Source: Candidatus Competibacter sp. (GTDB lineage: Bacteria; Pseudomonadota; Gammaproteobacteria; Competibacterales; Competibacteraceae). From it: DNA of 64,000 bases. Positions 1-64,000 of this stretch are shown in pieces. A model generated the notes under the pieces. The model made no database searches. It worked only from the letters and a program-made list of their open reading frames with translations, and had not been told where the DNA came from. The stretch spans positions 21,006 through 85,005 of the forward strand of contig JAVMKJ010000110.1 in the NCBI GenBank assembly GCA_031732855.1, in the 5' to 3' direction. The position numbers and the translations under genes were made by a program. Each line of letters starts with the position of its first letter. The stretch's first letter is position 1.

Positions 1-2771
1 AAGACATCGCCGATCCGGCGTCCAAGGCGCGGCAGGAGCTGGCCAAGTTCGGCGAAAGCACCGGCGATGTCTCGCAATTCATCGGCCGACTGATCGAACT
101 GGGACCGCGCGGGAATCAAGTCATCCGGGCCTTTTCCCAAGAAGCCGGCCCCGGCCTGGCCGGACTGTTGCGGGTGGGAACGGACGGGCTGGCGGAATAC
201 GGCCGGGCGCTGGAACGGGACGCGGTCGGCGGCCTGGAGAAAGCCAGCGCCACCATCAACGCCACCACCAAGGGCGCGCTGGAGCGGCTGGCGACCGCCT
301 GGGGACAGATCAAGGACACGCTGGCCGAACCGCTGTTGAAGCCCATCGCCGACGGCGCCGAGGCTCTGAGCAAAACCCTCGGCGACCTGCTCGCCAGCGG
401 CAAGCTGCAAAGCATCGCCGACGGCATCAAGAATCTGTACGTCGACGCCGCGCGATACGTCGATGACTTCCTGAAAAAGGTCGATTGGGACCGCTTCAAG
501 ACCCAGGCCGGCGACGCCATCGCCGCCGTCCGCACGGCGCTGGATCAAACCATCGACGGGGTCCAGGGGAAAATTCAGACCGTCTCCGACTGGACGTCGG
601 CTGTTTTCTCGCCGCTCACCCAGGCAATAGACGGCTATCGGCTGGCGTGGGCGCTGGCCAACAAGGATCAGGACGCGGCCGTCCGGCTCCAGCAACAAAT
701 CGAAGCGCGCACCGCCGCCATCAGTCGGGCGCTGAGCGGCACCAGCGCCGAGTATGCCAACGCGGGCGCCGCGGCGCGGACGTTCGGCGCCGCAACCGAA
801 GGCGCCGCGCGGGCCACCGATGCGCTGCAAGCCGCCCAGCAGGCCGCCGCCGCGCGCGTCGCCGAACTGGCCGAGGCGACGAAGCAGCAGGAAGCCGAAG
901 TCCAACGGTTGTACGAAGCCAACGCCCGGGGCCAGGCCAGCACCGAGGACTACGGCGCGGCCGTCGTGAAACTGTGGGAGCTGCAAGGCCGTCTGAAGAC
1001 CGCGCAGGCCGCCGCGACCGCCGCGCAGAAAGACGCCACCGAGGCGACCGCGCACGCCGTGCCCGTCGCGGAACGGCACGCCGCCGCGCTGAACAAAACC
1101 TGGGCCGAAACCGACGCCGCTTCCATCGCCGCGCTGAAATATCAAAACGCGCTGGCCGAAACCAACCGGCAGATACAAGCCGCGGCCAACAACGCCGGCG
1201 ACTGGAGCGAAGGGCTGCGGCTGAACGACGTCCAACTGCTCGGGCTGAAGGACGCCGCCGAAGCGACCGCCGAGCAACTGGATCGGGTGCGCCAGGCGCA
1301 ACGGGACGGGCTGGCCACGACCAACGACGTGCAGGCCGCGCTCAAGGTCGCCAACGACGCGCAGGACCGCTATACGAAGGCGCTGGCCGCCTGGGTGGAG
1401 CAGCAGGACCGGGTCGTCGCCGCCGCCCGGCGGGCGAACGACCTGGGCCAACAAGGGCTCGACCTGCAAATCCAGCAGGCGCAGGCGGCCGTCGATCTGG
1501 CCAAAGCCAAGGGCGACGCCAACGCGCAAAGCCAAGCCGAGGCCGCCCTGTCCGACCTGCTCCAGCAAAAAGCCGACGCGGCGGTGGCCGGGAAACAGCG
1601 CGAAATCGAAGCGTACCAAGCCTTGATCGACGCCACCCGCCAAAAGCTGGAAGCGGACGGCCAGCTCGGCGTGGCCGAACAGGCGCAACTGGCGGAAATG
1701 GCCGACAAGCGGGCCGCCCTGGAACTGGAACGGCAGAGCCTGGAGACGACCGCGCAAGCGATTCGCGATCAGGCCGCGGCCGTTCGCGAGTCGGCTAAAG
1801 CCCAAGCCGACGCGGCGAAAACCATCGCGGACGCGAAGGACCACGCCGAGCAGCTCGCCGCCGCCGGCGATCTGGTGTCTGGCGCGCTGACCGGCTGGGC
1901 GCAACGGTTGCAGGCGCTATCCCCCGCCGCGCGGGAAGCGTTCGATGGGTTCAAGCAAGGGTCCGATATCGCCGCGGCCGGCATCGAAGAACTCAATGCC
2001 GCCATGAGCAAGAACATGGACGAGCAGTCGAAGCTGACCGGCGCGGGCAGCGGTTTCGCGGCCTGGGCGAATCAGGTGGCCGATAAAGCGCTCGACATCG
2101 AGGCGTCTTTTTTGGGGCAAGCCAGCGCCGTCCAGCAACTCATCGATCGGCTGGGCGCCATCGGCAGCGCGACCGGGCTGGATACCCTGATCCGCCAGGC
2201 CGAACGGAGTCGCGAACAATTCGACCTGCTCGACCGGCAGCGTTTGGACAACCTGCAATCCGCCATCGACGCCGCGACCGACCGGCTGCGCCAGATGCAG
2301 GAGGAAGCCGCCAGCGCCAAGGACCGCCTGGCCGAACTGAACGCCGAAATCGCCCGCGAACGCGGCGACACCGCCACGGCGGACCGGCTGCGGCTCGAAC
2401 TGGAGCAGCGTCAGGCGCTGGCCGAAGTCGAGGCGAATCTGGCCCAGGCCCGCAACGAACAGAATCAAGAGCTGATCCGGCTCTACGAAGAGCAGAAAAA
2501 CAAGCTCCAGGAGCTGTACGACCTGAAGGAACGCAACCTGGAACAGGAACGCCGCCAGGCCCAAGCCGCCGCCGGGTCGAACGCGGGCAGCGCCGGCAGC
2601 TCCAGCAGCGCCGGCAGTTCCGGCAGTTCCGGCAGTTCCGGCGGATCCGGCAAAACCTACACTTTGAACCTGGTCGGCAGCGGCGGCAGCACGCTGACCG
2701 CCAGCACGAACACCGACCCGGCCGCGTTCCTCGACGAACTGGAGCGCGCCCAAGCCAGGAGCCTCGCCTGA
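1..2771 (+). CDS. Phage tail tape-measure-like protein (5' end outside window)
   Basis: Reading frame 3 is open from nt 3 to the TGA at 2769-2771, so the listed Met at 168 is internal and the gene enters from upstream. The product is over 860 aa, Ala/Gln/Glu/Leu-rich with long heptad-like stretches and a Gly/Ser-rich C-terminal tail. It lies directly 5' of large tail-type genes. The call rests on composition, size and position only. Confidence 0.6.
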   Translation, partial: DIADPASKARQELAKFGESTGDVSQFIGRLIELGPRGNQVIRAFSQEAGPGLAGLLRVGTDGLAEYGRALERDAVGGLEKASATINATTKGALERLATAWGQIKDTLAEPLLKPIADGAEALSKTLGDLLASGKLQSIADGIKNLYVDAARYVDDFLKKVDWDRFKTQAGDAIAAVRTALDQTIDGVQGKIQTVSDWTSAVFSPLTQAIDGYRLAWALANKDQDAAVRLQQQIEARTAAISRALSGTSAEYANAGAAARTFGAATEGAARATDALQAAQQAAAARVAELAEATKQQEAEVQRLYEANARGQASTEDYGAAVVKLWELQGRLKTAQAAATAAQKDATEATAHAVPVAERHAAALNKTWAETDAASIAALKYQNALAETNRQIQAAANNAGDWSEGLRLNDVQLLGLKDAAEATAEQLDRVRQAQRDGLATTNDVQAALKVANDAQDRYTKALAAWVEQQDRVVAAARRANDLGQQGLDLQIQQAQAAVDLAKAKGDANAQSQAEAALSDLLQQKADAAVAGKQREIEAYQALIDATRQKLEADGQLGVAEQAQLAEMADKRAALELERQSLETTAQAIRDQAAAVRESAKAQADAAKTIADAKDHAEQLAAAGDLVSGALTGWAQRLQALSPAAREAFDGFKQGSDIAAAGIEELNAAMSKNMDEQSKLTGAGSGFAAWANQVADKALDIEASFLGQASAVQQLIDRLGAIGSATGLDTLIRQAERSREQFDLLDRQRLDNLQSAIDAATDRLRQMQEEAASAKDRLAELNAEIARERGDTATADRLRLELEQRQALAEVEANLAQARNEQNQELIRLYEEQKNKLQELYDLKERNLEQERRQAQAAAGSNAGSAGSSSSAGSSGSSGSSGGSGKTYTLNLVGSGGSTLTASTNTDPAAFLDELERAQARSLA
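2613..2639 (+). repeat. 9-bp tandem repeat (GGCAGTTCC x3) inside the tape-measure-like gene
   Basis: Three perfect copies lie at 2613-2639. They sit within a longer imperfect GGCAGC/GGCAGT tract (about 2586-2650) that encodes the Gly/Ser tail SAGSSGSSGSSGGSG. Confidence 0.8.
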
Positions 2772-5700
2772 TGGCCATCACCGTCGCCGACCTCAAATTC
2801 TTCCAGTCCGAGCGGATGACCGACGAAGCCGATGGGGGCGGGCGTATGGCCGCGACCGAAATCGTCTCCGGCGCCGACAACCAGATTTTCGACGACGTCA
2901 GCGACGTGGACCGCGCGGCCGGCGATGTGTCGATTCGCAAAGCCTACGCGGCGGTGACCAGCCCGGACACCGACAAGTATCTCGACGCCGGCGTGGTGGT
3001 GTTCGCGGAGCCGACCGACCCCAACACCTCGGTGCTGGCCTTTTCCACCGGCTCGTTCTACGACGAACGCGCCGACCTGAAGAGCCGGCTGGAACAGTCC
3101 ATTTCCCGCGGGGCGCGCCACAACGGCTGGCTGTGGGGCACGCACCTGATCGGACAGCGGGCGCTGTCGCTGTGGCAGCGCCCCGAAGCGCCGCTGCCGG
3201 CGTCGGGCAGCCGCATCGAGCTGGTGAAGTTTTCCGCCGGGGTCGAAATCGCCTCGCAGTTCTGTTGGATCACGCGGGTGACCGATGCCCTCCAGACCAT
3301 CTACGAGGTCTATAACGGCCAGACCCTCACGTTCGACGTGCGGGCGGTGACGCTGGAAATCGCCGAACCGCTGACCGTCGCGTTCGTCGGCCCCGAACCG
3401 GCCCGGGCCGATCCGTTCGCCTCGTCCGCCACGGCGATGATCTACCAGACGCGCTACAACGCCGAGGCCGTGCCGCTGTTCGGGGTCAAGCCCGTGGTGG
3501 AAGCGGCCGGCGTCGGCGATTTCTCGGTCAAGGTCGCAAGCCTCTATTCCCCGCTGATCCCGACCGCCTTCACCGAAACCGCGCTGCCCGACGTGACGCC
3601 CGGCGGCGATTCGCCGGCCCTGATCGGCGGCAACGCCGAGGCCGTGTCGTTCTCCACGACCGTGCAATGCATCAAGCCCGACGCCGCGCTGTACTGCGGG
3701 ACCGGCATGCTGCCCGGCACGCTGAGCATCGCCGTTTCCGGCTCGACCCTCACCGACGACAACGGCGCGGTGCTGCTGGCCGGAACGGACGTGGGGAGCG
3801 TCGATTACGGCAACGGAGTCGTGCGCTGGACCTCGGCCTGTCCGAACTACGGGACCGCCACCAAGGTGGTGACCTTCCGGCCGGCGGCCCGGCCGCTCCA
3901 GGTGCAGGAAACGACCGCGCTGGCGGTGACGGCGGAAAATCGCGGCTTCGTCTGGGTCGCCACGCTGGCGCCGATCCCCGCGCCCGGCACCCTGCGGGCC
4001 AGCTATCGGGTCAACCACCAGTGGTACGTGCTGAACGACCTGGGCGGCGGCCGGCTGACCGGCGCGGATTCCAGCTACGGATCCGGCTCGCTGAACTTCG
4101 CCACCGGCACGGTGACGCTCACGACCGGCGCGCTGCCGGACGTGGGGTCCGACATCATCCTGGCGTGGGGCATTCCGGCCGCCTACACCGCGCGCGGCGG
4201 GGCTTCCGTCGATGCGCCCGTGGTTCGCGCGACGACCGTCCACCCCAACGTCGCGCCCAACACGGTGACGGTGACCTGGAGCGGCTTCAGCCTGACCGAC
4301 GACGGTGTCGGCAACCTGACCGGAACCGGCGGCGTCGGCTTCATCCGCTACGCGACCGGCGAGTGGTGGGTGCGGCCGACCGCGATCCCCGCCGGCGGAA
4401 CCGAGTTCGAAATCGAATACGACTGGGGCGATCCCATCGAGGAAACCTTCGCCCATCCGCTGCGCGAGGGCAACGGCCATCTGGCGCTGGCGCTGAACGA
4501 AACCAACCTGTCGCCGGGTTCGGTGGAGGTGGAGTGGAACCTGCTGGTGCTGGATTACGAAGCGGTCTACGGCGCGTCTCTGATCGATTTCGTGCCGGCG
4601 CCGATCGTGAACGGTGTCCCGTTCGACCCGATCAAGATCGCGCGCGACGACGGCGCGGGCCACCTGCCGATCTCCGGCGGCACGAACGGCACGGTGAACT
4701 ACGCGGCGGGGACGGTCGATTTCCTGCCCGACGTGACGGTCAGCATCCCCAAGCCGCTCTACTCGAACCACGAACTGGGGCAGTCCTCCTACACCGGCGG
4801 CGGCGGCACGGCCGTCTATTCGAACTGGCGCACCACGTTCGACGGCTGGGAATACATCCCGGCCGGGGCGCAGTATCCGAACGACGAAACCGGCCTGGTG
4901 AAGGTGCGCTATCGGGTGGCGGGCGGCGATACCACCGCGACCGAGACGGTGACGCTGGCCGCGCTGGAGTTCGACCTGACGAAAGGCTATGCCGAAACCC
5001 TCGTCGCCGGTTCGACCCGCTTCCTGTTCGGCGGCGCGACCTACGTCGAAACCGCCGGCCAACTCTATCGCAACCCCGGACCGGACACCGGCGCGGGCAC
5101 GCTGGCCGGCAGCCTGGACCGCTCCAGCGGGCGCGTCTCGCTGTCGGCCTGGACGGCCGGCGGCGCCAACGCGGTGACGCTCCAGTCGCTGACCACGTCG
5201 CTGGACGTGAAGCCGATCTCGGAAGTCGTGTTCCGCACGCCGGTGGCGCCGATCAAGCCCGGCACCCTGCAACTGCGCTGGACCACCTTGACCGGCGCGG
5301 CCAAAACGAAGACGGTGGACGGGACCGGCCGGCTGGAAGATACCGACGTTTACATCCTCGTCGATGCGCTGCTCGGCGTGGTCCGGGCGCGCTTCGGCCA
5401 GTGGAAGAACGACGCCGACGTGACCCCGGCCGAAAAGCTGGAACCGTGGTACGGGACCGACTACCGGGTCACCCTCGGCGGCGTGCTGAAAATCTGGAAG
5501 CCCAAGCCGGCGCTGGCCGATTCCATCGCCTACAACGCCGTCGCCCAGACCTTCCTGCCGCCGGATTCCGCGTTGCTCGGCCTGGACGCCGCCCGCCTGC
5601 CGCCGGACGGCCAGGCGCTGATCTTCAACACCGGCCGGCTGGTGCTGGTGCATCACACCGATTCCGTCACCGAAACCAGCCTCAGCCCGACCGAAGTCAT

Positions 5701-6433
5701 CGACTGCGGCCGGGTCCGGCTGTACCGGGTGGCGATCGAGGACGCGGACAAAAAGCGCCTGCCGGCGGATTTCTATACGGTGGATCGGGAGCTGGGCACG
5801 GTGACGATGTCGCCGACCCTGAACCTGACCGGGTACAGCGGTCCCTACACAATCTGGCACACCGTGGCCGATCTGGCACGACTGGTGGCGGTGGACATAT
5901 CCGGCGCGCTGTCGCTGAACAAGGCGCTGTCGCACGTCTACCCGGAAGATGAAAGCCGCGTGTCCGGCGTGCTGTACGCCGGGACGCTCCAGGCCCGCGT
6001 CTCGACCGTGTTCGCCCAGAGCACCTGGGACGGGGTGTGGAGCGATACGTTGCGCGGCTCCGCGCCGCTGGCCGACTACAACGACGCGCTGTATCCCATC
6101 GCCACGTCGAACGCGGGGGCGTACCCGGACCGGATTCTGGTGAAGTTCACCAGCAGCACGGCCTTCCAGGTGATCGGCGAAAATCTGGGGCTGATCGCCG
6201 TCGGCGACGTCAACCAGAACTGCGCCCCGGTCAACAGCCTGACCGGCGAGACCTATTTCACCCTCGACTACCGGGGGTGGGGCGCCGGCTGGGCCACCGG
6301 CAACTGCCTGCGCTTCAATCTGATCGGCGCCGCGTTCCCGGTCGACCTGGTCCGCGCCATCCAGCCGAGCACGCCGAGCGGGGAGGATGATTCGGTGGAG
6401 CTTCTATTTATTGGCAATACTGATAGTCCGTAG
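2771..6433 (+). CDS. Large phage tail / baseplate or host-specificity-type structural protein (family not recognised)
   Basis: 1220-aa ORF whose ATG overlaps the tape-measure stop. It has a balanced Thr/Gly/Val/Ala-rich, beta-type composition. The competing 1092-aa antisense ORF translates to Arg/Gly-rich low-complexity sequence. I recognised no family motif, so the function is inferred from size and position. Confidence 0.55.
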   Translation: MAITVADLKFFQSERMTDEADGGGRMAATEIVSGADNQIFDDVSDVDRAAGDVSIRKAYAAVTSPDTDKYLDAGVVVFAEPTDPNTSVLAFSTGSFYDERADLKSRLEQSISRGARHNGWLWGTHLIGQRALSLWQRPEAPLPASGSRIELVKFSAGVEIASQFCWITRVTDALQTIYEVYNGQTLTFDVRAVTLEIAEPLTVAFVGPEPARADPFASSATAMIYQTRYNAEAVPLFGVKPVVEAAGVGDFSVKVASLYSPLIPTAFTETALPDVTPGGDSPALIGGNAEAVSFSTTVQCIKPDAALYCGTGMLPGTLSIAVSGSTLTDDNGAVLLAGTDVGSVDYGNGVVRWTSACPNYGTATKVVTFRPAARPLQVQETTALAVTAENRGFVWVATLAPIPAPGTLRASYRVNHQWYVLNDLGGGRLTGADSSYGSGSLNFATGTVTLTTGALPDVGSDIILAWGIPAAYTARGGASVDAPVVRATTVHPNVAPNTVTVTWSGFSLTDDGVGNLTGTGGVGFIRYATGEWWVRPTAIPAGGTEFEIEYDWGDPIEETFAHPLREGNGHLALALNETNLSPGSVEVEWNLLVLDYEAVYGASLIDFVPAPIVNGVPFDPIKIARDDGAGHLPISGGTNGTVNYAAGTVDFLPDVTVSIPKPLYSNHELGQSSYTGGGGTAVYSNWRTTFDGWEYIPAGAQYPNDETGLVKVRYRVAGGDTTATETVTLAALEFDLTKGYAETLVAGSTRFLFGGATYVETAGQLYRNPGPDTGAGTLAGSLDRSSGRVSLSAWTAGGANAVTLQSLTTSLDVKPISEVVFRTPVAPIKPGTLQLRWTTLTGAAKTKTVDGTGRLEDTDVYILVDALLGVVRARFGQWKNDADVTPAEKLEPWYGTDYRVTLGGVLKIWKPKPALADSIAYNAVAQTFLPPDSALLGLDAARLPPDGQALIFNTGRLVLVHHTDSVTETSLSPTEVIDCGRVRLYRVAIEDADKKRLPADFYTVDRELGTVTMSPTLNLTGYSGPYTIWHTVADLARLVAVDISGALSLNKALSHVYPEDESRVSGVLYAGTLQARVSTVFAQSTWDGVWSDTLRGSAPLADYNDALYPIATSNAGAYPDRILVKFTSSTAFQVIGENLGLIAVGDVNQNCAPVNSLTGETYFTLDYRGWGAGWATGNCLRFNLIGAAFPVDLVRAIQPSTPSGEDDSVELLFIGNTDSP

Positions 6434-6442
6434 GGAACGTCG

Positions 6443-7618
6443 ATGCCTGATACCCGTGTCGTCTATCTCGATTCCACGATGACCGGCGCGCCGGAGCTGT
6501 CCGGCACGGCCGGGGCGCTGGTCGGCGTGCTGGATGCCTGCCTGGTCGACGGCTGCGGGTCCGTCACCCTGGATAGCCTGGTCGTCGCCGGCAACGTCGC
6601 CACCGGGACGGTCGGCACCGGCCATCATTTCGCGATGCTCGCCGATGGAGTCGGTCCGGTCGTCGTCGTGTCCGGGGCCACGCCGAGCGGGCTGAACGGC
6701 CGCTGGCGGCTGGCGAGCGTGCCGAACGCGACGACGTTCACCTTCGCCACGAGCGGCATTTCGAATCAGACCGCGAGCGGAACCATCGCGGCGAAACGCG
6801 CGCCGGCCGGGTGGGAGAAAGCCTTTTCCGCCACCGACAAGGCCGCCTATCGAGCCGTCGAGGAGGCCGGGGCGCGGTTGTATTGCCGCGTGGAGGATAC
6901 GGCGGGCGTCTCGGCGACGGTGGCGCTGGTGCGCGGATACGAAGCGATGACCGGCATCGACGCCGGAACGGGACCGTTCCCCACCGACGCACAGAACGGC
7001 GGGACGCTCTACGCCCGGAAATCGACGGTCGCGTCCGGCACGGCGCGCCCCTGGGCGTTCGTCGGCGACGAGGCCGCGTTTTACCTGTGGATCGGGATGG
7101 GCGGCGGGCCGATCGGCGAGGTGACGTACTTCGGCGACCTGATGTCCCTCGTCGAGGGCGAAACCTTCGGCTGCGGCCTGCACGCCGCGTTCAACAGCGC
7201 CTCGGCGGAGAACAGCCACAACTTCTTCAACGTCTTCAACAACGGCACCACGTCCGATTCCGGGTTCTATCTCGCGCGGGGCGCCAACCAAGTCGGCGCG
7301 GCCATTCCGGCGCAGAAGATCGGCGTCTACAACACGGGTACCCGGCTGGGCGCGTGCGCGTATCCCCGGAACCCGAGCGATGCGAATTACGCCTACGTCG
7401 GGATGCCGATCTACGTGCTGGACCGCGCGCTCGACGACGCCGGCGCGTGCCTGCGCGGTCGCTTGCCCGGCGCGCTGGCCCCGGTCGGGAACGGCTCCCA
7501 GATCGTGGCGGGCGTTCCGGTCTCGACCGACGACGGCGGCGTGCTGCTGCCGCTGAACATCGCCTACGGCAGCTATCCGTCCCGGCTGCTGCTCGACCTG
7601 CTGGGTCCGTGGCGATGA
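6443..7618 (+). CDS. Hypothetical phage tail-module protein
   Basis: 391-aa ORF starting 9 nt after the previous stop. Its stop overlaps the next start (ATGA at 7615-7618). No motif recognised. Confidence 0.5.
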   Translation: MPDTRVVYLDSTMTGAPELSGTAGALVGVLDACLVDGCGSVTLDSLVVAGNVATGTVGTGHHFAMLADGVGPVVVVSGATPSGLNGRWRLASVPNATTFTFATSGISNQTASGTIAAKRAPAGWEKAFSATDKAAYRAVEEAGARLYCRVEDTAGVSATVALVRGYEAMTGIDAGTGPFPTDAQNGGTLYARKSTVASGTARPWAFVGDEAAFYLWIGMGGGPIGEVTYFGDLMSLVEGETFGCGLHAAFNSASAENSHNFFNVFNNGTTSDSGFYLARGANQVGAAIPAQKIGVYNTGTRLGACAYPRNPSDANYAYVGMPIYVLDRALDDAGACLRGRLPGALAPVGNGSQIVAGVPVSTDDGGVLLPLNIAYGSYPSRLLLDLLGPWR

Positions 7619-8454
7619 GCGACGTGCTGTGGAACGCGGCGGATGCCGGGTCCGGCATCGTTCTGAGCGACGCGGATAAAACGGCCGCCTCGTCGGGCGG
7701 CTGGTACGTGGTGCGCGCGACCGCCCGCGACGACGCGGGGAAACGCTATTTCGAGGTCGTGTTGCCGGACAGCCCGAACGTCTACGTCATCGTCGGGGTG
7801 GCCAGCGAAAACGTAGCCCTGTCCGGCTACGTCGGCGGGTCCGCCGAAAGCTGGGGCTATCAGACCGGCGGCTACAAACGCAACGCCGGCGACTATGAGG
7901 GCGGCTACGGGGGCGGCGAAAGCGCGGGCGACGTCCTGATGTGCGCCTACGATCTCGGCGCCGGCAAGATCTGGTGGGGGAAAAATGGGTCCTGGTTCGC
8001 CGGCGGCGACCCGGAAACCGGCGCGAACCCCGCCTATTCGAACCTGTCCGGCACGCTGTATCCCGCCATCAGCCCGTATACCACGGCGCGCGGCACGCTG
8101 CGCGCCGTCGAGATGGCGTACGCGCCCGCCGGATACGCCGCGCCGTCCGTCATCCAGCCGCCGGGCGGAAGGGTTCTGACGGGCTTCGTGGCGGCGAGGC
8201 CCTACGACGGCGGTCGCCAGCGCGTGCGCGGCACCATCACCGAACTGGGCGTGCCCGGACCCTATCGCGTCCGGCTGTTCGACCGGCGCACGGGCCGCCT
8301 GCTGCGCGAAACCTGGAGCGCGGCGGACGGCGCGTATCAGTTCGCGGGCATCGCCTACCGTCCTCAGGGCTACGTCGTCGTGGCGCACGATCGCGGCGAC
8401 GACCCGCTGAACGCGGCCATCGCCGACCTGGTCACCCCGGAACCGATGCCATGA
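7615..8454 (+). CDS. SPRY/B30.2-like (concanavalin-fold) domain protein in the phage tail module
   Basis: The start was moved to the ATG at 7615, which overlaps the upstream stop. The listed ORF 6811-8454 has an Arg-rich out-of-gene 5' extension. The order GKRYFEVVL .. VGV .. SWGYQ .. GDVLMCAYDLGAGKIWWGKNGSWF .. LYPAIS follows the SPRY signature. Confidence 0.55.
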   Translation: MSDVLWNAADAGSGIVLSDADKTAASSGGWYVVRATARDDAGKRYFEVVLPDSPNVYVIVGVASENVALSGYVGGSAESWGYQTGGYKRNAGDYEGGYGGGESAGDVLMCAYDLGAGKIWWGKNGSWFAGGDPETGANPAYSNLSGTLYPAISPYTTARGTLRAVEMAYAPAGYAAPSVIQPPGGRVLTGFVAARPYDGGRQRVRGTITELGVPGPYRVRLFDRRTGRLLRETWSAADGAYQFAGIAYRPQGYVVVAHDRGDDPLNAAIADLVTPEPMP

Positions 8455-8849
8455 ACGATCTGATCCGGTTTGCGACCGCGCGGCGCAGCGCCCGCGCCGG
8501 CCTGCACGGCGCGTGGCTGGACGGCGGGACGCTGAAGGTGTATTCGGCGCCGGTTCCGGCCGATGCCGATACGGCCATCACCTCGCAGACGCTGCTGGCC
8601 GCGTTCGATCTGCCCGATCCGTTCGGCGACGAAGACGACGGCGTGCTGACCGCCGCCACCATCCCCGCCGCGCTCAATCTGGCGACCGGCACGGCCGCCT
8701 GGGCGCGGGCGTTCGACGCCCTGGGCGCGGCGATCGGCGATTACGACGTGGGCGCCACCGGCAGCGGCGCGGCCGTCGAAATGGACAACCTGTCGGTCGT
8801 ATCCGGCTCGCTCAGCGCCATCACCTCGTTCGTCGTCACCGAGGGCTAG
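8451..8849 (+). CDS. Small hypothetical phage protein (132 aa)
   Basis: The ATG at 8451 overlaps the previous stop (ATGA). The part of listed ORF 7941-8849 upstream of it is Arg-rich overlap. Composition is reasonable (MNDLIRFATARR..VVTEG). No motif recognised. Confidence 0.45.
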   Translation: MNDLIRFATARRSARAGLHGAWLDGGTLKVYSAPVPADADTAITSQTLLAAFDLPDPFGDEDDGVLTAATIPAALNLATGTAAWARAFDALGAAIGDYDVGATGSGAAVEMDNLSVVSGSLSAITSFVVTEG

Positions 8850-8852
8850 CCC

Positions 8853-10688
8853 GTGGCGGACTACGTTCCGCCGGTCGGCACGGCCGACCTGAATCTTACG
8901 GGCCTCTTTTCGCCGCCGGTCGGCACCGTCGATCTCGACATCAGCGCGACGGCCGGCGACGACCGAACCCTGACGGTCTCGGCGCGCACCGGCGGCGCTC
9001 GCGCCATCGCGGCCGTCGCCTACGATCCCAACCTGCTGTCGGCCATCCATGCCGTGACGGGCGCCGCGTGGCAGACGGCCGACGCGCTCCCCGTCGCCCT
9101 GGTCGAACCGCTCCAGCCGGCGGCCGTCCTGCGCGGCGAGGGTCTGGCCCGCTGGCAGGCCGCCGCGTCCGCACCCGCCGGCACCGTGGAAACCTGGCGG
9201 GCCGCGGCGCGGGTGGTGGGGAGCGGATTCGAGACCTGGCAGGATGCGGGGTGGGCCGGGAACGGCGGGCGCGCGGGCTGGCAATCGGCCGCGTTCGCCG
9301 CGGGCAGCGTCTCCCCGAACTGGCAGGACGGCCGGCTGGAATCGAACGGAGTCGCCGCCCGCTTCAGAGTTCGATTGCCGTTATTTTCGCCGGAAACCCG
9401 CGCGGTCTGGCAGGACGGCGGACGGGCGGTCCGTTCCTGGATCGACCGAAGCGGCGACGGCCGGCGGCTGATCGCCGTCGACGTCGCGGTCTGGCAGCGG
9501 GCCGGATACCCTTCGAACGCGCGCCGCGGGCAGCGCCCCAAACCGCCGTCCGACTCGCTCTATCATCCCCCGATCGGCCTCGTCGATCTGGATCTGCGCT
9601 GTCCGCTGCCGGCGTCGCCGGGAGCCATCCATCTAAACCTCGGCCGCGTGCCCTGCGTGGCGCAGGCCGCGCGCTGGATTCCCACCCGGAGGAGCTACAT
9701 GGTCGTCAATTCCGCCTCGCTGGTCCGCTGGCCGGACCTGACGCCGCTGCCGGTGACGGCGATGACCGTCGAAACCGACGCCGATTCCTGGTGCTGGAGT
9801 CTGAGCGCCACGCTGGCCGGGCCGGACGCCTGGGACCTGGTGCAGCCGAATCCGCTGGCCTGCGAGGTGCTGGCGACGATCAACGGCCACGACTGGATAT
9901 TCCTGTTGGACGTACCGAATCGTTCGCGCCGGTTCAATCAGGACCGAACCGCGCTGAAAGGTCGTTCCCGCTCGGCGTGGCTGCATTCGCCCTACACCGC
10001 GCCGACCAGCGGCGTCGAGGCGAACGCGCGCGAAATGGCGCAACTGGCCGAACAGGCGCTGGATAACCTGGGCTGGACGCTGGTGTGGAACGTCGAGAAC
10101 TGGGTGGTCCCCGCCGGGCGCCATGCGTGGAACGGGACGCCCATCGACCGGCTGATGCAACTGGTGGGCGCCACCGACGATTGCCTGTACACCGATCCCG
10201 AATCGGAACTGTTGACCGTCTATTCCCGCTGGCCGATGGCGAGCTGGCTGATCGACGGCGCCACCGCCGACGTGGCCGTGCCGGAAGCGGCCATCCTGAA
10301 CCTGTCGATGGCGCCGACGTACCGCCCGCCGCTGAACGGGGTGTACGTGAGTGGCACGACGCACGGCGCCGTGGCCCTGGTGAAGATCGCCGGCACGGAC
10401 GGCGCCTTACAGCCGGCCGAACCCATCGCGCACGAACTGTTATGCGACGCCGAAGGCGTGGCGGCGCGAGCGCGCGGGCTGAACGCGCTGTCGGATTCCG
10501 GGGCGGGAACGGATCTGACCGCCGAACTGCTGCTGGTCGAGCCGGTGGGCGTGATTCGGCCGGGGCTGATCGCCAGCCTGGCCGGGGTGAAGGGCATCAG
10601 CCGCAGCGTGCGGATCGCCGCGACCTGGTCGAACGGCCTTCAGGTGCGGCAGACGGTGGGACTGGAACGGCGCGAGGTGGAGGCATGA
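8853..10688 (+). CDS. Phage tail protein with N-terminal short-repeat region (611 aa)
   Basis: GTG start 3 nt after the previous stop. The N-terminal 240 aa carry three PP(V/I)G..DL(N/D)L motifs and eight or more W(Q/R) motifs. The C-terminal 370 aa have globular composition. The stop overlaps the next start (ATGA). Confidence 0.5.
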   Translation: MADYVPPVGTADLNLTGLFSPPVGTVDLDISATAGDDRTLTVSARTGGARAIAAVAYDPNLLSAIHAVTGAAWQTADALPVALVEPLQPAAVLRGEGLARWQAAASAPAGTVETWRAAARVVGSGFETWQDAGWAGNGGRAGWQSAAFAAGSVSPNWQDGRLESNGVAARFRVRLPLFSPETRAVWQDGGRAVRSWIDRSGDGRRLIAVDVAVWQRAGYPSNARRGQRPKPPSDSLYHPPIGLVDLDLRCPLPASPGAIHLNLGRVPCVAQAARWIPTRRSYMVVNSASLVRWPDLTPLPVTAMTVETDADSWCWSLSATLAGPDAWDLVQPNPLACEVLATINGHDWIFLLDVPNRSRRFNQDRTALKGRSRSAWLHSPYTAPTSGVEANAREMAQLAEQALDNLGWTLVWNVENWVVPAGRHAWNGTPIDRLMQLVGATDDCLYTDPESELLTVYSRWPMASWLIDGATADVAVPEAAILNLSMAPTYRPPLNGVYVSGTTHGAVALVKIAGTDGALQPAEPIAHELLCDAEGVAARARGLNALSDSGAGTDLTAELLLVEPVGVIRPGLIASLAGVKGISRSVRIAATWSNGLQVRQTVGLERREVEA

Positions 10689-10906
10689 AGAATCTGTGGC
10701 GGCGCTTTTCGGACTTGACCGGGCGGTCGCTGCGCACGGTCGGAACCTGCATCGCCAGCGAGTTCGGCGAATCCGTGATTCAGTATCCGGGGGGAAGTCA
10801 GGTCCGAGTGAAGGGCGAGGGCACGGCCGGCACGCGCTATTTCGTGCTGGATGGAAAGCTGGACGGGGAAGCGCCGGCACTGGTCGCGCTGGAAATCGAG
10901 GTGTAG
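10685..10906 (+). CDS. Small hypothetical phage protein (73 aa), last gene of the module
   Basis: The ATG at 10685 overlaps the stop of the 611-aa gene. Sequence MKNLWRRFSDLTGRS..ALEIEV. No motif recognised. Confidence 0.4.
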   Translation: MKNLWRRFSDLTGRSLRTVGTCIASEFGESVIQYPGGSQVRVKGEGTAGTRYFVLDGKLDGEAPALVALEIEV

Positions 10907-10940
10907 GCGAGCGGATTTTTGTTTTTTTCGTCGGCGCCAG

Positions 10941-10977
10941 TTGGCACAATATGAGAATGATTCTCATAATCTGCCAA
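10941..10977. repeat. 37-bp near-perfect palindrome at the phage/chromosome junction
   Basis: TTGGCA-CAA-TATGAGAAT-G-ATTCTCATA-ATC-TGCCAA. The 9-bp inner arms and 6-bp outer arms are perfect complements. It lies between convergent gene ends (10906 and 11062), with T-runs on both sides (10916-10928, 10988-10993). Confidence 0.8.
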
Positions 10978-11061
10978 TTCAGGCGGTTTTTTATGCCAAT
11001 CCGCGCGGCGGGCGATACCACGATGGCCCTATCGCTTGGCCGAGCGCTGGGTCGGTTTCGA

Positions 11062-12366
11062 TCAAGCGATCTCGGGGGACGATGCGCGAAGAGTCTGGCT
11101 GGTGATCGAGTCGGGCGAATTCGGGCTTTTCCGCGCGGCGGCGATCACCCGGACATGGTTGGCAAAATCCGGGTAACGCTCCAGGGTGCGATTGAATTCG
11201 GCCTGACCGAGTACGAACAGATCGCAATAATCGATGGCCCGGACCGTGGCGTTGCGCGGGGCATGGTCGAGCAACGCCATCTCGCCAAAAAAATCCCCAG
11301 TCTGGAGCGTCGCGATCAACTCGCCCGCCACTGAGAGAATTTCCACGACGCCGTGCTGGATGATATACAAAGCATCCGCCGGGTCGCCGGCCCGAAAGAT
11401 GATCTCGCCGGGCATCGCCACCCGCGGTTTGAGCGCCAGGACGATCTCCTCCACCGACCGCCGCTCGGCCCCCCGGAAAAAGGGGACACGATCGATGAGC
11501 GAGGCATGGAGGACCAGAACGATTTCGGCCCGGAGTGCTGGAGGAAGGGTCGCCAGCACCGTGCGGTCGTCGTAGTTGTGGCGACTTTCCCAAAGATAAC
11601 GGTAATAGCCCCGGACCTTGCCGCGCAATGCCTTGGGAATCTGGTGATAGCGCATGAACGCCTCGGCCCGGTCCACTTTGGTGATATGGCGCTCCCGTTC
11701 GGCGTCCATGCGAAACAGCAGCGTGGCCACGTTACCCAGGACAAAGCCGAAAAAACCGACTCCTACCATCATCACCAGACAGGCATACAGCATCTGCGGC
11801 AGTGTTGTGGGGTGAAGATCGCCATATCCGACCGTGGCCAGGGTGGTAATGACCCAGTATACGGCCTGACCGTATTCGAATAGTTTGTCTTCGTGGGCTC
11901 CGGCGGCGCCACTGCCCAGTCCGACCCAGCCGCAGGCGAAAAGATGGACCACAAACGGCAACAATCCGCCGATCGAGCAGAGCCGCGCCGCCACCGGATG
12001 GAGGGAATCCAGACGTTGCAGCAACCTCCAGGCCAACCGGAAACCGCGCAGTAGCGGAAACTTGGCCAGGTAAAGGACGATGGCTGCATTCCCAAAAATG
12101 GGTTCGGCCAAGCTAACCAGCGGAAAAGCGGCCAGAGCCAGAGCCAGCAACCGCCCGCTCCCCCGTTGCGTGCGCCTGAAATCGTCCCAAGCGGTGAGAC
12201 AAGGACCCAGCATCAGGATCAGTATGACCCCCTCAAAGAGGGGATCGTCCCAGGACGACTGAAACACTGCCTGGAACGCGAGCCGGAGCGGAATCCAGAT
12301 CCCGCCGATCACGGCGGCGGCGATCAGGCAAATCCGGTTGAATTGAGGCGAGACTCGGAACTCCAC
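11062..12366 (-). CDS. Cyclic-nucleotide-gated potassium channel (MloK1-type)
   Basis: The K+ selectivity-filter signature TLATVGYGD follows several hydrophobic helices. The C-terminal cyclic-nucleotide-binding fold shows FFGEMALL .. RNATVRA. Confidence 0.85.
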   Translation of the reverse strand: MEFRVSPQFNRICLIAAAVIGGIWIPLRLAFQAVFQSSWDDPLFEGVILILMLGPCLTAWDDFRRTQRGSGRLLALALAAFPLVSLAEPIFGNAAIVLYLAKFPLLRGFRLAWRLLQRLDSLHPVAARLCSIGGLLPFVVHLFACGWVGLGSGAAGAHEDKLFEYGQAVYWVITTLATVGYGDLHPTTLPQMLYACLVMMVGVGFFGFVLGNVATLLFRMDAERERHITKVDRAEAFMRYHQIPKALRGKVRGYYRYLWESRHNYDDRTVLATLPPALRAEIVLVLHASLIDRVPFFRGAERRSVEEIVLALKPRVAMPGEIIFRAGDPADALYIIQHGVVEILSVAGELIATLQTGDFFGEMALLDHAPRNATVRAIDYCDLFVLGQAEFNRTLERYPDFANHVRVIAAARKSPNSPDSITSQTLRASSPEIA

Positions 12367-12543
12367 AATCAGCGTACCGAACGATAGACCACCCTTCGCT
12401 GGCGCTCGCCGGACACTTGCCGCCAGAGTTGCCCCCGACGGGCGCGGAAAAAGCCGGCGCGGCTCAGCAGGTCATATTTTCCCGCCTGGAATCGCCCGAA
12501 GAGGGAACTCTTACGGATGGGAAAAATTATGAAGGCGGGGCGT

Positions 12544-12810
12544 TCAGGCCTGCATGGCACGGATGTGGTGGGTCAAGCGGCTCTTGTGGCGGGCGGCCTT
12601 GTTGGCGTGAATCAGCCCCTTGCGCGCCATGCGGTCGATTATCGGCAGGGCGGTCTGGTACTCCGACTCGGCCTTCGCCTTGTCTCCGGTATCGATAGCT
12701 TTGATCACGCGCTTGATGTAGGTGCGCAGCATGGAACGCATGCTGGCATTATGCTGGCGATGCTTTTCCGCCTGACGGGCGCGCTTCTTCGCTTGAACGG
12801 TATTGGCCAA
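12544..12810 (-). CDS. rpsT: 30S ribosomal protein S20
   Basis: 88 aa, [42 protein letters not shown]. It is divergent from murJ, as in many gammaproteobacteria. Confidence 0.95.
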
Positions 12811-12988
12811 GTTAAATACTCCTTACGACACAACAGGATAAACGTAGCAGGGTTAGGGTGCAAAAGGATTGATAATATCGGCAGTTCCCGCCGCTCTGTC
12901 AATCCCCATGCCCGGCGCCGCGCTGACAGTCCCGGCCGATCCCGCTATTATCCTCGCCTTCCAAACCGCAGTGCAGGATCGTGTTGTC

Positions 12989-14524
12989 ATGAGCAAGGCC
13001 CTCCTCAAATCGACCGGCATCGTCAGCGCCATGACCTCGCTGTCCCGGGTGACCGGCTTTATCCGCGACATGGTCTACGCCCAGATGTTCGGAGCCGGGG
13101 CCGGTACCGACGCCTTCTTCGTGGCCTTCCGCATTCCCAACTTTCTGCGCCGGCTGTTCGCCGAAGGAGCCTTTTCGCAGGCCTTCGTGCCGGTGTTCTC
13201 GGAATACCAGACCCAGCGTTCCCGCGAGGAACTCCAGGAACTGGTGGATCAGGTCGCCGGCACGCTGGGCGCGATCCTGCTGCTGATCAGCGCCATCGGG
13301 GTGCTGGCCGCGCCGGTGCTGATCCTGCTGTTCGCGCCGGGGTTCACCGCCGACGCCGGCAAGTACGAGCTGACGGTGGAGATGCTGCGGATCACCTTCC
13401 CCTACCTGCTGTTCATCTCGCTGACCGCCTTCGCCGGGGGAGTGCTGAACAGTTGCGGGAAGTTCGCCATCCCGGCGGTAACCCCGGTGCTGCTGAACCT
13501 GACCATGATCGCCGCCGCCTTGTGGCTCGCTCCCCGGATGGAACAGCCGGTGGTGGGACTGGCCTGGGGGGTGTTCATCGCCGGGGTCATCCAGTTGAGC
13601 TTCCAAATCCCCTTTCTGCGCCAAGTGAAGCTGCTGCCGCGCCCGCGCTGGGGCTGGGCGGCCCAAGGCGTGCAACAGGTGCTGAAGCTGATGCTGCCGG
13701 CGCTGTTCGGCTCCTCGGTGGCCCAGGTCAACTTGCTGATCGATACGGTGCTGGCCTCGTTCCTGGTCTCGGGCAGCGTCAGTTGGCTGTACTACTCCGA
13801 CCGGCTGGTGGAATTCCCGCTCGGAATTTTCGGCGTGGCGCTGGGCACGGTGATCCTGCCCAAGCTGTCGCGCCATCACGCCAGCGCCGAGACGGTCCAT
13901 TTTTCCCATACCCTGGACTGGGCCTTGCGCTGGGCCCTGCTGATCGGAGTGCCGGCGACGGTGGCGCTGATTCTGCTCTCCGGGCCGATACTCTCCGCGT
14001 TGTTCCAGTACGGCGAGTTCGACGCCCGCGACGTGGCAATGTCCACCCGCAGCCTGATGGCCTTTGCCCTCGGCCTGGTGGCGTTCATGCTGATCAAGGT
14101 GCTGGCGCCGGGCTTCTACGCCCGCCAGGACACCCGCAGCCCGGTCAAGTATGGCCTGATCGCGATGGGCGCCAACACCGCGCTGGTGTTGATGCTGATC
14201 TGGCCGCTGGCCCATGCCGGATTGGCGCTGGCCACCTCGCTGGCCGCTTTCCTCAACGCCGGGCTGCTGTTTTTCAACCTGCGGCGGCGGGACATTTACC
14301 AGCCACGCGCGGGATGGGTGAAATTTCTGGCGCAGTTGGCCGCGGCGAATCTGGCGATGGGGCTGATCTTGTGGTTCGGCGCGGGGAGCTTGGAACACTG
14401 GCTGAACGCCAGCGCACGGGAACGGTTGTGGCATCTGATCTGGCTGCTCGTCGCCGGTGGGGGCGGCTATCTGCTGGCGGTGCTGGCGGTGGGGATACGG
14501 CCACGGCATTTGCTGCATGGGTAG
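12989..14524 (+). CDS. murJ: Lipid II flippase MurJ (MviN)
   Basis: MSKALLKSTGIVSAMTSLSRVTGFIRD..FFVAFRIPNFLRRLFAEGAFSQAFVPV, followed by a multi-TM body. The start was moved from the listed 12869 to the ATG at 12989 (Met41). Confidence 0.9.
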   Translation: MSKALLKSTGIVSAMTSLSRVTGFIRDMVYAQMFGAGAGTDAFFVAFRIPNFLRRLFAEGAFSQAFVPVFSEYQTQRSREELQELVDQVAGTLGAILLLISAIGVLAAPVLILLFAPGFTADAGKYELTVEMLRITFPYLLFISLTAFAGGVLNSCGKFAIPAVTPVLLNLTMIAAALWLAPRMEQPVVGLAWGVFIAGVIQLSFQIPFLRQVKLLPRPRWGWAAQGVQQVLKLMLPALFGSSVAQVNLLIDTVLASFLVSGSVSWLYYSDRLVEFPLGIFGVALGTVILPKLSRHHASAETVHFSHTLDWALRWALLIGVPATVALILLSGPILSALFQYGEFDARDVAMSTRSLMAFALGLVAFMLIKVLAPGFYARQDTRSPVKYGLIAMGANTALVLMLIWPLAHAGLALATSLAAFLNAGLLFFNLRRRDIYQPRAGWVKFLAQLAAANLAMGLILWFGAGSLEHWLNASARERLWHLIWLLVAGGGGYLLAVLAVGIRPRHLLHG

Positions 14525-14532
14525 GTCCCGTT

Positions 14533-14559
14533 CCCCTCGCCCGCTTGCGGGAGAGGTGG
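14533..14559. repeat. REP-like GC-rich imperfect palindrome (CCCCTCGCCCGC-TT-GCGGGAGAGGTGG)
   Basis: Lies in the murJ-ribF spacer. It has the same CCCTC..GAGGG architecture as the elements at 15661-15700 and 34517-34559. Confidence 0.6.
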
Positions 14560-14719
14560 CCATGCAAAAACGCCTCCGCGCGGCAACGCCCGCCGTGCCG
14601 CGGTCGATCCCGCAAGGAATCTGAACCCCGCCGTCTTCCAAGATGTCAGGAATCGGGCGATTACCCCTATAATGCCGACTTTCGCCCGCAACCCACCCCC
14701 TATCTTCCCCAAAACCGGC

Positions 14720-15721
14720 ATGGAATTGATTCGCGGTCAGCACAACCTGAGGCCCCGCCACCGGGGCTGCGTCGCCACCATCGGCAATTTCGATGGGGTG
14801 CATCTCGGCCATCAGGCGATCCTCGCCCAACTGGCCGAGCAGGCCGCGCGCCTGCATCTGCCGCGGCTCGTCATCACCTTCGAGCCGCAGCCGCAGGAGT
14901 TCTTTGCCGGTCCCACGGCGCCCCCGGCCCGGCTGATGCGACTGCGGGAGAAACTGCTGGCACTGGATGGTCTGGGCATCGAACGAGTGCTGTGCCTGGA
15001 ATTCGACCACCGGCTGGCGGCGATGCCGGCGGAAGCGTTCATCGATGAACTGCTCGTGCATCGGCTGGACATCCGATATCTGGTGATCGGCGACGATTTC
15101 CGCTTCGGCCACCGCCGCGCCGGCGATTTCGCGATGCTGGTCGAAGCTGGCCGGCGCCAGGGTTTCGAGGTTGCCGACAACCACAGTTACATCGTGGACG
15201 GCGAGCGGGTCAGCAGCACGCGCATCCGTCAGGCGCTGAGCCAGGGCGAACTGGAGCTGGCGGCGCGACTGCTGGGCCGACCCTACGACATGTGCGGGCG
15301 GGTGGCGCACGGCGACCGCCGCGGCCGTACCCTCGGTTATCCGACCGCCAACATCCACCTGCACCGCCGTGTCACCCCGGTCTACGGCGTCTACGCGGTG
15401 CTGACGAGCGGTCCCGGCCTGCCGCCCTGGCCCGGCGCCGCCAACGTCGGCCGCCGTCCGACCGTGCAGGGCGTCCGCGAGCAACTGGAAGTGCACCTGC
15501 TCGATTTCCAGGGCGATCTCTACGGCCGGCACGTCAAAGTCGATTTCCTGCGCTATCTCCGCCCCGAGCAACGCTTCGAATCCCTGGACGCCTTGCGGCG
15601 ACAAATCCAGCGGGACGAGTCGGACGCCCGGGCCTATTTTGCGGCGCGAGGCATTCAAATCCCTCTCTCCCCCAACCCCTCTCCGCCCAGGGGAGAGGGG
15701 AATTTGAGCACCGGTTTTTAG
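14720..15721 (+). CDS. ribF: Bifunctional riboflavin kinase / FAD synthetase
   Basis: MELIRGQHNL..ATIGNFDGVHLGHQ nucleotidyltransferase motif, plus a C-terminal kinase region (GYPTANI, RRPT). The start was moved to the ATG at 14720. The last ~23 aa (IQIPLSPNPSPPRGEGNLSTGF) are encoded by a REP-like element. Confidence 0.9.
   Translation: MELIRGQHNLRPRHRGCVATIGNFDGVHLGHQAILAQLAEQAARLHLPRLVITFEPQPQEFFAGPTAPPARLMRLREKLLALDGLGIERVLCLEFDHRLAAMPAEAFIDELLVHRLDIRYLVIGDDFRFGHRRAGDFAMLVEAGRRQGFEVADNHSYIVDGERVSSTRIRQALSQGELELAARLLGRPYDMCGRVAHGDRRGRTLGYPTANIHLHRRVTPVYGVYAVLTSGPGLPPWPGAANVGRRPTVQGVREQLEVHLLDFQGDLYGRHVKVDFLRYLRPEQRFESLDALRRQIQRDESDARAYFAARGIQIPLSPNPSPPRGEGNLSTGF
15661..15700. repeat. REP-like hairpin element embedded in the 3' end of ribF
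   Basis: CCCCTCTCC (15676-15684) and GGAGAGGGG (15692-15700) are perfect 9-bp complements, preceded by CCCTCTCTCCCCC. The element sits 10-50 nt upstream of the ileS start. Confidence 0.65.
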
Positions 15722-15730
15722 AGGTTCACC

Positions 15731-18565
15731 GTGGCCGATTACAAAGACACTCTCAATCTTCCCCAGACCGCTTTCCCGATGAAGGCCGATCTCGCCAGGC
15801 GCGAGCCGGACCTGCTGCACTACTGGCGGGAGCTGGATCTGTACCGCCGGCAGCGGGCCGAATTCGCCGGCCGGCCGAAATTCGTGCTGCACGACGGTCC
15901 GCCCTACGCCAACGGGGTCATTCACATCGGCCACGCCGTCAACAAGGTTCTCAAGGACATCATCGTCAAGTCCCGTACCCTCAGCGGTTTCGACGCTCCC
16001 TACGTGCCGGGCTGGGATTGCCACGGCCTGCCGATCGAGCAGGTGGTGGAGAAAAAGCTGGGCAAGGTCGGGGTCAAGGTGGACGCCCGCCAGTTCCGCG
16101 ACGCCTGCCGCGCCTTCGCCGCCGAGCAGGTGGCCAGCCAGAGCACCGATTTCCAGCGGCTGGGGGTTCTGGGCGACTGGGAACACCCCTATCTCACCAT
16201 GGATTTCCGGGCCGAGGCCGACATCGTGCGTTCGCTGGCGCGGATCGTGGCCAACGGCCACCTGTATCGCGGTTCCAAGCCGGTGTACTGGTGCATCGAC
16301 TGCGGCTCGGCGCTGGCCGAGGCCGAGGTGGAGTATGAAGATCGCGAGTCGCCGGCCATCGACGTGCGTTTCCCGGTGGCGAATCCGGCGGCGCTGCTGG
16401 CCCGTCTCCGTCACGTCGAGGGCCATGAAGGCAAGGGGCCGCTGTCCGTGGTGATCTGGACCACCACCCCGTGGACCCTGCCGGCCAACCGGGCGGTGGC
16501 GGTCAACCCGGCCTTTGAATACGTGGTGGTCCAGGTGGAAACCGACCACGGTCAGGAGCGGCTGATCGTCGCCGAACCGCTGCTCAAGGACTCGCTGGCG
16601 CGCTGGCGGATCGAACGCTATCAGGTGGTCGCCTACGGCTCCGGCGCGGATTTGGAAGGGCTGGCGCTGCGCCATCCGTTCTACGATCGCGAGGTGCCGG
16701 CGATCCTGGGCGATCACGTCACCACCGAGGCCGGTACCGGCGCGGTGCATACCGCTCCCGCCCACGGCCAGGAGGACTACGTGGTCGGTTCCCGCTACGG
16801 CCTCCCGGTGGACAACCCGGTGGGACCGGACGGCAAGTTTCTGCCCGACACCCCGCTGTTCGGCGGGCTGCACGTGTTCGCCGCCAACGAGCGGGTGATC
16901 GACGCCCTCAAGGCCCACGGGATGCTGCTGCGGGTGGCCCGCCTGCAACACAGCTACCCGCACTGCTGGCGGCACAAAACCCCCATCATCTTCCGCGCCA
17001 CCCCGCAATGGTTCGTCGGCATGGAGCAACACGGGCTGCGCGCCGGCGCCCTGGCCGAGATCAAGAAGGTGCGCTTCACTCCGGACTGGGGCGAGGCGCG
17101 GATTCAGGGCATGGTGGAGAACCGCCCCGACTGGTGCATGTCCCGACAGCGCTACTGGGGAGTGCCGATCACCCTGTTCACCCACAGGAAAACCGGCGCG
17201 TTGCACCCGAACACGCTGGAACTGATGGAACAGGCCGCGCGGCGCATCGAACGGGGCGGCATCGACGCCTGGTTCGATCTCGACCCGGCCGAACTGCTGG
17301 GCGCCGAAGCGGCGGATTACAACAAGATCGCCGACACCCTGGACGTGTGGTTCGATTCCGGCACGACTCATCTTTCGGTGCTGGAGCGCCGACCCGAGTT
17401 ACATTTCCCGGCGGAGCTGTACCTGGAGGGCTCGGACCAGCACCGCGGCTGGTTCCAGTCCTCGCTGCTGGCCTCGGTGGCGATGCGCGGCGTCGCGCCC
17501 TACCGGGGGCTGCTGACCCATGGCTTCACCGTGGACGCCCAGGGCCGCAAGATGTCCAAGTCGCTGGGCAACGTGGTCGCGCCGCAGAAAGTGGTCAATT
17601 CGCTGGGTGCGGACGTGCTGCGGCTGTGGGTGGCGGCGACGGATTATCGCGGCGAAATGGGCGTCTCCGACGAGATCCTCAAGCGCATGGCCGATTCGTA
17701 CCGACGGATGCGCAACACCGCCCGCTTTCTGCTGGCCAATCTCAACGGTTTCGACCCAGCGCGGCATGTATTGTCGCCGGGGCGGATGCTGGCGCTGGAC
17801 CGCTGGGCGGTGGACCGCACCCGCCGCTTGCAGGAGGAAATCCTGGAGGCTTACGACCAGTACCTGTTCCACCTGATCTACCAGAAAATTCACAATTTCT
17901 GCTCGGTGGATCTGGGCAGCCTGTACCTGGACATCATCAAGGACCGCCAGTACACCACCGGGCGCGACAGCGTCGCCCGCCGTTCGGCGCAGACCGCGAT
18001 GTACCACATCGTGGAGGCGATGACCCGCTGGCTGGCGCCGATCCTCAGTTTCACCGCCGAGGAGATCTGGCGGCACCTGCCCGGCGAACGTGGCCCGTCG
18101 GTGTTCCTGGCGACGTGGTACGCCGGCTTGTTCGCGGCCGGCGACGACGAGCCGCTCGACGCCGCGTTTTGGGATCGCTTGATCGGCGTGCGCGAGGCCG
18201 TCAGCAAGGAACTGGAGAAACTGCGGGTGGCGGGCGGCATCGGCTCGGGATTGGACGCCGAGGTGGATCTCTACGGCGATGGCGAGCTGGCCATCGATCT
18301 CGGCCGGCTCGGGGATGAACTGCGATTTTTTCTGATCACCTCCCACGCCCGCGTTCATCCCCTGGCCGCCAAACCGGAGGATGCGGCGGACGCGCGGGTC
18401 GACGGCCAGCCGCTGGCGATCCGGGTCGCGCCCAGCGCCCACGCCAAATGCGTGCGTTGCTGGCATCATCGCGAGGACGTGGGACGGAACGCCGATCATC
18501 CCGAACTGTGCGGACGCTGCGTGGAGAATGCGTTCGGGGCGGGGGAAGAAAGAAAATTCGTCTAA
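15731..18565 (+). CDS. ileS: Isoleucyl-tRNA synthetase
   Basis: GTG start. [25 protein letters not shown]-type motif [16 protein letters not shown] motif, and a C-terminal zinc motif CVRCWHH..CGRC. 944 aa. Confidence 0.97.
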
Positions 18566-18594
18566 TATGGTCCCCGGATAACCTGGACTCTCCC

Positions 18595-19083
18595 ATGCTG
18601 AAACAATGGTGGTGGCTCAGCGCCCTGGTGGTCGTGCTGGATCAGGTCACCAAATACCTCGCCGAGACCTTGCTGGTGATGCATCAGCCGGTATCGGTGC
18701 TGCCGTCGTTCAATTTGATGCTGACCTACAACACCGGCGCGGCCTTCAGCTTTCTGGCCGGAGCCGGCGGCTGGCAGCGCTGGTTTTTTCTGGGACTGGG
18801 GTCGCTGGTCAGCATCGGCCTGATCGTCTGGCTGCGGCGACTCGAGCCGGGGGATAAGTGGCTGGCGGCGGCGCTGGCGCTGATTCTGGGCGGAGCGGTC
18901 GGCAACCTGATCGACCGGGCCTGGCTGGGTCAGGTGATCGATTTCATTCAACTCTATTACGATCGCTGGTATTGGCCGGCCTTCAACATCGCCGATTCGG
19001 CCATCACGGTCGGCGCGGCGTTGCTGATCGTGGAAAGCCTGTGGTCCAGGGACGCGGGCAGCATGAAGAATCCCGCCGGGTAA
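18595..19083 (+). CDS. lspA: Lipoprotein signal peptidase II
   Basis: [43 protein letters not shown]. The start was moved to the ATG at 18595. Confidence 0.9.
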
Positions 19084-19112
19084 CTGTCCACTGTCCACTA
19101 TGTAAGATCCAC

Positions 19113-20051
19113 ATGAGCGCTCTCATCCACCTTGCCAATCCCCGCGGCTTCTGCGCCGGGGTAGACCGGGCCATCGGCATCGTCGAGCGGGCGCTGGACC
19201 GGTTCGGCGCGCCGATTTACGTGCGCCACGAGGTGGTCCACAACCGCTTCGTGGTCGACGACCTGCGCCGGCGGGGCGCGGTGTTCGTCGAGGAACTGGA
19301 CGAGGTGCCGGACGGCGCGACGGTTATTTTCAGCGCTCACGGGGTATCGCGGACAGTACGGGAGCAGGCGGCTCGGCGCGGTCTCAAGGTGTTTGACGCC
19401 ACCTGCCCGCTGGTGACCAAGGTTCACACGGAAGTCAGCCGGCACGGTTGCGCCGGCCGCGAGGTGATCCTGATCGGCCACGCCGGCCATCCGGAGGTCG
19501 AGGGCACCATGGGCCAGTACGACGAAAGTCGGGGCGGGCGCATGTATCTGGTGGAAACGGTGGAGGATGTGGCGGCGCTGGACGTGCGCGATCCAAACGA
19601 ACTGGCCTACGTCACCCAGACCACGCTGTCGGTGGACGATACCGCGCGGATCGTCGCCGCCCTGCGCGAGCGGTTCCCGGCGATCCAGGGGCCGCGCAAG
19701 GACGACATCTGCTACGCCACCCAAAACCGGCAGGACGCGGTCAAGGAGCTGTCGCGGCGCTGCCAGTTGCTGCTGGTGGTGGGTTCGCGCAACAGTTCCA
19801 ACTCCAACCGGCTGCGGGAACTGGCGGAGAAGGAAGGCACGCCGGCCTGGCTGATCGACGGCCCCGAGGATATCGATCCGGCGTGGCTGGCGGAGAAAAC
19901 CGCCATCGGCGTGACCGCCGGCGCCTCGGCGCCCGAGGTGCTGGTCCGTCAGGTCATCGCCCGCCTGCGGGAACTGGGCGCGACGGCGGTCACCGAGAGC
20001 GCCGGGCGGGAGGAGAACGTGGTGTTCGCCCTGCCGCGGGAGTTGCGGTGA
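19113..20051 (+). CDS. ispH: 4-hydroxy-3-methylbut-2-enyl diphosphate reductase
   Basis: [43 protein letters not shown]. The start was moved to the ATG at 19113. The position after lspA is conserved. Confidence 0.95.
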
Positions 20052-20085
20052 ATCAATGCCGGATAATGCTTGGCGCCGCAACAAT

Positions 20086-20110
20086 AAGGCCGGCAAGTTC
20101 GGCCGGCCTT
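20086..20110. terminator. GC-rich hairpin between convergent ispH and pilE (possible bidirectional terminator)
   Basis: AAGGCCGGC (20086-20094) and GCCGGCCTT (20102-20110) are perfect 9-bp complements with a 7-nt loop. The flanking U-tracts are poor, so confidence is modest. Confidence 0.4.
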
Positions 20111-20130
20111 ACCCTGTTCGACGCAGTGTT

Positions 20131-20634
20131 TCAACGCCAGCACTCATCCACCGTTTTGGTGGGGCTGTCCGTGAGGCCTCGAGCGCCCGTGTTGGTCAGA
20201 GTGAGCGTTTTACAGCCATCGCCGCTCTGCGCGCCGGTGGGAGCAGCCTGGAGGGTATAGGTATTTGCCGTCACCGCTGATAGGCTGAGGTTGTAGTACT
20301 TGGTTGCTCCCTCCTTGGGGGATGCCGTCAGGCCCGAATTTGGAAAGGATTGGATACCGCTGGTCGTGCTGGTGACAAGGTTAGGAGTACTGGCCCGATC
20401 CTGATCGTAGCGGTTGTTTGACGTGTAGTACCGCTCCATCCACTGCGCCGCCTCCAATAGCACGGCCTTGGCATCCGCGCGCCGGCTCTTCCTGATCTGT
20501 TCCAGGTAAGACGGGTAAGCGATAGCCGCAAGGATGGCGACCACCGCCACCGTGATCATCAGTTCGATCAGGGTAAAGCCACGCCATTTTCCGAGGCTTT
20601 TCCGTCTTGTTTTTTGACTGTTACCGGCGTTCAT
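20131..20634 (-). CDS. pilE: Type IV pilin-like protein (PilE-type minor pilin)
   Basis: Prepilin cleavage / N-methylation motif G|FTLIELMITVAVVAILAAIAYPSY. It is the last gene of the minor-pilin operon, and its start overlaps the pilY1 stop (TAATG). Confidence 0.8.
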   Translation of the reverse strand: MNAGNSQKTRRKSLGKWRGFTLIELMITVAVVAILAAIAYPSYLEQIRKSRRADAKAVLLEAAQWMERYYTSNNRYDQDRASTPNLVTSTTSGIQSFPNSGLTASPKEGATKYYNLSLSAVTANTYTLQAAPTGAQSGDGCKTLTLTNTGARGLTDSPTKTVDECWR

Positions 20635-23600
20635 TATTGAAACTCCACTTGCCGCCAGGATTGCCGACCAAGCTCGGGGGCAACAATGGGAATGTCCACC
20701 ACCCCACCCTCCGACGTACTGACGTAAAGCATGGATTTTCTCAGGTCGGGGGCTTTCATCGTGGTGGGCGCCGAAGCGATGCTATTGATGGTCACGCTGC
20801 TCGGCGCGAATCCGGTGCCGGGGGATGTTTCGGTGACGGGTACAGTGGAAGCAGTTGTACTCAGGAAACTTTCGGTCAGTCGTTTTCCCGTCACGGCGTC
20901 AAGCAGGTTTACCCAACTGGTCCCACCAAACTGGCAGGGGTCTGAATTCGGCAGGATGCTGGTAAAAACCACCCGGCTGCCGATGATCAAGGGATCGCCG
21001 GGAACTCGTTCCCCTGCTTCCTTCAGGTCGATATACCAGCCGCGCTTGGGCAAGGTATTGACGTTACCATCGTAATCCACTTCCCGCCTGCTGGTGACCC
21101 GATACGTGTTGCCGCCCGACGTGAAGCTTCCTGTCGAGGTAACCGTGGTTCCATTCACCACGGTTTGACAGGTTGGATCGGCCGGGCTGCCCGGGCAGAA
21201 AATCTGCGCTTGCAAGCCGGCGCGGTTGAAACAGGCGGTAGTAAAGGTTCCAGTAGTAACACCGTCACAGGAATGATTGTCCATGCCATCCCACACCCCA
21301 TAGAAGGTCTGCTGGCTGGTGTTGGTGACGTCGTTGGCGCCCAGATACCTGCCCGTGCCGAACAGCACCATGTAGGTGAATTCGTCCAGCCGTGTATTCG
21401 CAACGGTGTTCGTATTCAATTTGGTGGGATGCCGCGTCACCTGCGGCGCGGAAGTAATCGACTGGACGTTACCATTGGCGTCCTTGGCGGTAAACAGCTT
21501 GGCGTAGGTCCAGTTGTCGCGATTGGGATCCCGGATATCGAATCGCCACAGATTGCCTTCCAGATCGCCCGCATAGATGAAATCGGCAGTCCCATCCCCG
21601 TCGCCGTCGACGACGCTGGGTGTGGACAACCCCTGTCCCTCGCGCAGATCGAATTTTCTGACGATACTGCCATCCCCGACGTTGACGACAAACAGGACAG
21701 CGGTGGTGGCTGGTGTCACAGGATTCGTGACCGGTTTGCTTGGATTGTTGCTGTTGTAGCCGTTGCCAAAAACCACTACCCAGGGATTGTTGTCCGGGTT
21801 GGAATCAATAGTGCCAAAATCGGTGTCGCTCCGCCGAACCAGCGACGGCTGGCTGAAGGTCAGCCCCAGGTCGGGATCCGTGAACTCCCACAGTACTACG
21901 TTGGCGGCATTCGCTTCGGTCAGCGACCCGGCGGCCGTTACGCTGCCGGCGCTGTCAACCGTGCCAGAATCGGTCACGTCCAAGGCGAAATAGCTGCGCC
22001 CTCCCGATCGCAAGCCTCCGACTAATACCGTATGCCAGGCACTGACCCCGGCACTGACGAACTGCACGTCTTGCACGGTTGGCGAAGCATCCACATAGAA
22101 CTGGTGATTCTGGTTATACGTCAACTCAGTGAGGGCGTTAAGATTGGGATAGACCGCGCTGGGAACGTAGGCGAACACTTCCAGGCCGGTATTGGCATCG
22201 AAGCCGTGCAACATGCCGTCGTTGGCGCCGATATAAACCATCGGCCTGCGATTGCTGCGAGCATCGGCGAAGGTCTGATAGTTGCCAAAAGAATATCCGG
22301 CTACTGGTGGCCCCACATAGAACGGATTCGAGTTGACGATATCGCCGAGAATATTTCGAGTGGCGCCGATGGTGCGCTTGCGATACTGATTACCCAGGGG
22401 GTTTTCATTGGCCGCGTCGCCGCGCAAATACTTCAGGCGCGCTTCGCCCGCACCGTTACCGCCGTTCAGCGCGTTGACTTGGGCACGATCCAGCGCCGTC
22501 GCCCCGGTTTCCTCGGCGGGATCGGTCGGAATGGAGGCCGGCCAGAGGAAGGGGATACCACCGTGACTGGAGGGTTTGAAAGTCAAAATTTGGCGATTGT
22601 TGTAAGTCAGCAGATCTTGAGCCCGCCACACTTCATTTCCGATCGCCCCCGTGGTCGGATTAATCGACAACGCACGCAATTCGCCGTTCCAGATTTCACT
22701 ATTGAAGCGCGCCTGGTAAACCCGACTCCCTTGGACCAGCGAACCGGAATTAACCGCGACCGCCGCCGCGGAACTGGTACGACTGATAATTTCCTCGAAG
22801 GTTTGACTCAATTGCTGCTTCAGCTTGCCCGCATTGGTCACCAGGAAGTAGCTATCGGGCTTACCGTCGTTATCTCTATCCCATTCACCCTGCTGATCGG
22901 GAAGATTGTTCGAGTTGGCGTCAATAAAACCGCCCCACTTGGCTGCGTACCACAGCGGATCGTGCTTGATGAAGACCGCGGACGTCGTGCCGGCGGTCGC
23001 GGGCGCGAACGTGCGCGTGGTGTCGTACGGTAACGTTATGCCATCACTCCATTGGCCGGTTCCGGTATTCGGCGCGGGCGGGGTGCCGGTAAAAGCGGGC
23101 GGAGTGTCCAGAAAATAATCCACGTCGTTGGTGGGGTCACGACTGCCACCCGTGTTCCAGTCGCGAACCTCCAGGTAGACGCCATCATGGGTGGTGCCGG
23201 AGATCACATAGCCGATGTGATGCAGCACGCTGCCGGCTTCGTATTCGGAAACCAGACGGATCTCCAGTTGACCGGATGCGTTGACGGAGAAAGTGTAGTT
23301 CACAATGGCGTCCATGTCGTGATCGGAGCCGTATTCCGAATCTTCATAATTGATGCGGAACTTGATATACGGCCGCCCGCCATTGCATGCCTGTCCCGCG
23401 CTATCCGGCGGGACACTGGACGGACAATTACTGCCGGAGTTGCCCGTTCCGGTATTGGCAATGGCTTCGACGAAGAAATCCACAATGGTGTTGGTGGGTT
23501 GAAAATTTCCCGCGGCAGCATTGATCCCGTTACCTCCAACCGATTTGGCGAAAGGCACCACGGTAATGGTCTTGCGGTTGGAATCGGTATAATTGGGAAC

Positions 23601-25979
23601 GGGAATGGCAATCGTTGGGAGCGGAGACGACAGAGCAATCCCGAAGGTATCGGTTTTCACCACATGCGCCGGGCCAGATGGCGGGGTGATGGAACGAACG
23701 CCAGTGGTTTTACCAAAATAGCCGACGCTGGCGGCGTAATAGCCACCCTGACGAGTGGGTTCCTCCGGAGCCAAGCCGCGAATATTGCCGAAGCTGGTTA
23801 CATCTTTGGGTGTTGGCGCCGTATCGTAAACGCTGCCGGACTGGCCGATGAAAATACTCTTGGTTCCGCCTTCTTCATTGTTCCAGATGGTCTGACCAAT
23901 ATTCGCCACGTTCAAAGCGCCGATATCGCTGCTGACGCCACTGCCGAATCCCGAGGCAACACCCGGCAACTGGTCCGTGTCGAACGAGGGCGCATCGGCA
24001 ATCGCCAGCACGAACGGCTTGGAACAGTAGGGATAGCCACCCTCCGCAACAGGCCGATAGGGGTCGGTCCAAGCTGGTTTGGGCAAATTCAAGTTATCAG
24101 CGGCGTTAAACCGGCTGAATTCATCGCTGGTAACGGCGTAATCCGTCGTGGGACCCGTCTTGCCGGCGAAATAACGCAGACTCTCGTACATCATCTCAGC
24201 GACCGGATTACCCCACATGGCGCAGATGCCTTCCACCAACGGGGTCACCATCGGCACACTGCAACCGTTATCGTTATAGGCATAATCGCCCCGAAAGCCA
24301 ACGACACGGATGTTGCTAATGGTATTGACAATACTGCCGGCGGTGGGAGGGGTGACAAACTGGCCGGTGTTCGGATTAATTTCATCCTTGAATGAAGTAA
24401 TATTCTTGCGCAAGAGGCCGCCCGACAGGTTTTTATAGAACGAACCAGTCAACAAGCCAAACGCCATGCGGTCGGTTTCGCCATACTCATGCAACAGGCC
24501 CGTGGGTTTATAAACGGTGGGACTGGATTCCGGGTAGCCCTTGCATTCCGGCTCTAGCAGGCCGCTGACGCACGCCTTGACGCGAACCACATGGTCGGTT
24601 CTGGCTGAAACCGGAATCGTCCGGTTGTAAGTCGAAATCACCAGATTGGAAAACTTTGCGCTGGGCACTACCTGCCATGCCCCCCCGCTGTCCACACCCT
24701 TCCAAAACAACCAATAATTATCACCGCCACTTACCTCTTCATGACGGAATTGAATAGTATGAGCACCGGACGTCAAGGTGATAGAGCCTTTGTGAGCATC
24801 GCGGCAAGCTGTATTGGCTGGATCAGAATTGCAATTACCATGCCCGGTATACCAACCCGCCACTACCGTCCCATCAATCATCACCTCAACGGCGTCATCA
24901 CCATCTACAGAAAACTCATAAGTGCCAGCGGTAGTGACATTGAGCGTGCCGCTGAAAACCGTGATATAGTTCTCGTCGCTGCCATACGGATTACAGTTCG
25001 ACGCGCATTCAATTCGGCCATTCAGGGTAAATTCCGGCGTTGAGGGGGTCGGCGGGGCGCTGGATCCCATTAAATGGCCAGGATTAACGAAGCGGGCCGC
25101 CAAGGCATCAAACTCCGCATGATTATTAGGGTGAGACGTATCGGTATCGGTACCGCTGGGTGATGCACAATTGGGACCATTGCCTCCATGAATACACTTA
25201 TCACCCGCAACAGGGCGCTCGATCGCCACCCAGTTCCAGATTCGATAACTGCTATTGGTCAGCACTCGCAACAGGGTTTTTTGGTCGGCATCATTTTGGA
25301 GGGTCGTATTGGCGAATAGATGCCGAGTTCCATCAGCCGGCTGCGACAGCGGAGTATAGTCAGAAATATAATACCCATCGCGGGCAAAGCTTTCATACTC
25401 CTTGCCCCAACTGTGCGCGTCCTGGGGAATGCGTGCCCGCTGCAAAATGGTTTCCGTGGCGCTATCGACATTACGGTAGCCGCCATAAAGCACGCGGCGC
25501 AGGGCATCGATCCGGGATGTGGTTAGATAGTTGAGAAAATCCCCACTCCAATTGCCCGAGCAGGTTTTAATTCGATTCGTTCTTCTATTATTGATTACAT
25601 CGGTCGTCATGGACACGGGTGTGAAATAATCCGTAAGACTCGGATTGGTATTATCGCCTTGGTAGCTGTAACACTTATAGGAATCGAAATAGCCATAATA
25701 GTCCAGCGGCTTTCCATCCTGCATGAGATTGGGTTTATAGCCGACATCAATTTCGCCGTCCTGATTTAGATCGGATGCGTCGTTATAGGCTTCGTAATAC
25801 AGCTTATGATCGCGTCCCATGACCAGCATCGCCAAGGGCTTTCCATTCCCACCTAGAAACAAGGGGTTGTTGGAGATCTGCACATCAGCTTGAGCACTCG
25901 ACCAAGATAATCCGAGCACGCACCCCAATAGCAACCCCCTTAACAGGAACTGACTCATCATTAAGCGGAGCTTATTCAT
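20634..25979 (-). CDS. pilY1: PilY1/PilC-family type IV pilus tip adhesin / biogenesis protein, enlarged (1781 aa) with a PA14-like insert
   Basis: Signal peptide present. The conserved N-terminal block is LVMGRDHKLYYEAYNDASDLNQDGEID. A PA14-like segment spans aa ~315-445 (FSGTLNVTTAGTYEFSVDGDDAVEVMIDG..HTIQFRHEEVSGGDNYWLFWKG). The C-terminal beta-propeller shows YIGANDGMLHGFDANTG and a Ca-site-like DGDGDGTADFIYAGDLEGNLWRFD. Confidence 0.85.
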   Translation of the reverse strand: MNKLRLMMSQFLLRGLLLGCVLGLSWSSAQADVQISNNPLFLGGNGKPLAMLVMGRDHKLYYEAYNDASDLNQDGEIDVGYKPNLMQDGKPLDYYGYFDSYKCYSYQGDNTNPSLTDYFTPVSMTTDVINNRRTNRIKTCSGNWSGDFLNYLTTSRIDALRRVLYGGYRNVDSATETILQRARIPQDAHSWGKEYESFARDGYYISDYTPLSQPADGTRHLFANTTLQNDADQKTLLRVLTNSSYRIWNWVAIERPVAGDKCIHGGNGPNCASPSGTDTDTSHPNNHAEFDALAARFVNPGHLMGSSAPPTPSTPEFTLNGRIECASNCNPYGSDENYITVFSGTLNVTTAGTYEFSVDGDDAVEVMIDGTVVAGWYTGHGNCNSDPANTACRDAHKGSITLTSGAHTIQFRHEEVSGGDNYWLFWKGVDSGGAWQVVPSAKFSNLVISTYNRTIPVSARTDHVVRVKACVSGLLEPECKGYPESSPTVYKPTGLLHEYGETDRMAFGLLTGSFYKNLSGGLLRKNITSFKDEINPNTGQFVTPPTAGSIVNTISNIRVVGFRGDYAYNDNGCSVPMVTPLVEGICAMWGNPVAEMMYESLRYFAGKTGPTTDYAVTSDEFSRFNAADNLNLPKPAWTDPYRPVAEGGYPYCSKPFVLAIADAPSFDTDQLPGVASGFGSGVSSDIGALNVANIGQTIWNNEEGGTKSIFIGQSGSVYDTAPTPKDVTSFGNIRGLAPEEPTRQGGYYAASVGYFGKTTGVRSITPPSGPAHVVKTDTFGIALSSPLPTIAIPVPNYTDSNRKTITVVPFAKSVGGNGINAAAGNFQPTNTIVDFFVEAIANTGTGNSGSNCPSSVPPDSAGQACNGGRPYIKFRINYEDSEYGSDHDMDAIVNYTFSVNASGQLEIRLVSEYEAGSVLHHIGYVISGTTHDGVYLEVRDWNTGGSRDPTNDVDYFLDTPPAFTGTPPAPNTGTGQWSDGITLPYDTTRTFAPATAGTTSAVFIKHDPLWYAAKWGGFIDANSNNLPDQQGEWDRDNDGKPDSYFLVTNAGKLKQQLSQTFEEIISRTSSAAAVAVNSGSLVQGSRVYQARFNSEIWNGELRALSINPTTGAIGNEVWRAQDLLTYNNRQILTFKPSSHGGIPFLWPASIPTDPAEETGATALDRAQVNALNGGNGAGEARLKYLRGDAANENPLGNQYRKRTIGATRNILGDIVNSNPFYVGPPVAGYSFGNYQTFADARSNRRPMVYIGANDGMLHGFDANTGLEVFAYVPSAVYPNLNALTELTYNQNHQFYVDASPTVQDVQFVSAGVSAWHTVLVGGLRSGGRSYFALDVTDSGTVDSAGSVTAAGSLTEANAANVVLWEFTDPDLGLTFSQPSLVRRSDTDFGTIDSNPDNNPWVVVFGNGYNSNNPSKPVTNPVTPATTAVLFVVNVGDGSIVRKFDLREGQGLSTPSVVDGDGDGTADFIYAGDLEGNLWRFDIRDPNRDNWTYAKLFTAKDANGNVQSITSAPQVTRHPTKLNTNTVANTRLDEFTYMVLFGTGRYLGANDVTNTSQQTFYGVWDGMDNHSCDGVTTGTFTTACFNRAGLQAQIFCPGSPADPTCQTVVNGTTVTSTGSFTSGGNTYRVTSRREVDYDGNVNTLPKRGWYIDLKEAGERVPGDPLIIGSRVVFTSILPNSDPCQFGGTSWVNLLDAVTGKRLTESFLSTTASTVPVTETSPGTGFAPSSVTINSIASAPTTMKAPDLRKSMLYVSTSEGGVVDIPIVAPELGRQSWRQVEFQ

Positions 25980-26017
25980 TGCCTGTCTCCAAAATACCTT
26001 GAGAGATTTTATAAAAA

Positions 26018-26686
26018 TTACCGACCGTAGACGGATTGCAACATGATGCGAGCCAAGGGCTGGGGCGGTGTACTATCGGACACCGCGATACCGTAGCCTT
26101 GGGCGGTCACACGATAGTAAGTCGTCTTGGGTGATGGAGTTCTACCGACCACGACCGAGCCGAATTCAGCCAAATATTCAAGAATGTAACGGGGCTGTCT
26201 GGAAACCACGGCCAAATCCGGCGGATGCGTGATAGTGGAAGCTGATGGTAAAGTACCCTGCGAGGTATATTGGTTATATTCCCGGTAAGGTAAAGGAGAA
26301 CTCGTTTTGCTCCAGTCGATAGCCAGCCATTGTGGCGGATCCGTTGTCGTTGTGGGTGGCAAGCACAACCCATTCAGGCTCGGCTTGCTGACATGGATGC
26401 AACTGGAAGAAAAATCAACTTTTTTGTAGTCATCCGGATTCACTCTACGGAATGTGATCGAATCCCTGTTGCTCAGATCCTGCTCGCCATCCTGCAAGCC
26501 TAGTTCCGCCGCCTGGAACGCGATATTCGAATCACGTACATTACCCGCCATCTTCTCTTCCATGATGGTTGTCCGCATGCCTGCCGTGCCGAGAATGAAC
26601 ATCAACAACAGCACGGTCAGGCCAATAATCAAGGCGCTCCCTGCTTGATGTTTCCTAATGCTTAACTGCTTGCTGACCATAACCAA
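26018..26686 (-). CDS. pilX: Minor pilin PilX
   Basis: The hydrophobic N-terminus SALIIGLTVLLLMFILGTAGMRTTIMEEKMAGN is typical of the PilX N-terminal domain. It is positioned between pilW and pilY1. Confidence 0.7.
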   Translation of the reverse strand: MVMVSKQLSIRKHQAGSALIIGLTVLLLMFILGTAGMRTTIMEEKMAGNVRDSNIAFQAAELGLQDGEQDLSNRDSITFRRVNPDDYKKVDFSSSCIHVSKPSLNGLCLPPTTTTDPPQWLAIDWSKTSSPLPYREYNQYTSQGTLPSASTITHPPDLAVVSRQPRYILEYLAEFGSVVVGRTPSPKTTYYRVTAQGYGIAVSDSTPPQPLARIMLQSVYGR

Positions 26687-26690
26687 TCCC

Positions 26691-27443
26691 TCAACGTTCG
26701 TTGCGCAGGGTTACCGTAGTCGTAAACACGCGGCGCAGGTATCGATCCGTTGAGGCAGGCGTGACGGTAGCGCCGTTGAAAGTATAGGGCTGGGGACTAT
26801 CGGCCAGATAATTTTCAGCGGTGCGCAGCAGCAAACTGATTCGCGCGCTGACGACCCTGTCCCATCGACCCACGTCGCTTGCTGGAACGTAACGATCCGC
26901 TACTCCCCACGTATCACCATCGGTATTTTCTCCGTACAGAATTTGCATATTCTCGACATTATCCACGATGGGTTGAGTTTGTCCCCCAGATACACATTGA
27001 AGACTGTTGCTGTTGCTAATACTCAGCACATTGCTGGCTGTGGCGTTTTCACCGACTTGGGCGTTCACGCAATCTCTGACATCACCTTGACCTGGACCTT
27101 CGCCTTCAAAAGCAACGGTTATCGTATCACTGCTGTTAGGTCCACCATTATTGGTTCCCTGAACCGCTTGAACACTGGGAAAAACTTCTTTGAAGCTCAG
27201 CCCGCGTTCGATATTAAAACGGGAACGAGATCCAGCCAGTCGGGTCAAGCGACTGATATAGTCGAGGGCATAGCGGCCATTCTCTTGAACCCGAGATAAA
27301 TTTTCCTGCACTTTGGCTGACACCCGCAAACTGATGAATAGCTGCAATAGGCCTGCCAACAAAAATAAACTGATCACGAGCGCCACCAGGATTTCGATTA
27401 AAGTGAGGCCCTGTTGACGGTGTTTGCGAATCATGGTGTTCAT
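26691..27443 (-). CDS. pilW: Minor pilin PilW
   Basis: N-methylation motif G|LTLIEILVALVISLFLLAGLL. Size and position match pilW. Confidence 0.8.
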   Translation of the reverse strand: MNTMIRKHRQQGLTLIEILVALVISLFLLAGLLQLFISLRVSAKVQENLSRVQENGRYALDYISRLTRLAGSRSRFNIERGLSFKEVFPSVQAVQGTNNGGPNSSDTITVAFEGEGPGQGDVRDCVNAQVGENATASNVLSISNSNSLQCVSGGQTQPIVDNVENMQILYGENTDGDTWGVADRYVPASDVGRWDRVVSARISLLLRTAENYLADSPQPYTFNGATVTPASTDRYLRRVFTTTVTLRNER

Positions 27444-28006
27444 GGGCGAAAACTCGTGCTAAATAGCAGGGGATTTCCAGATGGGTCATCATTCCACCAG
27501 ATTTTGACGGCATACATCGCCACCTCGGGATTGGCGGCTCCCACACCATCACATGCCGGAGCACCAGAAGTGGCGCCTGGCGTACCATCTTCCGGCGTAC
27601 TGTCGATACAAACCACGCCCACGCCGTTGGGCAGGACATCGGCAATCGCCTGATTCCATCTAAATAAATCGTGTGCCGCCATCTGCTGTGAATTACAACC
27701 CGAAGTCGACTCGCAAGCGGTGTTCTGGGTACCCGCCGAACCGCTTACTGAGGGATTATTATAGTAACCATCCCGAATTCCACGGATATTCGCCCGCATC
27801 CGGTCAATAATATCGTAGGATTGAATCGTTGCCTGCGTTCGCATATAGGCGCTGTGATTGGTGCGCAAGCCGATGACTTGCATGCCGGCGAGGCTCAGCA
27901 GTCCCACTGACAATACGATTAGAGCAACCAGAACCTCAAGAAGAGAGAAGCCAAAATGAAAGCGTGCTGGCTTATAACAGGCCTTGTTCCACCTATTCAT
28001 GGGCAT
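27440..28006 (-). CDS. pilV: Minor pilin PilV
   Basis: G|FSLLEVLVALIVLSVGLLSLAGMQ. Its stop overlaps the pilW start by 4 nt. Confidence 0.8.
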   Translation of the reverse strand: MPMNRWNKACYKPARFHFGFSLLEVLVALIVLSVGLLSLAGMQVIGLRTNHSAYMRTQATIQSYDIIDRMRANIRGIRDGYYNNPSVSGSAGTQNTACESTSGCNSQQMAAHDLFRWNQAIADVLPNGVGVVCIDSTPEDGTPGATSGAPACDGVGAANPEVAMYAVKIWWNDDPSGNPLLFSTSFRP

Positions 28007-28557
28007 GCATCTCCCGTTTGCTTTTCTCTAACCCTAACGCGTCCCGTACTGCTGAGCACAATGAAACGGGCCTGATCGACGCCTCTGCTATCGCACAAAT
28101 TTAAAGTTCCTGTACCTAAACCTGTTGCTGTACCATCTGCATTATTGCCAATACTTACACCATTTGGGAGGTAACCAATCCACTTCGTGAGAGTACCGCT
28201 TGCGCGTAGGGTGAAGTTTTGAGTAAGAGCCCCTTGCACTTTAATTACTTCTCCATTATCAGGTATATTATTTTGATTTCGGTCAACAAAAACGATCCAG
28301 CCATTTTCCCAAACCCCAGTTATGTCATCAGTGCAGGTAGCACCATTCGTGCTTCGACAGATTATCACTCTAACACCACTTTTCGCCGCTTCGGAACGCG
28401 CCAAATTTAAGAAACCGACAATTTCGTTCGTTTGTGCTACGCGGGTGCTATTCAGAATCGCGGTTCGGAATGATGGCACGCCAATAGTTAACACAATAGC
28501 CGCCAGCATGACTGTGACTATCAATTCAATAAGGGTAAAACCAGCACTTCTGTTCAT
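27997..28557 (-). CDS. fimT: Minor pilin FimT/FimU (GspH-type)
   Basis: G|FTLIELIVTVMLAAIVLTIGVPSF, followed by a GspH-like body. It is the first gene of the operon. Confidence 0.75.
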   Translation of the reverse strand: MNRSAGFTLIELIVTVMLAAIVLTIGVPSFRTAILNSTRVAQTNEIVGFLNLARSEAAKSGVRVIICRSTNGATCTDDITGVWENGWIVFVDRNQNNIPDNGEVIKVQGALTQNFTLRASGTLTKWIGYLPNGVSIGNNADGTATGLGTGTLNLCDSRGVDQARFIVLSSTGRVRVREKQTGDACP

Positions 28558-28940
28558 GGCATTAAATCCTTTTTTGAACGATTACCCTATATCCGACCAT
28601 CACCTCAACTTCATCAGGCTGGGGCACGAATGGTCATATTTTCCCGACAAAGGGTTGATTTCGGGCCGCCCCGCGCCAGTACGCCCGTGTTGGCGGCAAG
28701 AGGCGGGCTATCCGCTTGGTGCGTCACAACCCCTTCTTCGGCCAGATTTCCTTTTGCGCTGGACCTGGCGCGCGGCGTTCGAGCTGGCGATTTCCCCAAC
28801 GAGTATTCCGAGTATGCAAAGGACACCGCATCGGGGAGGATTTGGCGACTATAATGCAATCAAATTGTATTTGCTTGCGCTGAGGGTCGCGAATATGGCC
28901 AACCCGCCGATCCTCGGCAGTCATCAGGATTCCATCCTCG

Positions 28941-30017
28941 GTGCCGCATCCCATGACTTCCCGCCCATCGGACCATCGTCCCAATCTCACCACGACGTCG
29001 GGCTTTCTGCCCGACTTCTGTGCCAATCGGACGGTGTTTCTAACGGTGATTCTCGCCGAACTGTTCGCCTTCGTCCTGACCTTGGCCGAACCGAACAGCG
29101 CCATCGAGTTCTGGTTCGAACTGGCGCTCACCTCGCTGTTCGTGCAATGGATCACCCTGGGCGCCGTGGCGGTGCTCTGCTTCTGCCGCTTCTGGCTGGC
29201 CCGGCTCGAGACCACCGCCGCCACCCTCGCCACGCTCGGATTGACCCAACTGGTCACCCTGCTGTTCTCGGCGCTCGGCGGGTGGTTGCTGGGACCACGT
29301 TTCGACCTTGCCCCGCTGATGGCGCCGCCGGATTCCTTCATCGCCCGCAACCTCGCGATCAGCGGCATCATCACCCTGATCGCCCTGCGCTACTTCTACG
29401 TCCAGCACCAGTGGAAACAAAATGTCGAGGCTGAAACCCGTTCCCGCCTCTGGGCCTTGCAGGCGCGCATCCATCCCCACTTTCTGTTCAATACCCTCAA
29501 CACCATCGCCGGCCTGATCCGCGCCCAGCCCGACCGGGCCGAGCAGGTGGTGCTCGACCTGGCCGATCTGCTGCGTTCCGCGCTCGCCAGCCTGGAGCGC
29601 ATCACGCTGGGGGAAGAGATCGAACTCACCCGCCGCTACCTCGCCATCGAACAGTTGCGCATGGGCGAGCGGTTGCGGGTGGACTGGCAACTGGACGACG
29701 GTCTGCCGCTCGACGCGCCACTGCCGGCCCTGCTGTTGCAACCGCTGGTCGAAAACGCCATCCATCATGGCATCCAGCCGCTACCGGAAGGGGGACAACT
29801 GGCGATCCGCATCGAGAAACAACCGCGTGCGTTGCAATTCGTCATCACCAATCCCCGGCCACCCGCATGCGAACAGCGCTACGTCCAAGGCCAGCGGCTG
29901 GCCCAGGACAACATCCGACAGCGTCTGTTGCTCGTTTACGGCGCCGCGAGCCAACTGGAAATTACGGAAACGCCCGACAGTTACCGGGTGGCGTTCGCGG
30001 TTCCGCTGTCCGACTGA
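28941..30017 (+). CDS. algZ: LytS/YehU-family sensor histidine kinase (AlgZ/FimS-like)
   Basis: A multi-TM N-terminus is followed by HPHFLFNTLNTIAGLIR (His-kinase family) and an ATPase region (ALLLQPLVENAIHHG..GGQLAIRIE). It is divergent from the minor-pilin operon, as in Pseudomonas. The start is either the GTG at 28941 or the ATG at 28953. Confidence 0.8.
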   Translation: MPHPMTSRPSDHRPNLTTTSGFLPDFCANRTVFLTVILAELFAFVLTLAEPNSAIEFWFELALTSLFVQWITLGAVAVLCFCRFWLARLETTAATLATLGLTQLVTLLFSALGGWLLGPRFDLAPLMAPPDSFIARNLAISGIITLIALRYFYVQHQWKQNVEAETRSRLWALQARIHPHFLFNTLNTIAGLIRAQPDRAEQVVLDLADLLRSALASLERITLGEEIELTRRYLAIEQLRMGERLRVDWQLDDGLPLDAPLPALLLQPLVENAIHHGIQPLPEGGQLAIRIEKQPRALQFVITNPRPPACEQRYVQGQRLAQDNIRQRLLLVYGAASQLEITETPDSYRVAFAVPLSD

Positions 30018-30096
30018 AACATTCGGCGGCGGATACCGAACGAACCGATCTCGCCTGCTACACTTGCGGAGTGACCATGCCGGAATCGCCTATCCC

Positions 30097-30828
30097 ATGC
30101 GAGTTCTGATCGTCGACGACGAACCACCCGCCCGAGCCTGGCTGCGCGACCTGCTCGGCCGCCTGCCCGACCACGAACCGTGCGGGGAAGCCGGCAACGG
30201 CGCCGAGGCCTTGCGGCTGGCGGCTCTCCTGAAGCCCGATGTCGTGCTGCTGGATATCCGCATGCCCGGTCTGGACGGTCTGGAAACCGCCCACCGGCTG
30301 ATGGAACTCGCGCAACCGCCGGCCATCGTCTTCATCACCGCTTACGGCGAATACGCACTGGACGCTTTCGACGCCCACGCTGTCGCGTATCTGCTCAAGC
30401 CGGTGCGGCTGGAGCGGCTGGAGCGGGCGCTGGCCAACGCGGGCCGGGTCAATCGCGCGCAACTGGCCAGCCTGACCGCCGAACCGACGGGACCCAACCG
30501 CACCCATATCCGCGCCCGCATCGGCCAGCGCCTGGAAATGATCCCCCTTGCGGACGTGTTCTACTTTCAGGCCGACCAGAAATACGTGACCGTCCACCAC
30601 CGCCACGGCGAAGCGCTCATCGAGGAATCGCTGAAAACCCTGGAAACCGAACTGGGGTCGAGAGTGGTGCGGGTCCATCGCAACGCGCTGGCGATGGCCG
30701 TGCATGTCGCGGGCCTGGAGAAAACCAGAGACGGCGGCGCGAACCTGACCTTTCACAACATCCCCGACCGGCTGGAAGTGAGCCGCCGCCACCTCCCCGC
30801 GATCCGCCAGTTCCTGAAGGATGTCTGA
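30097..30828 (+). CDS. algR: LytTR-family response regulator (AlgR-like)
   Basis: REC domain (MRVLIVDDEP..DVVLLDIRMPGLDG..ITAY) plus a LytTR DNA-binding domain (IPLADVFYFQADQKYVTVHH..VRVHRNAL). The start was moved to the ATG at 30097. Confidence 0.85.
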   Translation: MRVLIVDDEPPARAWLRDLLGRLPDHEPCGEAGNGAEALRLAALLKPDVVLLDIRMPGLDGLETAHRLMELAQPPAIVFITAYGEYALDAFDAHAVAYLLKPVRLERLERALANAGRVNRAQLASLTAEPTGPNRTHIRARIGQRLEMIPLADVFYFQADQKYVTVHHRHGEALIEESLKTLETELGSRVVRVHRNALAMAVHVAGLEKTRDGGANLTFHNIPDRLEVSRRHLPAIRQFLKDV

Positions 30829-30904
30829 GCGGCGCAAACGGTGGTTCTTTCCCGCCACCTTGTACCTCGGGGCCGAGTGGGCTATATTTCCCGCTCCTAA
30901 TATT

Positions 30905-30980
30905 GCCGGAATAGCTCAGGCGGTAGAGCAGCTGATTCGTAATTAGCAGGTCGGAGGTTCGAATCCTCTTTCCGGCACCA
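30905..30980 (+). tRNA. tRNA-Thr (anticodon CGT)
   Basis: A 76-nt cloverleaf folded by hand. Acceptor GCCGGAA/TTCCGGC, D arm GCTC..GAGC, anticodon stem GCTGA/TTAGC with loop TTCGTAA, T arm GGAGG-TTCGAAT-CCTCT, and an encoded CCA. Confidence 0.9.
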
Positions 30981-30988
30981 GAAACCAG

Positions 30989-31016
30989 GGGCTTACCCGG
31001 CCGGGTAAGCCCTTTT
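30989..31016 (+). terminator. Rho-independent terminator after tRNA-Thr
   Basis: A perfect 24-nt palindrome GGGCTTACCCGG/CCGGGTAAGCCC (30989-31012) is followed by TTTT. Confidence 0.7.
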
Positions 31017-31035
31017 GCTTCATGGCCCACTCAAG

Positions 31036-31929
31036 ATGCACCCCAAAATCCTGAACGTCGGTCTGGTCCAGCATGCCTGTACCGCGGACCGGGCCGCCAA
31101 TCTCGCCGCGACCATCGCCGGCGTCCGCGACCTCGCCGGCCACGGCGCGCAACTGGTTCTGCTCCAGGAACTCCACGCCAGCCTGTATTTCTGCCAGACC
31201 GAACACTCCGACCGGTTCGACCTCGCCGAATCGATACCCGGCCCTTCGACCGAGGCATTGGGGGCGGTGGCCGGCGAATTGGGCATCGTGCTGGTCGCCT
31301 CGCTGTTCGAGCGGCGCGCGCCGGGGTTGTATCACAATACCGCCGTGGTGCTGGAACGGGATGGGCGCATCGCCGGAACCTACCGCAAGATGCACGTTCC
31401 CGACGATCCCGGCTACCACGAGAAATACTATTTCACTCCCGGCGACCTCGGCTTCGCCCCCATCGACACCTCGGTCGGGCGGCTCGGCGTGCTGGTGTGC
31501 TGGGATCAGTGGTTTCCCGAGGCAGCCCGGCTGATGGCGCTGGCCGGCGCCGAACTGCTGCTGTATCCGACCGCCATCGGCTGGAATCCTCACGACGACG
31601 AGGACGAGCGCCAGCGGCAATGGGAGTCCTGGATCATCATCCAGCGGGCGCACGCCGTCGCCAACGGTATTCCGGTGGCGGTCTGCAACCGGATCGGATT
31701 CGAGTCCGACCCTTCCGGCCAAACCCCAGGCGCCCAGTTCTGGGGCACCAGCTTCATCGTCGGTCCGCAGGGCGAATGGCTCGCCACCGCCCCCCCCGAC
31801 CAGCCGGCCACGCTGGCGGTGGAACTGGACTTGGGCCGCTCCGAGCAGGTGCGACGTCACTGGCCCTATCTGCGCGACCGCCGGATCGATGCCTACGAAG
31901 GCTTGCTGAAACGCTACCTGGATCGGTGA
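31036..31929 (+). CDS. aguB: Carbon-nitrogen hydrolase, N-carbamoylputrescine amidase-like
   Basis: LLQELHASLYFC..YRKMHVPDDPGYHEKYYFTPGDLGF..VLVCWDQWFPEAARLMALAGAELLLYPTAIGW matches the AguB pattern. The listed TTG start at 31015 lies inside the tRNA terminator, so I used the ATG at 31036. Confidence 0.75.
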   Translation: MHPKILNVGLVQHACTADRAANLAATIAGVRDLAGHGAQLVLLQELHASLYFCQTEHSDRFDLAESIPGPSTEALGAVAGELGIVLVASLFERRAPGLYHNTAVVLERDGRIAGTYRKMHVPDDPGYHEKYYFTPGDLGFAPIDTSVGRLGVLVCWDQWFPEAARLMALAGAELLLYPTAIGWNPHDDEDERQRQWESWIIIQRAHAVANGIPVAVCNRIGFESDPSGQTPGAQFWGTSFIVGPQGEWLATAPPDQPATLAVELDLGRSEQVRRHWPYLRDRRIDAYEGLLKRYLDR

Positions 31930-32090
31930 ACGACCGCCCGGGCCGATTCGGGTTAACGATAAATAATGGCTATCGACGTCATTGCGCTCATCAATTGGCG
32001 CGCTTGCCGATCGCGAACTACACTCGATTTGACCCCAAAATTCACGGGGTCTTGCGATCGATCAATCCACCAAATGAGGAGTTCGCGCCC

Positions 32091-32510
32091 ATGCAGCTCA
32101 AAGGTTCCAAGACGGAAGACAATCTGAAAGCGGCCTTCGCCGGCGAGTCGCAGGCCAACCGGCGTTATCTGTACTTCGCCAACAAGGCAGACGTCGAGGG
32201 GCAAAACGACGTCTCGGCCCTGTTCCGCTCGACGGCGGAAGGCGAAACCGGCCACGCCCACGGCCACCTGGATTATCTGGCCCAGGTGGGCGATCCGGCC
32301 ACCGGCCTGCCGATCGGTTCCTCGCGCGACAACCTGAAGTCGGCGGTCGCGGGCGAGACCCACGAATACACCGACATGTATCCGGGCATGGCCAAGACCG
32401 CCCGCGCCGAAGGCTTCGACGAAATCGCCGACTGGTTCGAGACGCTGGCCAAGGCCGAGCGCTCCCACGCCAACCGCTTCCAGAAAGCCCTGGACGCCCT
32501 GGTCGACTGA
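32091..32510 (+). CDS. Rubrerythrin-family diiron protein (no rubredoxin domain)
   Basis: 139 aa with four helix motifs carrying diiron ligands (AGESQANRRY, EGETGHAHGH, AGETHEYTDMY, KAERSHANRF). There is an AGGAG Shine-Dalgarno 9 nt upstream. The start was moved to the ATG at 32091. Confidence 0.85.
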   Translation: MQLKGSKTEDNLKAAFAGESQANRRYLYFANKADVEGQNDVSALFRSTAEGETGHAHGHLDYLAQVGDPATGLPIGSSRDNLKSAVAGETHEYTDMYPGMAKTARAEGFDEIADWFETLAKAERSHANRFQKALDALVD

Positions 32511-32576
32511 GTGTTGAAGGGCGGCGGGCCGCGCGCCCGCCCCCTATCCCAAACCGTCACCCGGAGAGAGGCCGAC

Positions 32577-33905
32577 ATGAGCGTCCGCGAAGGCAATCTG
32601 GAGCCGCCGAGACGGCATCCCATCGACTGGAAAAACCCCGACTACTACAACGAAGGCTCGCTGTTCGCCGAACTGGAGCGGGTCTTCGACATCTGCCACG
32701 GCTGCCGGCGCTGCGTCAGCCTGTGCAACGCTTTCCCCAAGCTGTTCGACCTGATCGACGAGGGTGCAACCGGAGAGGTGGACGGCATCCCCAAAGCGAA
32801 ATACGGCGAGGTGGTGGACCAGTGCTATCTCTGCGACGTGTGCTTCATGACCAAATGCCCCTACGTGCCGCCGCATCCCTGGAATCTGGATTTCCCGCAT
32901 CTGATGCTGCGAGCCAAGGCGGTCAAGTTCAAAAAGGGCCAGGTCACCTTCCGGGACAAGCTGCTGACCAGCACCGACGCCCTGGGCAAGCTGCTGGCCA
33001 TTCCCGTGGTGGCGCAGACCGTCAATGCCACCAACAAAAACAAAGCGCTGCGCGGCGCGATGGACAAGATGCTGAAGGTCCACAAGGACCGTCAGCTTCC
33101 CGATTACGCGCCGAAGCGCTTCCGCGCCAACGCCCAGGCCGAGCGGCATTTCCCGGTGCGCGACGGCCAGCGCACTCCCGGCAAGGTGGCGGTTTTCTCC
33201 ACTTGCTACATCAACTACAACGAGCCAGGCATCGGCCACGACCTGCTCAAAATTCTCGCCCACAACGAGATTCCGACGATCCTCGTCGAAAAGGAGGCGT
33301 GCTGCGGGATGCCGAAACTGGAACTCGGCGACCTGGAATCCGTGAACCGGCTCAAGGAAATCAACATCCCCGTGCTGGCGCGAGTAGCCCGCGACGGCTA
33401 CGCGATTCTGACCGCCATTCCTTCCTGCACCCTGATGTTCAAACAGGAACTGCCCTTGATGTATCCAGGCGAGGCGGACGTGCGGGCGGTGGCCGAGGCC
33501 ATGTTCGACCCGTTCGAGTACCTGGCGCTGCGCAACCGGGACGGTCTCCTCAAGACCGATTTCAAACAGCCGCTCGGGACGGTTTCCTACCACATTCCCT
33601 GCCACCTCCGAGTGCAGAACATGGGCCAGAAGACGCGCGAACTGCTGCAACTGATCCCGGGCACGACCGTCAACACCGTGGAGCGCTGCGCCGGCCACGA
33701 CGGCACCTGGGGCGTGAAGAGCGAGTATTTCGAAATGTCCATGAAGATCGGCAAGCCGGTCTTCAAGCAGATGGCCGCGGCGAATCCGGATTACGTGAGT
33801 TCGGATTGCGCCATCGCCGGCCGCCACATCTGTCAGGGCATGGGCGAGACCCAGGCGCGGAAGCAGCACCCCATCTCGCTCGTCCGGATCGCCTACGGAC
33901 TTTAA
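32577..33905 (+). CDS. HdrD/GlpC-like (Fe-S)-binding oxidoreductase with CCG domains
   Basis: Two ferredoxin-type cluster motifs (CHGCRRCVSLCNAFP; CYLCDVCFMTKCPY) are followed by Cys-rich CCG-type regions (CCGMP, CPSC-like). The start was moved to the ATG at 32577. Confidence 0.8.
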   Translation: MSVREGNLEPPRRHPIDWKNPDYYNEGSLFAELERVFDICHGCRRCVSLCNAFPKLFDLIDEGATGEVDGIPKAKYGEVVDQCYLCDVCFMTKCPYVPPHPWNLDFPHLMLRAKAVKFKKGQVTFRDKLLTSTDALGKLLAIPVVAQTVNATNKNKALRGAMDKMLKVHKDRQLPDYAPKRFRANAQAERHFPVRDGQRTPGKVAVFSTCYINYNEPGIGHDLLKILAHNEIPTILVEKEACCGMPKLELGDLESVNRLKEINIPVLARVARDGYAILTAIPSCTLMFKQELPLMYPGEADVRAVAEAMFDPFEYLALRNRDGLLKTDFKQPLGTVSYHIPCHLRVQNMGQKTRELLQLIPGTTVNTVERCAGHDGTWGVKSEYFEMSMKIGKPVFKQMAAANPDYVSSDCAIAGRHICQGMGETQARKQHPISLVRIAYGL

Positions 33906-33921
33906 CCGCGAGGAACCGACC

Positions 33922-34506
33922 ATGCCGCCCATCACCCGGGACAGCCTGATGTCTCTGGAGCAATACGCCCGCGAGCGCCCGGCCTTTCGCGCGCGGGTGC
34001 TCGCCCACAAGAAGAATCGCAACCTGGCGCTGGGCGATCATCTAACCCTGCTGTTCGAGGACGAGTTGACCATCCGCTATCAGATCCAGGAGATGCTGCG
34101 GATCGAGAAGATTTTCGAGGAGGACGGCATCGACGGCGAACTGGAAGCCTACAACCCGCTGGTGCCGGATGGCGCCAACTTCAAGGCGACCTTGCTGATC
34201 GAATATCCGGACGTCGAGGAGCGCCAGCAAAGACTCGCGCGCCTGAAGGGAATCGAGGATGCGATCTGGGTGCGGGTCGAAGGCTGCGACCGCGTTCCGG
34301 CGATCGCGGACGAAGACCTGGAGCGGGAGAACGAGGAAAAGACCAGCGCCGTGCATTTTCTGCGCTTCGAACTGACTCCGGCGATGAAGGATCGGCTGAA
34401 GCGGGGCGCGCCGCTGGCCGTCGGGGTGGAACATCCGGAATATACCGCCGTGGTCGCGGCGGTCGGCGACAACCTGCGCCGGTCGCTGCTGGCGGATTTG
34501 AGTTAA
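33922..34506 (+). CDS. DUF3501-family protein
   Basis: The pattern SLEQYARERPAFRARVLAHKKNR..LLFEDELTIRYQIQEMLRIEKIF..YNPLVPDG..ADEDLERENEEKTSAVHFLRFEL matches my memory of DUF3501. Its position after a rubrerythrin and an Hdr-like Fe-S protein is typical. Confidence 0.7.
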   Translation: MPPITRDSLMSLEQYARERPAFRARVLAHKKNRNLALGDHLTLLFEDELTIRYQIQEMLRIEKIFEEDGIDGELEAYNPLVPDGANFKATLLIEYPDVEERQQRLARLKGIEDAIWVRVEGCDRVPAIADEDLERENEEKTSAVHFLRFELTPAMKDRLKRGAPLAVGVEHPEYTAVVAAVGDNLRRSLLADLS

Positions 34507-34516
34507 ACGCCAGCGT

Positions 34517-34559
34517 CCACTCCCCTCGCCCCCGTCCGGGAGAGGGATTTGGGGAGTGG
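34517..34559. repeat. Compound REP-like hairpin between convergent DUF3501 gene and der
   Basis: The outer arms CCACTCCCC (34517-34525) and GGGGAGTGG (34551-34559) are perfect complements. They enclose CCCTCGCCCCCGTCCGGGAGAGGG, which is related to the element at 14533-14559. It is probably a bidirectional terminator. Confidence 0.65.
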
Positions 34560-34567
34560 GGCTTCAA

Positions 34568-35956
34568 TCACCGCTGCTTCCGGCGTCCGCCCGTCCTGGG
34601 CCGACGACCGCGTGCCGCCGGCGCGGGTTGATAGGGATTTTCGCCGCCGCGGAATTCGATGCGGATCGGCGTGCCCCACAAGTCCAGCCGCTTGCGGTAG
34701 ACGCCGATCAGATAACGCCGATAGGAGTCCGGGACGTGCCCGACCCGGTTGCCGTGGATTACGATCATGGGCGGGTTCTGGCCGCCTTGATGGGCGTAGC
34801 GCAGCTTGATGCCGTGACCCTGGACCAGCGGCGGCTGATGGGCGGCCAGGGCGTCTTCGAGGATGCGGGTCAGTTCGGGCGTCGACAGTTTGCGGGTCGC
34901 GGCGGCGTAGGCTTCCCGGACGGAACCGAGCAGCTCGCCGACGCCGGTGCCGTGCAGGGCGGAAATGAAATGGATTTTGGCGAAGTCGAGAAAATTCAGC
35001 CGGCGGTCGAGATCGCTTTTCACCCGGGCGCGGGTATCGGGGTCGAGGTGATCCCATTTGTTGACTCCTATCGCCAGCGCCCGGCCGCTGTCCAGGATCA
35101 GGCCCAGCAGGCTGGCATCCTGGTCGCTGATGCCCTGGCGGGCATCCAGCACCAGCACCGCCACATGCGATTGTTCGATGGCTTGCAGCGCCTTGATGAC
35201 GCTGAATTTCTCCACCGCCTCGCTGACCCGCGCGCGGCGGCGCACGCCGGCGGTATCCATCAAAACGTAACGCTGGCCGTCGCGCTCGAACGGCACGGCG
35301 ACGCTGTCGCGGGTGGTGCCGGGCATGTCGCAGGCCAGCATCCTCTCCTCGCCCAGCAGACGGTTGACCAGGGTGGATTTGCCGACGTTGGGTCGGCCGA
35401 CCACCGCCAGTTTGATGATGCGCTCGGGCTCTTCCGGCACCACCGCCTCGTCCTCCTTGCTCGTGGCCGGGAGCGCGGCGAACACTTCCTCCATCAGGGT
35501 TTCGACGCCCTGGTTATGAACGGCGGCGATCACGTGCAGGTGATCCAGGCCGAGGGCGTGAAAATCCGCGCCGAGCAGATCGGGATCGCGGTGTTCGGCC
35601 TTGTTGATCACCAGATGCACCGGCTTGCCGGCCCGACGCAACTGGCCGGCGATCTCTTCGTCGGTGGCCGTCAGCCCGGCGCGGCCGTCCACCAGCAGCA
35701 GCACGGCGTCGGCTTCCTCGATGGCCCGCCACGCCTGCCGCGCCACCAGTCCGCTCAGACCTTCATCCTCGCCGGTCAGGCCGCCGGTATCCACCACCAC
35801 GTAGGGACTCGGACCACGCTGGCCGATGCCGTACTGCCGGTCGCGGGTCAAACCGGGCATATCCGCCACCAATGCGTTGCGGGTGCGGGTCAGGGAATTG
35901 AACAGGGTGGATTTGCCCACGTTGGGCCGGCCGACCAGGGCGATGACGGGGAGCAT
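34568..35956 (-). CDS. der: Ribosome-associated GTPase Der (EngA)
   Basis: Two tandem GTPase domains with P-loops GRPNVGKST (x2), DTGG/DTAG and NKWD, plus a KH-like basic C-terminus. Confidence 0.95.
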
Positions 35957-36224
35957 GGCGAGTCCACCGAGAGTCGAGGAAAAGGTGGTGAATTATGCCT
36001 GAAATAGATATTGAGTTTTTGGCAGGTTGAACAGCCCTTTTAATGTTAAGTCAACTTATTAAATTATAATAACTTAATTGGTTGAATAAACCTGCATGAG
36101 GCGTTCGTCCAAGACACCCGGGGTGTATGGCGGTTGGCGAGTAGCCAGACTCATCCGTCACCTGATAATTGGCCAACTCCTTGTGGAAAAGCTGTCGGCA
36201 AGTTTTCCCGTCCAAAACCAGTGG

Positions 36225-38642
36225 CTAAGGCAGCCAAGACCACATCTCCACAGTCACAAAGCGCACCAGCCGATGGGTGAAGGCCACCGCCAGCGGTTCC
36301 TCCTCCGCGGCAATTTTGGCATAGCCCGTCATCCCCGGTTTCAGTAGACCCTCCGGGTTGGGTACCTCCAGGATGACCTTGACTACCCGGCCGGTAGGGG
36401 TATCGCTGGTAGCGGTGTCAATCTGGGTGACCTTGCCGGTAAAGTAGCGCTGGGAATAGGCCCATGGCTTGAGCCGGGCGCCAGCGCCCAGCGCCACGAA
36501 GGGTAAATCCGCTTCCGGCACGCTGATCTCGGTCCGCAACACTCGATCATCCTGCACGGTGGTGAACAAATCGCTCTCTTCAAGATACTTGCCGGTCAGA
36601 TTCCGCAACTTCAGGTCGGTCAGCCGTCCATCGATCGGCATGATCAACCGGGTGCGGGCCAACTGTTCCTGATCCAGCACCAGTTGTGCCTTGAGACGCT
36701 CCAGTTCGGCCCGCGCCGCATCGATATCCTGGGGATAGGGACCGGCCCTGACCAGATCGAGATTGGCCTGCTGTTTCTGCACCTGCTGGCGATCCACCTC
36801 CAGCTTGCTTTCCGTCGCCTCAAACTGTTGCTCCGACGTGAAGCCGCGCCGCAACAACTCCCGTTGCCGGGTCAATTCGCTGCGCTGAAACTTCTCCTCG
36901 GCCACGGCGACCTGGAGTTCGCGATCGGCGATGGTCACTTCCTCCGGACGTGGAGTGTTGAGCAGTTTATCCAGGTTGGCCTGTTGGCGGTCGATGGCCG
37001 CCCGGGTAATCGCAACCTGCTGCTCCTGACGATAGGATGACTGGCGAGCGATCGGGACACCGGCCTGCAGCCAGTCCCCCCCTTCATAGAACACTTGCTC
37101 CACGATGCCCGAAGTCTGGGCGTACAATTCCCGACTCTGAATCGGCATCAACTCAAAGGAACCACCGGTTTCGTAGGGATAAGGCAAGGCCCCGACCAAG
37201 ATCGCGAGAACCAGCAGAAGCGGTGCCGTCCACCGCCGGGTTTGAGCCGGGAGCGCGGCTACTGGTTCGCTCGCCAGCGCAGGGGTGACTGGTCGTCCGG
37301 CCTTGCTCCTCGCCGCCGCCGGCCGCGACCGATAACGGGCCTGACGCTCGGCGGTCCGCTTGCGAAATGCTCGCAGGAGGCTCCACCCCGCCCAAGTCAG
37401 CAAAATGAGGAACAGAGCGATACCGGTACCGCTGAAATGAAGACGCAGCCAATCGCCAATCAGATAAAGCGTCAACCCAAACAGCGCCAGAAAGTAGACG
37501 CAGACCGCCAGGGCATAGGCTACAAAAGCGGAGCGTCGACCACGCTCATCTTCCCTTACGGAACCTCGGCGGAACAGGGCGCGAATGGCCTGGAGACGTA
37601 GATTGGGAGTATCCAGATAAGCCGTCAGCCATCGGTAACCATCGCCCGCGCCCAAGGGATTGCTGCTAATCACGAACATGATCGTCGTCATCAGCATCAG
37701 GCTCAGCCAGAAGAACGGCAGCCGGGTACCGGTATCGCGACTCAGCAACCAGCCCAGCACACTAAGGCCGAACAACGCGATTTTGACCAAGGTGGGGGTT
37801 GCCAGCACCCAAAGCACCTGGTTTCGCGACAATCGATCGAGACCGTCCAGTTCGACATGAAAGCGTGGCAGGACACCAAACAACAAGAAAACGCCAACGC
37901 CCTCGACCCGTCCCCCCAATGCGATATTGACTACACCCTCCAGCCAATGGCTCAGGAAATTGACTATCATCAAATTGATCAGCAGATGCAGAAGGATATG
38001 CTGAAGAGGAGTGACAGGTCCCCAAAAATAACTCAGATCGGTTTTCAGATGCGCGGCGTTGTACATCAGCGCCACCAGTGCCAGTCCAAAACCGAGCGGT
38101 AACAGATAGATCAAGGATGCCAGCGGACGAATCAACCGCGCCAGGAAATCCATGAGCGCGGTCGCTTTCACCAAACGCCGGTAATAAGAGGGAGTACGCT
38201 TGCCGGGCTCCCGCCCGCCAGGCTTGAGCGCATCGAGCAAGGCCAGCCAGGCATCGTCGGCTTCGGCGCCAGGAAAATGCCGGTTCGCTTCAGGTGATCG
38301 GGACGGTTCGGACGGTTCGGACGGTTCCGGCGCTTCATCCATACTTGCCGCCGTTGCCGGTGAGGTTTTCGGAGTATCCGCCAGCAACCCCCAACCTGAA
38401 AGACTGGTCAGGAACTTGTCGAGATAGGCAGGTGTGAGGCGTTGCTGGTAATGTTGTTGAAAGGCCTGCAGCAGGACCTCTGGCGCGGCGCGACCATCGA
38501 GTCGGGTAATGAGGAAATATTCCTTCTCGCCGAACTCGAAGGTTTCGTTCCAGACCGGATCGCGGATGACGTAGACCGTCCCCTGCTCGCGGTTGTCGCA
38601 GGTGATGACCAGATCATCCCGCAGCTTGGGAATGCTTGACAC
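36225..38642 (-). CDS. Fusion protein: PqqD-like N-terminal domain + polytopic M50(site-2-protease)-like membrane domain lacking HExxH + C-terminal HlyD-type membrane-fusion domain
   Basis: 805 aa with a GTG start 3 nt after the upstream stop. The N-terminus is SIPKLRDDLVITCDNREQGTVYVIRDPVWNETFEFGEKEYFLITRLDGR. A Pro/Ser/Glu linker is followed by ~7 hydrophobic helices carrying HILLH and NPLGAGDGY. The C-terminal ~330 aa show lipoyl-like hairpin, long coiled coil and beta-barrel features typical of HlyD adaptors. Confidence 0.6.
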   Translation of the reverse strand: MSSIPKLRDDLVITCDNREQGTVYVIRDPVWNETFEFGEKEYFLITRLDGRAAPEVLLQAFQQHYQQRLTPAYLDKFLTSLSGWGLLADTPKTSPATAASMDEAPEPSEPSEPSRSPEANRHFPGAEADDAWLALLDALKPGGREPGKRTPSYYRRLVKATALMDFLARLIRPLASLIYLLPLGFGLALVALMYNAAHLKTDLSYFWGPVTPLQHILLHLLINLMIVNFLSHWLEGVVNIALGGRVEGVGVFLLFGVLPRFHVELDGLDRLSRNQVLWVLATPTLVKIALFGLSVLGWLLSRDTGTRLPFFWLSLMLMTTIMFVISSNPLGAGDGYRWLTAYLDTPNLRLQAIRALFRRGSVREDERGRRSAFVAYALAVCVYFLALFGLTLYLIGDWLRLHFSGTGIALFLILLTWAGWSLLRAFRKRTAERQARYRSRPAAARSKAGRPVTPALASEPVAALPAQTRRWTAPLLLVLAILVGALPYPYETGGSFELMPIQSRELYAQTSGIVEQVFYEGGDWLQAGVPIARQSSYRQEQQVAITRAAIDRQQANLDKLLNTPRPEEVTIADRELQVAVAEEKFQRSELTRQRELLRRGFTSEQQFEATESKLEVDRQQVQKQQANLDLVRAGPYPQDIDAARAELERLKAQLVLDQEQLARTRLIMPIDGRLTDLKLRNLTGKYLEESDLFTTVQDDRVLRTEISVPEADLPFVALGAGARLKPWAYSQRYFTGKVTQIDTATSDTPTGRVVKVILEVPNPEGLLKPGMTGYAKIAAEEEPLAVAFTHRLVRFVTVEMWSWLP

Positions 38643-38645
38643 GGC

Positions 38646-40139
38646 TTAACGGCGACCCAGCCAGATTTCCAGGCCACCCTGGGGATTATCCTCGTAACGC
38701 CACTGGTCCCCGCGGCGGACGGCCACCCGGGGGCCGAAGGGATTGGCGGTACCGAGAAAAAAACCATGCGGCGTGGAGACCAGAGTGCGAAGCCCATAGT
38801 TGTAGGGATTTCCGAAGCCCTGGCGGTTGACCGGCAACCAATTTTCACCGTCGCTGCTGCGCCACAACTCGAATCCGCCCTGCCGCGCGACGATGTTTTC
38901 CACCCCGATCAATTCGTAGAGACGGCTAACCCTCGGGGACCGTCGTTCCAAATCGGCATACCGCAGCGTGTTGCTCCAGTCCATGGTGCCGGCGTAGAGC
39001 CAACCATCGTGGACACCCATCCGCCACAGATAGGCATTGAAGAAATTGCCAAAACCGGCGCCGAGCCCGCTCAAGGGACGCTTGAAACCCTGGACCGTAT
39101 CCCGGGCGTTACCGACGATGAGATCCCAGGAACCGTCGCCCCGAACCCGGAGTATTTCCGCGCTGGCCGGGCCGATCTTGTGGGTGTAATCGTAGCCGCC
39201 ATTTTGAATGCCGGTGCCGAGATAGAGCGCACCCCGAAAAACCTGCATGCTGGCGACCAGCTGATTCAGTGACCCGCGCCCGGCACCGCCTTCGAGCACC
39301 TTTTCCCAGCGGTACGGCGGTCGATCCTCGGCAGCGGTACGCCACAACTGAAAACCCTGGTTATTGAGGGTTCCGGCATAGAGACGGTCCTCAAATACCG
39401 CCATCTCGAAGATGGTCAGATTACCAGGATCGCCGAAGCCCGGTTCGTTGACCAGGATCCAGTCCCCCCGGACGGGATCGCGGGTGGCGTAGATTTCAGG
39501 CACCCGAGAAGTATTGGGATTGCCTTGGGCAGCGCCGGTAGGCGCGATAAACAATTGCCCCTTGAAAGGCACCAAGGCTCGCAGACTGGTGACTGGCTGA
39601 CCGCCGATCCTGCCCAACCGGCCGACCACCTCGAAAGTCGCACCATCGCGGCAGCGCAGCAGTAGCGGGCCATCGCCGTTGGCCCGCGACCAGTTACTGG
39701 TATACAAAGCAGGTTCGGGGTCGCTGGCGCTCTGGTAAATCACCATCCCCCGATAACCCAGATCGCGGCTCATCGTGCCGCCGTGATTGCCCACCACCAG
39801 CGGCGCCCGATAGACCCGCGTCCAGGCAGCTTGCACGGGATGGTACTTCCAAATTTCGGCGCGGGCCTGCAGGGTTTCGAACTCCTCGGACAGCAACTTG
39901 TGGGGACACTCCACCGGCCAGACACCGATATCGATGCCAAGCCGTTCCTTGATCAGGCAGAAATTGGCCCGGGTCGTGCCGACATACAGGGCATCCCGGT
40001 ACCAAGCCATGCAATGAGCATAGGCGTTGTTGCCATCACCGAAACCGTTGGCGCAAATCTTGTAAAAATCCTGAAAACGCAGGCCAGGCTCGGGGGAAGG
40101 ATAAAAACGGTTACCTGCAAGTCCGATGGTGGCGATCAT
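38646..40139 (-). CDS. Beta-propeller repeat protein, paralogue 1 (497 aa, cytoplasmic by sequence)
   Basis: Repeated blades of the form GFG(D/N)..N .. LY(V/A/L)GT .. GF(Q/E)LWR. Examples are NGFGDGNN..LYVGT, GFGDPGN..LYAGTLNNQGFQLWRT, GFGNFFN..LYAGT and GGFELWRSSDGENW..GFGNPYN..FFLGT. No signal peptide. The ATG overlaps the upstream stop (ATGA). Confidence 0.6.
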   Translation of the reverse strand: MIATIGLAGNRFYPSPEPGLRFQDFYKICANGFGDGNNAYAHCMAWYRDALYVGTTRANFCLIKERLGIDIGVWPVECPHKLLSEEFETLQARAEIWKYHPVQAAWTRVYRAPLVVGNHGGTMSRDLGYRGMVIYQSASDPEPALYTSNWSRANGDGPLLLRCRDGATFEVVGRLGRIGGQPVTSLRALVPFKGQLFIAPTGAAQGNPNTSRVPEIYATRDPVRGDWILVNEPGFGDPGNLTIFEMAVFEDRLYAGTLNNQGFQLWRTAAEDRPPYRWEKVLEGGAGRGSLNQLVASMQVFRGALYLGTGIQNGGYDYTHKIGPASAEILRVRGDGSWDLIVGNARDTVQGFKRPLSGLGAGFGNFFNAYLWRMGVHDGWLYAGTMDWSNTLRYADLERRSPRVSRLYELIGVENIVARQGGFELWRSSDGENWLPVNRQGFGNPYNYGLRTLVSTPHGFFLGTANPFGPRVAVRRGDQWRYEDNPQGGLEIWLGRR

Positions 40140-40588
40140 CGAGGCGGGAACAAAGGATTAGGTAGGTCGCAATCAATCGGCTTGGGTAGTCCCAAGGATT
40201 TTCCGGCTTCCTCAAAAAGGGCGAGTTCCTCGCGGGTCACGGCCAACACCGCTTCCAGCCAGGTGACCCGGTACCGTAGCTCGCGACAGCGCTGGTCGAT
40301 CTCTTCCAGGGTGCTGGACCCCGGATCAAAGACCTTGTTGAAATCGAACTCGGGCGGCTGCATGTCGAGCAACTGACTCAATTGCTCGGCCGTAACCCTC
40401 GGAACGGAGGCGGGCGCCGGCGGGGATAACGTCTCCAATAAGCCATCCGCCATGGTGGATTCCGGTTCTTCCGCCCGGACAGGACCCGCGCCGGCTTCAT
40501 CGCCGGCCGGAGCGGTGGTGAAACCAAAACGTCCCCGGGCGCGCAGACGCTCCAAGGCCGACAGTCGTTTCTCTACGGCGGGGTCCAT
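40136..40588 (-). CDS. Low-complexity acidic protein with C-terminal amphipathic/coiled-coil helix (150 aa)
   Basis: MDPAVEKRLSALERLRARGRFGF.., then a Pro/Ala/Glu-rich middle, then ..EEIDQRCRELRYRVTWLEAVLAVTREELALFEEAGK. It is intercalated between sulfotransferase-like 1 and propeller 1. No known motif. Confidence 0.45.
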   Translation of the reverse strand: MDPAVEKRLSALERLRARGRFGFTTAPAGDEAGAGPVRAEEPESTMADGLLETLSPPAPASVPRVTAEQLSQLLDMQPPEFDFNKVFDPGSSTLEEIDQRCRELRYRVTWLEAVLAVTREELALFEEAGKSLGLPKPIDCDLPNPLFPPR

Positions 40589-40631
40589 TTACAGTTCCAT
40601 GAATAAAGACATAAGGCGGCATTCAATTGGA

Positions 40632-41549
40632 TCAAACATAGCCGAGCCGTTCGGCCAGTTGCAGGGTTTGCGGATTGAACCCCCGACCGTCGGACCGCCA
40701 AGGCAATAATCCAACCAAGCTGCTGGCGGTGATACGGCCGGGGCGGAAGCGGGGATCCTTGAGAAAGTTGATATCGTTGCCAAGATGCGCTCCGAAAGGC
40801 CCGAGGGAGGCATAGGGCGACGCCTCCGGATGCAGCATGGCTTCCATCGCCTCCGGGCTATCGGCCACCCCCAACCAGGTGGCGCACATTCGCAGATGCG
40901 ACTCTGGATCGTTCAGCAAGTCCTCGCCCCGGATCGTCCGCTGCCGCTCCCAGGGAATATCGGCCAGAAACGCCAGAATATGGCTCTGCGTCCGGCACCA
41001 AGTGACCTGAGGGTCCAGAGTGGGGGGCAAGGTGCTGTAGTCATAAGCGTTTTCCATCGCGGCCAGCAACGGATTCAGACGCAACAACGATTCCCCCTGG
41101 GTACGCGGGTGCCGGACTAAATGGATGTAGCAGGCTTCGGGAAACGTTTCGGCGATACGCCGCAGATAGCGCGGGCTGGCGCAATAGACCGGGCTCTTGT
41201 CCACGATGCGTAAGGGAGACACCCGGATGGCTAACTCCCGATAAACTTCACCGGTGGTACGGGAAAGCCGGCGCAGGATCCAACGACGCGCCAGGTCGAT
41301 GCTGGCCAGGGTTTGCTCTCCGGCATAGATCTGGGCGATCGCCCGCAGCAATCCGTGCATCATGAACTGGCGCTGGCCGGTCAGGCGCAGCCACAACCGC
41401 CGCATATCAGGTTCGATGAACAGATTGAGTTCCGGTACTCCGTAGTGGGCCGGATGCTGGCCCAGCATGGCGCAGATCACCGAGGTGAAGGAACGCGGCG
41501 AGCCGAGAATGAACAGCGGCGCCGATGCAGTGGTTTTTGACGCATTCAC
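40632..41549 (-). CDS. Sulfotransferase-like protein, paralogue 1
   Basis: 5'-PSB-like loop ILGSPRSFTS and 3'-PB-like IHLVRHPRTQGES. It is paralogous to 42809-43693 and 46123-47007. The start was set at the GTG at 41549, which overlaps the upstream stop (GTGA). The listed TTG at 41564 is the alternative. Confidence 0.6.
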   Translation of the reverse strand: MNASKTTASAPLFILGSPRSFTSVICAMLGQHPAHYGVPELNLFIEPDMRRLWLRLTGQRQFMMHGLLRAIAQIYAGEQTLASIDLARRWILRRLSRTTGEVYRELAIRVSPLRIVDKSPVYCASPRYLRRIAETFPEACYIHLVRHPRTQGESLLRLNPLLAAMENAYDYSTLPPTLDPQVTWCRTQSHILAFLADIPWERQRTIRGEDLLNDPESHLRMCATWLGVADSPEAMEAMLHPEASPYASLGPFGAHLGNDINFLKDPRFRPGRITASSLVGLLPWRSDGRGFNPQTLQLAERLGYV

Positions 41550-42808
41550 AGAGACAACCGCCAAACCGTCAGTCCGGGCGGCAGGGAATCAGTGCCAGGT
41601 CCCGCGGCGGTGGAAATCGCCGCGCCAGGTTCCGCAATATCGGGGTCCGCCGCGCTAAAACGCGCCGTGGTACCGGTGCAAGCCAGGAGGTGATCGCCCA
41701 GATGGATCAACCCCAGCAGCGGCTGGGCAGCTTCGACAAGCAGCCCCGGCCATTCCCGGGGCTCAAACTGTTCCCCGTCGCTACTGGCCCACAACTGCTG
41801 GCGAATCGGTTCCCCGGCTTCGGGCAAGGTGCCGGCCGCAATATACAGGGTACCGCGATGGCTGAAAAGACCCAGAAGGTTAGCGCGAGCGGGATCGCCG
41901 AGACCGGACCCAAGCGAGGCCAGCGGCACCTTGAGACCCTGTGGGGTGAAACGCACTGCACCCGCCAGGATTTCCCAACGATCATCCTGGTCCACCCGTA
42001 ACAAATCCACTCCCAATGGCCTGGCGTTGGCGGCGGTCTGCCCGGTCCGACCGGCGGCCAGACAGAGTTTATCGTTCCAAACCGTCAGCGCGAGGATCTC
42101 GCGGTTGCCGGTATGGCGCTCGGCGCCATCGCGCAGCACGCAATGCCAATCCTCTGCCATGCCCTCCGGGGTCAGCCCGGCCCACCAGAGTTGAAAGCCT
42201 CGCTCATCGTTGGCCACCGCCGCGTAAAGCCGCCCCTGCCATGCGATCAGGTGGGTGATCATGACATGGGCGGAATCGCCAAATGGGGACTCAACCATCG
42301 GTCGCCATCTTTCCCAAGCGGGACCTTCATTCCACAGCAGGGCAGGCGCCCTGCCGCTCGCCGCGTCACCGGCCACCGCCACGAAGAGTCGACCCTGGCA
42401 ACCCAGCAATGCGGTCACCGGGCCGTAGCCGCCGGGGAATTCGGCCACCGGCAGAAAGCACTCTCCGGTATCGCTCCAGGCCAGCGCCACACCATGGTCA
42501 TGAAAGGCATTGGTGAACAGCCGAGGACGATTTCCAGCCGCAATGGCGAAGGTCAAACCCGGGAGGAAGGGTGACCTCGCCGGTTCGGCAAGAATCGAGG
42601 CGACTTCACCTCTCACGGTTGGATATACCGCCCGCCAGTACGGTTGATCGATCCCGCGCCGGACTACCTTAACACCGGCGGGCATCCGGGTGGCGAGATG
42701 GAACGCGCCGTCAAACTCCATTCCGGCGAGAGCAGTCACCGCGGTCGACCCCGCGCCACGGGTTAAACATTCGATGGCATGAAACCAGTCGGATGGAACG
42801 CCGGACAT
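41546..42808 (-). CDS. Beta-propeller repeat protein, paralogue 2 (420 aa)
   Basis: Same blade pattern as paralogue 1 (RLFVAVAGD, RLYAAVANDERGFQLWWA, KLCLAAGRTG, TLYIAAGT, QLWASSDGEQFEP). Its ATG directly follows the stop of sulfotransferase-like 2 (TGAATG). Confidence 0.55.
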   Translation of the reverse strand: MSGVPSDWFHAIECLTRGAGSTAVTALAGMEFDGAFHLATRMPAGVKVVRRGIDQPYWRAVYPTVRGEVASILAEPARSPFLPGLTFAIAAGNRPRLFTNAFHDHGVALAWSDTGECFLPVAEFPGGYGPVTALLGCQGRLFVAVAGDAASGRAPALLWNEGPAWERWRPMVESPFGDSAHVMITHLIAWQGRLYAAVANDERGFQLWWAGLTPEGMAEDWHCVLRDGAERHTGNREILALTVWNDKLCLAAGRTGQTAANARPLGVDLLRVDQDDRWEILAGAVRFTPQGLKVPLASLGSGLGDPARANLLGLFSHRGTLYIAAGTLPEAGEPIRQQLWASSDGEQFEPREWPGLLVEAAQPLLGLIHLGDHLLACTGTTARFSAADPDIAEPGAAISTAAGPGTDSLPPGLTVWRLSL

Positions 42809-43693
42809 TCAACCGTACCCCATCTGTCTGGCCAACTCGCCGACCGCCTGCGTCAGTTCGGGATCCGGAATCTGGGCTAGCAGCGGATCCTCACGCAGGG
42901 GCGGCAAGGTCAATTCGGGGCGCCGCAGAGTCGGCGACAGCAAAAACTTGCGATCATCGCCCCAGCGGGCATTGACCGGTCCCGGCCTAGCAAAGGGTGA
43001 ATGCTCGGGGTGGCGCATCGCCTCAATCGCATCGGCATCGTCCCGAATCCCCAGCCACTGGGCGATCTGCGGCAAATAGCATTCATCTTGGGTCAGCAGC
43101 AATTCCCCCCGCACGCTCGCGCACTGACCCTCCGGCAACACCGAAGCGAAATCCAGAATGGCGCTGTGGTGGTGATACCAAAGCTTCAACTTCTGCTGCA
43201 ACCATTTGCCTTGCTCGGGTGGTGGCTCCTCGCGCTGGTCCAGGAGGGCATGGGCCACCGCCAGCGGGTGAGTAGTTACATGCAGGAAATTCGCTTGGGG
43301 CACCGCCTTGTAGGCCCGGATCAGAAAGCCCCATTGGACCGAACTGGTGGTGCTCTTGTCTACCAGAATCCGGGGCGCCACCGCAGCGGCCAGATGAGCG
43401 ATTATCCGAGCGATGCTCCAGTCGCGCCGGTCCGCCAGCCAGCTCCAGGCCCGGCGGGCGCTAGCCTCGCTCTGCTCGCCTTCGTGCAATTGCGCCAAGG
43501 CACGCACCAGACCGTGGGTAGCTTGGGGCTGGTCCTGGCGGTGGGTGTGATAATCGTGCCACTGCGTCACGGTATCGGCGACAAACAGGTTAAGCTCCGG
43601 CAAACCGTAAAGTTGCGGGTGCTGGCCCAGCATGGCGCCGACCAGTGAAGACAGCCAGTGCGAGGCGCCGAGAACAATGATCGCGTTAGCCAT
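42809..43693 (-). CDS. Sulfotransferase-like protein, paralogue 2 (PAPS-binding motifs degenerate)
   Basis: 294 aa from the ATG at 43693. The listed ORF extends to 44083 but would then overlap the esterase gene. It shares MLGQHP..PELNLF..HGLVRALAQLHEGEQ..DKS..EAMRHPEHSP with the paralogues. However, it has GASHWLSS and VTTHPLAVAHA where the others have PRSF(T/S)S and RHPR..G.S. Confidence 0.55.
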   Translation of the reverse strand: MANAIIVLGASHWLSSLVGAMLGQHPQLYGLPELNLFVADTVTQWHDYHTHRQDQPQATHGLVRALAQLHEGEQSEASARRAWSWLADRRDWSIARIIAHLAAAVAPRILVDKSTTSSVQWGFLIRAYKAVPQANFLHVTTHPLAVAHALLDQREEPPPEQGKWLQQKLKLWYHHHSAILDFASVLPEGQCASVRGELLLTQDECYLPQIAQWLGIRDDADAIEAMRHPEHSPFARPGPVNARWGDDRKFLLSPTLRRPELTLPPLREDPLLAQIPDPELTQAVGELARQMGYG

Positions 43694-44720
43694 CGGGGAC
43701 AAGATTCCGGCGCGATTCAGGGTTGGCGTCCGGCGAACCAGGCATGCGTGAAGCACCGAGCGTATCGAAGAAACGCCACATCTCGCGGCTAGCGGAAATC
43801 GAGTGGCTGGAGTACTCATTCCGCCCCCAGCGATCACTACGTTGGCCACCTGGCCAAGTGTGCCCGCCGCCATCGATGGTGACCAGCACGACGGGACCAC
43901 CCCTGCGGCAACTGAACTGCTCGATGTTGGCATCGCCAATCCTGGTATCCCTACCCTGCCCCTGACATTGGTGGTATTGCCGCAGCCAGTCGATGGTATC
44001 CGGTACCGAACGATGGGGCACCCCAACGATTGAACGGACACCGATTCCACCCTCGAAGGGTGCGTTCTGATCCGCAAGGCCATGAAAGTGGATCACTGGA
44101 ATCGGACGCGCGGGGTTGCATCGTTCGGTCATGAGGGTACCGGCTACCGGTGCGATGGCGCTAATTCGGTCGGACAGATCGCACGCCAGCCGGTAGGCCA
44201 TCATGGCGCCGTTGGAGATCCCCGTGGCGTAAATCCGATTGGCATCGATCCGGAACTGATTCGATACCTGATCGATGATTGCTTTGGTGAAGCCGACATC
44301 GTCCACGTCATTACGCTGGGCGATGCCGCAACAGAGACCGGCGTTCCAGGTAAAGCGGTTGCCTTCGGGATTGCGTCCGGTACCGTTGGGATAGACCACG
44401 ATAAAACTCTTCTCTTCGGCCAGTTCGTTCATGCCGGTCAGCAACGGCATTCTCTCGGCATTGCCCAGACCACCGTGAAATACCAGGATCAGCGGCACGG
44501 CGCGGTCAGGATTATAGTTGCGAGGCACGTAGATCAAATAACTGCGCGGCAACCTTTCATAGGGCAAGCTCACTTGTTGGAGCACGCCTTTCTGAATGCT
44601 TCCCAGAGTCGCCGGTCGGGCCGGGCCAGGCGCGACGGTATTGTCGTCACCGGCGTAGCATCCCGTCATCAGGCCGAAACCGACCAGCCCACAAAGCAGC
44701 CATTCAAACATCTGGCGCAT
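43686..44720 (-). CDS. Secreted lipoprotein esterase of the PHB-depolymerase / LpqC (COG3509-like) family
   Basis: Signal peptide with lipobox-like LMTGC. The body shows YLIYVPRNYNPDRAVPLILVFHGG..FIVVYPNG..WNAGLCCG..DDVGF..IYATGISNGAMMAYRLAC, with the nucleophile elbow G-x-S-x-G. Confidence 0.7.
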   Translation of the reverse strand: MRQMFEWLLCGLVGFGLMTGCYAGDDNTVAPGPARPATLGSIQKGVLQQVSLPYERLPRSYLIYVPRNYNPDRAVPLILVFHGGLGNAERMPLLTGMNELAEEKSFIVVYPNGTGRNPEGNRFTWNAGLCCGIAQRNDVDDVGFTKAIIDQVSNQFRIDANRIYATGISNGAMMAYRLACDLSDRISAIAPVAGTLMTERCNPARPIPVIHFHGLADQNAPFEGGIGVRSIVGVPHRSVPDTIDWLRQYHQCQGQGRDTRIGDANIEQFSCRRGGPVVLVTIDGGGHTWPGGQRSDRWGRNEYSSHSISASREMWRFFDTLGASRMPGSPDANPESRRNLVPDG

Positions 44721-44764
44721 GCTTTAAAGAATCCTCGTGGAAGTCTCTCCAGCGAACATGGCTG

Positions 44765-46126
44765 CTATCTCCCGAGCCACACCGCGCATCCGCCAGCACC
44801 GGCGGCCATGCTCGCGCCTTGTCGTCGATAGCGCCTGGCGATTTCCTGGTGGTTCGAACTGCCTACAAACAACCCCGCCGGCGTGGAGAGTAAGGTTTGG
44901 ACACCGATTTGGAAAGGGTCGCCAAACCCGGTGGCAGCCACCGCCTGCCACTGATCGCCGTCCTCGCTGGCCCACAATTGAAAACCACCCTGAAGCGGCT
45001 GGCCCGTCAGGGCGCACTCGAAAGATGCCCAGTGATGGGTGCCAACGTACAGACAACCATCATGGGCCACCATGCTCCACAGTACGGAATTATAGAAATC
45101 GTCGAAGCCCGGTCCCCGGACCGCAAAGGGCACTTTCAAACCGGTTGAAGAAAAGCGGGGTTCGCCCACCACCAATTCCCAGCGGTCATCGGCGTAAACG
45201 CGCAACAGTTCGGCGGCGGCGGGACCGATGTCATTGGCTGAATCGTAACCCAGTCCCGGCAGTCCCGTCGTCACATACAAAGCGCCATGGAAAACCGTCA
45301 GGGCCGGCACCAAGGCGTTGAGATTGTAGCGCCCGGCGCCGTCCCGGAGCACCAGATGCCAACGATAGGGCGGCTTGCCCCGGGTGCTGGTCTTCCAGAG
45401 TTGGAAGCCGCGTTCAGGATTGCCGGTTGCTGCGTATAAATGGTTGGCGAAACTTGCCAAGGCGGTAATGGCGCGGTTGGATGGATCACCAAACCCCGGT
45501 TCCATGGCCGGTTGCCAAACGCCGTTCACCGGATCGTCAGTCACATAAACCATGGGATCGCCACTGAAATTATGATCGAACTGTTGCTCATTCACCGCGC
45601 CGGTCGGAACGATGAACAGTTTGCGACCATGGCCAAGCAGGGTGCGGAAGGATAGCAATCGTCCGCGATCCAAATCTATTAGTGGCACCGCCTCAAAGCA
45701 CTCACCGTCTAGGGAACGCAGTAAATCCGCGCCCCAATGACAGATTGTGCCGACATAAAGCGCGGGCGTGGGATCGGAACGGCCTTGGAACACCGTCATC
45801 GCGCGAAAGCCGCGATAGCGCGGCACGGCGCTGGTGCTGTGCTGGGCGGGGGCACGACGCCGCAGCACGTCACGGGCGAAGGCGCGGCTGTCGGGCTCGG
45901 TCAGCGGCGAGACAAAAACCGTATTCCAAACCGCTCGAAGCGGGTCGTAGCGCAGAATACGAGCCCGATCCTCGGGACTGGCGCCACGAGGATGAGTCAC
46001 CCCAACGTACAAGGCGTCCTGGAAATAGGCCATGGACTGCGCCACCCGGCTGCGTGGATTGCCCAGACCTCCCCTGCCAATTAACTGGAATCGCTGGGCG
46101 TTCAACATCGCGGCTTCATCCGTCAT
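44765..46126 (-). CDS. Beta-propeller repeat protein, paralogue 3 (453 aa)
   Basis: Blades: LYVGVTHP, LYVGTICH, LFIVPTGA, GFGDPSN..LYAATGNPERGFQLWKTS, LYVTTGLPG, CLYVGTHH, GGFQLWASEDGDQWQ..GFGDPFQ..LFVGSSNH. The ATG overlaps the stop of sulfotransferase-like 3 (ATGA). Confidence 0.6.
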   Translation of the reverse strand: MTDEAAMLNAQRFQLIGRGGLGNPRSRVAQSMAYFQDALYVGVTHPRGASPEDRARILRYDPLRAVWNTVFVSPLTEPDSRAFARDVLRRRAPAQHSTSAVPRYRGFRAMTVFQGRSDPTPALYVGTICHWGADLLRSLDGECFEAVPLIDLDRGRLLSFRTLLGHGRKLFIVPTGAVNEQQFDHNFSGDPMVYVTDDPVNGVWQPAMEPGFGDPSNRAITALASFANHLYAATGNPERGFQLWKTSTRGKPPYRWHLVLRDGAGRYNLNALVPALTVFHGALYVTTGLPGLGYDSANDIGPAAAELLRVYADDRWELVVGEPRFSSTGLKVPFAVRGPGFDDFYNSVLWSMVAHDGCLYVGTHHWASFECALTGQPLQGGFQLWASEDGDQWQAVAATGFGDPFQIGVQTLLSTPAGLFVGSSNHQEIARRYRRQGASMAAGAGGCAVWLGR

Positions 46127-47007
46127 TGGTAACCGAACTCCCGGGCCAGCTTCAGGGTCGGACGGGAAAAATAACTACCGGGACGCCAATCCAGTTCTTC
46201 CTCCAAACGGGGTTGCTCCTGGGCGCGGGACGGACGCAGGCGCGGATCCTTGAGAAAATTGGGATCGTTACCCATCTGAGCATTGGCCGGCCCCAGACAG
46301 GCATAGGGCGAGGTCTCCGGATGCTTCATCGCCTCGATCGCCGCTTGATCGGTCCGCACCCCCAGCCATTCCGCGATCTGCGGCAGATAAATATCAAGCG
46401 CCGATAACAGATCCTCACCCTTGATCCGCATGCACTGACCGAAAGGCAGAGTGCGGGTGAATGCCACGATGTTATGGTGGGCGACATACCAAAGCCGCTC
46501 GGGGTCGACCCGGTCGGGATCGGCTGGACCGTTCCATTCGTGATTGTGCCGCACCAGTTCCAGAATGGATTTGCCGGTCGCGCGGGGATGACGGGACAGA
46601 TGCAGATAACTGGCACTGGGGCAAATGCCGTGCATGGTCCGCAGGACACGCGGACTCATCACCGTCGCCGGACTTTTGTCGATTAGAATCCGGGGCGCGA
46701 CTCGATCGGCCAGGTAGGTGAACACCCGCCCCGTGGCCCATTCCAGACGCGCGTCGAGCCAGTGCTGTGCGCGGCGCACTGTAGCCTCGGTCTGCTCGCC
46801 GTCGTGCAACTGCGCCAAGGCGCGCAACAAGCCATGCACCGCAAAGGGGCGAGTACGCTGGTGCCGCTGCAGCAGGGCGCCCAGGTTATCTTCCAGGAAC
46901 AGATTCAGCTCCGGCATTCCGTACATATCCGGGTGTTGGCCCAACATGCCGCAAACCACCGAGGAAAAGGAACGAAGTGGACAGAGAATAATGAGAGGAT
47001 CAGGCAT
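46123..47007 (-). CDS. Sulfotransferase-like protein, paralogue 3
   Basis: 294 aa. 5'-PSB-like CPLRSFSS and 3'-PB-like LHLSRHPRATGKS. It shares conserved blocks with the two paralogues. Confidence 0.6.
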   Translation of the reverse strand: MPDPLIILCPLRSFSSVVCGMLGQHPDMYGMPELNLFLEDNLGALLQRHQRTRPFAVHGLLRALAQLHDGEQTEATVRRAQHWLDARLEWATGRVFTYLADRVAPRILIDKSPATVMSPRVLRTMHGICPSASYLHLSRHPRATGKSILELVRHNHEWNGPADPDRVDPERLWYVAHHNIVAFTRTLPFGQCMRIKGEDLLSALDIYLPQIAEWLGVRTDQAAIEAMKHPETSPYACLGPANAQMGNDPNFLKDPRLRPSRAQEQPRLEEELDWRPGSYFSRPTLKLAREFGYQ

Positions 47008-47899
47008 CGTGCATTCCGCATGGCGGCTGCGCCAGATTGGTCAGGAAATCTCGCCAGACCCGAATCAACAGTTCCGGCTGGGACACGGGAAAAAAATGGC
47101 CGGCCTTGGGCACCAGTTCGACTCGGGTCTGCGGCCACAGGGCCCGCAGACCATACGCGCTGGGCAACGCCTGGGAATACTCGCCGTACATCGCCAGGGT
47201 CGGCAGGCGCAGGGTCTGCAGTGCGACCAGCGACAGACCGTCCTCGGCCAGTTCCCGCCGGGCGGTGGTCACTTCCAGCAGGCGTAACCAGTGACGCGCC
47301 GCCCGCTGGCCGACCGGCCCGGTGAACGGCAAATGCAGGTCGGGCAACCGCTGCACCCGCTCGGGAGCACCCAGAGAAAGCTTGGCCATCTCTTCCAGCA
47401 AACGGTGGCTGAACAGGGGATCGCTCTCATCCAGTTGGATACCGAGTCTTTCCAAAAACGGCTGGATTCGCCGTGTATAGGCTGGGTTGCGAGGCAGGAG
47501 CCCCTGCAGCGTGGGAATTCGAGTATCCAACAGGGTCAAACTGCGCACCCACTGGGGCTGGCGCAGGGCAAAATGCAACGCCACCAAGCCGCCGAAACTA
47601 TGCCCGATCAGATGCAGGGTGGTGACACCCGTCTGATGCAGGAGATGCCACAAATCTTCGGCCATGATCCGGGGTGAGTATCCGTTGACGCTCATGGTGC
47701 TGCGCCCGTGGCCGCGCAAGTCGAACAGCAGAGTACGATGGCTTGCAGCGAAGGCTGGTGCCAGACGGGCGTACCAGAACGCCAGATTGGCAGCCAGACC
47801 GTGCACCATCACCACATCATCTCCGGGCGCGCCCGGGTCCGGACGTCGATCCATCCGCAGATAATGGAGGTTGATCCCTGGCAAACGAACGACCGGCAC
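47000..47899 (-). CDS. Alpha/beta-fold hydrolase
   Basis: GTG start. VVMVHGLAANLAFWY (oxyanion HG), nucleophile elbow LIGHSFGG, and the C-terminal His region GHFFP. Confidence 0.7.
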   Translation of the reverse strand: MPVVRLPGINLHYLRMDRRPDPGAPGDDVVMVHGLAANLAFWYARLAPAFAASHRTLLFDLRGHGRSTMSVNGYSPRIMAEDLWHLLHQTGVTTLHLIGHSFGGLVALHFALRQPQWVRSLTLLDTRIPTLQGLLPRNPAYTRRIQPFLERLGIQLDESDPLFSHRLLEEMAKLSLGAPERVQRLPDLHLPFTGPVGQRAARHWLRLLEVTTARRELAEDGLSLVALQTLRLPTLAMYGEYSQALPSAYGLRALWPQTRVELVPKAGHFFPVSQPELLIRVWRDFLTNLAQPPCGMHDA

Positions 47900-47901
47900 G
47901 A

Positions 47902-49503
47902 CTATTCCATATAGCCCAACATATGCAACTGCTCGAGAATCCTGGCTTTTTCAGCCGCGCTGGCTTCAGTGGTCTTGCTGGTCCCACCCGCGACCGGCAG
48001 GGTTGGATCACCCAAGCGAACCGGATGGGAAATCCGTTGTTCGGCGGTGAAGAAAGCCTCTGGTACCCTCCCTTCCAAGTCTCCGGGAATATCCAGGCCC
48101 AAGCTGTATAGCAGGGTGGCCGCCACGTCCACGATGTCGCGGGGCTCGCCATGCTGGCCGGCGACGATACCCGGACCGGCAGCCAGGAAAATGCCCTCGG
48201 GATGATGGGTACCGACTGGATAGGGACGCGGCAACACCACTGGTTCCAGATTTTTTATCGAGACAAAACCGTGATCGCGCAAGGTCAACAACAGATCGGG
48301 AGCCTGACTCATGGATGGCCCAGGAAACACGTCCTCGCGGGTGCGGATGGCGCGGATGATGCGCTCGCCGCTTGCAGGATCGCGCAAGGCTTCCAGATCG
48401 ACCATCAGTTTGGCGCGGAAGGCCGGGTACTCGGCGGCGGCGATGCCGGCTTCACCAGGATGGCGGGCGACGCGGATCGTAATGCCGTTGCTGGAAGGCG
48501 TATGGCAATAGGCCACGGTATTCTTCCAGTCGAGATGGGTGAAAAAGGCGCTGGCCTCGCGCCGGGCAAATTCCGCGCTGCCGTCGGCCAGCTTCCAGAA
48601 CAAATAGCCTTTTTCATGCAGATAGCGGTTGATCCGCACCACCTCGTTACTGTGGGTGAAACCATGATCGGAGGCCACGAACACTTGCGCCGCGGGACCG
48701 GCCAGCGCCACCAGTCGCTCCAGATACTGGTCCAACTGGCGGAAATAGCGCAGACATAGCGCCCGCATCCGCCGTTCCCAGGGCGAGGGGTCGCTGTTAA
48801 GCAAGGCCGGCTCCAGGAAGCGCCAAGCCTGATGCTGGATCTTGTCGGTGCCATCGAACATCACTGCCATCAAGTCCGGCCGTTCGCTGGCCAGCAGGTG
48901 GCTGGCCACCCGAAACCACTGCTCCTCGCGGGGCAGATGATATCCGACCCAGGCTTCGCACTCCGCTTCGGAAAGATCGTCCAGCGACTGATTTTCCCGC
49001 TCGAAATCCCAGGCCAGCTCCTTGGGGTTGAAGCCATCCAGGGCACGCAAACGTTCGTAAAGCGACTCGGGATAGCTGTTGCGGCGCAGGTGCTTCCAGG
49101 GAACGAAACCGGGCAACAGAAACCCGTTGACCGGCCGGGGCGGCGCGGTAATCGGGAAGTTGAGCGCCGCCACGCGCCGCTGTTGGCGGCTGGCAATGGC
49201 CCAGATCGTCTCCACCCGGATATCACGGGCATCGTAGAGAGTCGTAAAACCCTCGCCATTCTGTTCGGCCACCCGCAGAAAGTCGAAAACTCCATGCTGG
49301 CCCGGCCAGCGCCCGGTCATCAGCGAGACCCAAGCGGGCGGAGTGAGGGGGTTGGGCGTGGAGCGCAGCACCGCCCGTGTCCCGCTCGCCATGAAAGACC
49401 TGAGAAACGGCATTACGATCTCGCCGTCGGGGTCGGGTTGGATCATTGCATCCAGCAGGGTGAAGGTGGCACCATCCAGACCGATGAACAGGGTCCGGGT
49501 CAT
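47902..49503 (-). CDS. Alkaline-phosphatase-superfamily enzyme (type I phosphodiesterase / nucleotide pyrophosphatase, COG3379-like)
   Basis: MTRTLFIGLDGATF (metal-binding DG), NPLTPPAWVSLMTG (nucleophile Thr context) and ASDHGF. 533 aa. The ATG overlaps the carrier-protein stop (ATGA at 49500-49503). Confidence 0.65.
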   Translation of the reverse strand: MTRTLFIGLDGATFTLLDAMIQPDPDGEIVMPFLRSFMASGTRAVLRSTPNPLTPPAWVSLMTGRWPGQHGVFDFLRVAEQNGEGFTTLYDARDIRVETIWAIASRQQRRVAALNFPITAPPRPVNGFLLPGFVPWKHLRRNSYPESLYERLRALDGFNPKELAWDFERENQSLDDLSEAECEAWVGYHLPREEQWFRVASHLLASERPDLMAVMFDGTDKIQHQAWRFLEPALLNSDPSPWERRMRALCLRYFRQLDQYLERLVALAGPAAQVFVASDHGFTHSNEVVRINRYLHEKGYLFWKLADGSAEFARREASAFFTHLDWKNTVAYCHTPSSNGITIRVARHPGEAGIAAAEYPAFRAKLMVDLEALRDPASGERIIRAIRTREDVFPGPSMSQAPDLLLTLRDHGFVSIKNLEPVVLPRPYPVGTHHPEGIFLAAGPGIVAGQHGEPRDIVDVAATLLYSLGLDIPGDLEGRVPEAFFTAEQRISHPVRLGDPTLPVAGGTSKTTEASAAEKARILEQLHMLGYME

Positions 49504-49787
49504 ACGCCGTCACCTCGCTGCAATTTTCGCTCGACAAAGACGACCAGTTCGCCGATGGTGAGATCGCTGACATACTGATCGCCTTGCATCAGCAATCCCT
49601 CGAAACCCAGGCGGCCCCGCCCAAAGTGCTCCTCGATCGACACGAGGAGATGGACGATATCGATGGAACTGAAACCCAGATCAGTGACCAACCGGGTTTC
49701 CAGGGTAATCGCCTCATCCAATGTGATCTCCCAGTCCCGAATCGAATCTTCAATCAGCGTAATGATGCTGAATGCAACTCTAAGCAT
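49500..49787 (-). CDS. Phosphopantetheine-type carrier protein (ACP/PCP-like, 95 aa)
   Basis: From the ATG at 49787: MLRVAFSIITLIEDSIRDWEI..LVTDLGFSSIDIVHLLVSIEEHFG. This has the four-helix carrier-protein layout, with the Ser in a (D/G)(F/L)(D/S)S(I/L)D context. The listed ORF could extend to the ATG at 49943, adding a Cys/Arg-rich 52-aa extension that I consider less likely. Confidence 0.55.
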   Translation of the reverse strand: MLRVAFSIITLIEDSIRDWEITLDEAITLETRLVTDLGFSSIDIVHLLVSIEEHFGRGRLGFEGLLMQGDQYVSDLTIGELVVFVERKLQRGDGV

Positions 49788-50188
49788 GGTTATTTCCGAC
49801 AACTTGAGGTCTGGACAGGATTTTCTTCTCGCGGGAAAGGCAAGAACCGATGGCGGGGCTCCTTCCAATCGCACTGGATGGCAGTGCACCGTCAGCCTCT
49901 GGCACCTCTCCGTTCCAGCACAGCACGCAAGGTCTCGACGCATTCAAATCTGGACGGTCGAACAGCCGGAAATCTCGCCTCCGTCGCAGATCGCCCAAGA
50001 AAACCTAGCATGGCAGTGCCATTTTGCGAGGTTGCCATGAAAGTACCGGACTTTCATCGTTGGGGGTGTCGATTCCATCGACATGATTGTTAGGCACTCG
50101 CTGGAACTCCGAATCGGTCCTTCACTGTCAATCAGGACTGGCTAGTAACGGGCACGCACGGAGAAACGCTCTTTACACCTATTTCAGC

Positions 50189-50794
50189 CTAGCGCTTTTG
50201 CAGCTTGCCTATTAGTTCCAGTTCCTTGAGTCCCTTGTCCAGGGTTTCTTCCAGCCAGTCGATACGCTTTTCCAACTGGGCACGATAACGACTCAGCATT
50301 TCCGGCGAGAACGTGCTGAAGGGCGTGGAAGATTCACTCGTCATGGCGATGTCGTCGTCGAGAAGGGGGGGCGCGGCCTCGGGCACGGTTTGAGATATCG
50401 GCGGAGAAGGACGGGCCGGCGTTTCCGTTCCTCTATCCAAGGCTGCCCGGAAACGACCGCCGCGTCCCATGCCACCCCCGAAGCCACCCGCCACTCTACC
50501 CTGTTGCCGGCGCTGCGCCAGCATTTCCCTCAACCGGGGGAAGCGTTCCAATACTGCCTGGGGGTCACCGCCACCTTCTCCCATCGGCGGATTCCGGAAC
50601 AGGCCCCGTCCTCCGCCCAACCCACGCCCGTCCAAAGCATTCTCCTCCAGGACCTGCGCCGGCTCCGCAGATTCCAGATCTGGCTTTCTCAGGATCTCTG
50701 GCGATTCCGGCAATGGCGCCTGATCGAGCCGTTGATGCTTTTCCTTTAACGCCTGCAATCGCGCGCGCCGCGCCTGAGCATCGTCTTGAGCCAT
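50189..50794 (-). CDS. Low-complexity Arg/Gly-rich protein with C-terminal coiled-coil helix (201 aa)
   Basis: The ATG at 50794 has a GAGG Shine-Dalgarno 6 nt upstream. The listed GTG at 50845 is the alternative. Sequence: MAQDDAQARRARLQALKEK.., RGG/GGF-rich centre (GRVAGGFGGGMGRGGRFRAAL), and a C-terminal SRYRAQLEKRIDWLEETLDKGLKELELIGKLQKR. Confidence 0.45.
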   Translation of the reverse strand: MAQDDAQARRARLQALKEKHQRLDQAPLPESPEILRKPDLESAEPAQVLEENALDGRGLGGGRGLFRNPPMGEGGGDPQAVLERFPRLREMLAQRRQQGRVAGGFGGGMGRGGRFRAALDRGTETPARPSPPISQTVPEAAPPLLDDDIAMTSESSTPFSTFSPEMLSRYRAQLEKRIDWLEETLDKGLKELELIGKLQKR

Positions 50795-50878
50795 GCTTGC
50801 CTCACTCGGTGAAAAGTGTGAAAAATCGTCGGGTAAACAATACACCCCAGTTATGTTTGACGCGAAGCCACGCGGAAA

Positions 50879-51697
50879 TCAACGTGGCACCCGCCCCTCG
50901 ATGAAGGGCACTTCGAAAACTTTCTCGTGCATGATCGGCCCGTGGCCGAAATATCCGTCCTCACCGAACAGTTCGCCATGATCGGAGGTGATGATGACAT
51001 GGGTATTGTCGGGACAACGGGCGAACAGACGATCCATCAGGGAGTCCAAGTATTCCACGCAACGGATCTGCTGCTGGTGCAGGGATTGCATCTGCCGGGA
51101 ATCGAAGAACTCGTCATCCCCGGCTGGATCGCGGCCATCGGCCAGCGCCTTGAAGACGCCATGCACCCCGGAAATATGCGGCAGGCTTTCCTTGGGCAGC
51201 ATGTAGGGATAATGGGTTTCACCCAGATTGAGAAAGTAGAAGTACGGCTGCCCGTCCTCGAATTCGATGCCCTCGATCATGCCGGCAAAATCGCTGTGGT
51301 TCTCCATCAACCGGTAGTCATCGAAGTGGCGGCTAAGCAGGGTAAACGGATTGAGTACCGGTAGGGAGACCCGGGCCACGCAATAATAACCCAAACCTTG
51401 CAGCACCTTCGGTAACGAAAGCTCGGGTATAAAGGACTGAAAGGACAGGTTAGGGATGCCCAACCGATCAACCCATTGGCTGAATTCCTTTTTATAGACC
51501 TCGGAGGCGAACACCCCGTGCGGGCTGGCATGCGGCATCATCCCCATGAGAAAGGCATAATGAGCCGGCGCTGTCCAGGAAGCATAACTCCAACGGCGTT
51601 CCAGCGTACCGACCCGCGCCATGTTCGGGGCGTTGGCTCGGGCAAAGCTGTCGTAGCGACAACTGTCGAAGATTAAGAAAACCAGATGATTGGCCAT
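50879..51697 (-). CDS. Small alkaline-phosphatase-superfamily (sulfatase-like fold) metalloenzyme, no CxPxR sulfatase motif
   Basis: From the ATG at 51697: MANHLVFLIFDSCRYDSF (metal Asp plus a Ser/Cys nucleophile candidate) .. NLGETHYPY .. VIITSDHGELFGEDGYFGHG. The listed ORF start at 51859 would overlap the TPR gene by 143 nt. Confidence 0.55.
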   Translation of the reverse strand: MANHLVFLIFDSCRYDSFARANAPNMARVGTLERRWSYASWTAPAHYAFLMGMMPHASPHGVFASEVYKKEFSQWVDRLGIPNLSFQSFIPELSLPKVLQGLGYYCVARVSLPVLNPFTLLSRHFDDYRLMENHSDFAGMIEGIEFEDGQPYFYFLNLGETHYPYMLPKESLPHISGVHGVFKALADGRDPAGDDEFFDSRQMQSLHQQQIRCVEYLDSLMDRLFARCPDNTHVIITSDHGELFGEDGYFGHGPIMHEKVFEVPFIEGRVPR

Positions 51698-51716
51698 GCG
51701 GGGCTGGGAGTTAAAT

Positions 51717-52910
51717 TCACACCGCAGTTTGGGCGCGGCGCAAATTTTGGCGGCGAGCGGAACGGCTTGGAGCATCTTTTCGCGGGCGTCGCCGTTTGCC
51801 GAAGGGGATACGAATCCTCGTGAAGACCTGATGCAGGCGGGCAGCCCTGACGCTGTCATCGCCTGGGATATCCTGCTTCAATTCCGGGTGCTGCTCGGCC
51901 AGCTCCGGAGCATGCAACAACACTGCCTGATACTCCTTTATCGCTTCCTCGGGATAATCCAAGGCGACATAGATATTGCCCAGCAGGGCGTGAACCGCGG
52001 CGGCGCCACTCTTGCCACGCAGGAGGTCGCGCAGGAGATCCAAGGCATCGTCGTAGCGCTCCTCCCGAACATACAGTTTGGCCAAATTGTACTTGGCGCC
52101 GCTCGACCGTGGCTTGAGGCGTAACACTTCCCGGAAACAGCGTTCCGCCAGTGGATAATCGCCACTCTGGACGGCGCAATACCCCAGGAAGAAATGGGCC
52201 GATGCCTGATCTGGGCGCTGATCGAGAACCTGACAAAAAGCGGCGATCGCTCCCTGATGATTTTTCTCGCGGAGATACAACCGGCCTAACTGGAAAGCGC
52301 CTTGCCAGTATTTGGGATCCTTGCGCAACGCGGCGCGCAACTCGGCGCTGGCCGCCTTGAGGTCTCCTTGCTGGCGGTGGATGGTCGCCAGCAGACTGTG
52401 CGCGGACAGCATCTGCGGGTTGGCGCGCAGACAGGCCTCTGCATGTTGTCGGGCTTCGGTGAATTCCTGCTGCCGGGCCAGCAGACGGCCCAGTTGCAAT
52501 TGCACGCCGGACAGATTGGGCTTTTGGACCAATGCCTCGCGGAAATTGGCGATCGCCTGTTCCGGCTTGTCTAGAGCGGCATAAGCATTGCCGGTCATCG
52601 CCAGGGCGGCTGCGAACTGGCGTTGGCCACGCAGCGCTTGCTGGAAATGCTCGATAGCGGTTTGATATGCGTCTTGTTTATAGCATACGACCCCGATAAG
52701 GAAATGGGCCATGGCCAGTTTTGAATCAAGGCGCAACGCCTGTTGCAAAGCTTCCCGAGCCTCGTCATAGCGCTGCTCGCGGAAATGCCGCACACCTGCC
52801 CGCACATAAGCCAAGGCTTCCTGACTGGCTGGGCCACTACCGACCCGCTCCAAGCGCGGTTCCCATTCGCCATCTTCCAGCACGCCATCGCTAATTTCGT
52901 TCTCGATCAT
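51717..52910 (-). CDS. Tetratricopeptide-repeat protein, first gene of the accessory operon
   Basis: About 9 tandem 34-aa TPR units (e.g. YDEAREALQQALRLDSKLAMAHFLIGVVCYKQDAYQTAIEHFQQAL) and a basic C-terminal tail. The ATG at 52910 has an AAGGAA Shine-Dalgarno 8 nt upstream. The listed start at 52955 is a TTG. Confidence 0.7.
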   Translation of the reverse strand: MIENEISDGVLEDGEWEPRLERVGSGPASQEALAYVRAGVRHFREQRYDEAREALQQALRLDSKLAMAHFLIGVVCYKQDAYQTAIEHFQQALRGQRQFAAALAMTGNAYAALDKPEQAIANFREALVQKPNLSGVQLQLGRLLARQQEFTEARQHAEACLRANPQMLSAHSLLATIHRQQGDLKAASAELRAALRKDPKYWQGAFQLGRLYLREKNHQGAIAAFCQVLDQRPDQASAHFFLGYCAVQSGDYPLAERCFREVLRLKPRSSGAKYNLAKLYVREERYDDALDLLRDLLRGKSGAAAVHALLGNIYVALDYPEEAIKEYQAVLLHAPELAEQHPELKQDIPGDDSVRAARLHQVFTRIRIPFGKRRRPRKDAPSRSARRQNLRRAQTAV

Positions 52911-53319
52911 AAATACGTTCCTTGCTGCTTGACTTGGCTTGCAATGTAAAGTCAATGCGGATTTTCAGTTGGCCATGCCTGCCATTGCTTACAACTCGAA
53001 CAAAAACTTTTTTATAATAATCCATATGTGAACAAATACAAACAAAGGTCAATTTCAAGAGACCCAATCATGGAACAGCCAGTTTGCTGTATTATGCAAC
53101 CAACAGTTTCAAGAGGGGTTTGAGCAGGCTTTTTCTTCAGAGGCGGGCATTATGACGAACTGAAAGAATGTTGCGGCAGAGCGAAGTAAATTACTCTCCT
53201 GGTAGGAAACCGAAGGCCAAGGAAGACTTTCCCCCTTGACCGGAGGAGAGGAAACAGAACGCCTCCTTCTCCCGAGTTGCCTGCGAGGGTAGATAGGAAA
53301 TTCGGGCACACCCTTCCCC

Positions 53320-54612
53320 TCAGGCGGGCAGCAGTTCCGCTGCCTGCACCATGCTGCGCTTGTGCTCGATGTAATAGGCAAATTCGTGGCGATAATGCTT
53401 GACGAAACTGCGAACCGGCATCGCGGCGGCATCGCCCAGCGCGCAGATGGTCCGCCCTTCGATGCGGCTGGCCACGCTGTCCAGCAGATCCAGATCCTCG
53501 GGCCGCCCCTTGCCCTCGACGATGCGGGTGACCATCCGGTACAGCCAGCCGGTGCCTTCGCGGCACGGTGTACACTGGCCGCAGGATTCGGAATAGTAGA
53601 ACCGGGAGATGCGTTGCAGCGTCTTGACCATATCGGTGGTCTCGTCCATGACGATCACCGCTCCGGAACCCAGCATCGAACCGGCCTTGACGACCGAATC
53701 GTAGTCCATGTTGGCTTTCAACATGATCTCGCCCGGCACCACCGGCACCGAGGATCCGCCCGGAATGACCGCCTTGAGCCGGCGACCCTTCCAAACCCCA
53801 CCGGCCAAAGCCAGCAGTTCGGCGAACGGAATACCCATCGAAACCTCGAAATTGCCGGGCCTCTCGACATGGCCGGACACCGAGAAAATCTTGGTGCCGC
53901 CCGCGTTGGTGGTCCCGAGGTCGGCAAACCATCCGCCACCGTTGCGAATGATCGAGGGTACCGAGGAATACGTCTCGGTGTTGTTGATGGTGGTCGGCCG
54001 GCCGTACAAGCCATAGCTGGCCGGGAACGGCGGCTTGAAGCGAGGCTGGCCTTTCTTGCCCTCGAGCGACTCCAGCAGGGCGGTTTCCTCGCCGCAGATG
54101 TAGGCGCCGGCGCCCAAGGTCGGATACAGATCGAAGTCGATACCCGAACCCATGATGTTCCTACCCAGCAGGCCGGCGGCATAAGCTTCCTCGACCGCGT
54201 TTTCGAAGCGCTGGAAAGGCTCGTCCATGAACTCGCCGCGCATGTAATTGTACCCAACGGTGGAGCCGGTCGCGAACCCGGCGATGGCCATGCCTTCGAC
54301 CAGAGCATGGGGGTTGAAGCGCAGGATGTCGCGGTCCTTGCAGGTACCCGGTTCGGATTCGTCCGAATTGCAGACCATGTACTTTTGCACCGAAGCGTTG
54401 CGCGGCATGAACGTCCATTTCAGGCCAGCCGGGAACCCGGCGCCGCCGCGACCGCGCAGGCCGGACTTCTTGACTTCATCGATCACCTGATCGGGAGTCA
54501 GACCCCCAGCCAGAATCTTTTTCCAAGCCTCGTACCCGCCTATGGTCGTGTAGGTATCGATCGACCAAGGCCGGTCCAGACCCAGCGTCCGGTAACACAC
54601 TTCGTTGGCCAT
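53320..54612 (-). CDS. nuoF: NADH-quinone oxidoreductase subunit F
   Basis: [23 protein letters not shown]-binding Gly-rich motifs, and the 4Fe-4S motif [12 protein letters not shown]. Confidence 0.95.
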
Positions 54613-54618
54613 CGCGGT

Positions 54619-55116
54619 TTACTCCAGACTATCCAGCACCTGATCCACCTTTTCAGGAGTCAGATGTTCGTAGTAGACGTGATCCACCTGCATCATCGGC
54701 GCCCCGCAACAGGCGGCCAGGCATTCCTCTTCTTTCTTCAGGTAGAACTTGCCGTCCGGCGTGCTCTCGCCCAGCTTGATGCCGAGTTTCTTCTCGATGT
54801 ACGCCAGCACGGTATCGCCGCCGCGCAACATGCAGGAAATGTTGGTGCAAACCGCGATGTTATGCCGGCCGACCGGTTCCAGCTCGAACATCGAATAGAA
54901 GCTGGCCACCTCGTAAACGGCGATGGGCGGCATATCCAGGTAGTCGGCCACCGCATCCATCAATTCCGTGGTCAGATAGCCGCCGTTCTCGTGCTGCACC
55001 TCGCGCAGGGCTGCCAGCACCGCCGATTGCTTGCGCTCGGGGGGATAGCGGGTCAGCCAGTGATCGATCTCCGCGCGGGCGTGGGCGGACAGCAGATCGC
55101 TCTTGCGTGCACTCAT
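54619..55116 (-). CDS. nuoE: NADH-quinone oxidoreductase subunit E
   Basis: Thioredoxin-like 2Fe-2S subunit with CTNISCMLRG .. CLAACCGAPMM. Confidence 0.95.
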   Translation of the reverse strand: MSARKSDLLSAHARAEIDHWLTRYPPERKQSAVLAALREVQHENGGYLTTELMDAVADYLDMPPIAVYEVASFYSMFELEPVGRHNIAVCTNISCMLRGGDTVLAYIEKKLGIKLGESTPDGKFYLKKEEECLAACCGAPMMQVDHVYYEHLTPEKVDQVLDSLE

Positions 55117-56375
55117 TAGCGGTCGACCTCTCCGAAGACGATATCCTGTGTGCCGATGACGGCCACCACGTCGGCCAGCATGTGGCCGCGGGTCATCTCG
55201 TCCATGGACGACAGATGCGCGAAGCCGGCCGCTCGGACCTTGACCCGATAAGGTTTGTTGGCGCCGTCGGAAATCAGATAAATTCCATATTCGCCCTTGG
55301 GATGTTCGGTGGCCACATAGACCTCACCCTCGGGCACGCAGTAGCCCTCCGTGAACAGTTTGAAATGGTGGATCAGGGCTTCCATGTCCTCCTTCATCTT
55401 TTCGCGCGGCGGAGGGGCAACCTTACAGTCGTCGACGATGACGGGGCCAGGATTTTCCTTCAGCCATTTCACGCACTGCCGGATGATGCGATTGGACTGG
55501 CGCAATTCCTCGACCCGGACCAGGTAGCGGTCGTAGCAGTCGCCGTTGACCCCTACCGGAATGTCGAAATCCAACTGGTCGTAGACTTCGTAGGGCTGCT
55601 TCTTGCGCAGGTCCCAGGCGATGCCGGAACCGCGCAACATCGGGCCGGAAAAGCCCAGTTGCAGAGCGCGCTCGGGCGACACCACGCCGATACCAACCAG
55701 CCGCTGTTTCCAGATCCGGTTGTCGGTCAACAGGGTTTCGTATTCATCCACCCGCTGCGGGAACCGTTCGGTGAACGCCTCGATGAAGTCGAGCAGCGAT
55801 CCCAACCGGGTGGCGTTCCGTTCGTCCACATCCTTCTTGCTGTGAAGCCTGGACGTTTCATACTCATATTTCGACATCGTGTTCGGCAAGTCGCGATAGA
55901 CGCCGCCCACGCGGAAATAGGAGGGGTGCAGCCGCGCTCCGGAGACCGCCTCGTAGCAGTCCATCAGATCCTCGCGCTCGCGGAAGGCGTAGAGAAACAT
56001 CGTCATGGCGCCGACGTCCAGACCGTGAGCGCCGATCCACAACAGATGGTTCAAGATGCGAGTGATTTCCGCGTACATGACCCGGATGTACTGGGCGCGC
56101 ACCGGCGGCTGGATGCCCAGCAATTTTTCGATGGCCAGCACGTAACCGTGCTCGTTGCTCATCGCCGACATGTAATCGAGCCGGTCCATGTAGCCGATGC
56201 TTTGGTTGAACGGCTTGCTCTCGGCCAGTTTTTCGGTGCCGCGGTGCAACAGGCCAATGTGTGGGTCGGCGCGCTGGACCACCTCGCCGTCCATCTCCAG
56301 CACCAGGCGAAGTACGCCGTGGGCAGCCGGATGCTGCGGCCCGAAGTTCAGAGTGTAATTGCGAATCTCAGGCAT
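55116..56375 (-). CDS. nuoD: NADH-quinone oxidoreductase subunit D
   Basis: [31 protein letters not shown].., 419 aa, 49-kDa subunit pattern. Confidence 0.95.
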
Positions 56376-56387
56376 CGACGGCTTCCC

Positions 56388-57095
56388 TCAATGCGGATCG
56401 GACAGGTAGCGGTTGTCCTTGCGGATGACGCGGGGCACCAGAACGCGCGGCTCGATACTGACCGGCTCGTATACCACGCGGCCTCGTTCGGGATCGTAGC
56501 GCATCTCGACATTGCCGATCAGCGGGAAGTCCTTGCGGAACGGATGGCCGATGAAACCGTAATCGGTCAGGATGCGGCGCAGATCCGGATGACCTTCGAA
56601 CACGATGCCGAACAAGTCGAAGGCTTCACGCTCGAACCAGTTGGCTGATGCCCACAGGGGCACCACCGAAGGCACCACCGGCAACTGGTCATCGGGAGCA
56701 AACACTCGAACTCGCACCCGCTGGTTGCGGGAAATCGACAGAAGTTGATAGACGGCGGCAAAGCGGCCCTTGCCAGGGGCGGTTCGCCCGGCCGCGTATC
56801 GGACCGCGGCGGGACCGCGACCGGTGGCCCGTTCGACGACCCCTCGGCTGAAACCCTTGTTGGTGGATTCGTTGGTCGCCCACTCCACCTCGCCGTAGAC
56901 CGAGTAATCCACGCCGCAGACATCCATCACCTGTTCGAAGGCAAAATCGGGCTCGTCACGCAGGGCAACAAACACCTCAATGGCCCTGGCCGGCGAAACC
57001 TCGATGGTGGCTTCCCCGCGGTCGAGCTTGCATTCGAGCAGGATATCGCCGAATCGGGCCTGGAGTTTTTCCACAAGGATCTGCACGTTAGCCAT
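56388..57095 (-). CDS. nuoC: NADH-quinone oxidoreductase subunit C
   Basis: 30-kDa subunit motif [31 protein letters not shown]. Confidence 0.9.
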
Positions 57096-57107
57096 GGAGC
57101 TTCTCCC

Positions 57108-57584
57108 TCAGCGGGCTATGGTGTTGGTGCGCCGGATCTTGTTCTGCAACTGGATAATTCCGTACAGCAGAGCTTCCGCCGTCGGCGGACAACCGGGCAC
57201 GTAGATATCCACTGGCACGATCCGGTCGCAGCCGCGCACCACCGCGTAGGAATAATGATAATAGCCGCCGCCGTTGGCGCAGGACCCCATGGAAATCACC
57301 CAGCGCGGTTCGGCCATCTGATCGTAGACCTTGCGAAAAGCCGGACCCATCTTGTTGCACAAGGTGCCCGCCACAATGATCACGTCGGATTGACGGGGGC
57401 TGGGCCGGAACACGATGCCGAATCGGTCCAGATCGTAGCGGGACGCACCCGCGTGCATCATCTCCACCGCGCAGCATGCCAGACCGAAGGTCATCGGCCA
57501 CATCGAACCCGTGCGCGCCCAGTTGATGAGCTTGTCGGCGGTGGTGGTCACCAAGCCTTTTTCAAGAATACCTTCTATTCCCAT
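57108..57584 (-). CDS. nuoB: NADH-quinone oxidoreductase subunit B
   Basis: PSST-type motifs [20 protein letters not shown] and VPGCPP. The start was moved to the ATG at 57584 (Met38 of the listed ORF). Confidence 0.93.
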
Positions 57585-57931
57585 TCCAAGGCTCCTTTCT
57601 TCCACTCGTAAATGAATCCGATGACCAGGATGCCGAGAAAAACCGCCATCGCCGCGAAACCGAACAGACCGATTTGGTCGAGCACGATCGCCCACGGAAA
57701 CAGGAAGGCGATTTCCAAATCGAAAATGATGAACAGGATGGCCACCAAGTAATAGCGGACATCAAATTTCATCCGGGAATCCTCGAAAGCCTCGAAGCCG
57801 CACTCGTAAGGTGATGTTTTTTCACTGTCGGGGCGGCGAGTGCCGAGGAAATAGCCGAGGCCGATCACGATCACGGCCATCGCGACGGCAATGATCACAA
57901 AAATCAGGACGGGAAGATAATTGGACAGCAT
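57575..57931 (-). CDS. nuoA: NADH-quinone oxidoreductase subunit A
   Basis: 118 aa, three TM helices, PYECGF motif. Confidence 0.93.
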
Positions 57932-58223
57932 CAGGGTCGCACCTTAGACATGGCGTGACGGGAGAGCGCGGTTACGATGGCCAAGCTCGAACTCGAACCG
58001 AAACCACTCCGGTTCGCCTGGCAACTAGACCGGATCACTGGCTATGGACATGCCGGACGGAACAACATACGGGGCGCATTGCTTTTTATAATTAGAACGC
58101 CGCATGTAAAACGAAACCTCGCAATGGTGGCTGCAATTCGATTCCCCGGAGGCGGGATGCGCGACCGGGTTACCGGGGAAAACGCATGGCATTAATGGTG
58201 ATCCCAAGATGCCCGGTGTTGTT

Positions 58224-58308
58224 TGGTACCGATGGCCGGACTCGAACCGGCACGGCTTGCGCCACTAACCCCTCAAGCTAGCGTGTCTACCAGTTCCACC
58301 ACATCGGC
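58224..58308 (-). tRNA. tRNA-Leu (anticodon GAG)
   Basis: 85-nt class II tRNA folded by hand. Acceptor GCCGATG/CATCGGT (G1-U72, as in E. coli leuU), anticodon stem CTAGC/GTTAG with loop TTGAGGG, a long variable arm, T arm GCCGG-TTCGAGT-CCGGC, and an encoded CCA. It lies immediately downstream of secG, as in E. coli secG-leuU. Confidence 0.9.
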
Positions 58309-58334
58309 ACGTTAAAAAAACCAAAGAACCTTCT

Positions 58335-58682
58335 TCACTGCTTCTGCAGCGGCAACGGCGGAACATCGGCCGGGCCACCGCTGCTCTGGGGCTTGTCGGC
58401 GGCTTGCTGCTCGATCCGCACCCGATCGACAACGCTCTTCGGTACCGAAGTCTGGGTTGCGAAGTAAGCCAGCGTTAAACTGCTCAAGAAGAACGCCGTC
58501 GCCAAGGCGGCGGTGGTCCGGCTCAGGAAGGAAGCCGAACCGCGCGAGCCGAACATCGTCGCGGAGGCGCCGCTTCCAAACGCCGCGCCGGCATCGGCGC
58601 CCTTGCCCTGCTGCAGAAGCACCAAGGCGATCAACGCAACGGCAACGACAACGTGCGCGACGAGAATGAGGGTATGGGCCAT
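58335..58682 (-). CDS. secG: Preprotein translocase subunit SecG
   Basis: [53 protein letters not shown]. Confidence 0.93.
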
Positions 58683-58691
58683 GACAGCAGT

Positions 58692-59444
58692 TTAACAGCC
58701 CGCCTTGGCAATCGCCAGAAACTCCTTGGCATCGAGCGAGGCGCCGCCGATCAGACCGCCGTCGATGTCGGGCATGGCCAGCAGTTCACCGGCATTGGCC
58801 GCCTTCATGCTGCCGCCATAGAGGATGCGGGTTTTCGCCGCCACCGCCGGATCGTGTTTGGCCAGTTCGGCGCGAATGAAAGCGTGAACCTCCTGGGCCT
58901 GCTGGGGCGTCGCGGTCCGTCCGGTGCCGATGGCCCAGACCGGTTCGTAGGCGATCACGGCGTCGTTGAAAGCCCCTATGCCTTCCAGATCGAGCACCGC
59001 CTCGAGCTGCCGCTCGACCACGGCTTCGGTCACGCCCTGCTCGCGTTCCTCCAGGGTCTCGCCCACGCAGAGAATCGGCACGATGCCCAGCTTGCGGGCG
59101 GCGGCGAATTTGCTGGCGACTACTCGATCGGTCTCGCCGTACAGGGTGCGCCGCTCGGAATGGCCGACGATAACGTACTTGCAATGGAAATCCTGGAGCA
59201 TCGAGCCGGCCACTTCGCCGGTATAGGCGCCGGAAGCGTGCTCGGAGAGATTCTGCGTCCCCCAGGCAATGGCGGTACCGGACAACTGCTGTTCGACCGG
59301 TCCGAGGTAGACGAACGGCGGAAACACCGCCAACTCCACCGCCGCAACCTGAGCGGCACCCTCTTTGATTCCGTGCAACAACTGACGGATGCTGTCCGCC
59401 GAGCCATTCATTTTCCAGTTTCCGGCCACCAGCTTACGGCGCAT
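58692..59444 (-). CDS. tpiA: Triosephosphate isomerase
   Basis: [14 protein letters not shown] .. IVGHSERR .. [17 protein letters not shown]. The start was moved to the ATG at 59444. Confidence 0.95.
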
Positions 59445-59503
59445 GTTGTTACCTCCCGTTTGAAAAACCGGCAAAGCTTACGAATTTCGTGCTCGGAAAG
59501 CAA

Positions 59504-60844
59504 TCACGCCGACAGGGCATCCCGCACCACCCCGGCCAGATCGCGGGCATGGCGCTCGACGGTTTCGGCATCGGCGCCCTCCACCATGACCCGCACCACC
59601 GGTTCGGTTCCCGACGGACGCAACAGCACCCGGCCATGATCGCCCAACTGGCTCTCCACCGTCCGGATGGCTTCCAAGATCGGCGCCCGGTGAAGATCCA
59701 CCGCTCCGGCCACCGACACGTTGATCAGGATCTGAGGATATTTGGTCATGCCGGCCTTGAGATCGTGCAGGCTTTTTCCGGCCTGTAGCATCGCCGCCAG
59801 AACTTGTAGCGCGGAGATGATCCCGTCGCCGGTCGTGGTCCGGTCCAGACAGATGATGTGGCCGGAATTCTCGCCGCCCAGAATCAGATTCTCGGCCAGC
59901 AGGCGCTCCATCACGTAGCGGTCGCCCACCTTGGCACGGTGCAGTTCGAGCCCCAGCGCCCGCAGCGCGATTTCCAGCCCCAGATTGGTCATCAGCGTGC
60001 CGACCACGGCGTTGAACCGGCTACCGGTGCGCAGGCGGTCGCGGGCGATGATGAACAGCAGTTCGTCGCCATCCAGGATTTCGCCCCGGTGATCCACCAT
60101 GATCACCCGGTCGCCGTCGCCGTCGAAGGCGATTCCGAGGTCGGCGCCCTGCTCCCTGACGGTTTCGCGCAGGATCGCGGGCCTGGTGGAACCGCAGTCC
60201 AGATTGATGTTGAGGCCATCCGGCGAGACGCCGATGGGAATCACGGTCGCGCCGAGTTCGCCGAACACGCTGGGTGCAACGTGATAGGTCGCGCCGTGGG
60301 CGCAGTCCACCACGATTTTCAGTCCGGCCAGACTGGTATGGGCGGGAATCGTGCTCTTGCAGAATTCGATGTAGCGGCCGGCGGCATCGACGATGCGCTC
60401 GGCCTTGCCCAGAACATCGGGTTCCACGGTTTCCAGCGGTTGCTCGAGCAGATCCTCGATGCGCTCCTCGGCCGCGTCGGGCAGCTTCTGGCCGTCGCGG
60501 GAGAAAAACTTGATGCCGTTGTCGTAGTAGGGATTATGGGAGGCGCTGACCACGATGCCGGCACAGGCGTGCAAGGTGCGGGTCAGGTAGGCGATACCAG
60601 GCGTCGGCATCGGTCCCAGCAGGGCGATGTTGACGCCGGCCGCCGACAGGCCCGCCTCGAGGGCCGATTCGAACATGTAGCCGGAAATCCGGGTGTCCTT
60701 GCCGATGACCACCTTGTTGAATCCCTTGGTCTGCAACACCCGCCCCACCGCCCAACCCAGCTTCAACACGAATTCCGCCGTAATCGGGTGCTCGCCGACG
60801 CGCCCGCGAATGCCGTCCGTACCGAAATAACGTTTTGCCATCAT
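59504..60844 (-). CDS. glmM: Phosphoglucosamine mutase
   Basis: YFGTDGIRG, active-site [15 protein letters not shown] and GDGDR. Confidence 0.95.
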
Positions 60845-60934
60845 GATTCCCCTGATTCAGCACAGTCGGTTATTCTAGCGGGGCCCGGCGCAGGGCGCAC
60901 GCGGCATGCCGGCCAGCGATACGAACCGCTCCGG

Positions 60935-61765
60935 TCAGCCAACCGTCAGGACGGCAGAACAAACCCGCAGGGCCCGAACCGTTTCCCGCACGTCGTGGGC
61001 ACGGACGATGCGCGCGCCCTGCCAGACGGCGATGACCGCCGCCGCCAGACTACCGGCCAGTCGTTCGCCAACCGGCACATCCAGCAGCAAACCGATCATG
61101 CTCTTGCGGGACATACCGACCAATACCCCAGCCGCCAGCCCGGTAAAACGGTCCAGATGACGCAGCAGGATCAGATTGTGGTCCAGCGTCTTGCCGAAAC
61201 CAAAGCCGGGATCGATCAGAATCCGTTCGCGGGAGATACCGGCGCTTTCGCAGACGCGAATCCGCTCGGCCAGAGAGGCGTGAACCTCCGCCACCACGTC
61301 GGAGTAGCGGGGTTCCCGTTGCATGGTCGAGGGTTCGCCCCGCATGTGCATCAAACAGACCGGGACGCCGCTGGCGGCGGCGGCTTCCAACGCACCCGGC
61401 AGGCACAAGGCCCGCACGTCGTTGATCAGTCCGGCGCCGGCCCGGACCGCCTCGCGCATGACTTCGGGCTTGCTGGTATCCACCGAAACCGGCACCGGCA
61501 ACTCCCGCGCCAGTCGTTCCACCACCGGCAACACCCGCCCCAACTCTTCCCGAGCCGATACCGGCGACGCGCCCGGACGGGTGGATTCGCCGCCGACATC
61601 GATCAGCGCGGCGCCCTCTTCCACCATGGTTTCGGCGCGGCGCAGGGCTTCGGCCAACCGCAGGTAACATCCGCCGTCGGAAAGCGAATCGGGAGTGACG
61701 TTCAGCACTCCCATTACGGCGGGCCGGCTCAGGTCGACGATCTTGCCCGCGCAGTCGAGCCGCAT
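60935..61765 (-). CDS. folP: Dihydropteroate synthase
   Basis: GVLNVTPDSLSDGG .. LIDVGGESTRPG .. SVDT .. GFGFGKT. Confidence 0.95.
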   Translation of the reverse strand: MRLDCAGKIVDLSRPAVMGVLNVTPDSLSDGGCYLRLAEALRRAETMVEEGAALIDVGGESTRPGASPVSAREELGRVLPVVERLARELPVPVSVDTSKPEVMREAVRAGAGLINDVRALCLPGALEAAAASGVPVCLMHMRGEPSTMQREPRYSDVVAEVHASLAERIRVCESAGISRERILIDPGFGFGKTLDHNLILLRHLDRFTGLAAGVLVGMSRKSMIGLLLDVPVGERLAGSLAAAVIAVWQGARIVRAHDVRETVRALRVCSAVLTVG

Positions 61766-61768
61766 GGC

Positions 61769-63694
<1,926 letters not shown>

Positions 63695-63793
63695 GGCGAA
63701 TACCTCAACAAGCCAGACAATGACAGAGAGTTGGGGGCGAATCGCTGATTTTCCAGCGCAACGGCTTCAAAAACAGCGATTTTTTAGACCGGC

Positions 63794-64000
63794 TCACCCA
63801 CGATAGTTCCGGGCCACCAGATACTGCTCGGCGCTGCGGGGGCGCGAGGCCCTGGGCTTGCGCGAAACGATCGAGACGAACGCCGCTCGCAGTTCTTTCA
63901 GAAAGGCATCGAAGCCCTCGCCCTGAAACACCTTGACCAGAAAACCCCCGCCTGGCCGCAGGCAACGCCGGGAAAAATCCAGAGCCAGTTCGGCCAGATA
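63794..64000 (-). CDS. rlmE: 23S rRNA 2'-O-methyltransferase RlmE (FtsJ), C-terminal fragment; 5' end outside window
   Basis: My own translation of the minus strand from nt 64000 reads [68 protein letters not shown], with the stop at 63794-63796. This frame is not in the supplied track because it has no in-window start. The position upstream of ftsH is conserved. Confidence 0.85.

Follow-up and report, generated by a model that had tools for sequence, protein, structure and literature searches.

A widespread, so far uncharacterised bacterial gene cluster that may tailor and export a sulfated lipid

Based on locus surveys seeded with a beta-propeller protein (82 loci) and with a free-standing sulfotransferase (34 metagenome loci of at least 8 kb), we found that a 15-gene block between der and nuoF in the window, that is, the whole 64-kb stretch of DNA analysed here, represents a cluster that is widespread and so far uncharacterised. 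The same gene set and local gene orders recurred across at least seven phyla, in a total of 82 independent loci, with carriers including Cyanobacteria, Competibacteraceae, Chromatiaceae, Alphaproteobacteria, Verrucomicrobia, Tectomicrobia and Rokubacteria, and the reverse search from the sulfotransferase found other members of the set in 33 of the 34 loci. Because of this recurrence the gene set is a real cluster and not a chance assembly. The conserved core order is a dedicated acyl carrier protein (ACP), an NPP-type phosphodiesterase (PDE), a Ser alpha/beta-hydrolase (ABH) and a novel beta-propeller (BP3), with PDE followed by ABH in 25 loci, ABH by BP3 in 25, a sulfotransferase (ST) by a propeller paralogue in 13 and ACP by PDE in 12. 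Searches of NCBIfam, PADLOC, Rfam and the searchable literature gave neither a name nor a description for the cluster, and the view of the sequence-only reading that it maps to no named pathway still stands. We consider it somewhat probable that the cluster tailors and exports a specialised (secondary) lipid, sulfating an ACP-bound fatty or polyketide chain. The features of the block and its borders are as follows.

52911..53319, no strand: AT-rich upstream border separating the cluster from nuoF (GC of 100-nt windows)
51717..52910, minus: cytoplasmic TPR protein of 397 aa, start ATG at 52910 (TPR_16 3e-45, TPR_2 3e-43)
50879..51697, minus: small STM4013-like enzyme with an AlkP fold, about 272 aa (Sulfatase 8e-9, Phosphodiest 4e-6)
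50189..50845, minus: 218-aa low-complexity protein, C-terminal helix resembling the coiled-coil motif (alignment to CC150)
49788..50188, no strand: 401-nt intergenic gap between the genes of the 218-aa protein and ACP (computed)
49500..49787, minus: dedicated ACP, 95 aa (phosphopantetheine site DLGFSSID)
47902..49503, minus: NPP-type PDE, 533 aa (PF01663 8e-40)
47000..47899, minus: ABH, GHSFGG (Abhydrolase_1 2e-29, Thioesterase 9e-5)
46123..47007, minus: ST1, CurM/OLS-family sulfotransferase, free-standing 'PRSF[ST]S' type (Sulfotransfer_3 6e-19)
44765..46126, minus: propeller 1, paralogue of BP3 over the full length, 453 aa (38% identity, E 7e-96)
43686..44720, minus: periplasmic lipoprotein esterase, PHA-depolymerase type-1 catalytic-domain family (NF050058 4e-53)
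42809..43693, minus: ST2, degenerate-looking sulfotransferase paralogue (Sulfotransfer_3 3e-12)
41546..42808, minus: propeller 2, 420 aa, divergent paralogue (matches BP3 at E 1e-22, over only 214 residues)
40632..41549, minus: ST3, CurM/OLS-family sulfotransferase, best conserved of the three (Sulfotransfer_3 6e-25)
40136..40588, minus: CC150, 150-aa coiled-coil adaptor (C-terminal motif SSTxEEIxxRxxELxYRxxWL)
38646..40139, minus: propeller 3 (BP3), 497 aa, signature protein of the system (AF2 model and homologues)
36225..38642, minus: 805-aa membrane protein with RRE/PqqD-like N-domain, 8-TM pseudo-site-2-protease and periplasmic HlyD adaptor
35957..36224, no strand: downstream AT-rich boundary before der (GC of 100-nt windows)

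ORF calling on the window returned all 15 minus-strand ORFs claimed earlier from 52910 down to 36225, tightly coupled, and every overlap on the earlier list was found as written on the minus strand: ATGA at 49500-49503, 46123-46126 and 40136-40139, GTGA at 41546-41549, the TGAATG junction at 42806-42811, and the 8-nt overlaps ATGCCTGA (47000-47007) and ATGGCTAA (43686-43693). The remaining junctions have gaps of 0 to 44 nt, and the description of almost no intergenic space failed only at the 401-nt gap. An Rfam search of this gap gave no match; it is a possible internal promoter or 5' leader of the ACP-to-HlyD unit. As the gap is mostly unconserved in the 84%-identical relative L008, with conservation limited to about 45 nt directly ahead of the ACP start, the block may be two transcription units.

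Both flanking genes, der/EngA (34568-35956) and nuoF (53320-54612), were confirmed. So were the AT-rich borders, which contain the two lowest-GC 100-nt segments of the 64 kb, namely 35991-36090 (26% GC, the lowest) and 53000-53099 (31%, the second-lowest). The upstream border holds a probable promoter region, and a terminator-like hairpin with a 12-bp stem lies 3' of nuoF at 53241-53215. GC3 was 0.62-0.74 in the cluster, whereas der, nuoF and other neighbours had values of 0.80-0.90, a contrast that supports horizontal transfer; the cluster is horizontally mobile.

All three sulfotransferase-like proteins proposed earlier matched Sulfotransfer_3. ST1 and ST3 keep the catalytic residues (Arg, the Glu of PEL, the Lys of DKSP, and RHP..S). 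ST2, with the PSB loop ASHWLSS, DKST and TTHP, has lost the ligands Arg, Arg and Ser; it was confined to the closest relatives in the locus survey, and judged by these residues it is probably inactive. Together with propeller 2 it looks degenerate. Each ST had been described as followed by a propeller, which was true for ST1, whose gene overlaps that of propeller 1 by ATGA, and for ST2, but not for ST3, where the CC150 gene precedes propeller 3. Two observations count against lipid sulfation. In every free-standing ST the usual Gly of the PAPS-binding loop is replaced by Phe or Tyr, and PAPS use is therefore not assured. In addition, an ST was absent within 10 kb of the PKS-ACP-PDE-ABH-propeller core in the Gloeobacterales loci, which makes sulfation an accessory step and not the core chemistry.

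Profile searches bore out the carrier protein and the alpha/beta hydrolase. ACP matched PP-binding at 3.6e-4, just above Pfam's cutoff, and ACP models at up to 1.6e-6, and its 'DL.F.SiD' motif is conserved in 38 homologues. In 12 loci ACP forms a fusion with a canonical sulfotransferase, followed by ABH-BP3, and in 31 loci the NPP-type PDE replaces this fusion; the two never co-occurred. The PDE gene overlaps the ACP gene and is translationally coupled to it. Across phyla PDE shares 60-66% identity, with D10, T54, D220, H224, D279, H280 and H433/H434 invariant, and its AF2 model (pLDDT 83) had Xac NPP, ENPP5/6/7/1 and PhnA as best folds. ABH is a candidate thioesterase or acyltransferase; its PDB neighbours were generic alpha/beta-hydrolases and a likeness to the CurM TE was not demonstrable, which again counts against lipid sulfation.

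The earlier propeller calls were correct, as three paralogous propellers were found. BP3 is 50-65% identical across phyla and its family comprises 4392 representative clusters, and no family was found for it in Pfam, NCBIfam or PADLOC. In the AF2 model (pLDDT 91.8, pTM 0.92) the predicted propeller fold is confidently modelled but gives no functional clue, the structure neighbours being generic propellers only (TMq at most 0.46). Here the paralogues sit in gene pairs with sulfotransferases, and elsewhere they form fusions with methyltransferases. The CC150 motif is carried by 15 ORFs of cyanobacteria, gamma- and alphaproteobacteria, the cyanobacterial version having TM + HAMP, and it is fused to the propeller N-terminus in two cases (P0029 and P0034); in the window the CC150 gene overlaps the BP3 gene by ATGA. 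The small coiled-coil protein is a detachable N-terminal module of the propeller. The two proteins called low-complexity both have a conserved C-terminal helix, and since other organisms have it in fusion with the propeller they are adaptors and not substrates. The 218-aa protein, without a match in Pfam or NCBIfam, aligned only weakly to CC150 through this helix (E 0.013) and is tentatively regarded as its paralogue.

The TPR protein and the two alkaline-phosphatase-fold enzymes were also recovered. No hydrophobic segment was detected in a scan of the TPR protein, and its homologues adjoin the pseudo-S2P-HlyD gene in 24 loci. The small AlkP-fold enzyme has an NPP-like 'WTAPAH' Thr motif and matched NF038075 at 9e-21, below the model cutoff. 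Its gene most likely starts at 51697 and not at 51859, because the resulting 272 aa fit the cyanobacterial homologues (about 275 aa, 61-65% identical); with this start a 143-nt overlap with the TPR gene also disappears. The gene order AlkP-ST-(pseudo-S2P-HlyD) recurred in the ST-seeded metagenome loci.

The only envelope proteins of the cluster are the lipoprotein esterase (lipobox LMTGC) and the 805-aa protein. The esterase call was reproduced (NF050058 180.6 bits, cutoff 150; Esterase_PHB 1e-12), and the gene was present in 24 loci, in 15 of them immediately after BP3. The 805-aa protein had been read as a PqqD-like/M50-like/HlyD fusion. Its HlyD part was upheld (HlyD_D23 5e-13, RND_mfp 4e-25), whereas the M50 part, with eight hydrophobic segments within 174-489 and a match to a daptide HExxH protease model (1e-12), is a pseudo-protease, HExxH being absent and NPLxxxDG kept among 33 homologues. 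PqqD holds only at family level, with a match in 6 of 15 homologues; it was not detectable with Pfam in the window copy, and the top PDB matches of the N-domain were TbiB1, PqqD and TfuB1.

In the proposed mechanism, a hydroxyacyl chain, supplied by a PKS or FAS encoded elsewhere in this genome, would be carried on ACP in the cytoplasm. ST1 and ST3, each with its propeller partner, would transfer sulfate from PAPS to the hydroxyl group(s) of the chain, while ST2 and propeller 2 would be a decaying duplicate. ABH may free the chain as a sulfated acid or, alternatively, in a CurM-like manner, by decarboxylative sulfate elimination to an alkene. The NPP-type enzymes would act on a phosphodiester of the same chemistry, be it that of the phosphopantetheine arm, of PAPS/PAP or of a phospho-head group. 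Docking of the soluble enzymes on the 805-aa protein may fall to the coiled-coil adaptors together with the TPR protein. The HlyD domain of the 805-aa protein would carry the product through the periplasm, and there the esterase may remodel it or attach it via ester bonds.

Two explanations had been offered, and a sulfated acyl or lipid product made on the carrier protein is favoured over a peptide route because of the CurM/OLS-family STs, the ACP-ST fusions and the adjacency of PKS genes. It had been noted that PKS genes are missing, which is true for this window but not for related loci: hglE/pfa-like type I PKS genes, as KS-AT genes, were present in 26 of the 82 propeller-seeded loci, and KR-DH genes in 9. 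The Anthocerotibacter locus has the order PKS, PPTase, ACP, PDE, ABH and BP3, and the Anabaena PCC 7108 locus includes an APS kinase gene. The tailoring genes beside the same core vary, with methyltransferases (one CMAS-like), SDRs and TauD dioxygenases among the neighbours. Against the lipid reading, no PKS, FAAL or ACP-loading acyltransferase was found in the window, the HlyD domain lacks a transporter partner in the inner membrane, and we know of no product from any member of the cluster family. RRE-like domains bind peptides in known systems, which also counts against it. The other explanation, a RaxST-like peptide sulfation-and-export system, is weakly supported, as TPST similarity reached only E 0.05, the cluster lacks an ABC/C39 exporter and no precursor peptide came to light. 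Known sulfotransferases of the CurM/olefin-synthase family O-sulfonate beta-hydroxyacyl-ACP. In the PDB comparison ST3 matched the CurM ST (4gbm, 4.7e-22) and the OLS ST (4gox, 1.9e-16), and TPST2 only at 0.055; the nearest solved structures to the sulfotransferases of the cluster are thus the 'activating' enzymes of CurM and olefin synthase, whereas the tyrosine sulfotransferases are far weaker matches.

All fifteen minus-strand ORFs that had been read between der and nuoF were recovered by ORF calls on the window, and profile searches of these ORFs reproduced the contents that the sequence-only reading had assigned to them. The features are:

34568-35956: der, with EngA domains, one flank of the cluster
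53320-54612, minus strand: nuoF, the other flank
36225-52910, minus strand: the cluster, including the following proteins
TPR protein, recognised by profile search
Small AlkP-fold protein: Sulfatase/Phosphodiest, STM4013-like, under the cutoff
Carrier protein (ACP), 95 aa: PP-binding, at threshold
PDE, an NPP-type enzyme, 533 aa: PF01663 at 8e-40, with the full model covered
Hydrolase: Abhydrolase_1, Ser type
ST1, ST2 and ST3, the free-standing sulfotransferases: Sulfotransfer_3
Lipoprotein esterase, 344 aa: NF050058, 180.6 bits against a cutoff of 150, E 4e-53
805-aa protein: HlyD domains and a likeness to RiPP intramembrane HExxH proteases

The three propellers (BP1, BP2 and BP3) and the two low-complexity proteins (the 218-aa LC218 and the coiled-coil protein CC150, of 150 aa) belonged to no Pfam or NCBIfam family, and a PADLOC search, which covered BP1, BP3 and both low-complexity proteins and left out BP2, gave no family either. 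Only the esterase, with its lipobox, and the 805-aa protein, with eight hydrophobic segments between residues 174 and 489, are envelope proteins; all other cluster proteins look cytoplasmic. Profile searches found neither an ABC transporter nor a C39 domain among the 15 proteins, and no KS, AT, KR, DH or ER PKS genes in the 64-kb window, as had been noted from the sequence. An enzyme to load the ACP was likewise absent from the window. Full-text literature searches gave no description of the cluster system.

The propeller profile was run against one genome per GTDB species and identified 80 loci, in Cyanobacteria (including Gloeobacterales), Competibacteraceae, Chromatiaceae, Verrucomicrobia, Alphaproteobacteria, Tectomicrobia, Rokubacteria and others, with Competibacteraceae MAGs as the closest relatives of the window. 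Six-frame ORFs of the loci were searched with the 15 window proteins, and in 82 non-redundant loci this identified sulfotransferases (46+33 loci), the hydrolase and the HlyD fusion (36 each), the PDE (33), the ACP (29), the TPR protein and the esterase (24 each) and the small AlkP protein (10). Gene order recurred as well: the PDE was followed by the hydrolase, and the hydrolase by propeller 3, in 25 loci each, propeller 3 by the esterase in 15, a sulfotransferase by a propeller paralogue in 13 and the ACP by the PDE in 12. A KS-AT protein of about 1050 aa was encoded near the core in 26 of the 82 loci, KR-DH in nine, a TauD dioxygenase in 21 and SDRs in 12, and several secreted serine hydrolases were also recurrent (PAF-AH/chlorophyllase/PETase-like, BD-FAE with EF-hand, and beta-lactamase family). 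The order in Anthocerotibacter was ER-KS-AT-ACP PKS, KR-DH, KS-AT, PPTase, ACP, PDE, hydrolase and propeller. Using the reverse search, in which metagenome contigs were seeded on the free-standing sulfotransferase, we found other members of the set in 33 of 34 loci of at least 8 kb, with recurrent orders that included small AlkP, sulfotransferase and HlyD fusion. These data show a conserved, mobile, multi-phylum cluster with a core of ACP, NPP-type PDE (or fused sulfotransferase), hydrolase and propeller, and the core is often attached to hglE/pfa-like PKS genes. They also show interchangeable tailoring enzymes around the core (sulfo- and methyltransferases, SDRs and TauD) and an accompanying envelope module of pseudo-S2P-HlyD protein, TPR protein and secreted esterases. 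A specialised-lipid pathway would explain them most economically.

Metagenome contigs L142-L144, L148 and L150 had the small AlkP gene followed by a free-standing sulfotransferase and the pseudo-S2P-HlyD gene, with no propeller within 10 kb; this trio suggests a separable sub-module.

An AlphaFold2 model of BP3, built on 30 homologues, was a beta-propeller (pLDDT 91.8, pTM 0.92). Foldseek of the model against the PDB returned only generic 6-8-bladed propellers with a TMq of at most 0.46 (designed SAKe proteins, Kelch, WD40 and lactonases), and the propeller profile matched nothing among PDB sequences under E 0.26. An analogy with the PAPS-independent aryl-sulfotransferase (ASST) was rejected, since no such match was present among the top 50 of Foldseek. 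BP1 is a full-length paralogue of BP3 (38% identity, E 7e-96) and BP2 a divergent one (E 1e-22 across 214 residues). A word-indexed search with the propeller gave 2604 matches, every one labelled "hypothetical", and an exhaustive HMMER scan gave 4392 representative clusters (50% identity), of which 952 scored E<=1e-30. Identity between Competibacter-like and cyanobacterial propellers was 50-65%, and 55-65% for the cyanobacterial proteins in the word-indexed search. The family is large, unusually conserved and without a Pfam family or name; once set in a defined genomic and biochemical context, it becomes open to testing. Of the 150 best representatives, about 43 carried a C-terminal class-I SAM methyltransferase; the order at one such locus was ACP, PDE, hydrolase, propeller-methyltransferase, methyltransferase, two SDRs, a 512-aa protein, a CMAS-like methyltransferase and two epimerases. 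A sister cluster on a JGI metagenome contig (L088, 69-11925) has a propeller-SAM methyltransferase fusion and is without a sulfotransferase; the fusion is followed by more methyltransferases (one CMAS-like), two SDRs and two NAD-dependent epimerase/dehydratases.

The sulfotransferase identity proposed from the sequence held up, with ST1, ST2 and ST3 all above the PF13469 threshold. ST3 was closest in the PDB to the sulfotransferases of CurM (4gbm, 4.7e-22) and olefin synthase (OLS; 4gox, 1.9e-16); TPST2, a protein-tyrosine sulfotransferase, came next at 0.055. These "activating" sulfotransferases were previously known as rare PKS-embedded domains of cyanobacteria, in which beta-sulfonation is followed by release of the chain by the adjoining thioesterase, with decarboxylation and sulfate loss, to give a terminal alkene. 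CurM and OLS sulfotransferases reportedly add the sulfonate group to the beta-hydroxyl of an acyl chain bound to an ACP, work that is credited to Gu et al. 2009 and McCarthy et al. 2012 (as cited in PMC3903477). The PSB loop, canonically S-P-R-S-G-S-T, was altered to SPRSFTS in ST3, PLRSFSS in ST1 and ASHWLSS in ST2. It was readable in 64 of 95 free-standing sulfotransferases, all with Phe or Tyr and none with Gly at the Gly position, whereas the Gly was kept in 12 of 12 ACP-fused sulfotransferases; with Phe for the loop Gly, the free-standing enzymes are putative PAPS users. ST1, ST3 and the consensus of 91 free-standing sulfotransferases keep the PSB Arg, the PEL Glu (which we take to be the base, as reportedly proposed by McCarthy et al. 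2012, the other catalytic roles being likewise presumed from CurM ST), the DKSP Lys and the RHP..S 3'-phosphate motif, and the PELH His is mostly Asn. ST2 also has DKST and TTHP, with the RHP Arg and Ser gone. ST2 and BP2 are present in the nearest relatives only and look like a decaying duplicate. The free-standing sulfotransferases form a clade of their own in the CurM/OLS family, motif-altered and now seen across many phyla, so that sulfate-assisted lipid chemistry may be far commoner than thought.

In 12 related loci the ACP homologue was fused to a canonical sulfotransferase (SPRSGST, PELH) and followed by the same hydrolase and propeller. This fusion was never found together with the PDE (12 and 31 loci, overlap 0). 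Free-standing sulfotransferases were present in 25 of the 31 PDE loci, and the four Gloeobacterales loci were among the six without; because these Gloeobacterales loci are without sulfotransferases, sulfation would be accessory to the core. The PDE itself was 60-66% identical between phyla and always 530-535 aa long. Its model (pLDDT 83) was best matched in Foldseek by Xac NPP and ENPP5/6/7/1 (TMt 0.6-0.69), and also by phosphonoacetate hydrolase. D10, T54, D220, H224, D279, H280 and H433/H434 were invariant in 25 sequences, and in our reading these would be the NPP Thr nucleophile and the two-metal ligands. Against the PDB the hydrolase had generic esterase/epoxide-hydrolase-like neighbours and nothing diagnostic of the CurM TE.

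The altered motifs also bear on an alternative in which the cluster is a lipid cluster and the free-standing sulfotransferases transfer no sulfate, being nucleotide- or ACP-binding scaffolds or using another donor; in that case the two NPP-type enzymes would carry out the real group transfer, moving a phosphoryl group so as, for instance, to free an acyl-phosphopantetheine or to attach a phospho-head group. The Phe or Tyr in the PSB loop, the loss of most ligands in ST2 and the Gloeobacterales cores without any sulfotransferase are in its favour, as are the NPP Thr and metal motifs, kept in both AlkP-fold proteins, and the conservation of the PDE between phyla; the exclusivity of PDE and fused sulfotransferase suggests that the PDE may replace the true sulfotransferase step. 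However, the retained PSB Arg, proposed Glu base, DKSP Lys and RHP..S are hard to explain without PAPS chemistry, and an APS kinase is encoded inside the locus of Anabaena sp. PCC 7108, the only locus with one. We consider this alternative unlikely.

The 805-aa protein had been called M50-like. That call stands for the polytopic domain, which is S2P-like with NPLxxxDG, but not for the zinc site, as HExxH, expected in the first core TM helix, was lost in all 33 homologues with no His or Glu conserved there (SHWLEG in the window). The third core TM helix reads SSNPLGAGDGY in the window, and the pattern 'a.Pl.p.DGy' is kept in the family; Pfam Peptidase_M50 gave no match to the protein. The homologues were taken from the loci, and a word-based search gave 8 relatives. 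By its motifs the protein is a pseudo-site-2-protease, and with HExxH lost throughout the family it would be no leader protease. The membrane domain matched the RiPP protease models NF041824 (1e-12) and NF058609 (3e-4). The N-terminal 100 aa of the window protein matched no Pfam family at E<=1; PF05402 (PqqD) was matched in 6 of 15 homologues, at best 9.7e-7, and the family profile of this domain had the RRE proteins TbiB1, PqqD and TfuB1 as its top three in the PDB, at E 0.06-0.4 only. Its HlyD part matched HlyD_D23 (5e-13), HlyD_3 (4e-9), TIGR02971 (9e-9) and TIGR01730 RND_mfp (4e-25, 88.5 bits against a cutoff of 94.9). No inner-membrane ABC, RND or MFS pump was encoded in the 15 genes, and in the 82 loci only an ABC ATPase recurred (6). 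In Alphaproteobacteria MAGs (L062, L069 and L086) two pseudo-S2P-HlyD copies of about 690 and 900 aa, in divergent orientation, lie adjacent to each other, beside the TPR gene.

The C-terminal motif of CC150, SSTxEEIxxRxxELxYRxxWL, is shared by small proteins encoded in cyanobacterial, gamma- and alphaproteobacterial loci, and in the cyanobacterial proteins it sits after a TM-HAMP module. Two copies of it were fused to the N terminus of the propeller in P0029 and P0034, and because of these fusions we read CC150 as a probable adaptor of the propeller and not as a substrate. LC218 was also considered as a clear paralogue of CC150, for which support was weak (alignment E 0.013).

The other possibility that had been raised from the sequence is peptide or protein sulfation and export in the style of RaxX/RaxST, to which we add a version in the style of RiPP systems. 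The RRE-like domain would capture a peptide, e.g. the small coiled-coil tail, the sulfotransferase-propeller pairs would sulfate it and the S2P-like/HlyD protein would release it. The putative PqqD/RRE-like N-domain of the 805-aa family keeps this explanation alive, together with the resemblance of the membrane domain to RiPP intramembrane metalloproteases, the HlyD domain and the strong conservation of the SST-x-EEI motif on small proteins. Propellers are classic peptide-binding folds, and Kelch and WD40 proteins were among the structural neighbours of BP3. However, the sulfotransferases are some 20 orders of magnitude nearer to acyl-ACP sulfotransferases than to TPST, 12 loci have ACP-ST fusions and 26 are adjoined by PKS genes. 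HExxH is lost family-wide, the cluster is without an ABC/C39 exporter, the window's own N-domain had no Pfam match, and the fusion of the small-protein motif to a 490-aa cytoplasmic propeller fits an adaptor and not an exported core peptide. Between the two hypotheses of the sequence-only reading, a sulfated acyl or lipid product on the carrier protein is therefore favoured; the Rax-like one loses ground, since the sulfotransferases are of the CurM/OLS family rather than TPST and neither a C39-ABC exporter nor a precursor was found. We regard peptide sulfation as improbable.

The esterase passed the NCBIfam cutoff for the catalytic domain of extracellular type-1 scl-PHA depolymerases, with no substrate-binding domain appended. 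This fits a catabolic or remodelling locus, in which the breakdown or recycling of a polyester (external or stored) or of a (sulfo/phospho)lipid would fall to esterases, AlkP-fold hydrolases and the alpha/beta-hydrolase. Such a role would matter for Competibacter-like bacteria that store PHA, such as the lineage of the window; the many secreted serine hydrolases in related loci point the same way. Against it, the ACP, PPTase, PKS, sulfo- and methyltransferases are biosynthetic hallmarks, the locus is equally common in cyanobacteria and in phyla not known as PHA specialists, and the locus-variable hydrolases are accessory to an invariant cytoplasmic core. A catabolic role therefore seems very improbable to us.

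The layout of the cluster agreed with the earlier description. The claimed junctions were all found, with ATGA at 49500, 46123 and 40136, GTGA at 41546, TGAATG at 42806 and 8-nt overlaps at 47000 and 43686. The statement that there was almost no intergenic space holds for the other gaps, of 0-44 nt, but not for one of 401 nt between LC218 and the ACP (49788-50188). Compared with L008, an 84%-identical relative, conservation in this gap is limited to about 45 nt ahead of the ACP start, and no ORF inside it is conserved there. The AT-rich borders, at 35991-36090 (26% GC) and 53000-53099 (31%), are the lowest-GC 100-nt windows in the 64 kb. GC3 was 0.62-0.74 for the cluster versus 0.80-0.90 for the adjoining housekeeping genes, which points to horizontal acquisition of the cluster. 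The propeller had no tblastn match in PLSDB, a search for plasmid carriage, and PADLOC gave only trivial TPR matches as to a defence system. Rfam identified two tRNAs in the window, neither within the cluster, and no regulatory RNA, and scanning for promoters and terminators gave no better result than shuffled sequence did. Two independent Logan assemblies and a contig of an NCBI MAG (GCA_031732995.1) have the identical gene arrangement. That unrelated genes were joined by chance or assembly, as at least two independent operons and no single system, could be argued from the non-conserved 401-nt gap and from the window coming from a metagenome-assembled genome, but it is scarcely credible and largely refuted by synteny, given the same contiguous arrangement in those assemblies, co-occurrence and order kept across phyla with two independent seed genes, seven translationally coupled junctions and the component fusions ACP-ST and CC-propeller.

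Several other features of the window were observed. nuoB-C-D-E-F (53215-57695, minus strand) stop after nuoF at a terminator-like hairpin with a 12-bp stem (53241-53215), with no nuoG-N downstream, and the 17-kb cluster occupies the normal place of the remaining nuo operon. A prophage tail module at 1-10688 (plus strand) encodes a tape-measure fragment (phrog_28420, 9e-28), a 1220-aa protein with an end-to-end phrog_6128 match (E=0), a tail assembly protein and a tail protein (phrog_6079, 5e-94); the three of its proteins searched against Pfam (2771-6433, 6443-7618 and 8853-10688) had no domain. A type IV pilus minor-pilin block at 20131-28557 (minus strand), with a 1781-aa PilY1-domain protein (PF05567, 1e-57), has a GC of 50-58% against about 65% in its surroundings, and so was probably acquired separately, as an island. 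A cyclic-nucleotide-gated potassium-channel-like protein (cNMP_binding and Ion_trans_2; 11062-12366, minus strand) and the tRNA genes at 30905-30977 (plus strand) and 58227-58308 (minus strand) are unrelated to the cluster.

In the specialised-lipid pathway that we prefer, ST1 and ST3 with their propeller partners would sulfonate, in the cytoplasm, a hydroxyacyl chain on the ACP; the hydrolase would release the sulfonated chain, the HlyD fusion would carry it outward and the lipoprotein esterase would remodel it. From sulfonation onward we infer these steps. We tentatively extend this to a broader possibility, which we hold with less than even confidence: propeller, NPP-type PDE, hydrolase and dedicated ACP may be an unrecognised core that processes and off-loads ACP-bound chains, the propeller being catalytic or presenting the substrate and recruiting interchangeable sulfo- or methyltransferases, while coiled-coil adaptors and the RRE-like domain would lead to a pseudo-protease/HlyD conduit without a classical pump, yielding a new class of sulfated envelope lipids in at least seven phyla. 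The cluster is a candidate downstream pathway for the "hglE-KS" or secondary-lipid PKS clusters, the products of which have been unassigned since the 2011 catalogue. Among its carriers are glycogen-accumulating organisms of wastewater and cyanobacteria that form blooms or mats; in these an exported anionic lipid could affect aggregation, surfaces and interactions.

Compared with known systems, the cluster lacks defining features of both RaxST and RiPP systems. It shares with the raxX-raxST-raxA-raxB cluster of Xanthomonas a PAPS-type sulfotransferase fold and an HlyD-family adaptor, the latter being the sole shared non-sulfotransferase component, but its sulfotransferase is not TPST-like (0.055, against 4.7e-22 for CurM ST), it has no RaxB-type C39-ABC exporter, no RaxX-like precursor was found, and it has an ACP, propellers and a linkage to PKS genes. 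With RiPP and daptide systems it has in common a putative RRE/PqqD-like N-domain and the S2P-like polytopic domain (NF041824, 1e-12), whereas the HExxH zinc site is absent in 33 of 33 homologues, the polytopic domain shares its polypeptide with an HlyD adaptor and the cluster contains no precursor peptide or other RiPP maturase. As to HlyD tripartite exporters, the adaptor domains are present in the 805-aa protein and the cognate pump is absent from the 15 genes. The heterocyst glycolipid pathway, with its DevBCA-HgdD export, is similar in the iterative hglE/pfa-like PKS (KS-AT, KR-DH, ER, PPTase) beside the core in many loci and in the HlyD/DevB-type periplasmic adaptor. These PKS genes are absent from the 64-kb window, yet lie beside the core in 26 of the 82 loci and in Anthocerotibacter. 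Unlike that pathway, the cluster is without a glycosyltransferase or a DevC/DevA ABC transporter and its adaptor forms one protein with a pseudo-S2P membrane domain, and hgl is without sulfotransferases, propellers and NPP enzymes. "Type O" secondary lipid synthase clusters, catalogued and uncharacterised, were reported from Gloeobacterales and marine Alphaproteobacteria including Parvularculaceae (Shulse & Allen 2011, PMC3098273). Our PKS-linked loci have a similar taxon spread, a likeness in published taxa only and as such a lead.

The ACP-ST-TE chain-termination module of the cyanobacterial PKSs CurM and OLS is also among the closest systems. The window sulfotransferases are of the same distinct family, their gene neighbours include a carrier protein and a Ser alpha/beta-hydrolase, type I PKS genes often adjoin related loci, and the ACP-ST polypeptide followed by the hydrolase in 12 related loci reproduces the ACP-ST-TE order. 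In contrast to CurM and OLS, the ACP, sulfotransferase and hydrolase are separate genes in the window, without PKS, and related loci have an ACP-ST didomain with a separate hydrolase that is not demonstrably CurM-TE-like. The free-standing sulfotransferases have Phe for the PSB-loop Gly and mostly Asn for the PELH His, each of the three has a propeller partner that is without counterpart in CurM or OLS, an NPP-type PDE stands where the fused sulfotransferase would be, and an envelope export module is attached. We rate the system as probable PKS-associated lipid tailoring with activating sulfotransferases, which would work like CurM and OLS while being organised otherwise than as an ACP-ST-TE tridomain PKS module.

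Follow-up and report, generated by a model that had tools for sequence, protein, structure and literature searches.

An RRE-like, pseudo-protease and periplasmic-adaptor fusion protein as a candidate component of a pump-free, TolC-dependent export module

The window, a 64,000-nucleotide stretch of DNA from Candidatus Competibacter sp., contains a biosynthetic operon that ends in a gene for an 805-aa fusion protein. We estimate a probability of about one half that a TolC-dependent export module serves that operon and that this gene provides its inner-membrane and periplasmic component. The protein and its modules were assigned as follows:

36225..38642, minus strand: whole gene, an 805-aa RRE-like / pseudo-S2P / periplasmic-adaptor fusion (ORF listing, full-length homologues, AF2).
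38373..38642, minus strand: aa 1-90, PqqD/RRE-like winged-helix domain, predicted to be cytoplasmic (PDB profile search, Foldseek, conservation).
38193..38372, minus strand: aa 91-150, Pro/Ser/Glu-rich disordered linker (pLDDT <50 at residues 92-148).
37293..38192, minus strand: aa 151-450, S2P/M50-fold membrane domain, TM1-TM6, probably non-catalytic (NCBIfam, Foldseek, alignment to HEFAH-bearing relatives); it includes a re-entrant beta hairpin at aa 245-266 (AF2 model).
37173..37292, minus strand: aa 451-490, basic cytoplasmic loop and TM7, ending in a conserved LPYPYETGG junction (hydropathy, K/R counts).
36225..37172, minus strand: aa 491-805, predicted periplasmic adaptor with lipoyl-like domain, alpha hairpin, beta barrel and C-terminal helix (Pfam, NCBIfam, Foldseek, AF2).

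The 805-aa ORF was confirmed as genuine, and each of its three modules has support. The ORF begins with GTG, 3 nt past the upstream stop codon, and its AF2 model has a mean pLDDT of 84.5. More than 100 relatives likewise encode the fusion in one ORF of 750-850 aa, and a profile of its N-terminal half recovered >10,000 clusters (50% identity), mostly of 750-850 aa. Thus, the three-module architecture proposed in the initial annotation was borne out by profiles, the structure model and homologues, as was its placement of the gene at the end of the operon: a 268-nt AT-rich spacer separates it from der. A literature search for M50/S2P domains joined to HlyD or RRE domains returned no paper on such an architecture, and the sole match to 'putative peptide zinc metalloprotease' dealt with ASST sulfotransferases, which are unrelated. 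The labels on the homologue clusters are generic ('multidrug resistance efflux pump' and 'putative peptide zinc metalloprotease protein', JGI).

The modelled fold of aa 1-90 matches those of lasso-peptide RRE and PqqD proteins; peptide binding by this domain is putative. In the AF2 model, three strands (residues 12-18, 21-28 and 33-37) and three helices (39-46, 54-65 and 71-83) form a winged-helix fold. When a 49-sequence profile of the domain was searched against 177,635 PDB sequences, the top three matches were TfuB1 (E 0.01), PqqD 3g2b (0.014) and TbiB1 (0.14). Foldseek aligned the model to TbiB1 with a TM-score of 0.73-0.76 and to TfuB1 with 0.68 (rmsd 2.7-3.6 Å). These searches uphold the PqqD/RRE-like assignment first made for the N-terminal ~90 residues. 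The profile of the isolated 90-aa domain alone gave such matches; that of the whole N-terminal half had no match among the PDB sequences. In Pfam, the query did not match PqqD PF05402, and support for the similarity came instead from the domain profile and from a homologue, P0007, which matched at E 0.003 (18.2 bits, below the 23.4-bit cut-off). The N-terminal P-K-L-R-x-D-L strand is conserved family-wide, with R8 and D10 kept in both subfamilies described below. The linker that follows, whose Pro/Ser/Glu composition was noted in the initial annotation and which is disordered in the AF2 model, differs in sequence and length between homologues.

Beyond the linker, AF2 placed seven TM helices, in agreement with the approximately seven hydrophobic helices noted earlier, and a re-entrant beta hairpin. 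The NCBIfam model daptide_HExxH (daptide intramembrane metalloprotease) matched aa 157-428 with an E-value of 1.3e-12; at 47.6 bits against a cut-off of 300 bits, this demonstrates homology and not membership of that equivalog. The YydH/LiaK model matched the membrane domain at 3e-4. Pfam M50 (PF02163) did not match the query directly and matched homologue P0007 at 6.5e-4. In a Foldseek search with the N-terminal half, SpoIVFB (8vjl_A) ranked first (probability 1.0, E 0.026). The M50-like module of the initial annotation is therefore upheld by the daptide profile, the SpoIVFB match and the HEFAH motif of full-length homologues. Three motifs within the domain bear on its activity:

37986..38000, minus strand: HILLH, aa 215-219, the motif named in the initial annotation, 16 residues upstream of SHWLE on the same helix.
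37938..37952, minus strand: SHWLE, aa 231-235, degenerate HExxH-equivalent position (alignments).
37635..37661, minus strand: NPLGAGDGY, aa 328-336, second M50 motif (NxxPxxxxDG) with Asp334 present (alignment, conservation).

The family comprises two subfamilies. In the catalytic subfamily (HEFAH, NPLIKLDGYY), HEFAH and LDG are intact, including in full-length homologues; the degenerate subfamily, to which the query belongs, carries the signature TVNL, PRF. Residue conservation was counted over 59 degenerate-type and 73 catalytic proteins. The HEFAH of catalytic relatives aligned to S231-H-W-L-E235 of the query, so the earlier identification of HILLH as the degenerate HExxH was incorrect. In most subfamily members, Phe replaces the second His of HILLH (consensus QHLLFSL), and re-alignment revealed no intact HExxH in the query. 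At the HExxH position, relatives 73-88% identical to the query carry GRWLQ, SHGLQ, SRLLQ or SQLLQ. NPLGAGDGY, previously described as resembling the second S2P motif, is the true second M50 motif: P329, G335 and Y336 are invariant, and the zinc-binding Asp at the D334 position is kept in 29/59 degenerate-type and 73/73 catalytic proteins. The variable HExxH position and the optional Asp support the initial view that the protease module is non-catalytic, as judged from these alignments. Other residues are conserved specifically in the degenerate subfamily, namely N228 (49/59), R260 (54/59), PYPYETGG and WSWLP; P487, Y488 and G494 are near-invariant within it. Such subfamily-specific conservation argues for purifying selection on a new function rather than decay.

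These modules also suggest a different function, in which the protein would process and export a RiPP in the manner of YydH or the daptide protease: the RRE would bind a leader, the M50 domain would cleave it through non-canonical residues, and the adaptor would export the product. Consistent with this, the best profiles for the membrane domain are those of RiPP proteases, the N-terminal domain shows the fold of lasso-peptide RREs, and the combination of Sulfotransfer_3 enzymes with an HlyD-type adaptor recalls the RaxX/RaxST/RaxAB system. However, HExxH is absent from the query, its replacements are not conserved even in close relatives, and the subfamily tolerates loss of Asp334. Moreover, no precursor-peptide gene or candidate peptide was identified, and the neighbours (ACP, PKS, SDR, esterases and a phosphodiesterase) suggest lipid or polyketide chemistry over peptide chemistry. 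We therefore consider leader processing improbable for the query; for the catalytic subfamily, it may well hold.

The C-terminal part is, by profile and model, a MacA/EmrA-type periplasmic adaptor. Pfam matched HlyD_D23 (5e-13, 49.2 bits, cut-off 30) and HlyD_3 (3.6e-9, 37.7 bits, cut-off 22.2), and the NCBIfam RND_mfp match (3.8e-25) scored 88.5 bits, slightly below its 94.9 cut-off. Foldseek matched this part to MacA, EmrA, AcrA and MexA (E 3e-18 to 1e-10), with target TM-scores of up to 0.67. These results agree with the canonical HlyD region of the initial annotation. The AF2 pLDDT was mostly 86-97 over aa 480-790 and 60-78 at the C-terminus. The modelled alpha hairpin has roughly 60 residues per arm, and the adaptor has no membrane-proximal domain. 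This shape recalls adaptors such as EmrA, which work with membrane partners that lack a large periplasmic domain. The C-terminal helix ends in the invariant WSWLP, with W801, W803 and P805 conserved. The predicted tip of the hairpin carries one further feature:

36834..36869, minus strand: RQRELLRRGFTS, aa 592-603, RxxxLxxxxxxS (RLS) putative TolC-binding motif (AF2, conservation).

R592, L596 and S603 flank the modelled tip loop (aa 599-603) and are well represented in the degenerate subfamily (R 52/59, L 47/59, S/T 52/59), with similar values in the catalytic subfamily. This motif has been defined previously, with a documented role in TolC binding (PMC3391258). Based on positive-inside counts over the seven TM helices, the N-terminal domain is predicted to be cytoplasmic and the HlyD part periplasmic: the cytoplasmic loops hold 3+6+9 = 18 K/R and the periplasmic loops 1+1+0 = 2, a strong bias. 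The envelope-spanning layout suggested at the outset is thus the predicted one.

We then considered the partners of the fusion protein. The initial annotation had reported no ABC, MFS or RND pump and no TolC-like gene in the window. Indeed, Pfam scans of about 60 ORFs of the window detected no ABC, RND, MFS or OEP family, a search with an HMM of 13 TolC-like neighbour proteins gave no match there at E ≤ 10, and no single ORF of the window contained both Walker A and LSGGQ. The absence extended to the relatives: among the 67 related loci with enough flank, from several phyla, none encoded an ABC-like protein within four genes of the fusion gene, ABC detection being motif-based and that of RND and MFS relying on a crude TM-helix count. 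A polytopic neighbour of any kind was present in 1 of 30 degenerate-type loci. Unknown neighbours that were examined proved to be radical-SAM enzymes, hydrolases and the like, and none was a pump. The missing pump is a family-wide trait and not a quirk of this locus, and synteny gives a remote pump no support.

TolC-like genes do adjoin the fusion gene in some relatives. A PF02321 OEP (TolC-like) gene occurred within four genes of it in 8/30 degenerate-type loci, and such genes were co-operonic with it in 9/67 loci; where near, they usually lay 9-72 nt downstream. The other 22/30 degenerate-type loci and this window have no TolC gene nearby, an absence that is weakly informative because many contigs are short. 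Ser/Thr-kinase, histidine-kinase and Omp85 neighbours in the Ignavibacteriales and Zixibacteria loci were rejected as partners, as they reflect lineage synteny and lie on the opposite strand.

An adaptor gene usually shares an operon with the gene of its pump. With no pump in the window, the partner of a conventional adaptor would have to be remote, and the initial annotation had taken this view: the protein would recruit a distant ABC, MFS or RND pump together with TolC, and its RRE-like and pseudo-protease parts would deliver cargo or serve as an anchor. The adaptor part is canonical according to Pfam, NCBIfam and Foldseek, and every characterised adaptor requires an energised inner-membrane transporter (general knowledge; reviewed in PMC8277102). 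Nevertheless, the hand-over to a pump encoded elsewhere was not supported by the loci, in which TolC-like genes adjoin the fusion gene and ABC-like genes do not. In addition, a simple anchor would not need a 7-TM domain that is conserved and has invariant residues specific to the subfamily. We regard recruitment of a remote pump as doubtful.

In the favoured reading as a TolC-dependent export module, the fusion protein would oligomerise as other adaptors do, forming a periplasmic tube that touches a TolC-type channel encoded elsewhere in the genome. The RLS motif at the predicted tip and the co-operonic OEP genes point to such docking. The pseudo-protease membrane domain would take the place of an ABC, MFS or RND pump, as the site at which the product of the operon enzymes enters the membrane or is received there. 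The RRE-like domain may bind a peptide segment of a cytoplasmic partner, whether a carrier protein, the TPR protein or cargo, and so couple synthesis to export. The exported product would probably be an amphiphilic lipid-like or peptide-bearing molecule, possibly sulfated. As the family is never encoded beside a pump, it may represent a new kind of export device. Against the export-module reading, we know of no adaptor that functions unless an energised transporter is present, and the fusion protein has no evident source of energy. A more specific proposal is tentative: that the degenerate subfamily constitutes a new class of TolC-dependent exporter, in which the dead S2P fold is the inner-membrane component, no ABC, MFS or RND pump takes part, and the RRE-like domain couples export to biosynthesis of a lipid-like or sulfated product.

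The operon that the module would serve lies immediately upstream of the fusion gene:

38646..52955, minus strand: co-oriented operon (Pfam, NCBIfam). In order: TPR protein, sulfatase-like protein, 218-aa coiled-coil protein, ACP-like protein, phosphodiesterase and alpha/beta hydrolase; these are followed by three units, each pairing Sulfotransfer_3 with an unknown paralogue of 420-497 aa. An esterase separates units one and two, and unit three contains a 150-aa coiled-coil protein.

Gene order in the operon is identical in five relatives (L001-L003, L005 and L044), and its GC3 is 0.62-0.74 as compared with 0.80-0.90 in the flanks. Across the family, recurrent neighbours of the fusion genes include ACP, SDR, PKS KS/NMO, methyltransferases, sulfotransferases, hydrolases and TPR proteins. 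The 150- and 218-aa coiled-coil proteins were not found by clustering among the neighbours of more distant loci and thus cannot account for a family-wide RRE function. Relatives of the 497-aa paralogue occur in cyanobacteria at 55-65% identity, beside PKS or sulfotransferase genes and without the fusion gene, which makes the link between operon product and exporter circumstantial; one family member is fused to a methyltransferase. The three 420-497-aa paralogues were rejected as secreted cargo since they have no signal peptide and their cyanobacterial relatives lack the fusion gene. An enzyme or scaffold is the more likely role of this family.

The neighbours also raise the possibility that the fusion protein exports nothing and is instead an envelope-spanning scaffold or regulator, organising a synthesis complex or sensing the periplasmic state. 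TPR proteins are the most constant neighbours of the fusion genes, and some bear a PilZ domain. The precedent for a pump-free protein of this type is Alg44, which has a cytoplasmic PilZ domain, a TM helix and an MFP-like domain, and has a TPR protein as partner (PMC4436075). However, the TPR protein of the window has no signal peptide, unlike the periplasmic AlgK, and the operon encodes no glycosyltransferase or polymerase. The conserved RLS tip motif and co-operonic OEP genes likewise favour TolC docking. A purely scaffolding or regulatory role appears to us quite unlikely.

A pump, an adaptor and TolC are the three defining parts of tripartite efflux and type I secretion systems. In the present family of >10,000 clusters, an adaptor is fused to an S2P fold, and no pump lay beside it in the loci compared; if synteny reflects function, the fold would be a fourth kind of inner-membrane partner. 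If true, this would also be the first function for a large group of pseudo-proteases. The analysis further flags an unannotated, widely conserved biosynthetic gene set, comprising the 497-aa family with sulfotransferases, hydrolases, ACP and PKS.

The fusion protein resembles several known systems in part. Its membrane domain has the same fold and order of helices as the S2P/M50 proteases SpoIVFB, RseP, YydH and the daptide protease, along with the re-entrant beta hairpin after the HExxH helix and the NxxPxxxxDG motif. In contrast to these enzymes, the subfamily of the query has replaced HExxH (TVNLxS consensus, SHWLE in the query), its Asp is optional, and a periplasmic adaptor is attached in place of PDZ or CBS regulatory domains. 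The similarity to TbiB1, TfuB1 and PqqD lies in the winged-helix fold (TM-score up to 0.76), with a profile similarity that is weak but specific. Unlike in those proteins, the domain is joined by a disordered linker to a membrane protein, in an operon with no evident precursor peptide or RiPP maturase.

Alg44, from the alginate secretion complex, is similar in layout: it joins a domain that binds a ligand in the cytoplasm to a membrane segment and a periplasmic MFP-like domain, and it works with a TPR protein and no pump. It differs from the fusion protein in having one TM helix and PilZ, and its partners are a glycosyltransferase and a porin, not TolC.

In heterocystous cyanobacteria, the HlyD-type adaptor and TolC homologue of DevBCA-HgdD export a PKS-derived glycolipid. 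Loci related to the fusion gene similarly contain hgl/PUFA-like PKS genes, although DevBCA has an ABC transporter (DevC/DevA) and the fusion gene has none encoded nearby. Finally, the C-terminal 315 aa share with MacA, EmrA, HlyD and AcrA the lipoyl, alpha-hairpin and beta-barrel domains and the RLS tip motif, and the TolC-like genes adjoining some relatives extend the likeness. Relative to these tripartite adaptors, the fusion has neither an adjacent pump gene nor a membrane-proximal domain; it ends in the invariant WSWLP and carries a 7-TM S2P fold with a cytoplasmic RRE-like domain in place of a single anchor helix or lipid anchor.

The 805-aa fusion ORF (36225-38642, minus strand) begins with a GTG codon three bases past the stop of the upstream gene. 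Six metagenomic relatives share 73-96% identity with its product across their whole length, and >100 distant relatives of 750-850 aa have an identical module order. Because this layout is kept, the ORF is not an assembly artefact. The initial annotation had described a PqqD-like domain, a degenerate site-2-protease (S2P)-like membrane region and an HlyD-type adaptor, and the concordant profile, alignment and model evidence supports all three modules. The C-terminal third is a canonical periplasmic adaptor, matching Pfam HlyD_D23 (5e-13) and HlyD_3 (3.6e-9), both over cut-off, and NCBIfam RND_mfp (3.8e-25). In an AlphaFold2 model calculated from a 51-sequence alignment (mean pLDDT 84.5), the predicted adaptor resembled MacA, EmrA, AcrA and MexA (Foldseek E 3e-18 to 1e-10).

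A Pfam scan of the membrane region returned no M50 match. The region matched the NCBIfam model for daptide intramembrane metalloproteases at 1.3e-12 (aa 157-428) and the YydH/LiaK model at 3e-4, and the protein aligned end to end with HEFAH-bearing relatives. The best PDB match of the aa 1-470 model (pLDDT 80) in Foldseek was SpoIVFB (8vjl_A, probability 1.0, E 0.026, 239 columns). Similarly, the N-terminal 90 residues had no Pfam match, and a homologue, P0007, matched PqqD at E 0.003. Searching 177,635 PDB sequences with a 49-sequence profile of this domain yielded TfuB1 (E 0.01), PqqD (3g2b, 0.014) and TbiB1 (0.14) as the best three matches. Superposing the modelled domain on TbiB1 and TfuB1, both lasso-peptide RREs, gave TM-scores of 0.68-0.76 and rmsd of 2.7-3.6 Å. 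The linker previously noted between this domain and the helices corresponds to residues 92-148, which are predicted to be disordered.

The model and hydropathy agreed on seven transmembrane helices, the number first estimated, at about aa 161-194, 212-241, 273-304, 308-327, 364-402, 406-430 and 472-486. With the N-terminus inside, Lys/Arg residues numbered 3+6+9 in the cytoplasmic loops versus 1+1+0 in the periplasmic loops. Based on this bias and the seven-helix layout, the adaptor is predicted to be periplasmic, and both the former active site and the RRE-like domain to lie on the cytoplasmic side. An S2P protease-like re-entrant beta hairpin (aa 245-266) is predicted after the HExxH-equivalent helix. 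HILLH (aa 215-219) had been taken for a degenerate HExxH; this assignment does not hold, as the HEFAH of catalytic relatives aligns 16 residues further on in the same helix. In every alignment, the equivalent position is S231-H-W-L-E235. The closest relatives have GRWLQ, SHWLQ, SHGLQ, SRLLQ or SQLLQ; with such variation even among these, the position hides no metal site. The genuine second M50 motif is NPLGAGDGY (aa 328-336).

Of 1.84 billion cluster representatives, 10,375 matched an HMM built on the N-terminal half at E ≤ 1e-3 and 692 at E ≤ 1e-30. The fusion is widespread, as most of these matches are 750-850 aa long. Aligning the 150 best matches separated a catalytic subfamily (93 among these 150; 73 full-length proteins used for residue counts) from a degenerate one (59 full-length, including the protein studied here).

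Motifs of the two subfamilies
HExxH position: HE[FL]AH in the catalytic versus TVNLxS-type in the degenerate
Next conserved block: YFQPxFY versus G[ILV]xPRF
Second motif: NPLIKLDGYY versus NPLxxx[D/S/N/A]GY
Zinc-ligand Asp: 73/73 versus 29/59

Residues conserved only in the degenerate subfamily were N228 (49/59), R260 (54/59) and, within PYPYETGG, P487 (59/59) and Y488 (56/59). Having lost HExxH and gained conserved residues of its own, the protease module is non-catalytic, as had been proposed, yet selected for something else. With lasso-peptide RREs and a daptide protease among the matches on one side and the lost motif on the other, we consider it improbable that the protein is a RiPP protease-exporter. 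Common to both subfamilies were the P-x-L-R-x-D-L strand at the N-terminus, Trp-x-Trp at the C-terminus (degenerate members end in WSWLP, with P805 in 57/59) and, where the model places the hairpin tip, R592-xxx-L596-xxxxxx-S603. This tip sequence fits RxxxLxxxxxxS exactly, the 'RLS' motif for which binding to the TolC tip was demonstrated experimentally in MacA, AcrA and HlyD (PMC3391258).

The fusion gene is indeed the terminal gene of a co-oriented, tightly packed operon (~52955 to 36225), whose upstream genes are, in order:

TPR protein without a signal peptide
sulfatase-like protein
50189-50845 (-), 218-aa coiled-coil protein
ACP-like protein
type I phosphodiesterase
alpha/beta hydrolase
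first unit, Sulfotransfer_3 protein and 420-497-aa paralogue (44765-46126, -)
esterase
second unit, Sulfotransfer_3 protein and paralogue (41546-42808, -)
third unit, Sulfotransfer_3 protein, 150-aa coiled-coil protein (40136-40588, -) and paralogue (38646-40139, -)

A weak hairpin, a 268-nt AT-rich spacer and then der follow the fusion gene. The same gene order occurs in digester-metagenome relatives and one proteobacterial MAG. The differing downstream genes there, and a GC3 of 0.62-0.74 versus 0.80-0.90 in the flanks, suggest that the operon is an inserted, transferable island. The N-terminal parts of the 150- and 218-aa proteins are of low complexity, either acidic or rich in Pro, and a C-terminal helix motif, R..[IV].WLE..L, is common to both proteins; only the closest loci yielded relatives of the 150-aa protein. 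At 46123-49943 (-), the ACP-like protein, AP-superfamily phosphodiesterase, alpha/beta hydrolase (weak thioesterase match) and sulfotransferase lie in a row, the last two forming a pair that we take to recall the CurM/Ols olefin-forming ST-TE pair. Other regions of the window were:

53320-57931 (-), contiguous nuoA-F (GC3 0.80); the ~16.7-kb operon starts on the same strand where nuoG is expected, and nuoG-N are absent from the window
20634-28557 (-), 1781-aa PilY1-like protein alongside minor-pilin genes (PilX, PilW); GC3 about 0.6-0.64, below surrounding housekeeping genes
168-10688 (+), four large ORFs (867, 1220, 391 and 611 aa) of GC3 0.84-0.90, without Pfam matches; ORFs of the opposite strand had none either

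The three paralogues contain repeated 'GFGDxxN...LYxGT' motifs, and each has a Sulfotransfer_3 gene upstream. Their family has >2,500 relatives, all labelled hypothetical, many 55-65% identical and especially in cyanobacteria; no Pfam or NCBIfam model or PDB relative was found. In Anthocerotibacter, the gene follows a PUFA/hgl-like PKS, PPTase, phosphodiesterase and alpha/beta hydrolase; in Anabaena PCC 7108, it accompanies two sulfotransferases, APS kinase and an alpha/beta hydrolase. Neither cyanobacterial locus had a fusion gene within 10 kb. Given this company, the family seems to belong to a core of biosynthetic genes whose product would be lipid-like and possibly sulfated, with the fusion protein an optional add-on. 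One metagenomic ORF (L071:607-2952, 781 aa) joins the domain to a C-terminal SAM methyltransferase; that locus further encodes SDRs, an esterase and a TPR protein, together with the fusion protein, and contains a TolC-like gene.

The reported absence of a transporter or TolC-like gene was borne out. Pfam found no ABC, RND, MFS or TolC-type gene among about 60 ORFs of the 64-kb window, an HMM of TolC-like neighbour proteins had no match at E ≤ 10, and no ORF contained both Walker A and LSGGQ. The only transporter-like genes were murJ and a cyclic-nucleotide-gated channel. The comparison covered 39 loci of species-representative genomes and 52 metagenomic loci; genes were predicted in them, and the neighbours were grouped into clusters whose representatives were annotated. 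By a crude pump detection, none of the 67 loci that had three or more neighbour ORFs had an ABC-like protein within four genes, and 1/30 degenerate-type loci had a neighbour with ≥6 predicted transmembrane helices. Lacking a pump is thus characteristic of the family as a whole and not peculiar to this locus. A PF02321 outer-membrane efflux gene was nearby in 8/30 degenerate-type loci versus 1/37 classed as catalytic, usually following the fusion gene at a distance of 9-72 nt.

Recurrent degenerate-type neighbours also included SAM methyltransferases, B12-radical-SAM enzymes, SDR pairs, small ACPs, esterases, alpha/beta hydrolases, phosphodiesterase, Sulfotransfer_3, giant KS/NMO polyketide or PUFA-like synthases, the 497-aa family and a TPR protein that in some cases also carries PilZ. 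Between such PilZ neighbours and the TolC-binding motif, an Alg44-like scaffold seems a long shot. The TPR protein at L063:8316-9752, whose gene directly precedes a degenerate-type fusion gene, has a C-terminal PilZ domain, which hints at c-di-GMP control of the module. Catalytic-type genes are mostly solitary in Ignavibacteriales and Zixibacteria and follow a GAF-GAF-HlyD gene in Planctomycetota and Gemmatimonadota. This second unusual adaptor (645-835 aa), with cytoplasmic sensor domains, adjoins the fusion gene at L043:7096-9033, L022, L040 and L041; it is immediately upstream in L040 and one gene away in L043.

We put at roughly 0.5 the probability of TolC-dependent export with the pseudo-protease domain in the pump's place. 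What the sequence, profile and model data show is the modules' fold and order, the loss of the catalytic motif, conservation of the TolC-binding motif and the pattern of synteny. The fusion protein would form an adaptor tube docking on a TolC-type channel, the pseudo-protease domain would serve as the membrane entry site, and the tethered RRE-like domain may capture a peptide segment of a cytoplasmic partner. Against this pump-less reading stand the lack of an evident energy source, the lack of an identified cargo and the crude pump detection. A conventional pump encoded remotely, set against the pump-free loci, is possible but doubtful.

Pfam and NCBIfam hold no model for the N-terminal two-thirds of the protein, source annotations are generic, and in the literature library searched no paper combined an M50 or S2P domain with HlyD or with an RRE. 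Individually the domains are of known kinds; what is new is their combination and its scale, along with a distinct subfamily of pseudo-proteases and the pump-less TolC link. EmrA is an adaptor whose membrane partner has no periplasmic bulk. As a detail in favour of the proposed mechanism, the modelled hairpin of ~60 residues per arm, with no membrane-proximal domain, would likewise fit such a partner.

Follow-up and report, generated by a model that had tools for sequence, protein, structure and literature searches.

Three sulfotransferase–propeller gene pairs of Candidatus Competibacter most likely serve as tailoring modules of a PfaA-like gene cluster

Why should a sulfotransferase gene be followed, three times in a row, by a gene for a beta-propeller? 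The window analysed here, a 64-kb stretch of a Candidatus Competibacter contig, carries three sulfotransferase-like genes (ST1, ST2 and ST3), each with a propeller gene (Prop1, Prop2 and Prop3) as its neighbour (Table 1). A preliminary description saw in them a duplicated two-gene module with co-evolving partners, the propeller being either a dedicated substrate or a specificity or scaffold subunit, and knew of no sulfotransferase with such a partner; our literature search likewise found none, nor any description of this cluster or propeller system.

Table 1. Genes of the operon and one neighbouring gene (positions in the window).
Feature	Position	Strand	Length	Remarks
M50-like + HlyD-type membrane protein	36225..38642	-	805 aa	Pfam HlyD_D23 and HlyD_3
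Prop3 (type 3)	38646..40139	-	497 aa	core, most conserved propeller type
150-aa helical protein	40136..40588	-	150 aa	goes with Prop3; overlaps Prop3 start by 4 nt
ST3 (type 3)	40632..41549	-	305 aa	PF13469, 89.4 bits; GTG start overlapping Prop2 stop
Prop2 (type 2)	41546..42808	-	420 aa	starts directly after ST2 stop; most diverged of the three
ST2 (type 2)	42809..43693	-	294 aa	PF13469, 47.6 bits
Lipoprotein esterase	43686..44720	-	344 aa	PHA-depolymerase type-1 catalytic domain; Pfam Esterase_PHB
Prop1 (type 1)	44765..46126	-	453 aa	start overlaps ST1 stop (ATGA)
ST1 (type 1)	46123..47007	-	294 aa	PF13469 Sulfotransfer_3, 69.7 bits
Serine alpha/beta hydrolase	47000..47899	-	299 aa	GHSFG nucleophile elbow; Pfam Abhydrolase_1, 2e-29
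Alkaline-phosphatase-superfamily phosphodiesterase	47902..49503	-	533 aa	Pfam Phosphodiest, 8e-40
Small acyl carrier protein (ACP)	49500..49787	-	~95 aa	from internal Met; listed ORF reaches 49943
Gly/Arg-rich protein	50189..50845	-	218 aa	C-terminal helical motif as in the 150-aa ORF, by eye

The three sulfotransferase-like reading frames were all found on the minus strand, and their family assignment held in a profile search, where each exceeds the Pfam Sulfotransfer_3 cut-off of 27 bits. In the alignment, the other two paralogues show 43% and 47% identity with ST1, and every block quoted earlier (MLGQHP, PELNLF, HGL.RA.AQ, GEQ, DKS, EAM.HPE.SP and a C-terminal GY) corresponds to invariant columns. 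ST1 carries the phosphosulfate-binding (PSB) loop PLRSFSS together with the PEL and DKS motifs. The loop of ST2 is degenerate, reading SHWLSS where PRSFSS is expected, so that its basic residue is gone; the same change is common to the orthologues P0122, P0125 and P0126, and ST2 may be inactive.

When the PDB was searched with the sulfotransferase family profile, the top match was the CurM sulfotransferase (1.8e-28), then OLS (1.4e-27), while tyrosylprotein sulfotransferases matched at merely ~1e-4. CurM and OLS are 'activating' sulfotransferases of the ACP-ST-TE termination modules of curacin A and of the cyanobacterial olefin synthase (PMC3903477). These best solved relatives (PDB 4gbm, 4gox) align with the three proteins over ~250 residues, have the PEL and VDKSP motifs in common with them and likewise occur together with an ACP and an alpha/beta hydrolase; the likeness extends to locus L014, where the sulfotransferase bears a fused ACP-like domain and the hydrolase comes next. 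In contrast to CurM and OLS, the proteins studied here are stand-alone enzymes of ~295 aa in three paralogous copies, each with a propeller neighbour that CurM and OLS lack, and they extend ~45 residues C-terminally past the CurM-aligned stretch into a family-specific segment ending in ...LA[KR]xxGY-x. Their PSB loop reads PRSFSS against PRSGST in CurM, and Asn stands at the position of CurM His62 (the roles of this loop and of His62 being presumed here). Moreover, the serine hydrolase, which has an additional weak Pfam Thioesterase match, is not CurM-TE-like by sequence: its top 60 PDB matches are generic and do not include the CurM TE.

The propeller partners proved equally real. They are three paralogues (32% and 44% identity of the other two to Prop1) that carry the described motifs GFGD..N, LY.GT and GFQLW, with a terminal Asp-box (SEDGDQW, SSDGEQF, SSDGENW), and a beta-propeller fold is confidently predicted by AlphaFold2 and Foldseek. 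The Prop3 model is nearly all-beta, with ~7 long beta-hairpins (pLDDT 92, pTM 0.92). Foldseek retrieved only beta-propellers with it, including lactonase-like proteins, a Diels-Alderase and glycosidases, at query-normalised TM-scores of at most 0.48 among the 50 matches listed, hence no close structural relative (TM-score below 0.5) among these. No Pfam or NCBIfam model covers the family, although Prop3 has more than 2600 homologues; those listed are 52–65% identical, come from cyanobacteria and proteobacteria and are all named 'hypothetical'. Apart from the structural Asp-box, invariance falls mostly on Gly, Trp, Pro, Arg and Asn, and no obvious catalytic constellation was found among the invariant residues. 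Some family members bear PKD or TSP3 repeats and are probably extracellular binding proteins. The six sulfotransferases and propellers, described before as having no signal peptide, all lack an N-terminal hydrophobic segment in a crude hydropathy check.

The pairs are part of a tightly packed 12-gene operon, which runs from the ACP through the phosphodiesterase, the serine hydrolase, ST1-Prop1, the lipoprotein esterase, ST2-Prop2, ST3, the helical protein and Prop3 to the M50-like/HlyD protein, with intergenic gaps of -4, 2, -8, -4, 44, -8, 0, -4, 43, -4 and 3 nt. The 4-nt overlap of ST1 and Prop1, the zero gap between ST2 and Prop2 and the intercalation of the 150-aa ORF between ST3 and Prop3 are thus as first described; the gap list indicates, however, that overlapping or abutting junctions are a property of the entire operon and not special to the pairs. 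The ACP matches the Pfam PP-binding and NCBIfam acyl carrier protein models below cut-off, carries GFSSID at the phosphopantetheine-serine position and is 87% identical to its 94-aa orthologue in the closest relative, L001, with which nucleotide synteny begins at 49825. The phosphodiesterase, for which no PDB relative was found by sequence, always comes after the small ACP in the related clusters, and the ACP-phosphodiesterase-hydrolase order repeats in L001, L016, L019, L020, L023, L024 and L106. The lipoprotein esterase (180.6 bits with NCBIfam NF050058, whose cut-off is 150) has an N-terminal hydrophobic segment and an LMTGC lipobox, is found again in L002, L003, L008, L019–L022 and L106, and is the sole predicted exported protein of the operon. 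The 805-aa protein, presumed to be an exporter component, fuses an M50-like intramembrane-protease-like domain to a HlyD-type periplasmic adaptor and matches NCBIfam RND_mfp and HExxH proteases of the daptide (1e-12) and epipeptide (3e-4) types; the HExxH motif is lost in it and in most homologues and kept in L020 and L022. Downstream of this gene, L023 and L106 encode a TolC-like OEP.

Concerning the helical proteins, the 150-aa product contains the motif EEIDQRCRELRYRVTWLEAVL..REEL and is kept in L001, L018, L033 and L054. It is homologous (pairwise E = 5e-8) to the N-terminal extension of P0029 and P0034, two natural fusions in which the helical motif, present twice, precedes a type-3 propeller; the 150-aa ORF would therefore belong to the propeller as an appendage and not be a precursor. 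The 218-aa protein has no Pfam or NCBIfam family match and falls outside the block syntenic with L001, and its place in the system is uncertain.

An equal gene order, with about 80–87% protein identity, was found in L001 and L026; in L001 the operon is identical and directly follows PfaA-like PKS genes. The same core adjoins a PKS in L016, L017, L019, L020, L021, L022, L023, L024 and L106; the 64-kb window holds no PKS, the synthase genes not being adjacent here. Judged from these loci, the core of the cluster consists of a PfaA-like polyketide synthase of the polyunsaturated-fatty-acid-synthase type with a phosphopantetheinyl transferase, a small stand-alone ACP, the phosphodiesterase, the serine hydrolase, the type-3 propeller, the lipoprotein esterase, the M50-like/HlyD adaptor and, in some genomes, the TolC-like channel. 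A type-3 propeller directly follows the hydrolase in L014 (there after the ACP-ST fusion), L016, L020 and L022, and does so as a fusion protein in L024 and L106. Genes for PAPS supply are linked in L014 (APS kinase) and L021 (CysNC, CysD and CysQ). Rather than an autonomous system, the pairs are an accessory insertion into this conserved PfaA-like lipid cluster, in which they separate the hydrolase from the type-3 propeller.

The adjacency itself recurs in many unrelated contigs and is kept across alpha- and gammaproteobacteria, cyanobacteria and further phyla. Sulfotransferase and propeller trees display the same four clades, as expected from the proposed co-divergence, and the two distance matrices correlate with r = 0.63, a value reached in 0 of 5000 permutations. 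Among directly adjacent metagenomic pairs, 23 of 26 are type-concordant (ST1-Prop1 18, ST3-Prop3 4, ST2-Prop2 1, discordant 3). A type-1 propeller lies directly 3' of a type-1 sulfotransferase in L002, L003, L004, L008 and, twice, L021; the order ST2-Prop2-ST3-helical ORF repeats in L018 and, with a type-1 sulfotransferase in first place, in L054. Compared with L001, ST2 (79%) and Prop2 (61%, against 83–84% for Prop1 and Prop3) are the fastest-evolving sulfotransferase and propeller, respectively. The duplication of a two-gene module is thus borne out, and the event is old. Strict one-to-one pairing did not stand: a propeller gene is present in 26 of the 32 sulfotransferase loci with sufficient flank, but ST-ST-propeller arrays are common, and the propeller is directly downstream in 25 of 93 evaluable sulfotransferase genes, at least half of which have none there. 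Note that co-inheritance by itself would give co-divergence of linked genes.

Propellers of this family also occur on other enzymes. Of the best 150 representatives, 55 are 640–970 aa long; at least 23 of these 55 carry a C-terminal SAM methyltransferase, two a PlsC-type acyltransferase and one an NAD-dependent SDR. Two propeller-methyltransferase fusions belong to clusters of this type, in L023 and L106; the one of L106, like the propeller-SDR fusion of L024, comes immediately after the hydrolase. In L020 the propeller is not fused, but the gene behind it, which overlaps it, encodes a methyltransferase. No genuine sulfotransferase-propeller fusion was found; P0307, the single candidate, looks like a frameshift artefact. 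The partner enzymes all act on lipid hydroxyl or carbonyl groups. Since related clusters join the propeller to further tailoring enzymes, its role is probably to assist these, and since a type-3 propeller occurs in L016 without any sulfotransferase within 10 kb, it is probably not a sulfation substrate. Both observations make the 'dedicated substrate' half of the original proposal unlikely and favour its other half, a specificity or scaffold subunit. In cognate-pair modelling, AlphaFold2 folds both domains of joined ST1+Prop1 (pLDDT 85) without confident docking, the pTM of 0.64 being roughly the value for two undocked domains.

We therefore lean, by a modest balance of probability, towards the propeller as a companion presenting substrate or carrier to tailoring enzymes of a cluster that makes a multiply O-sulfated, exported lipid. 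The sulfotransferases would be PAPS-dependent O-sulfotransferases of the CurM/OLS branch acting on carrier-bound hydroxyacyl chains, each sulfating one hydroxyl of the chain, and the cognate propeller, in physical contact with its enzyme, would act as a non-catalytic adaptor: by binding or presenting substrate or carrier it would give each sulfotransferase its chain position. We infer the product, no member of the cluster family having a known one. The same logic is found in the wybutosine enzymes Tyw4, Tyw3 and Tyw2, in which one beta-propeller domain is fused to several modifying enzymes of a single pathway (PMC2938197), much as, within one cluster family, the present propeller joins or accompanies methyltransferase, SDR, acyltransferase and sulfotransferase. 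The propeller of the methyltransferase Tyw4/LCMT2 is, however, a kelch propeller of a different family with no detectable sequence relation to ours, and that system is eukaryotic, acts on tRNA and has no sulfotransferase.

Alternatively, the propeller could have its own function in the lipid pathway, unrelated to the sulfotransferases (post-release chain handling or a link to the exporter, for example), the adjacency reflecting merely repeated co-duplication and co-transfer of neighbours. Its type-3 form is indeed a core gene after the hydrolase whether sulfotransferases are present or not, the joined model gave no docking signal, PKD- and TSP3-bearing members exist, and congruent trees would follow from the shared history of linked genes. 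We nevertheless regard such independence as unlikely, because type-specific pairing persists across distant lineages, evolutionary rates covary within pairs, and independent fusions to three classes of tailoring enzyme argue for a functional tie to these. It is also rather improbable that the propeller is an enzyme using sulfate as a leaving group, the sulfotransferase 'activating' a hydroxyl as that of CurM does and the cognate propeller catalysing elimination, cyclisation or substitution. Each of the three pairs would then account for one transformation, and the final product may carry no sulfate. The two closest solved relatives being known activating sulfotransferases, the resemblance of ACP-ST-hydrolase in L014 and L056 to the CurM module, the many propellers that are enzymes and the tight gene pairing that consecutive steps would suit all point this way, but such chemistry offers no logic for the methyltransferase, SDR and acyltransferase fusions, L016 has its propeller without a sulfotransferase within 10 kb, and the propeller has neither an obvious catalytic constellation nor, among the Foldseek matches listed, a close structural relative.

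A RiPP-like or protein sulfation system, in which the sulfotransferases would modify the propellers or the 150- and 218-aa helical proteins and the M50-like/HlyD protein would process and secrete them, appears very unlikely. RaxST-RaxX-RaxABC makes a sulfated peptide with type I secretion, and here too a Sulfotransfer-family enzyme is encoded beside a HlyD-type adaptor; the weak similarity to tyrosylprotein sulfotransferases, the RiPP-protease matches, two weak Peptidase_C39-like proteins encoded in L019 and the existence of small conserved ORFs are compatible with a system of this kind. Unlike Rax, the window has no precursor peptide and no ABC or C39 transporter, and HExxH is gone; a PfaA-like PKS adjoins the operon in ten loci, with the small ACP and phosphodiesterase in most, the 150-aa ORF is a likely propeller appendage, and the propellers are well conserved across phyla, joined to small-molecule enzymes and found without sulfotransferases.

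Two lipid systems offer further parallels. Envelope export accompanies PfaA-type 'secondary lipid' clusters such as the heterocyst glycolipid synthase with DevBCA-TolC, and the related loci share with them PfaA-like KS-AT-KR-DH synthases and a phosphopantetheinyl transferase, the HlyD-family adaptor and TolC-like channel, and presence in cyanobacteria; the window differs in having no glycosyltransferase or ABC component and an adaptor fused to an M50-like domain. To our knowledge, Hgl and Pfa systems lack the ACP-phosphodiesterase-hydrolase-propeller core and sulfotransferase tailoring. Mycobacterial sulfolipid-1 (Pks2, Stf0, MmpL8) similarly combines a polyketide-derived lipid, a sulfotransferase and a dedicated exporter, and the L001 PKS has a sub-threshold NCBIfam match to Pks2; Stf0, from another family than the Sulfotransfer_3 paralogues, sulfates trehalose and not the acyl chain, and that pathway has, as far as we know, a different exporter and neither propeller nor phosphodiesterase. 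Overall, the three pairs are most likely tailoring modules of a widespread, uncharacterised PfaA-like gene cluster, whose multiply O-sulfated long-chain lipid would pass to the HlyD-type exporter and be trimmed by the periplasmic esterase.

The three sulfotransferase genes (ST1, ST2 and ST3) and their beta-propeller partners (Prop1, Prop2 and Prop3) lie in a run of twelve minus-strand genes at 36.2-49.8 kb of the window. The sulfotransferase-propeller arrangement noticed in the preliminary description is confirmed: there are three pairs of paralogues, the propellers are predicted to adopt that fold, and the repeat motifs and terminal Asp-box claimed for them are present. The 4-nt overlap of ST1 with Prop1 and the abutting ends of ST2 and Prop2 are as reported there. 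From the ACP to the exporter, the gaps between genes are -4, 2, -8, -4, 44, -8, 0, -4, 43, -4 and 3 nt; tight junctions, taken earlier as a mark of the pairs, are thus an operon-wide property, as the other junctions look alike.

Features of the operon and of the rest of the window
Feature	Position (nt)	Strand	Remarks
ACP, small carrier protein	49500-49787	-	
Phosphodiesterase	47902-49503	-	533 aa; Pfam Phosphodiest
ACP-phosphodiesterase couple	47902-49787	-	
Serine alpha/beta hydrolase	47000-47899	-	
ST1	46123-47007	-	Sulfotransfer_3
ST1, C-terminal end	46123-46230	-	
Prop1	44765-46126	-	beta-propeller paralogue
PHA-depolymerase-like esterase	43686-44720	-	
ST2	42809-43693	-	Sulfotransfer_3
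ST2, C-terminal end	42809-42920	-	
Prop2	41546-42808	-	beta-propeller paralogue
ST3	40632-41549	-	Sulfotransfer_3
ST3, C-terminal end	40632-40740	-	
Helical ORF	40136-40588	-	150 aa
Prop3	38646-40139	-	beta-propeller; AlphaFold2 model
M50-like/HlyD protein	36225-38642	-	805 aa
218-aa ORF upstream of the ACP	50189-50845	-	
Sulfatase-like ORF	50879-51859	-	
TPR gene	51717-52955	-	
Type IV pilus genes	20634-27443	-	PilY1 (1781 aa, PA14 domain), PilX, PilW
Very long ORFs (867, 1220, 1490 aa)	168-6433	+	no Pfam match
	12899-17371	-	
Cyclic-nucleotide-gated ion channel gene	11062-12366		

The ACP gives a PP-binding match and contains, in its GFSSID motif, the serine to which phosphopantetheine is attached. 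Across the family of homologous clusters it forms an invariant couple with the phosphodiesterase that follows. The latter has no match by sequence in the PDB; as a cytosolic enzyme of the alkaline-phosphatase superfamily it could, to give one example of a role, act on the phosphodiester of phosphopantetheine by cleavage or transfer. The best PDB matches of the hydrolase are Cif-like hydrolases, esterases and dehalogenases, and its sequence does not support an assignment as a CurM-type thioesterase: the CurM thioesterase falls outside the top 60 PDB matches, and by sequence the protein is a generic serine hydrolase. Against the NCBIfam model of extracellular short-chain PHA depolymerases (type-1 catalytic domain), the esterase scores above cut-off. 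With its lipoprotein signal, which includes an LMTGC lipobox, it is the sole exported enzyme of the operon, and this hints at periplasmic processing of an ester bond in the product. In the last protein, an M50-like intramembrane-protease domain is fused to a HlyD adaptor, and the HExxH motif is replaced by SHWLE. The motif is also lost in four homologous loci (L001, L005, L017 and L019), and distant homologues in L020 and L022 retain HELAH or HEFSH. The domain is probably a pseudo-protease serving as a membrane anchor or as part of a channel.

The sulfotransferase-like proteins, first recognised from shared sequence blocks, belong to Sulfotransfer_3 (PF13469; 69.7, 47.6 and 89.4 bits against a gathering cut-off of 27), and all the blocks quoted at that stage are invariant columns of the alignment. 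Identity to ST1 is 43% and 47% for the other two. In a search with a profile of the three proteins, the best solved relatives by far are the sulfotransferases of CurM (1.8e-28) and OLS (1.4e-27), with tyrosylprotein sulfotransferases reaching only ~1e-4. D110, K111 and S112, invariant in ST1-3, align with VDKSP of the CurM enzyme, the DKSP motif of the 3'-phosphate-binding region. The 5'-phosphosulfate-binding loop, of consensus P[LMP]RS[FY]SS across the family, reads PLRSFSS in ST1 and SPRSFTS in ST3, keeping the Arg and placing a Phe at the usual Gly position. In ST2 it reads ASHWLSS, without the Arg, and in this protein and its close orthologues SHWLSS or SPWLSS replaces PRSFSS. From the loop sequence, PAPS binding by ST2 may be altered or lost. 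The PEL motif is conserved, the Glu of PELNLF aligning with that of PELHLL in the CurM/OLS type, where it is the catalytic residue. Genes for PAPS supply adjoin homologous clusters, namely APS kinase in L014 (Anabaena PCC 7108) and CysNC, CysD and CysQ in L021.

In CurM and OLS, the sulfotransferase sulfates the acyl chain at its beta-hydroxyl while the chain is bound to the ACP, and a thioesterase-driven decarboxylative elimination follows (PMC3903477). The product of this type of chain termination is a terminal alkene. The sulfotransferase domain is there a part of the last PKS module, flanked by the ACP and by a thioesterase dedicated to the process, whereas in the window the sulfotransferases are stand-alone genes and the phosphodiesterase separates the ACP from the hydrolase. 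Some relatives do recall the ACP-ST-TE order: in L014, an ACP-like domain is fused to a sulfotransferase and followed by the hydrolase and a propeller of the Prop3 type, and in L056 tblastn finds an ACP, a divergent sulfotransferase, the hydrolase and a type-3 propeller in the same order. The combination of an ACP-ST fusion with the hydrolase is limited to some of the relatives. The C-terminal extension of the window enzymes is specific to their family; of 120 homologues, 113 end in LA[KR]xxGY followed by a single further residue, a tail that the CurM enzyme is without. In the joined model described below, the terminal helix comes out ordered (pLDDT about 86-88), and this conserved tail may be a docking motif.

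Prop1-3 are themselves paralogous (32% and 44% identity to Prop1). From an alignment of 32 sequences, AlphaFold2 predicts for Prop3 about seven long hairpins with pLDDT 92 and pTM 0.92. Foldseek against the PDB returned beta-propellers only, including GH74, sortilin and sialidases, with no close relative (query-normalised TM-score at most 0.48 among the 50 matches listed); as these matches are generic propellers, no function can be transferred from them. Membership of the BNR/Asp-box family of sialidase, GH74 and sortilin type was considered and is not supported: the fold agrees, but the repeated Asp-box and a BNR profile match are lacking, each propeller protein having one or two Asp-box-like motifs (S-x-D-x-G-x-x-W type). 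Pfam at E-values up to 10 and NCBIfam gave nothing for the propellers or for two helical ORFs, and no evident catalytic residues stand out among the conserved positions of the propeller. The homologues number more than 2600, all named 'hypothetical', with 52-65% identity to Prop3 among the matches listed (cyanobacteria and proteobacteria); at 50% identity and E-values up to 0.001 the family forms 2164 representative clusters.

We then compared the two families in 24 sulfotransferase/propeller pairs from 17 loci, mostly adjacent, some of the type-3 pairs being merely in the same cluster (types 1, 2 and 3 are named after ST1-3 and Prop1-3). The co-divergence supposed in the preliminary description is found: neighbour-joining trees of the two families contain the same four clades, types 1, 2 and 3 and a group of L009 and L014a, with L005, L019a and L019b as exceptions. 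The distance matrices correlate with r = 0.63, a value reached by none of 5000 label permutations. An independent metagenome sample, collected from the sulfotransferase side, comprised 75 loci and 120 sulfotransferase genes after removal of duplicates. Ninety-three of these had at least 600 nt downstream and could be evaluated; the next gene was a propeller in 25 cases, another sulfotransferase in 18 and neither in 47. Thirty-two loci had at least 1.5 kb on each side of a sulfotransferase, and 26 of them contained a propeller gene. Directly adjacent metagenomic pairs were ST1-Prop1 (18), ST3-Prop3 (4) and ST2-Prop2 (1), with three discordant. The shared clades and the type-concordant adjacent pairs indicate that the triplication is ancient and that each sulfotransferase type keeps its own propeller type. 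The pairing is neither obligate nor one-to-one.

Note that co-divergence is insufficient on its own to prove an interaction, since linked genes share an inherited history. In a joined ST1+Prop1 model both halves are folded (pLDDT 85), and the pTM of 0.64, about the level of undocked domains, speaks neither for nor against contact; the alignment was anchored on nine joined sulfotransferase+propeller sequences of the window, six of them non-cognate, and the output consisted of pLDDT and pTM. No natural fusion of the two proteins occurs among the best 120 sulfotransferase or the best 120 propeller homologues. The sole candidate among the 55 long propeller-family proteins considered below, the metagenomic protein P0307 (737 aa), was rejected: its sulfotransferase match stops at residue 198, followed by ~190 residues, Arg-rich at the start, that match neither protein before the propeller resumes. 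P0307 is probably a frameshifted sulfotransferase running into the overlapping propeller frame.

Homologous loci were found by a genome scan with the propellers, and all proteins of the window were mapped onto them by tblastn. Sulfotransferase-to-propeller adjacency, far from being unique to one genome, recurs in Paracoccaceae, Bosea and other alphaproteobacteria, in Nevskia, in Anabaena PCC 7108 and elsewhere. In the closest relative, L001 (a proteobacterial MAG), the operon is identical, with about 61-89% protein identity, ST2 (79%) and Prop2 (61%) being the fastest-evolving pair. The gene tables of contigs with propeller or sulfotransferase homologues repeatedly display one cluster type. 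It contains two PfaA-like PKS genes (NMO-KS-AT-KR-DH and KS-AT-DH-PPTase), an ACP of ~100 aa followed by the phosphodiesterase, the alpha/beta hydrolase and a propeller, a variable tailoring set (sulfotransferases, methyltransferases and SDRs), a PHB-depolymerase-like esterase, and a 700-900-aa M50-like/HlyD protein, in some cases with a TolC-like OEP after it. PfaA-type synthase genes also adjoin in L016 (Anthocerotibacter), L017, L019-L024 and L106. The cluster family is uncharacterised and phylogenetically broad, and existing annotation of its members probably goes no further than PfaA-like or heterocyst-glycolipid-like PKS clusters; full-text literature searches brought up no description of the propeller family, of its pairing with sulfotransferases or of the cluster type. 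Sulfotransferases of this family and clusters of the PfaA-like type are kinds already known. What is new is the propeller as a companion, diversified into cognate types.

No PKS or PKS remnant was found within the 64-kb window. Nucleotide synteny with L001 covers 36223-49825 only and breaks at ~49825. At this position L001 has its PfaA-like PKS genes, directly upstream of the ACP and ending exactly at its start (best NCBIfam model PfaA, 554 bits, below cut-off), and the window has the 218-aa Gly/Arg-rich protein, the sulfatase-like ORF, the TPR protein and then the nuo operon. In the window genome the tailoring and export operon is separated from its synthase. The sulfatase-like ORF matches the STM4013-family hydrolases below cut-off, and in its listed extent shares 143 nt with the TPR gene, which makes a more downstream start probable. 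TPR proteins also occur near homologous clusters in L014, L017, L020, L022, L033 and L042; repeat proteins match easily. Elsewhere in the window, the type IV pilus stretch is clearly lower in G+C (0.52-0.57) than most other parts (0.60-0.69). The very long ORFs lie in a part with 66-69% G+C, and given this base composition some of them may be spurious. A cyclic-nucleotide-gated ion-channel gene is also present.

The distribution of the propeller types differs. Type-1 propellers always come after a type-1 sulfotransferase, and the type-3 propeller is a core gene, placed directly after the hydrolase in L014, L016, L020 and L022; in Anthocerotibacter it occurs without any sulfotransferase within 10 kb. 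To look for fusions, Pfam was run on the 55 proteins of 640-970 aa among the best 150 propeller-family representatives. A C-terminal SAM methyltransferase was found in 23 of the 55, a PlsC-type acyltransferase in two and an NAD-dependent SDR in one. Two propeller-methyltransferase fusions belong to the same cluster type (L023 and L106). That of L106 stands directly after the hydrolase, as does the propeller-SDR fusion of L024, and in L020 the gene of an unfused propeller overlaps with that of a methyltransferase directly after it. A propeller-acyltransferase fusion lies outside any cluster. A few family members have PKD or TSP3 repeats, which suggests from sequence that some bind extracellular targets.

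In P0029 and P0034, natural fusions of the helical motif with a type-3 propeller, the N-terminal extension is a homologue of the helical ORF between ST3 and Prop3; on this homology the ORF is assigned to Prop3 and is not a spacer. A motif RYR..L...I.WLEE.L......EL.L is common to this ORF, to those extensions and to the C-terminal part of the 218-aa ORF upstream of the ACP. These segments look like a family of short helices of docking type, associated with type-3 propellers.

The propeller is repeatedly fused to or paired with four enzyme classes, has no evident catalytic residues and can occur without a sulfotransferase. The best explanation is a companion domain, with the role of binding or presenting the substrate or its carrier. 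Of the two roles offered in the preliminary description, a dedicated substrate or a specificity or scaffold subunit, it is the second that is favoured. All four enzyme classes act on lipids, at hydroxyl or carbonyl groups. That a single propeller can serve several enzymes of one pathway has a precedent in the kelch-like domain of Tyw4, Tyw3 and Tyw2 (PMC2938197). As product we would expect a long-chain lipid carrying O-sulfate, exported via the HlyD-type adaptor. We regard as possible, though we would not call it probable, the fuller proposal that the propellers are a new, widespread family of substrate-presenting (regiospecificity) subunits, whose cognate types are tied by fusion or pairing to a sulfotransferase, methyltransferase, reductase or acyltransferase and which serve to decorate the hydroxyls of an exported, PfaA-synthase-derived lipid across cyanobacteria, proteobacteria and other phyla.

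Other explanations are to be weighed against the companion domain. The propeller may be a lyase or cyclase acting after sulfation, with sulfate as the leaving group; the kinship with CurM and OLS and the gene order of L014 and L056 speak for this reading, the lack of evident catalytic residues and the fusions to enzymes other than sulfotransferases against it. Alternatively, its role may be independent of the sulfotransferases and their adjacency only inherited; linkage and the Anthocerotibacter locus speak for this, the concordant types of the adjacent pairs against it. Sulfation of a peptide or protein, RiPP-like with type I secretion in the manner of RaxST/RaxABC, is the least likely: a protease-like domain and a small ORF are at hand in the operon, but the former has lost its HExxH to SHWLE in the window, the latter is a propeller appendage and not a precursor, and the operon contains no ABC transporter.

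Were the pairs instead to act through sulfate activation, they would represent a new sulfate-leaving-group chemistry beyond CurM. If the propeller is an adaptor, it would constitute a new protein family without a Pfam or NCBIfam model, and a new organising principle for the tailoring enzymes of polyketide and lipid pathways, in which a separate propeller subunit sets the position of a sulfate, methyl, acyl or redox change on a long chain. The L001-type cluster, in which one continuous stretch holds the synthase together with all three pairs, offers natural-product chemists a concrete target for heterologous expression. The likely products of the cluster family, exported lipids with sulfate or methyl groups, could matter for the cell-envelope biology of cyanobacteria and proteobacteria.
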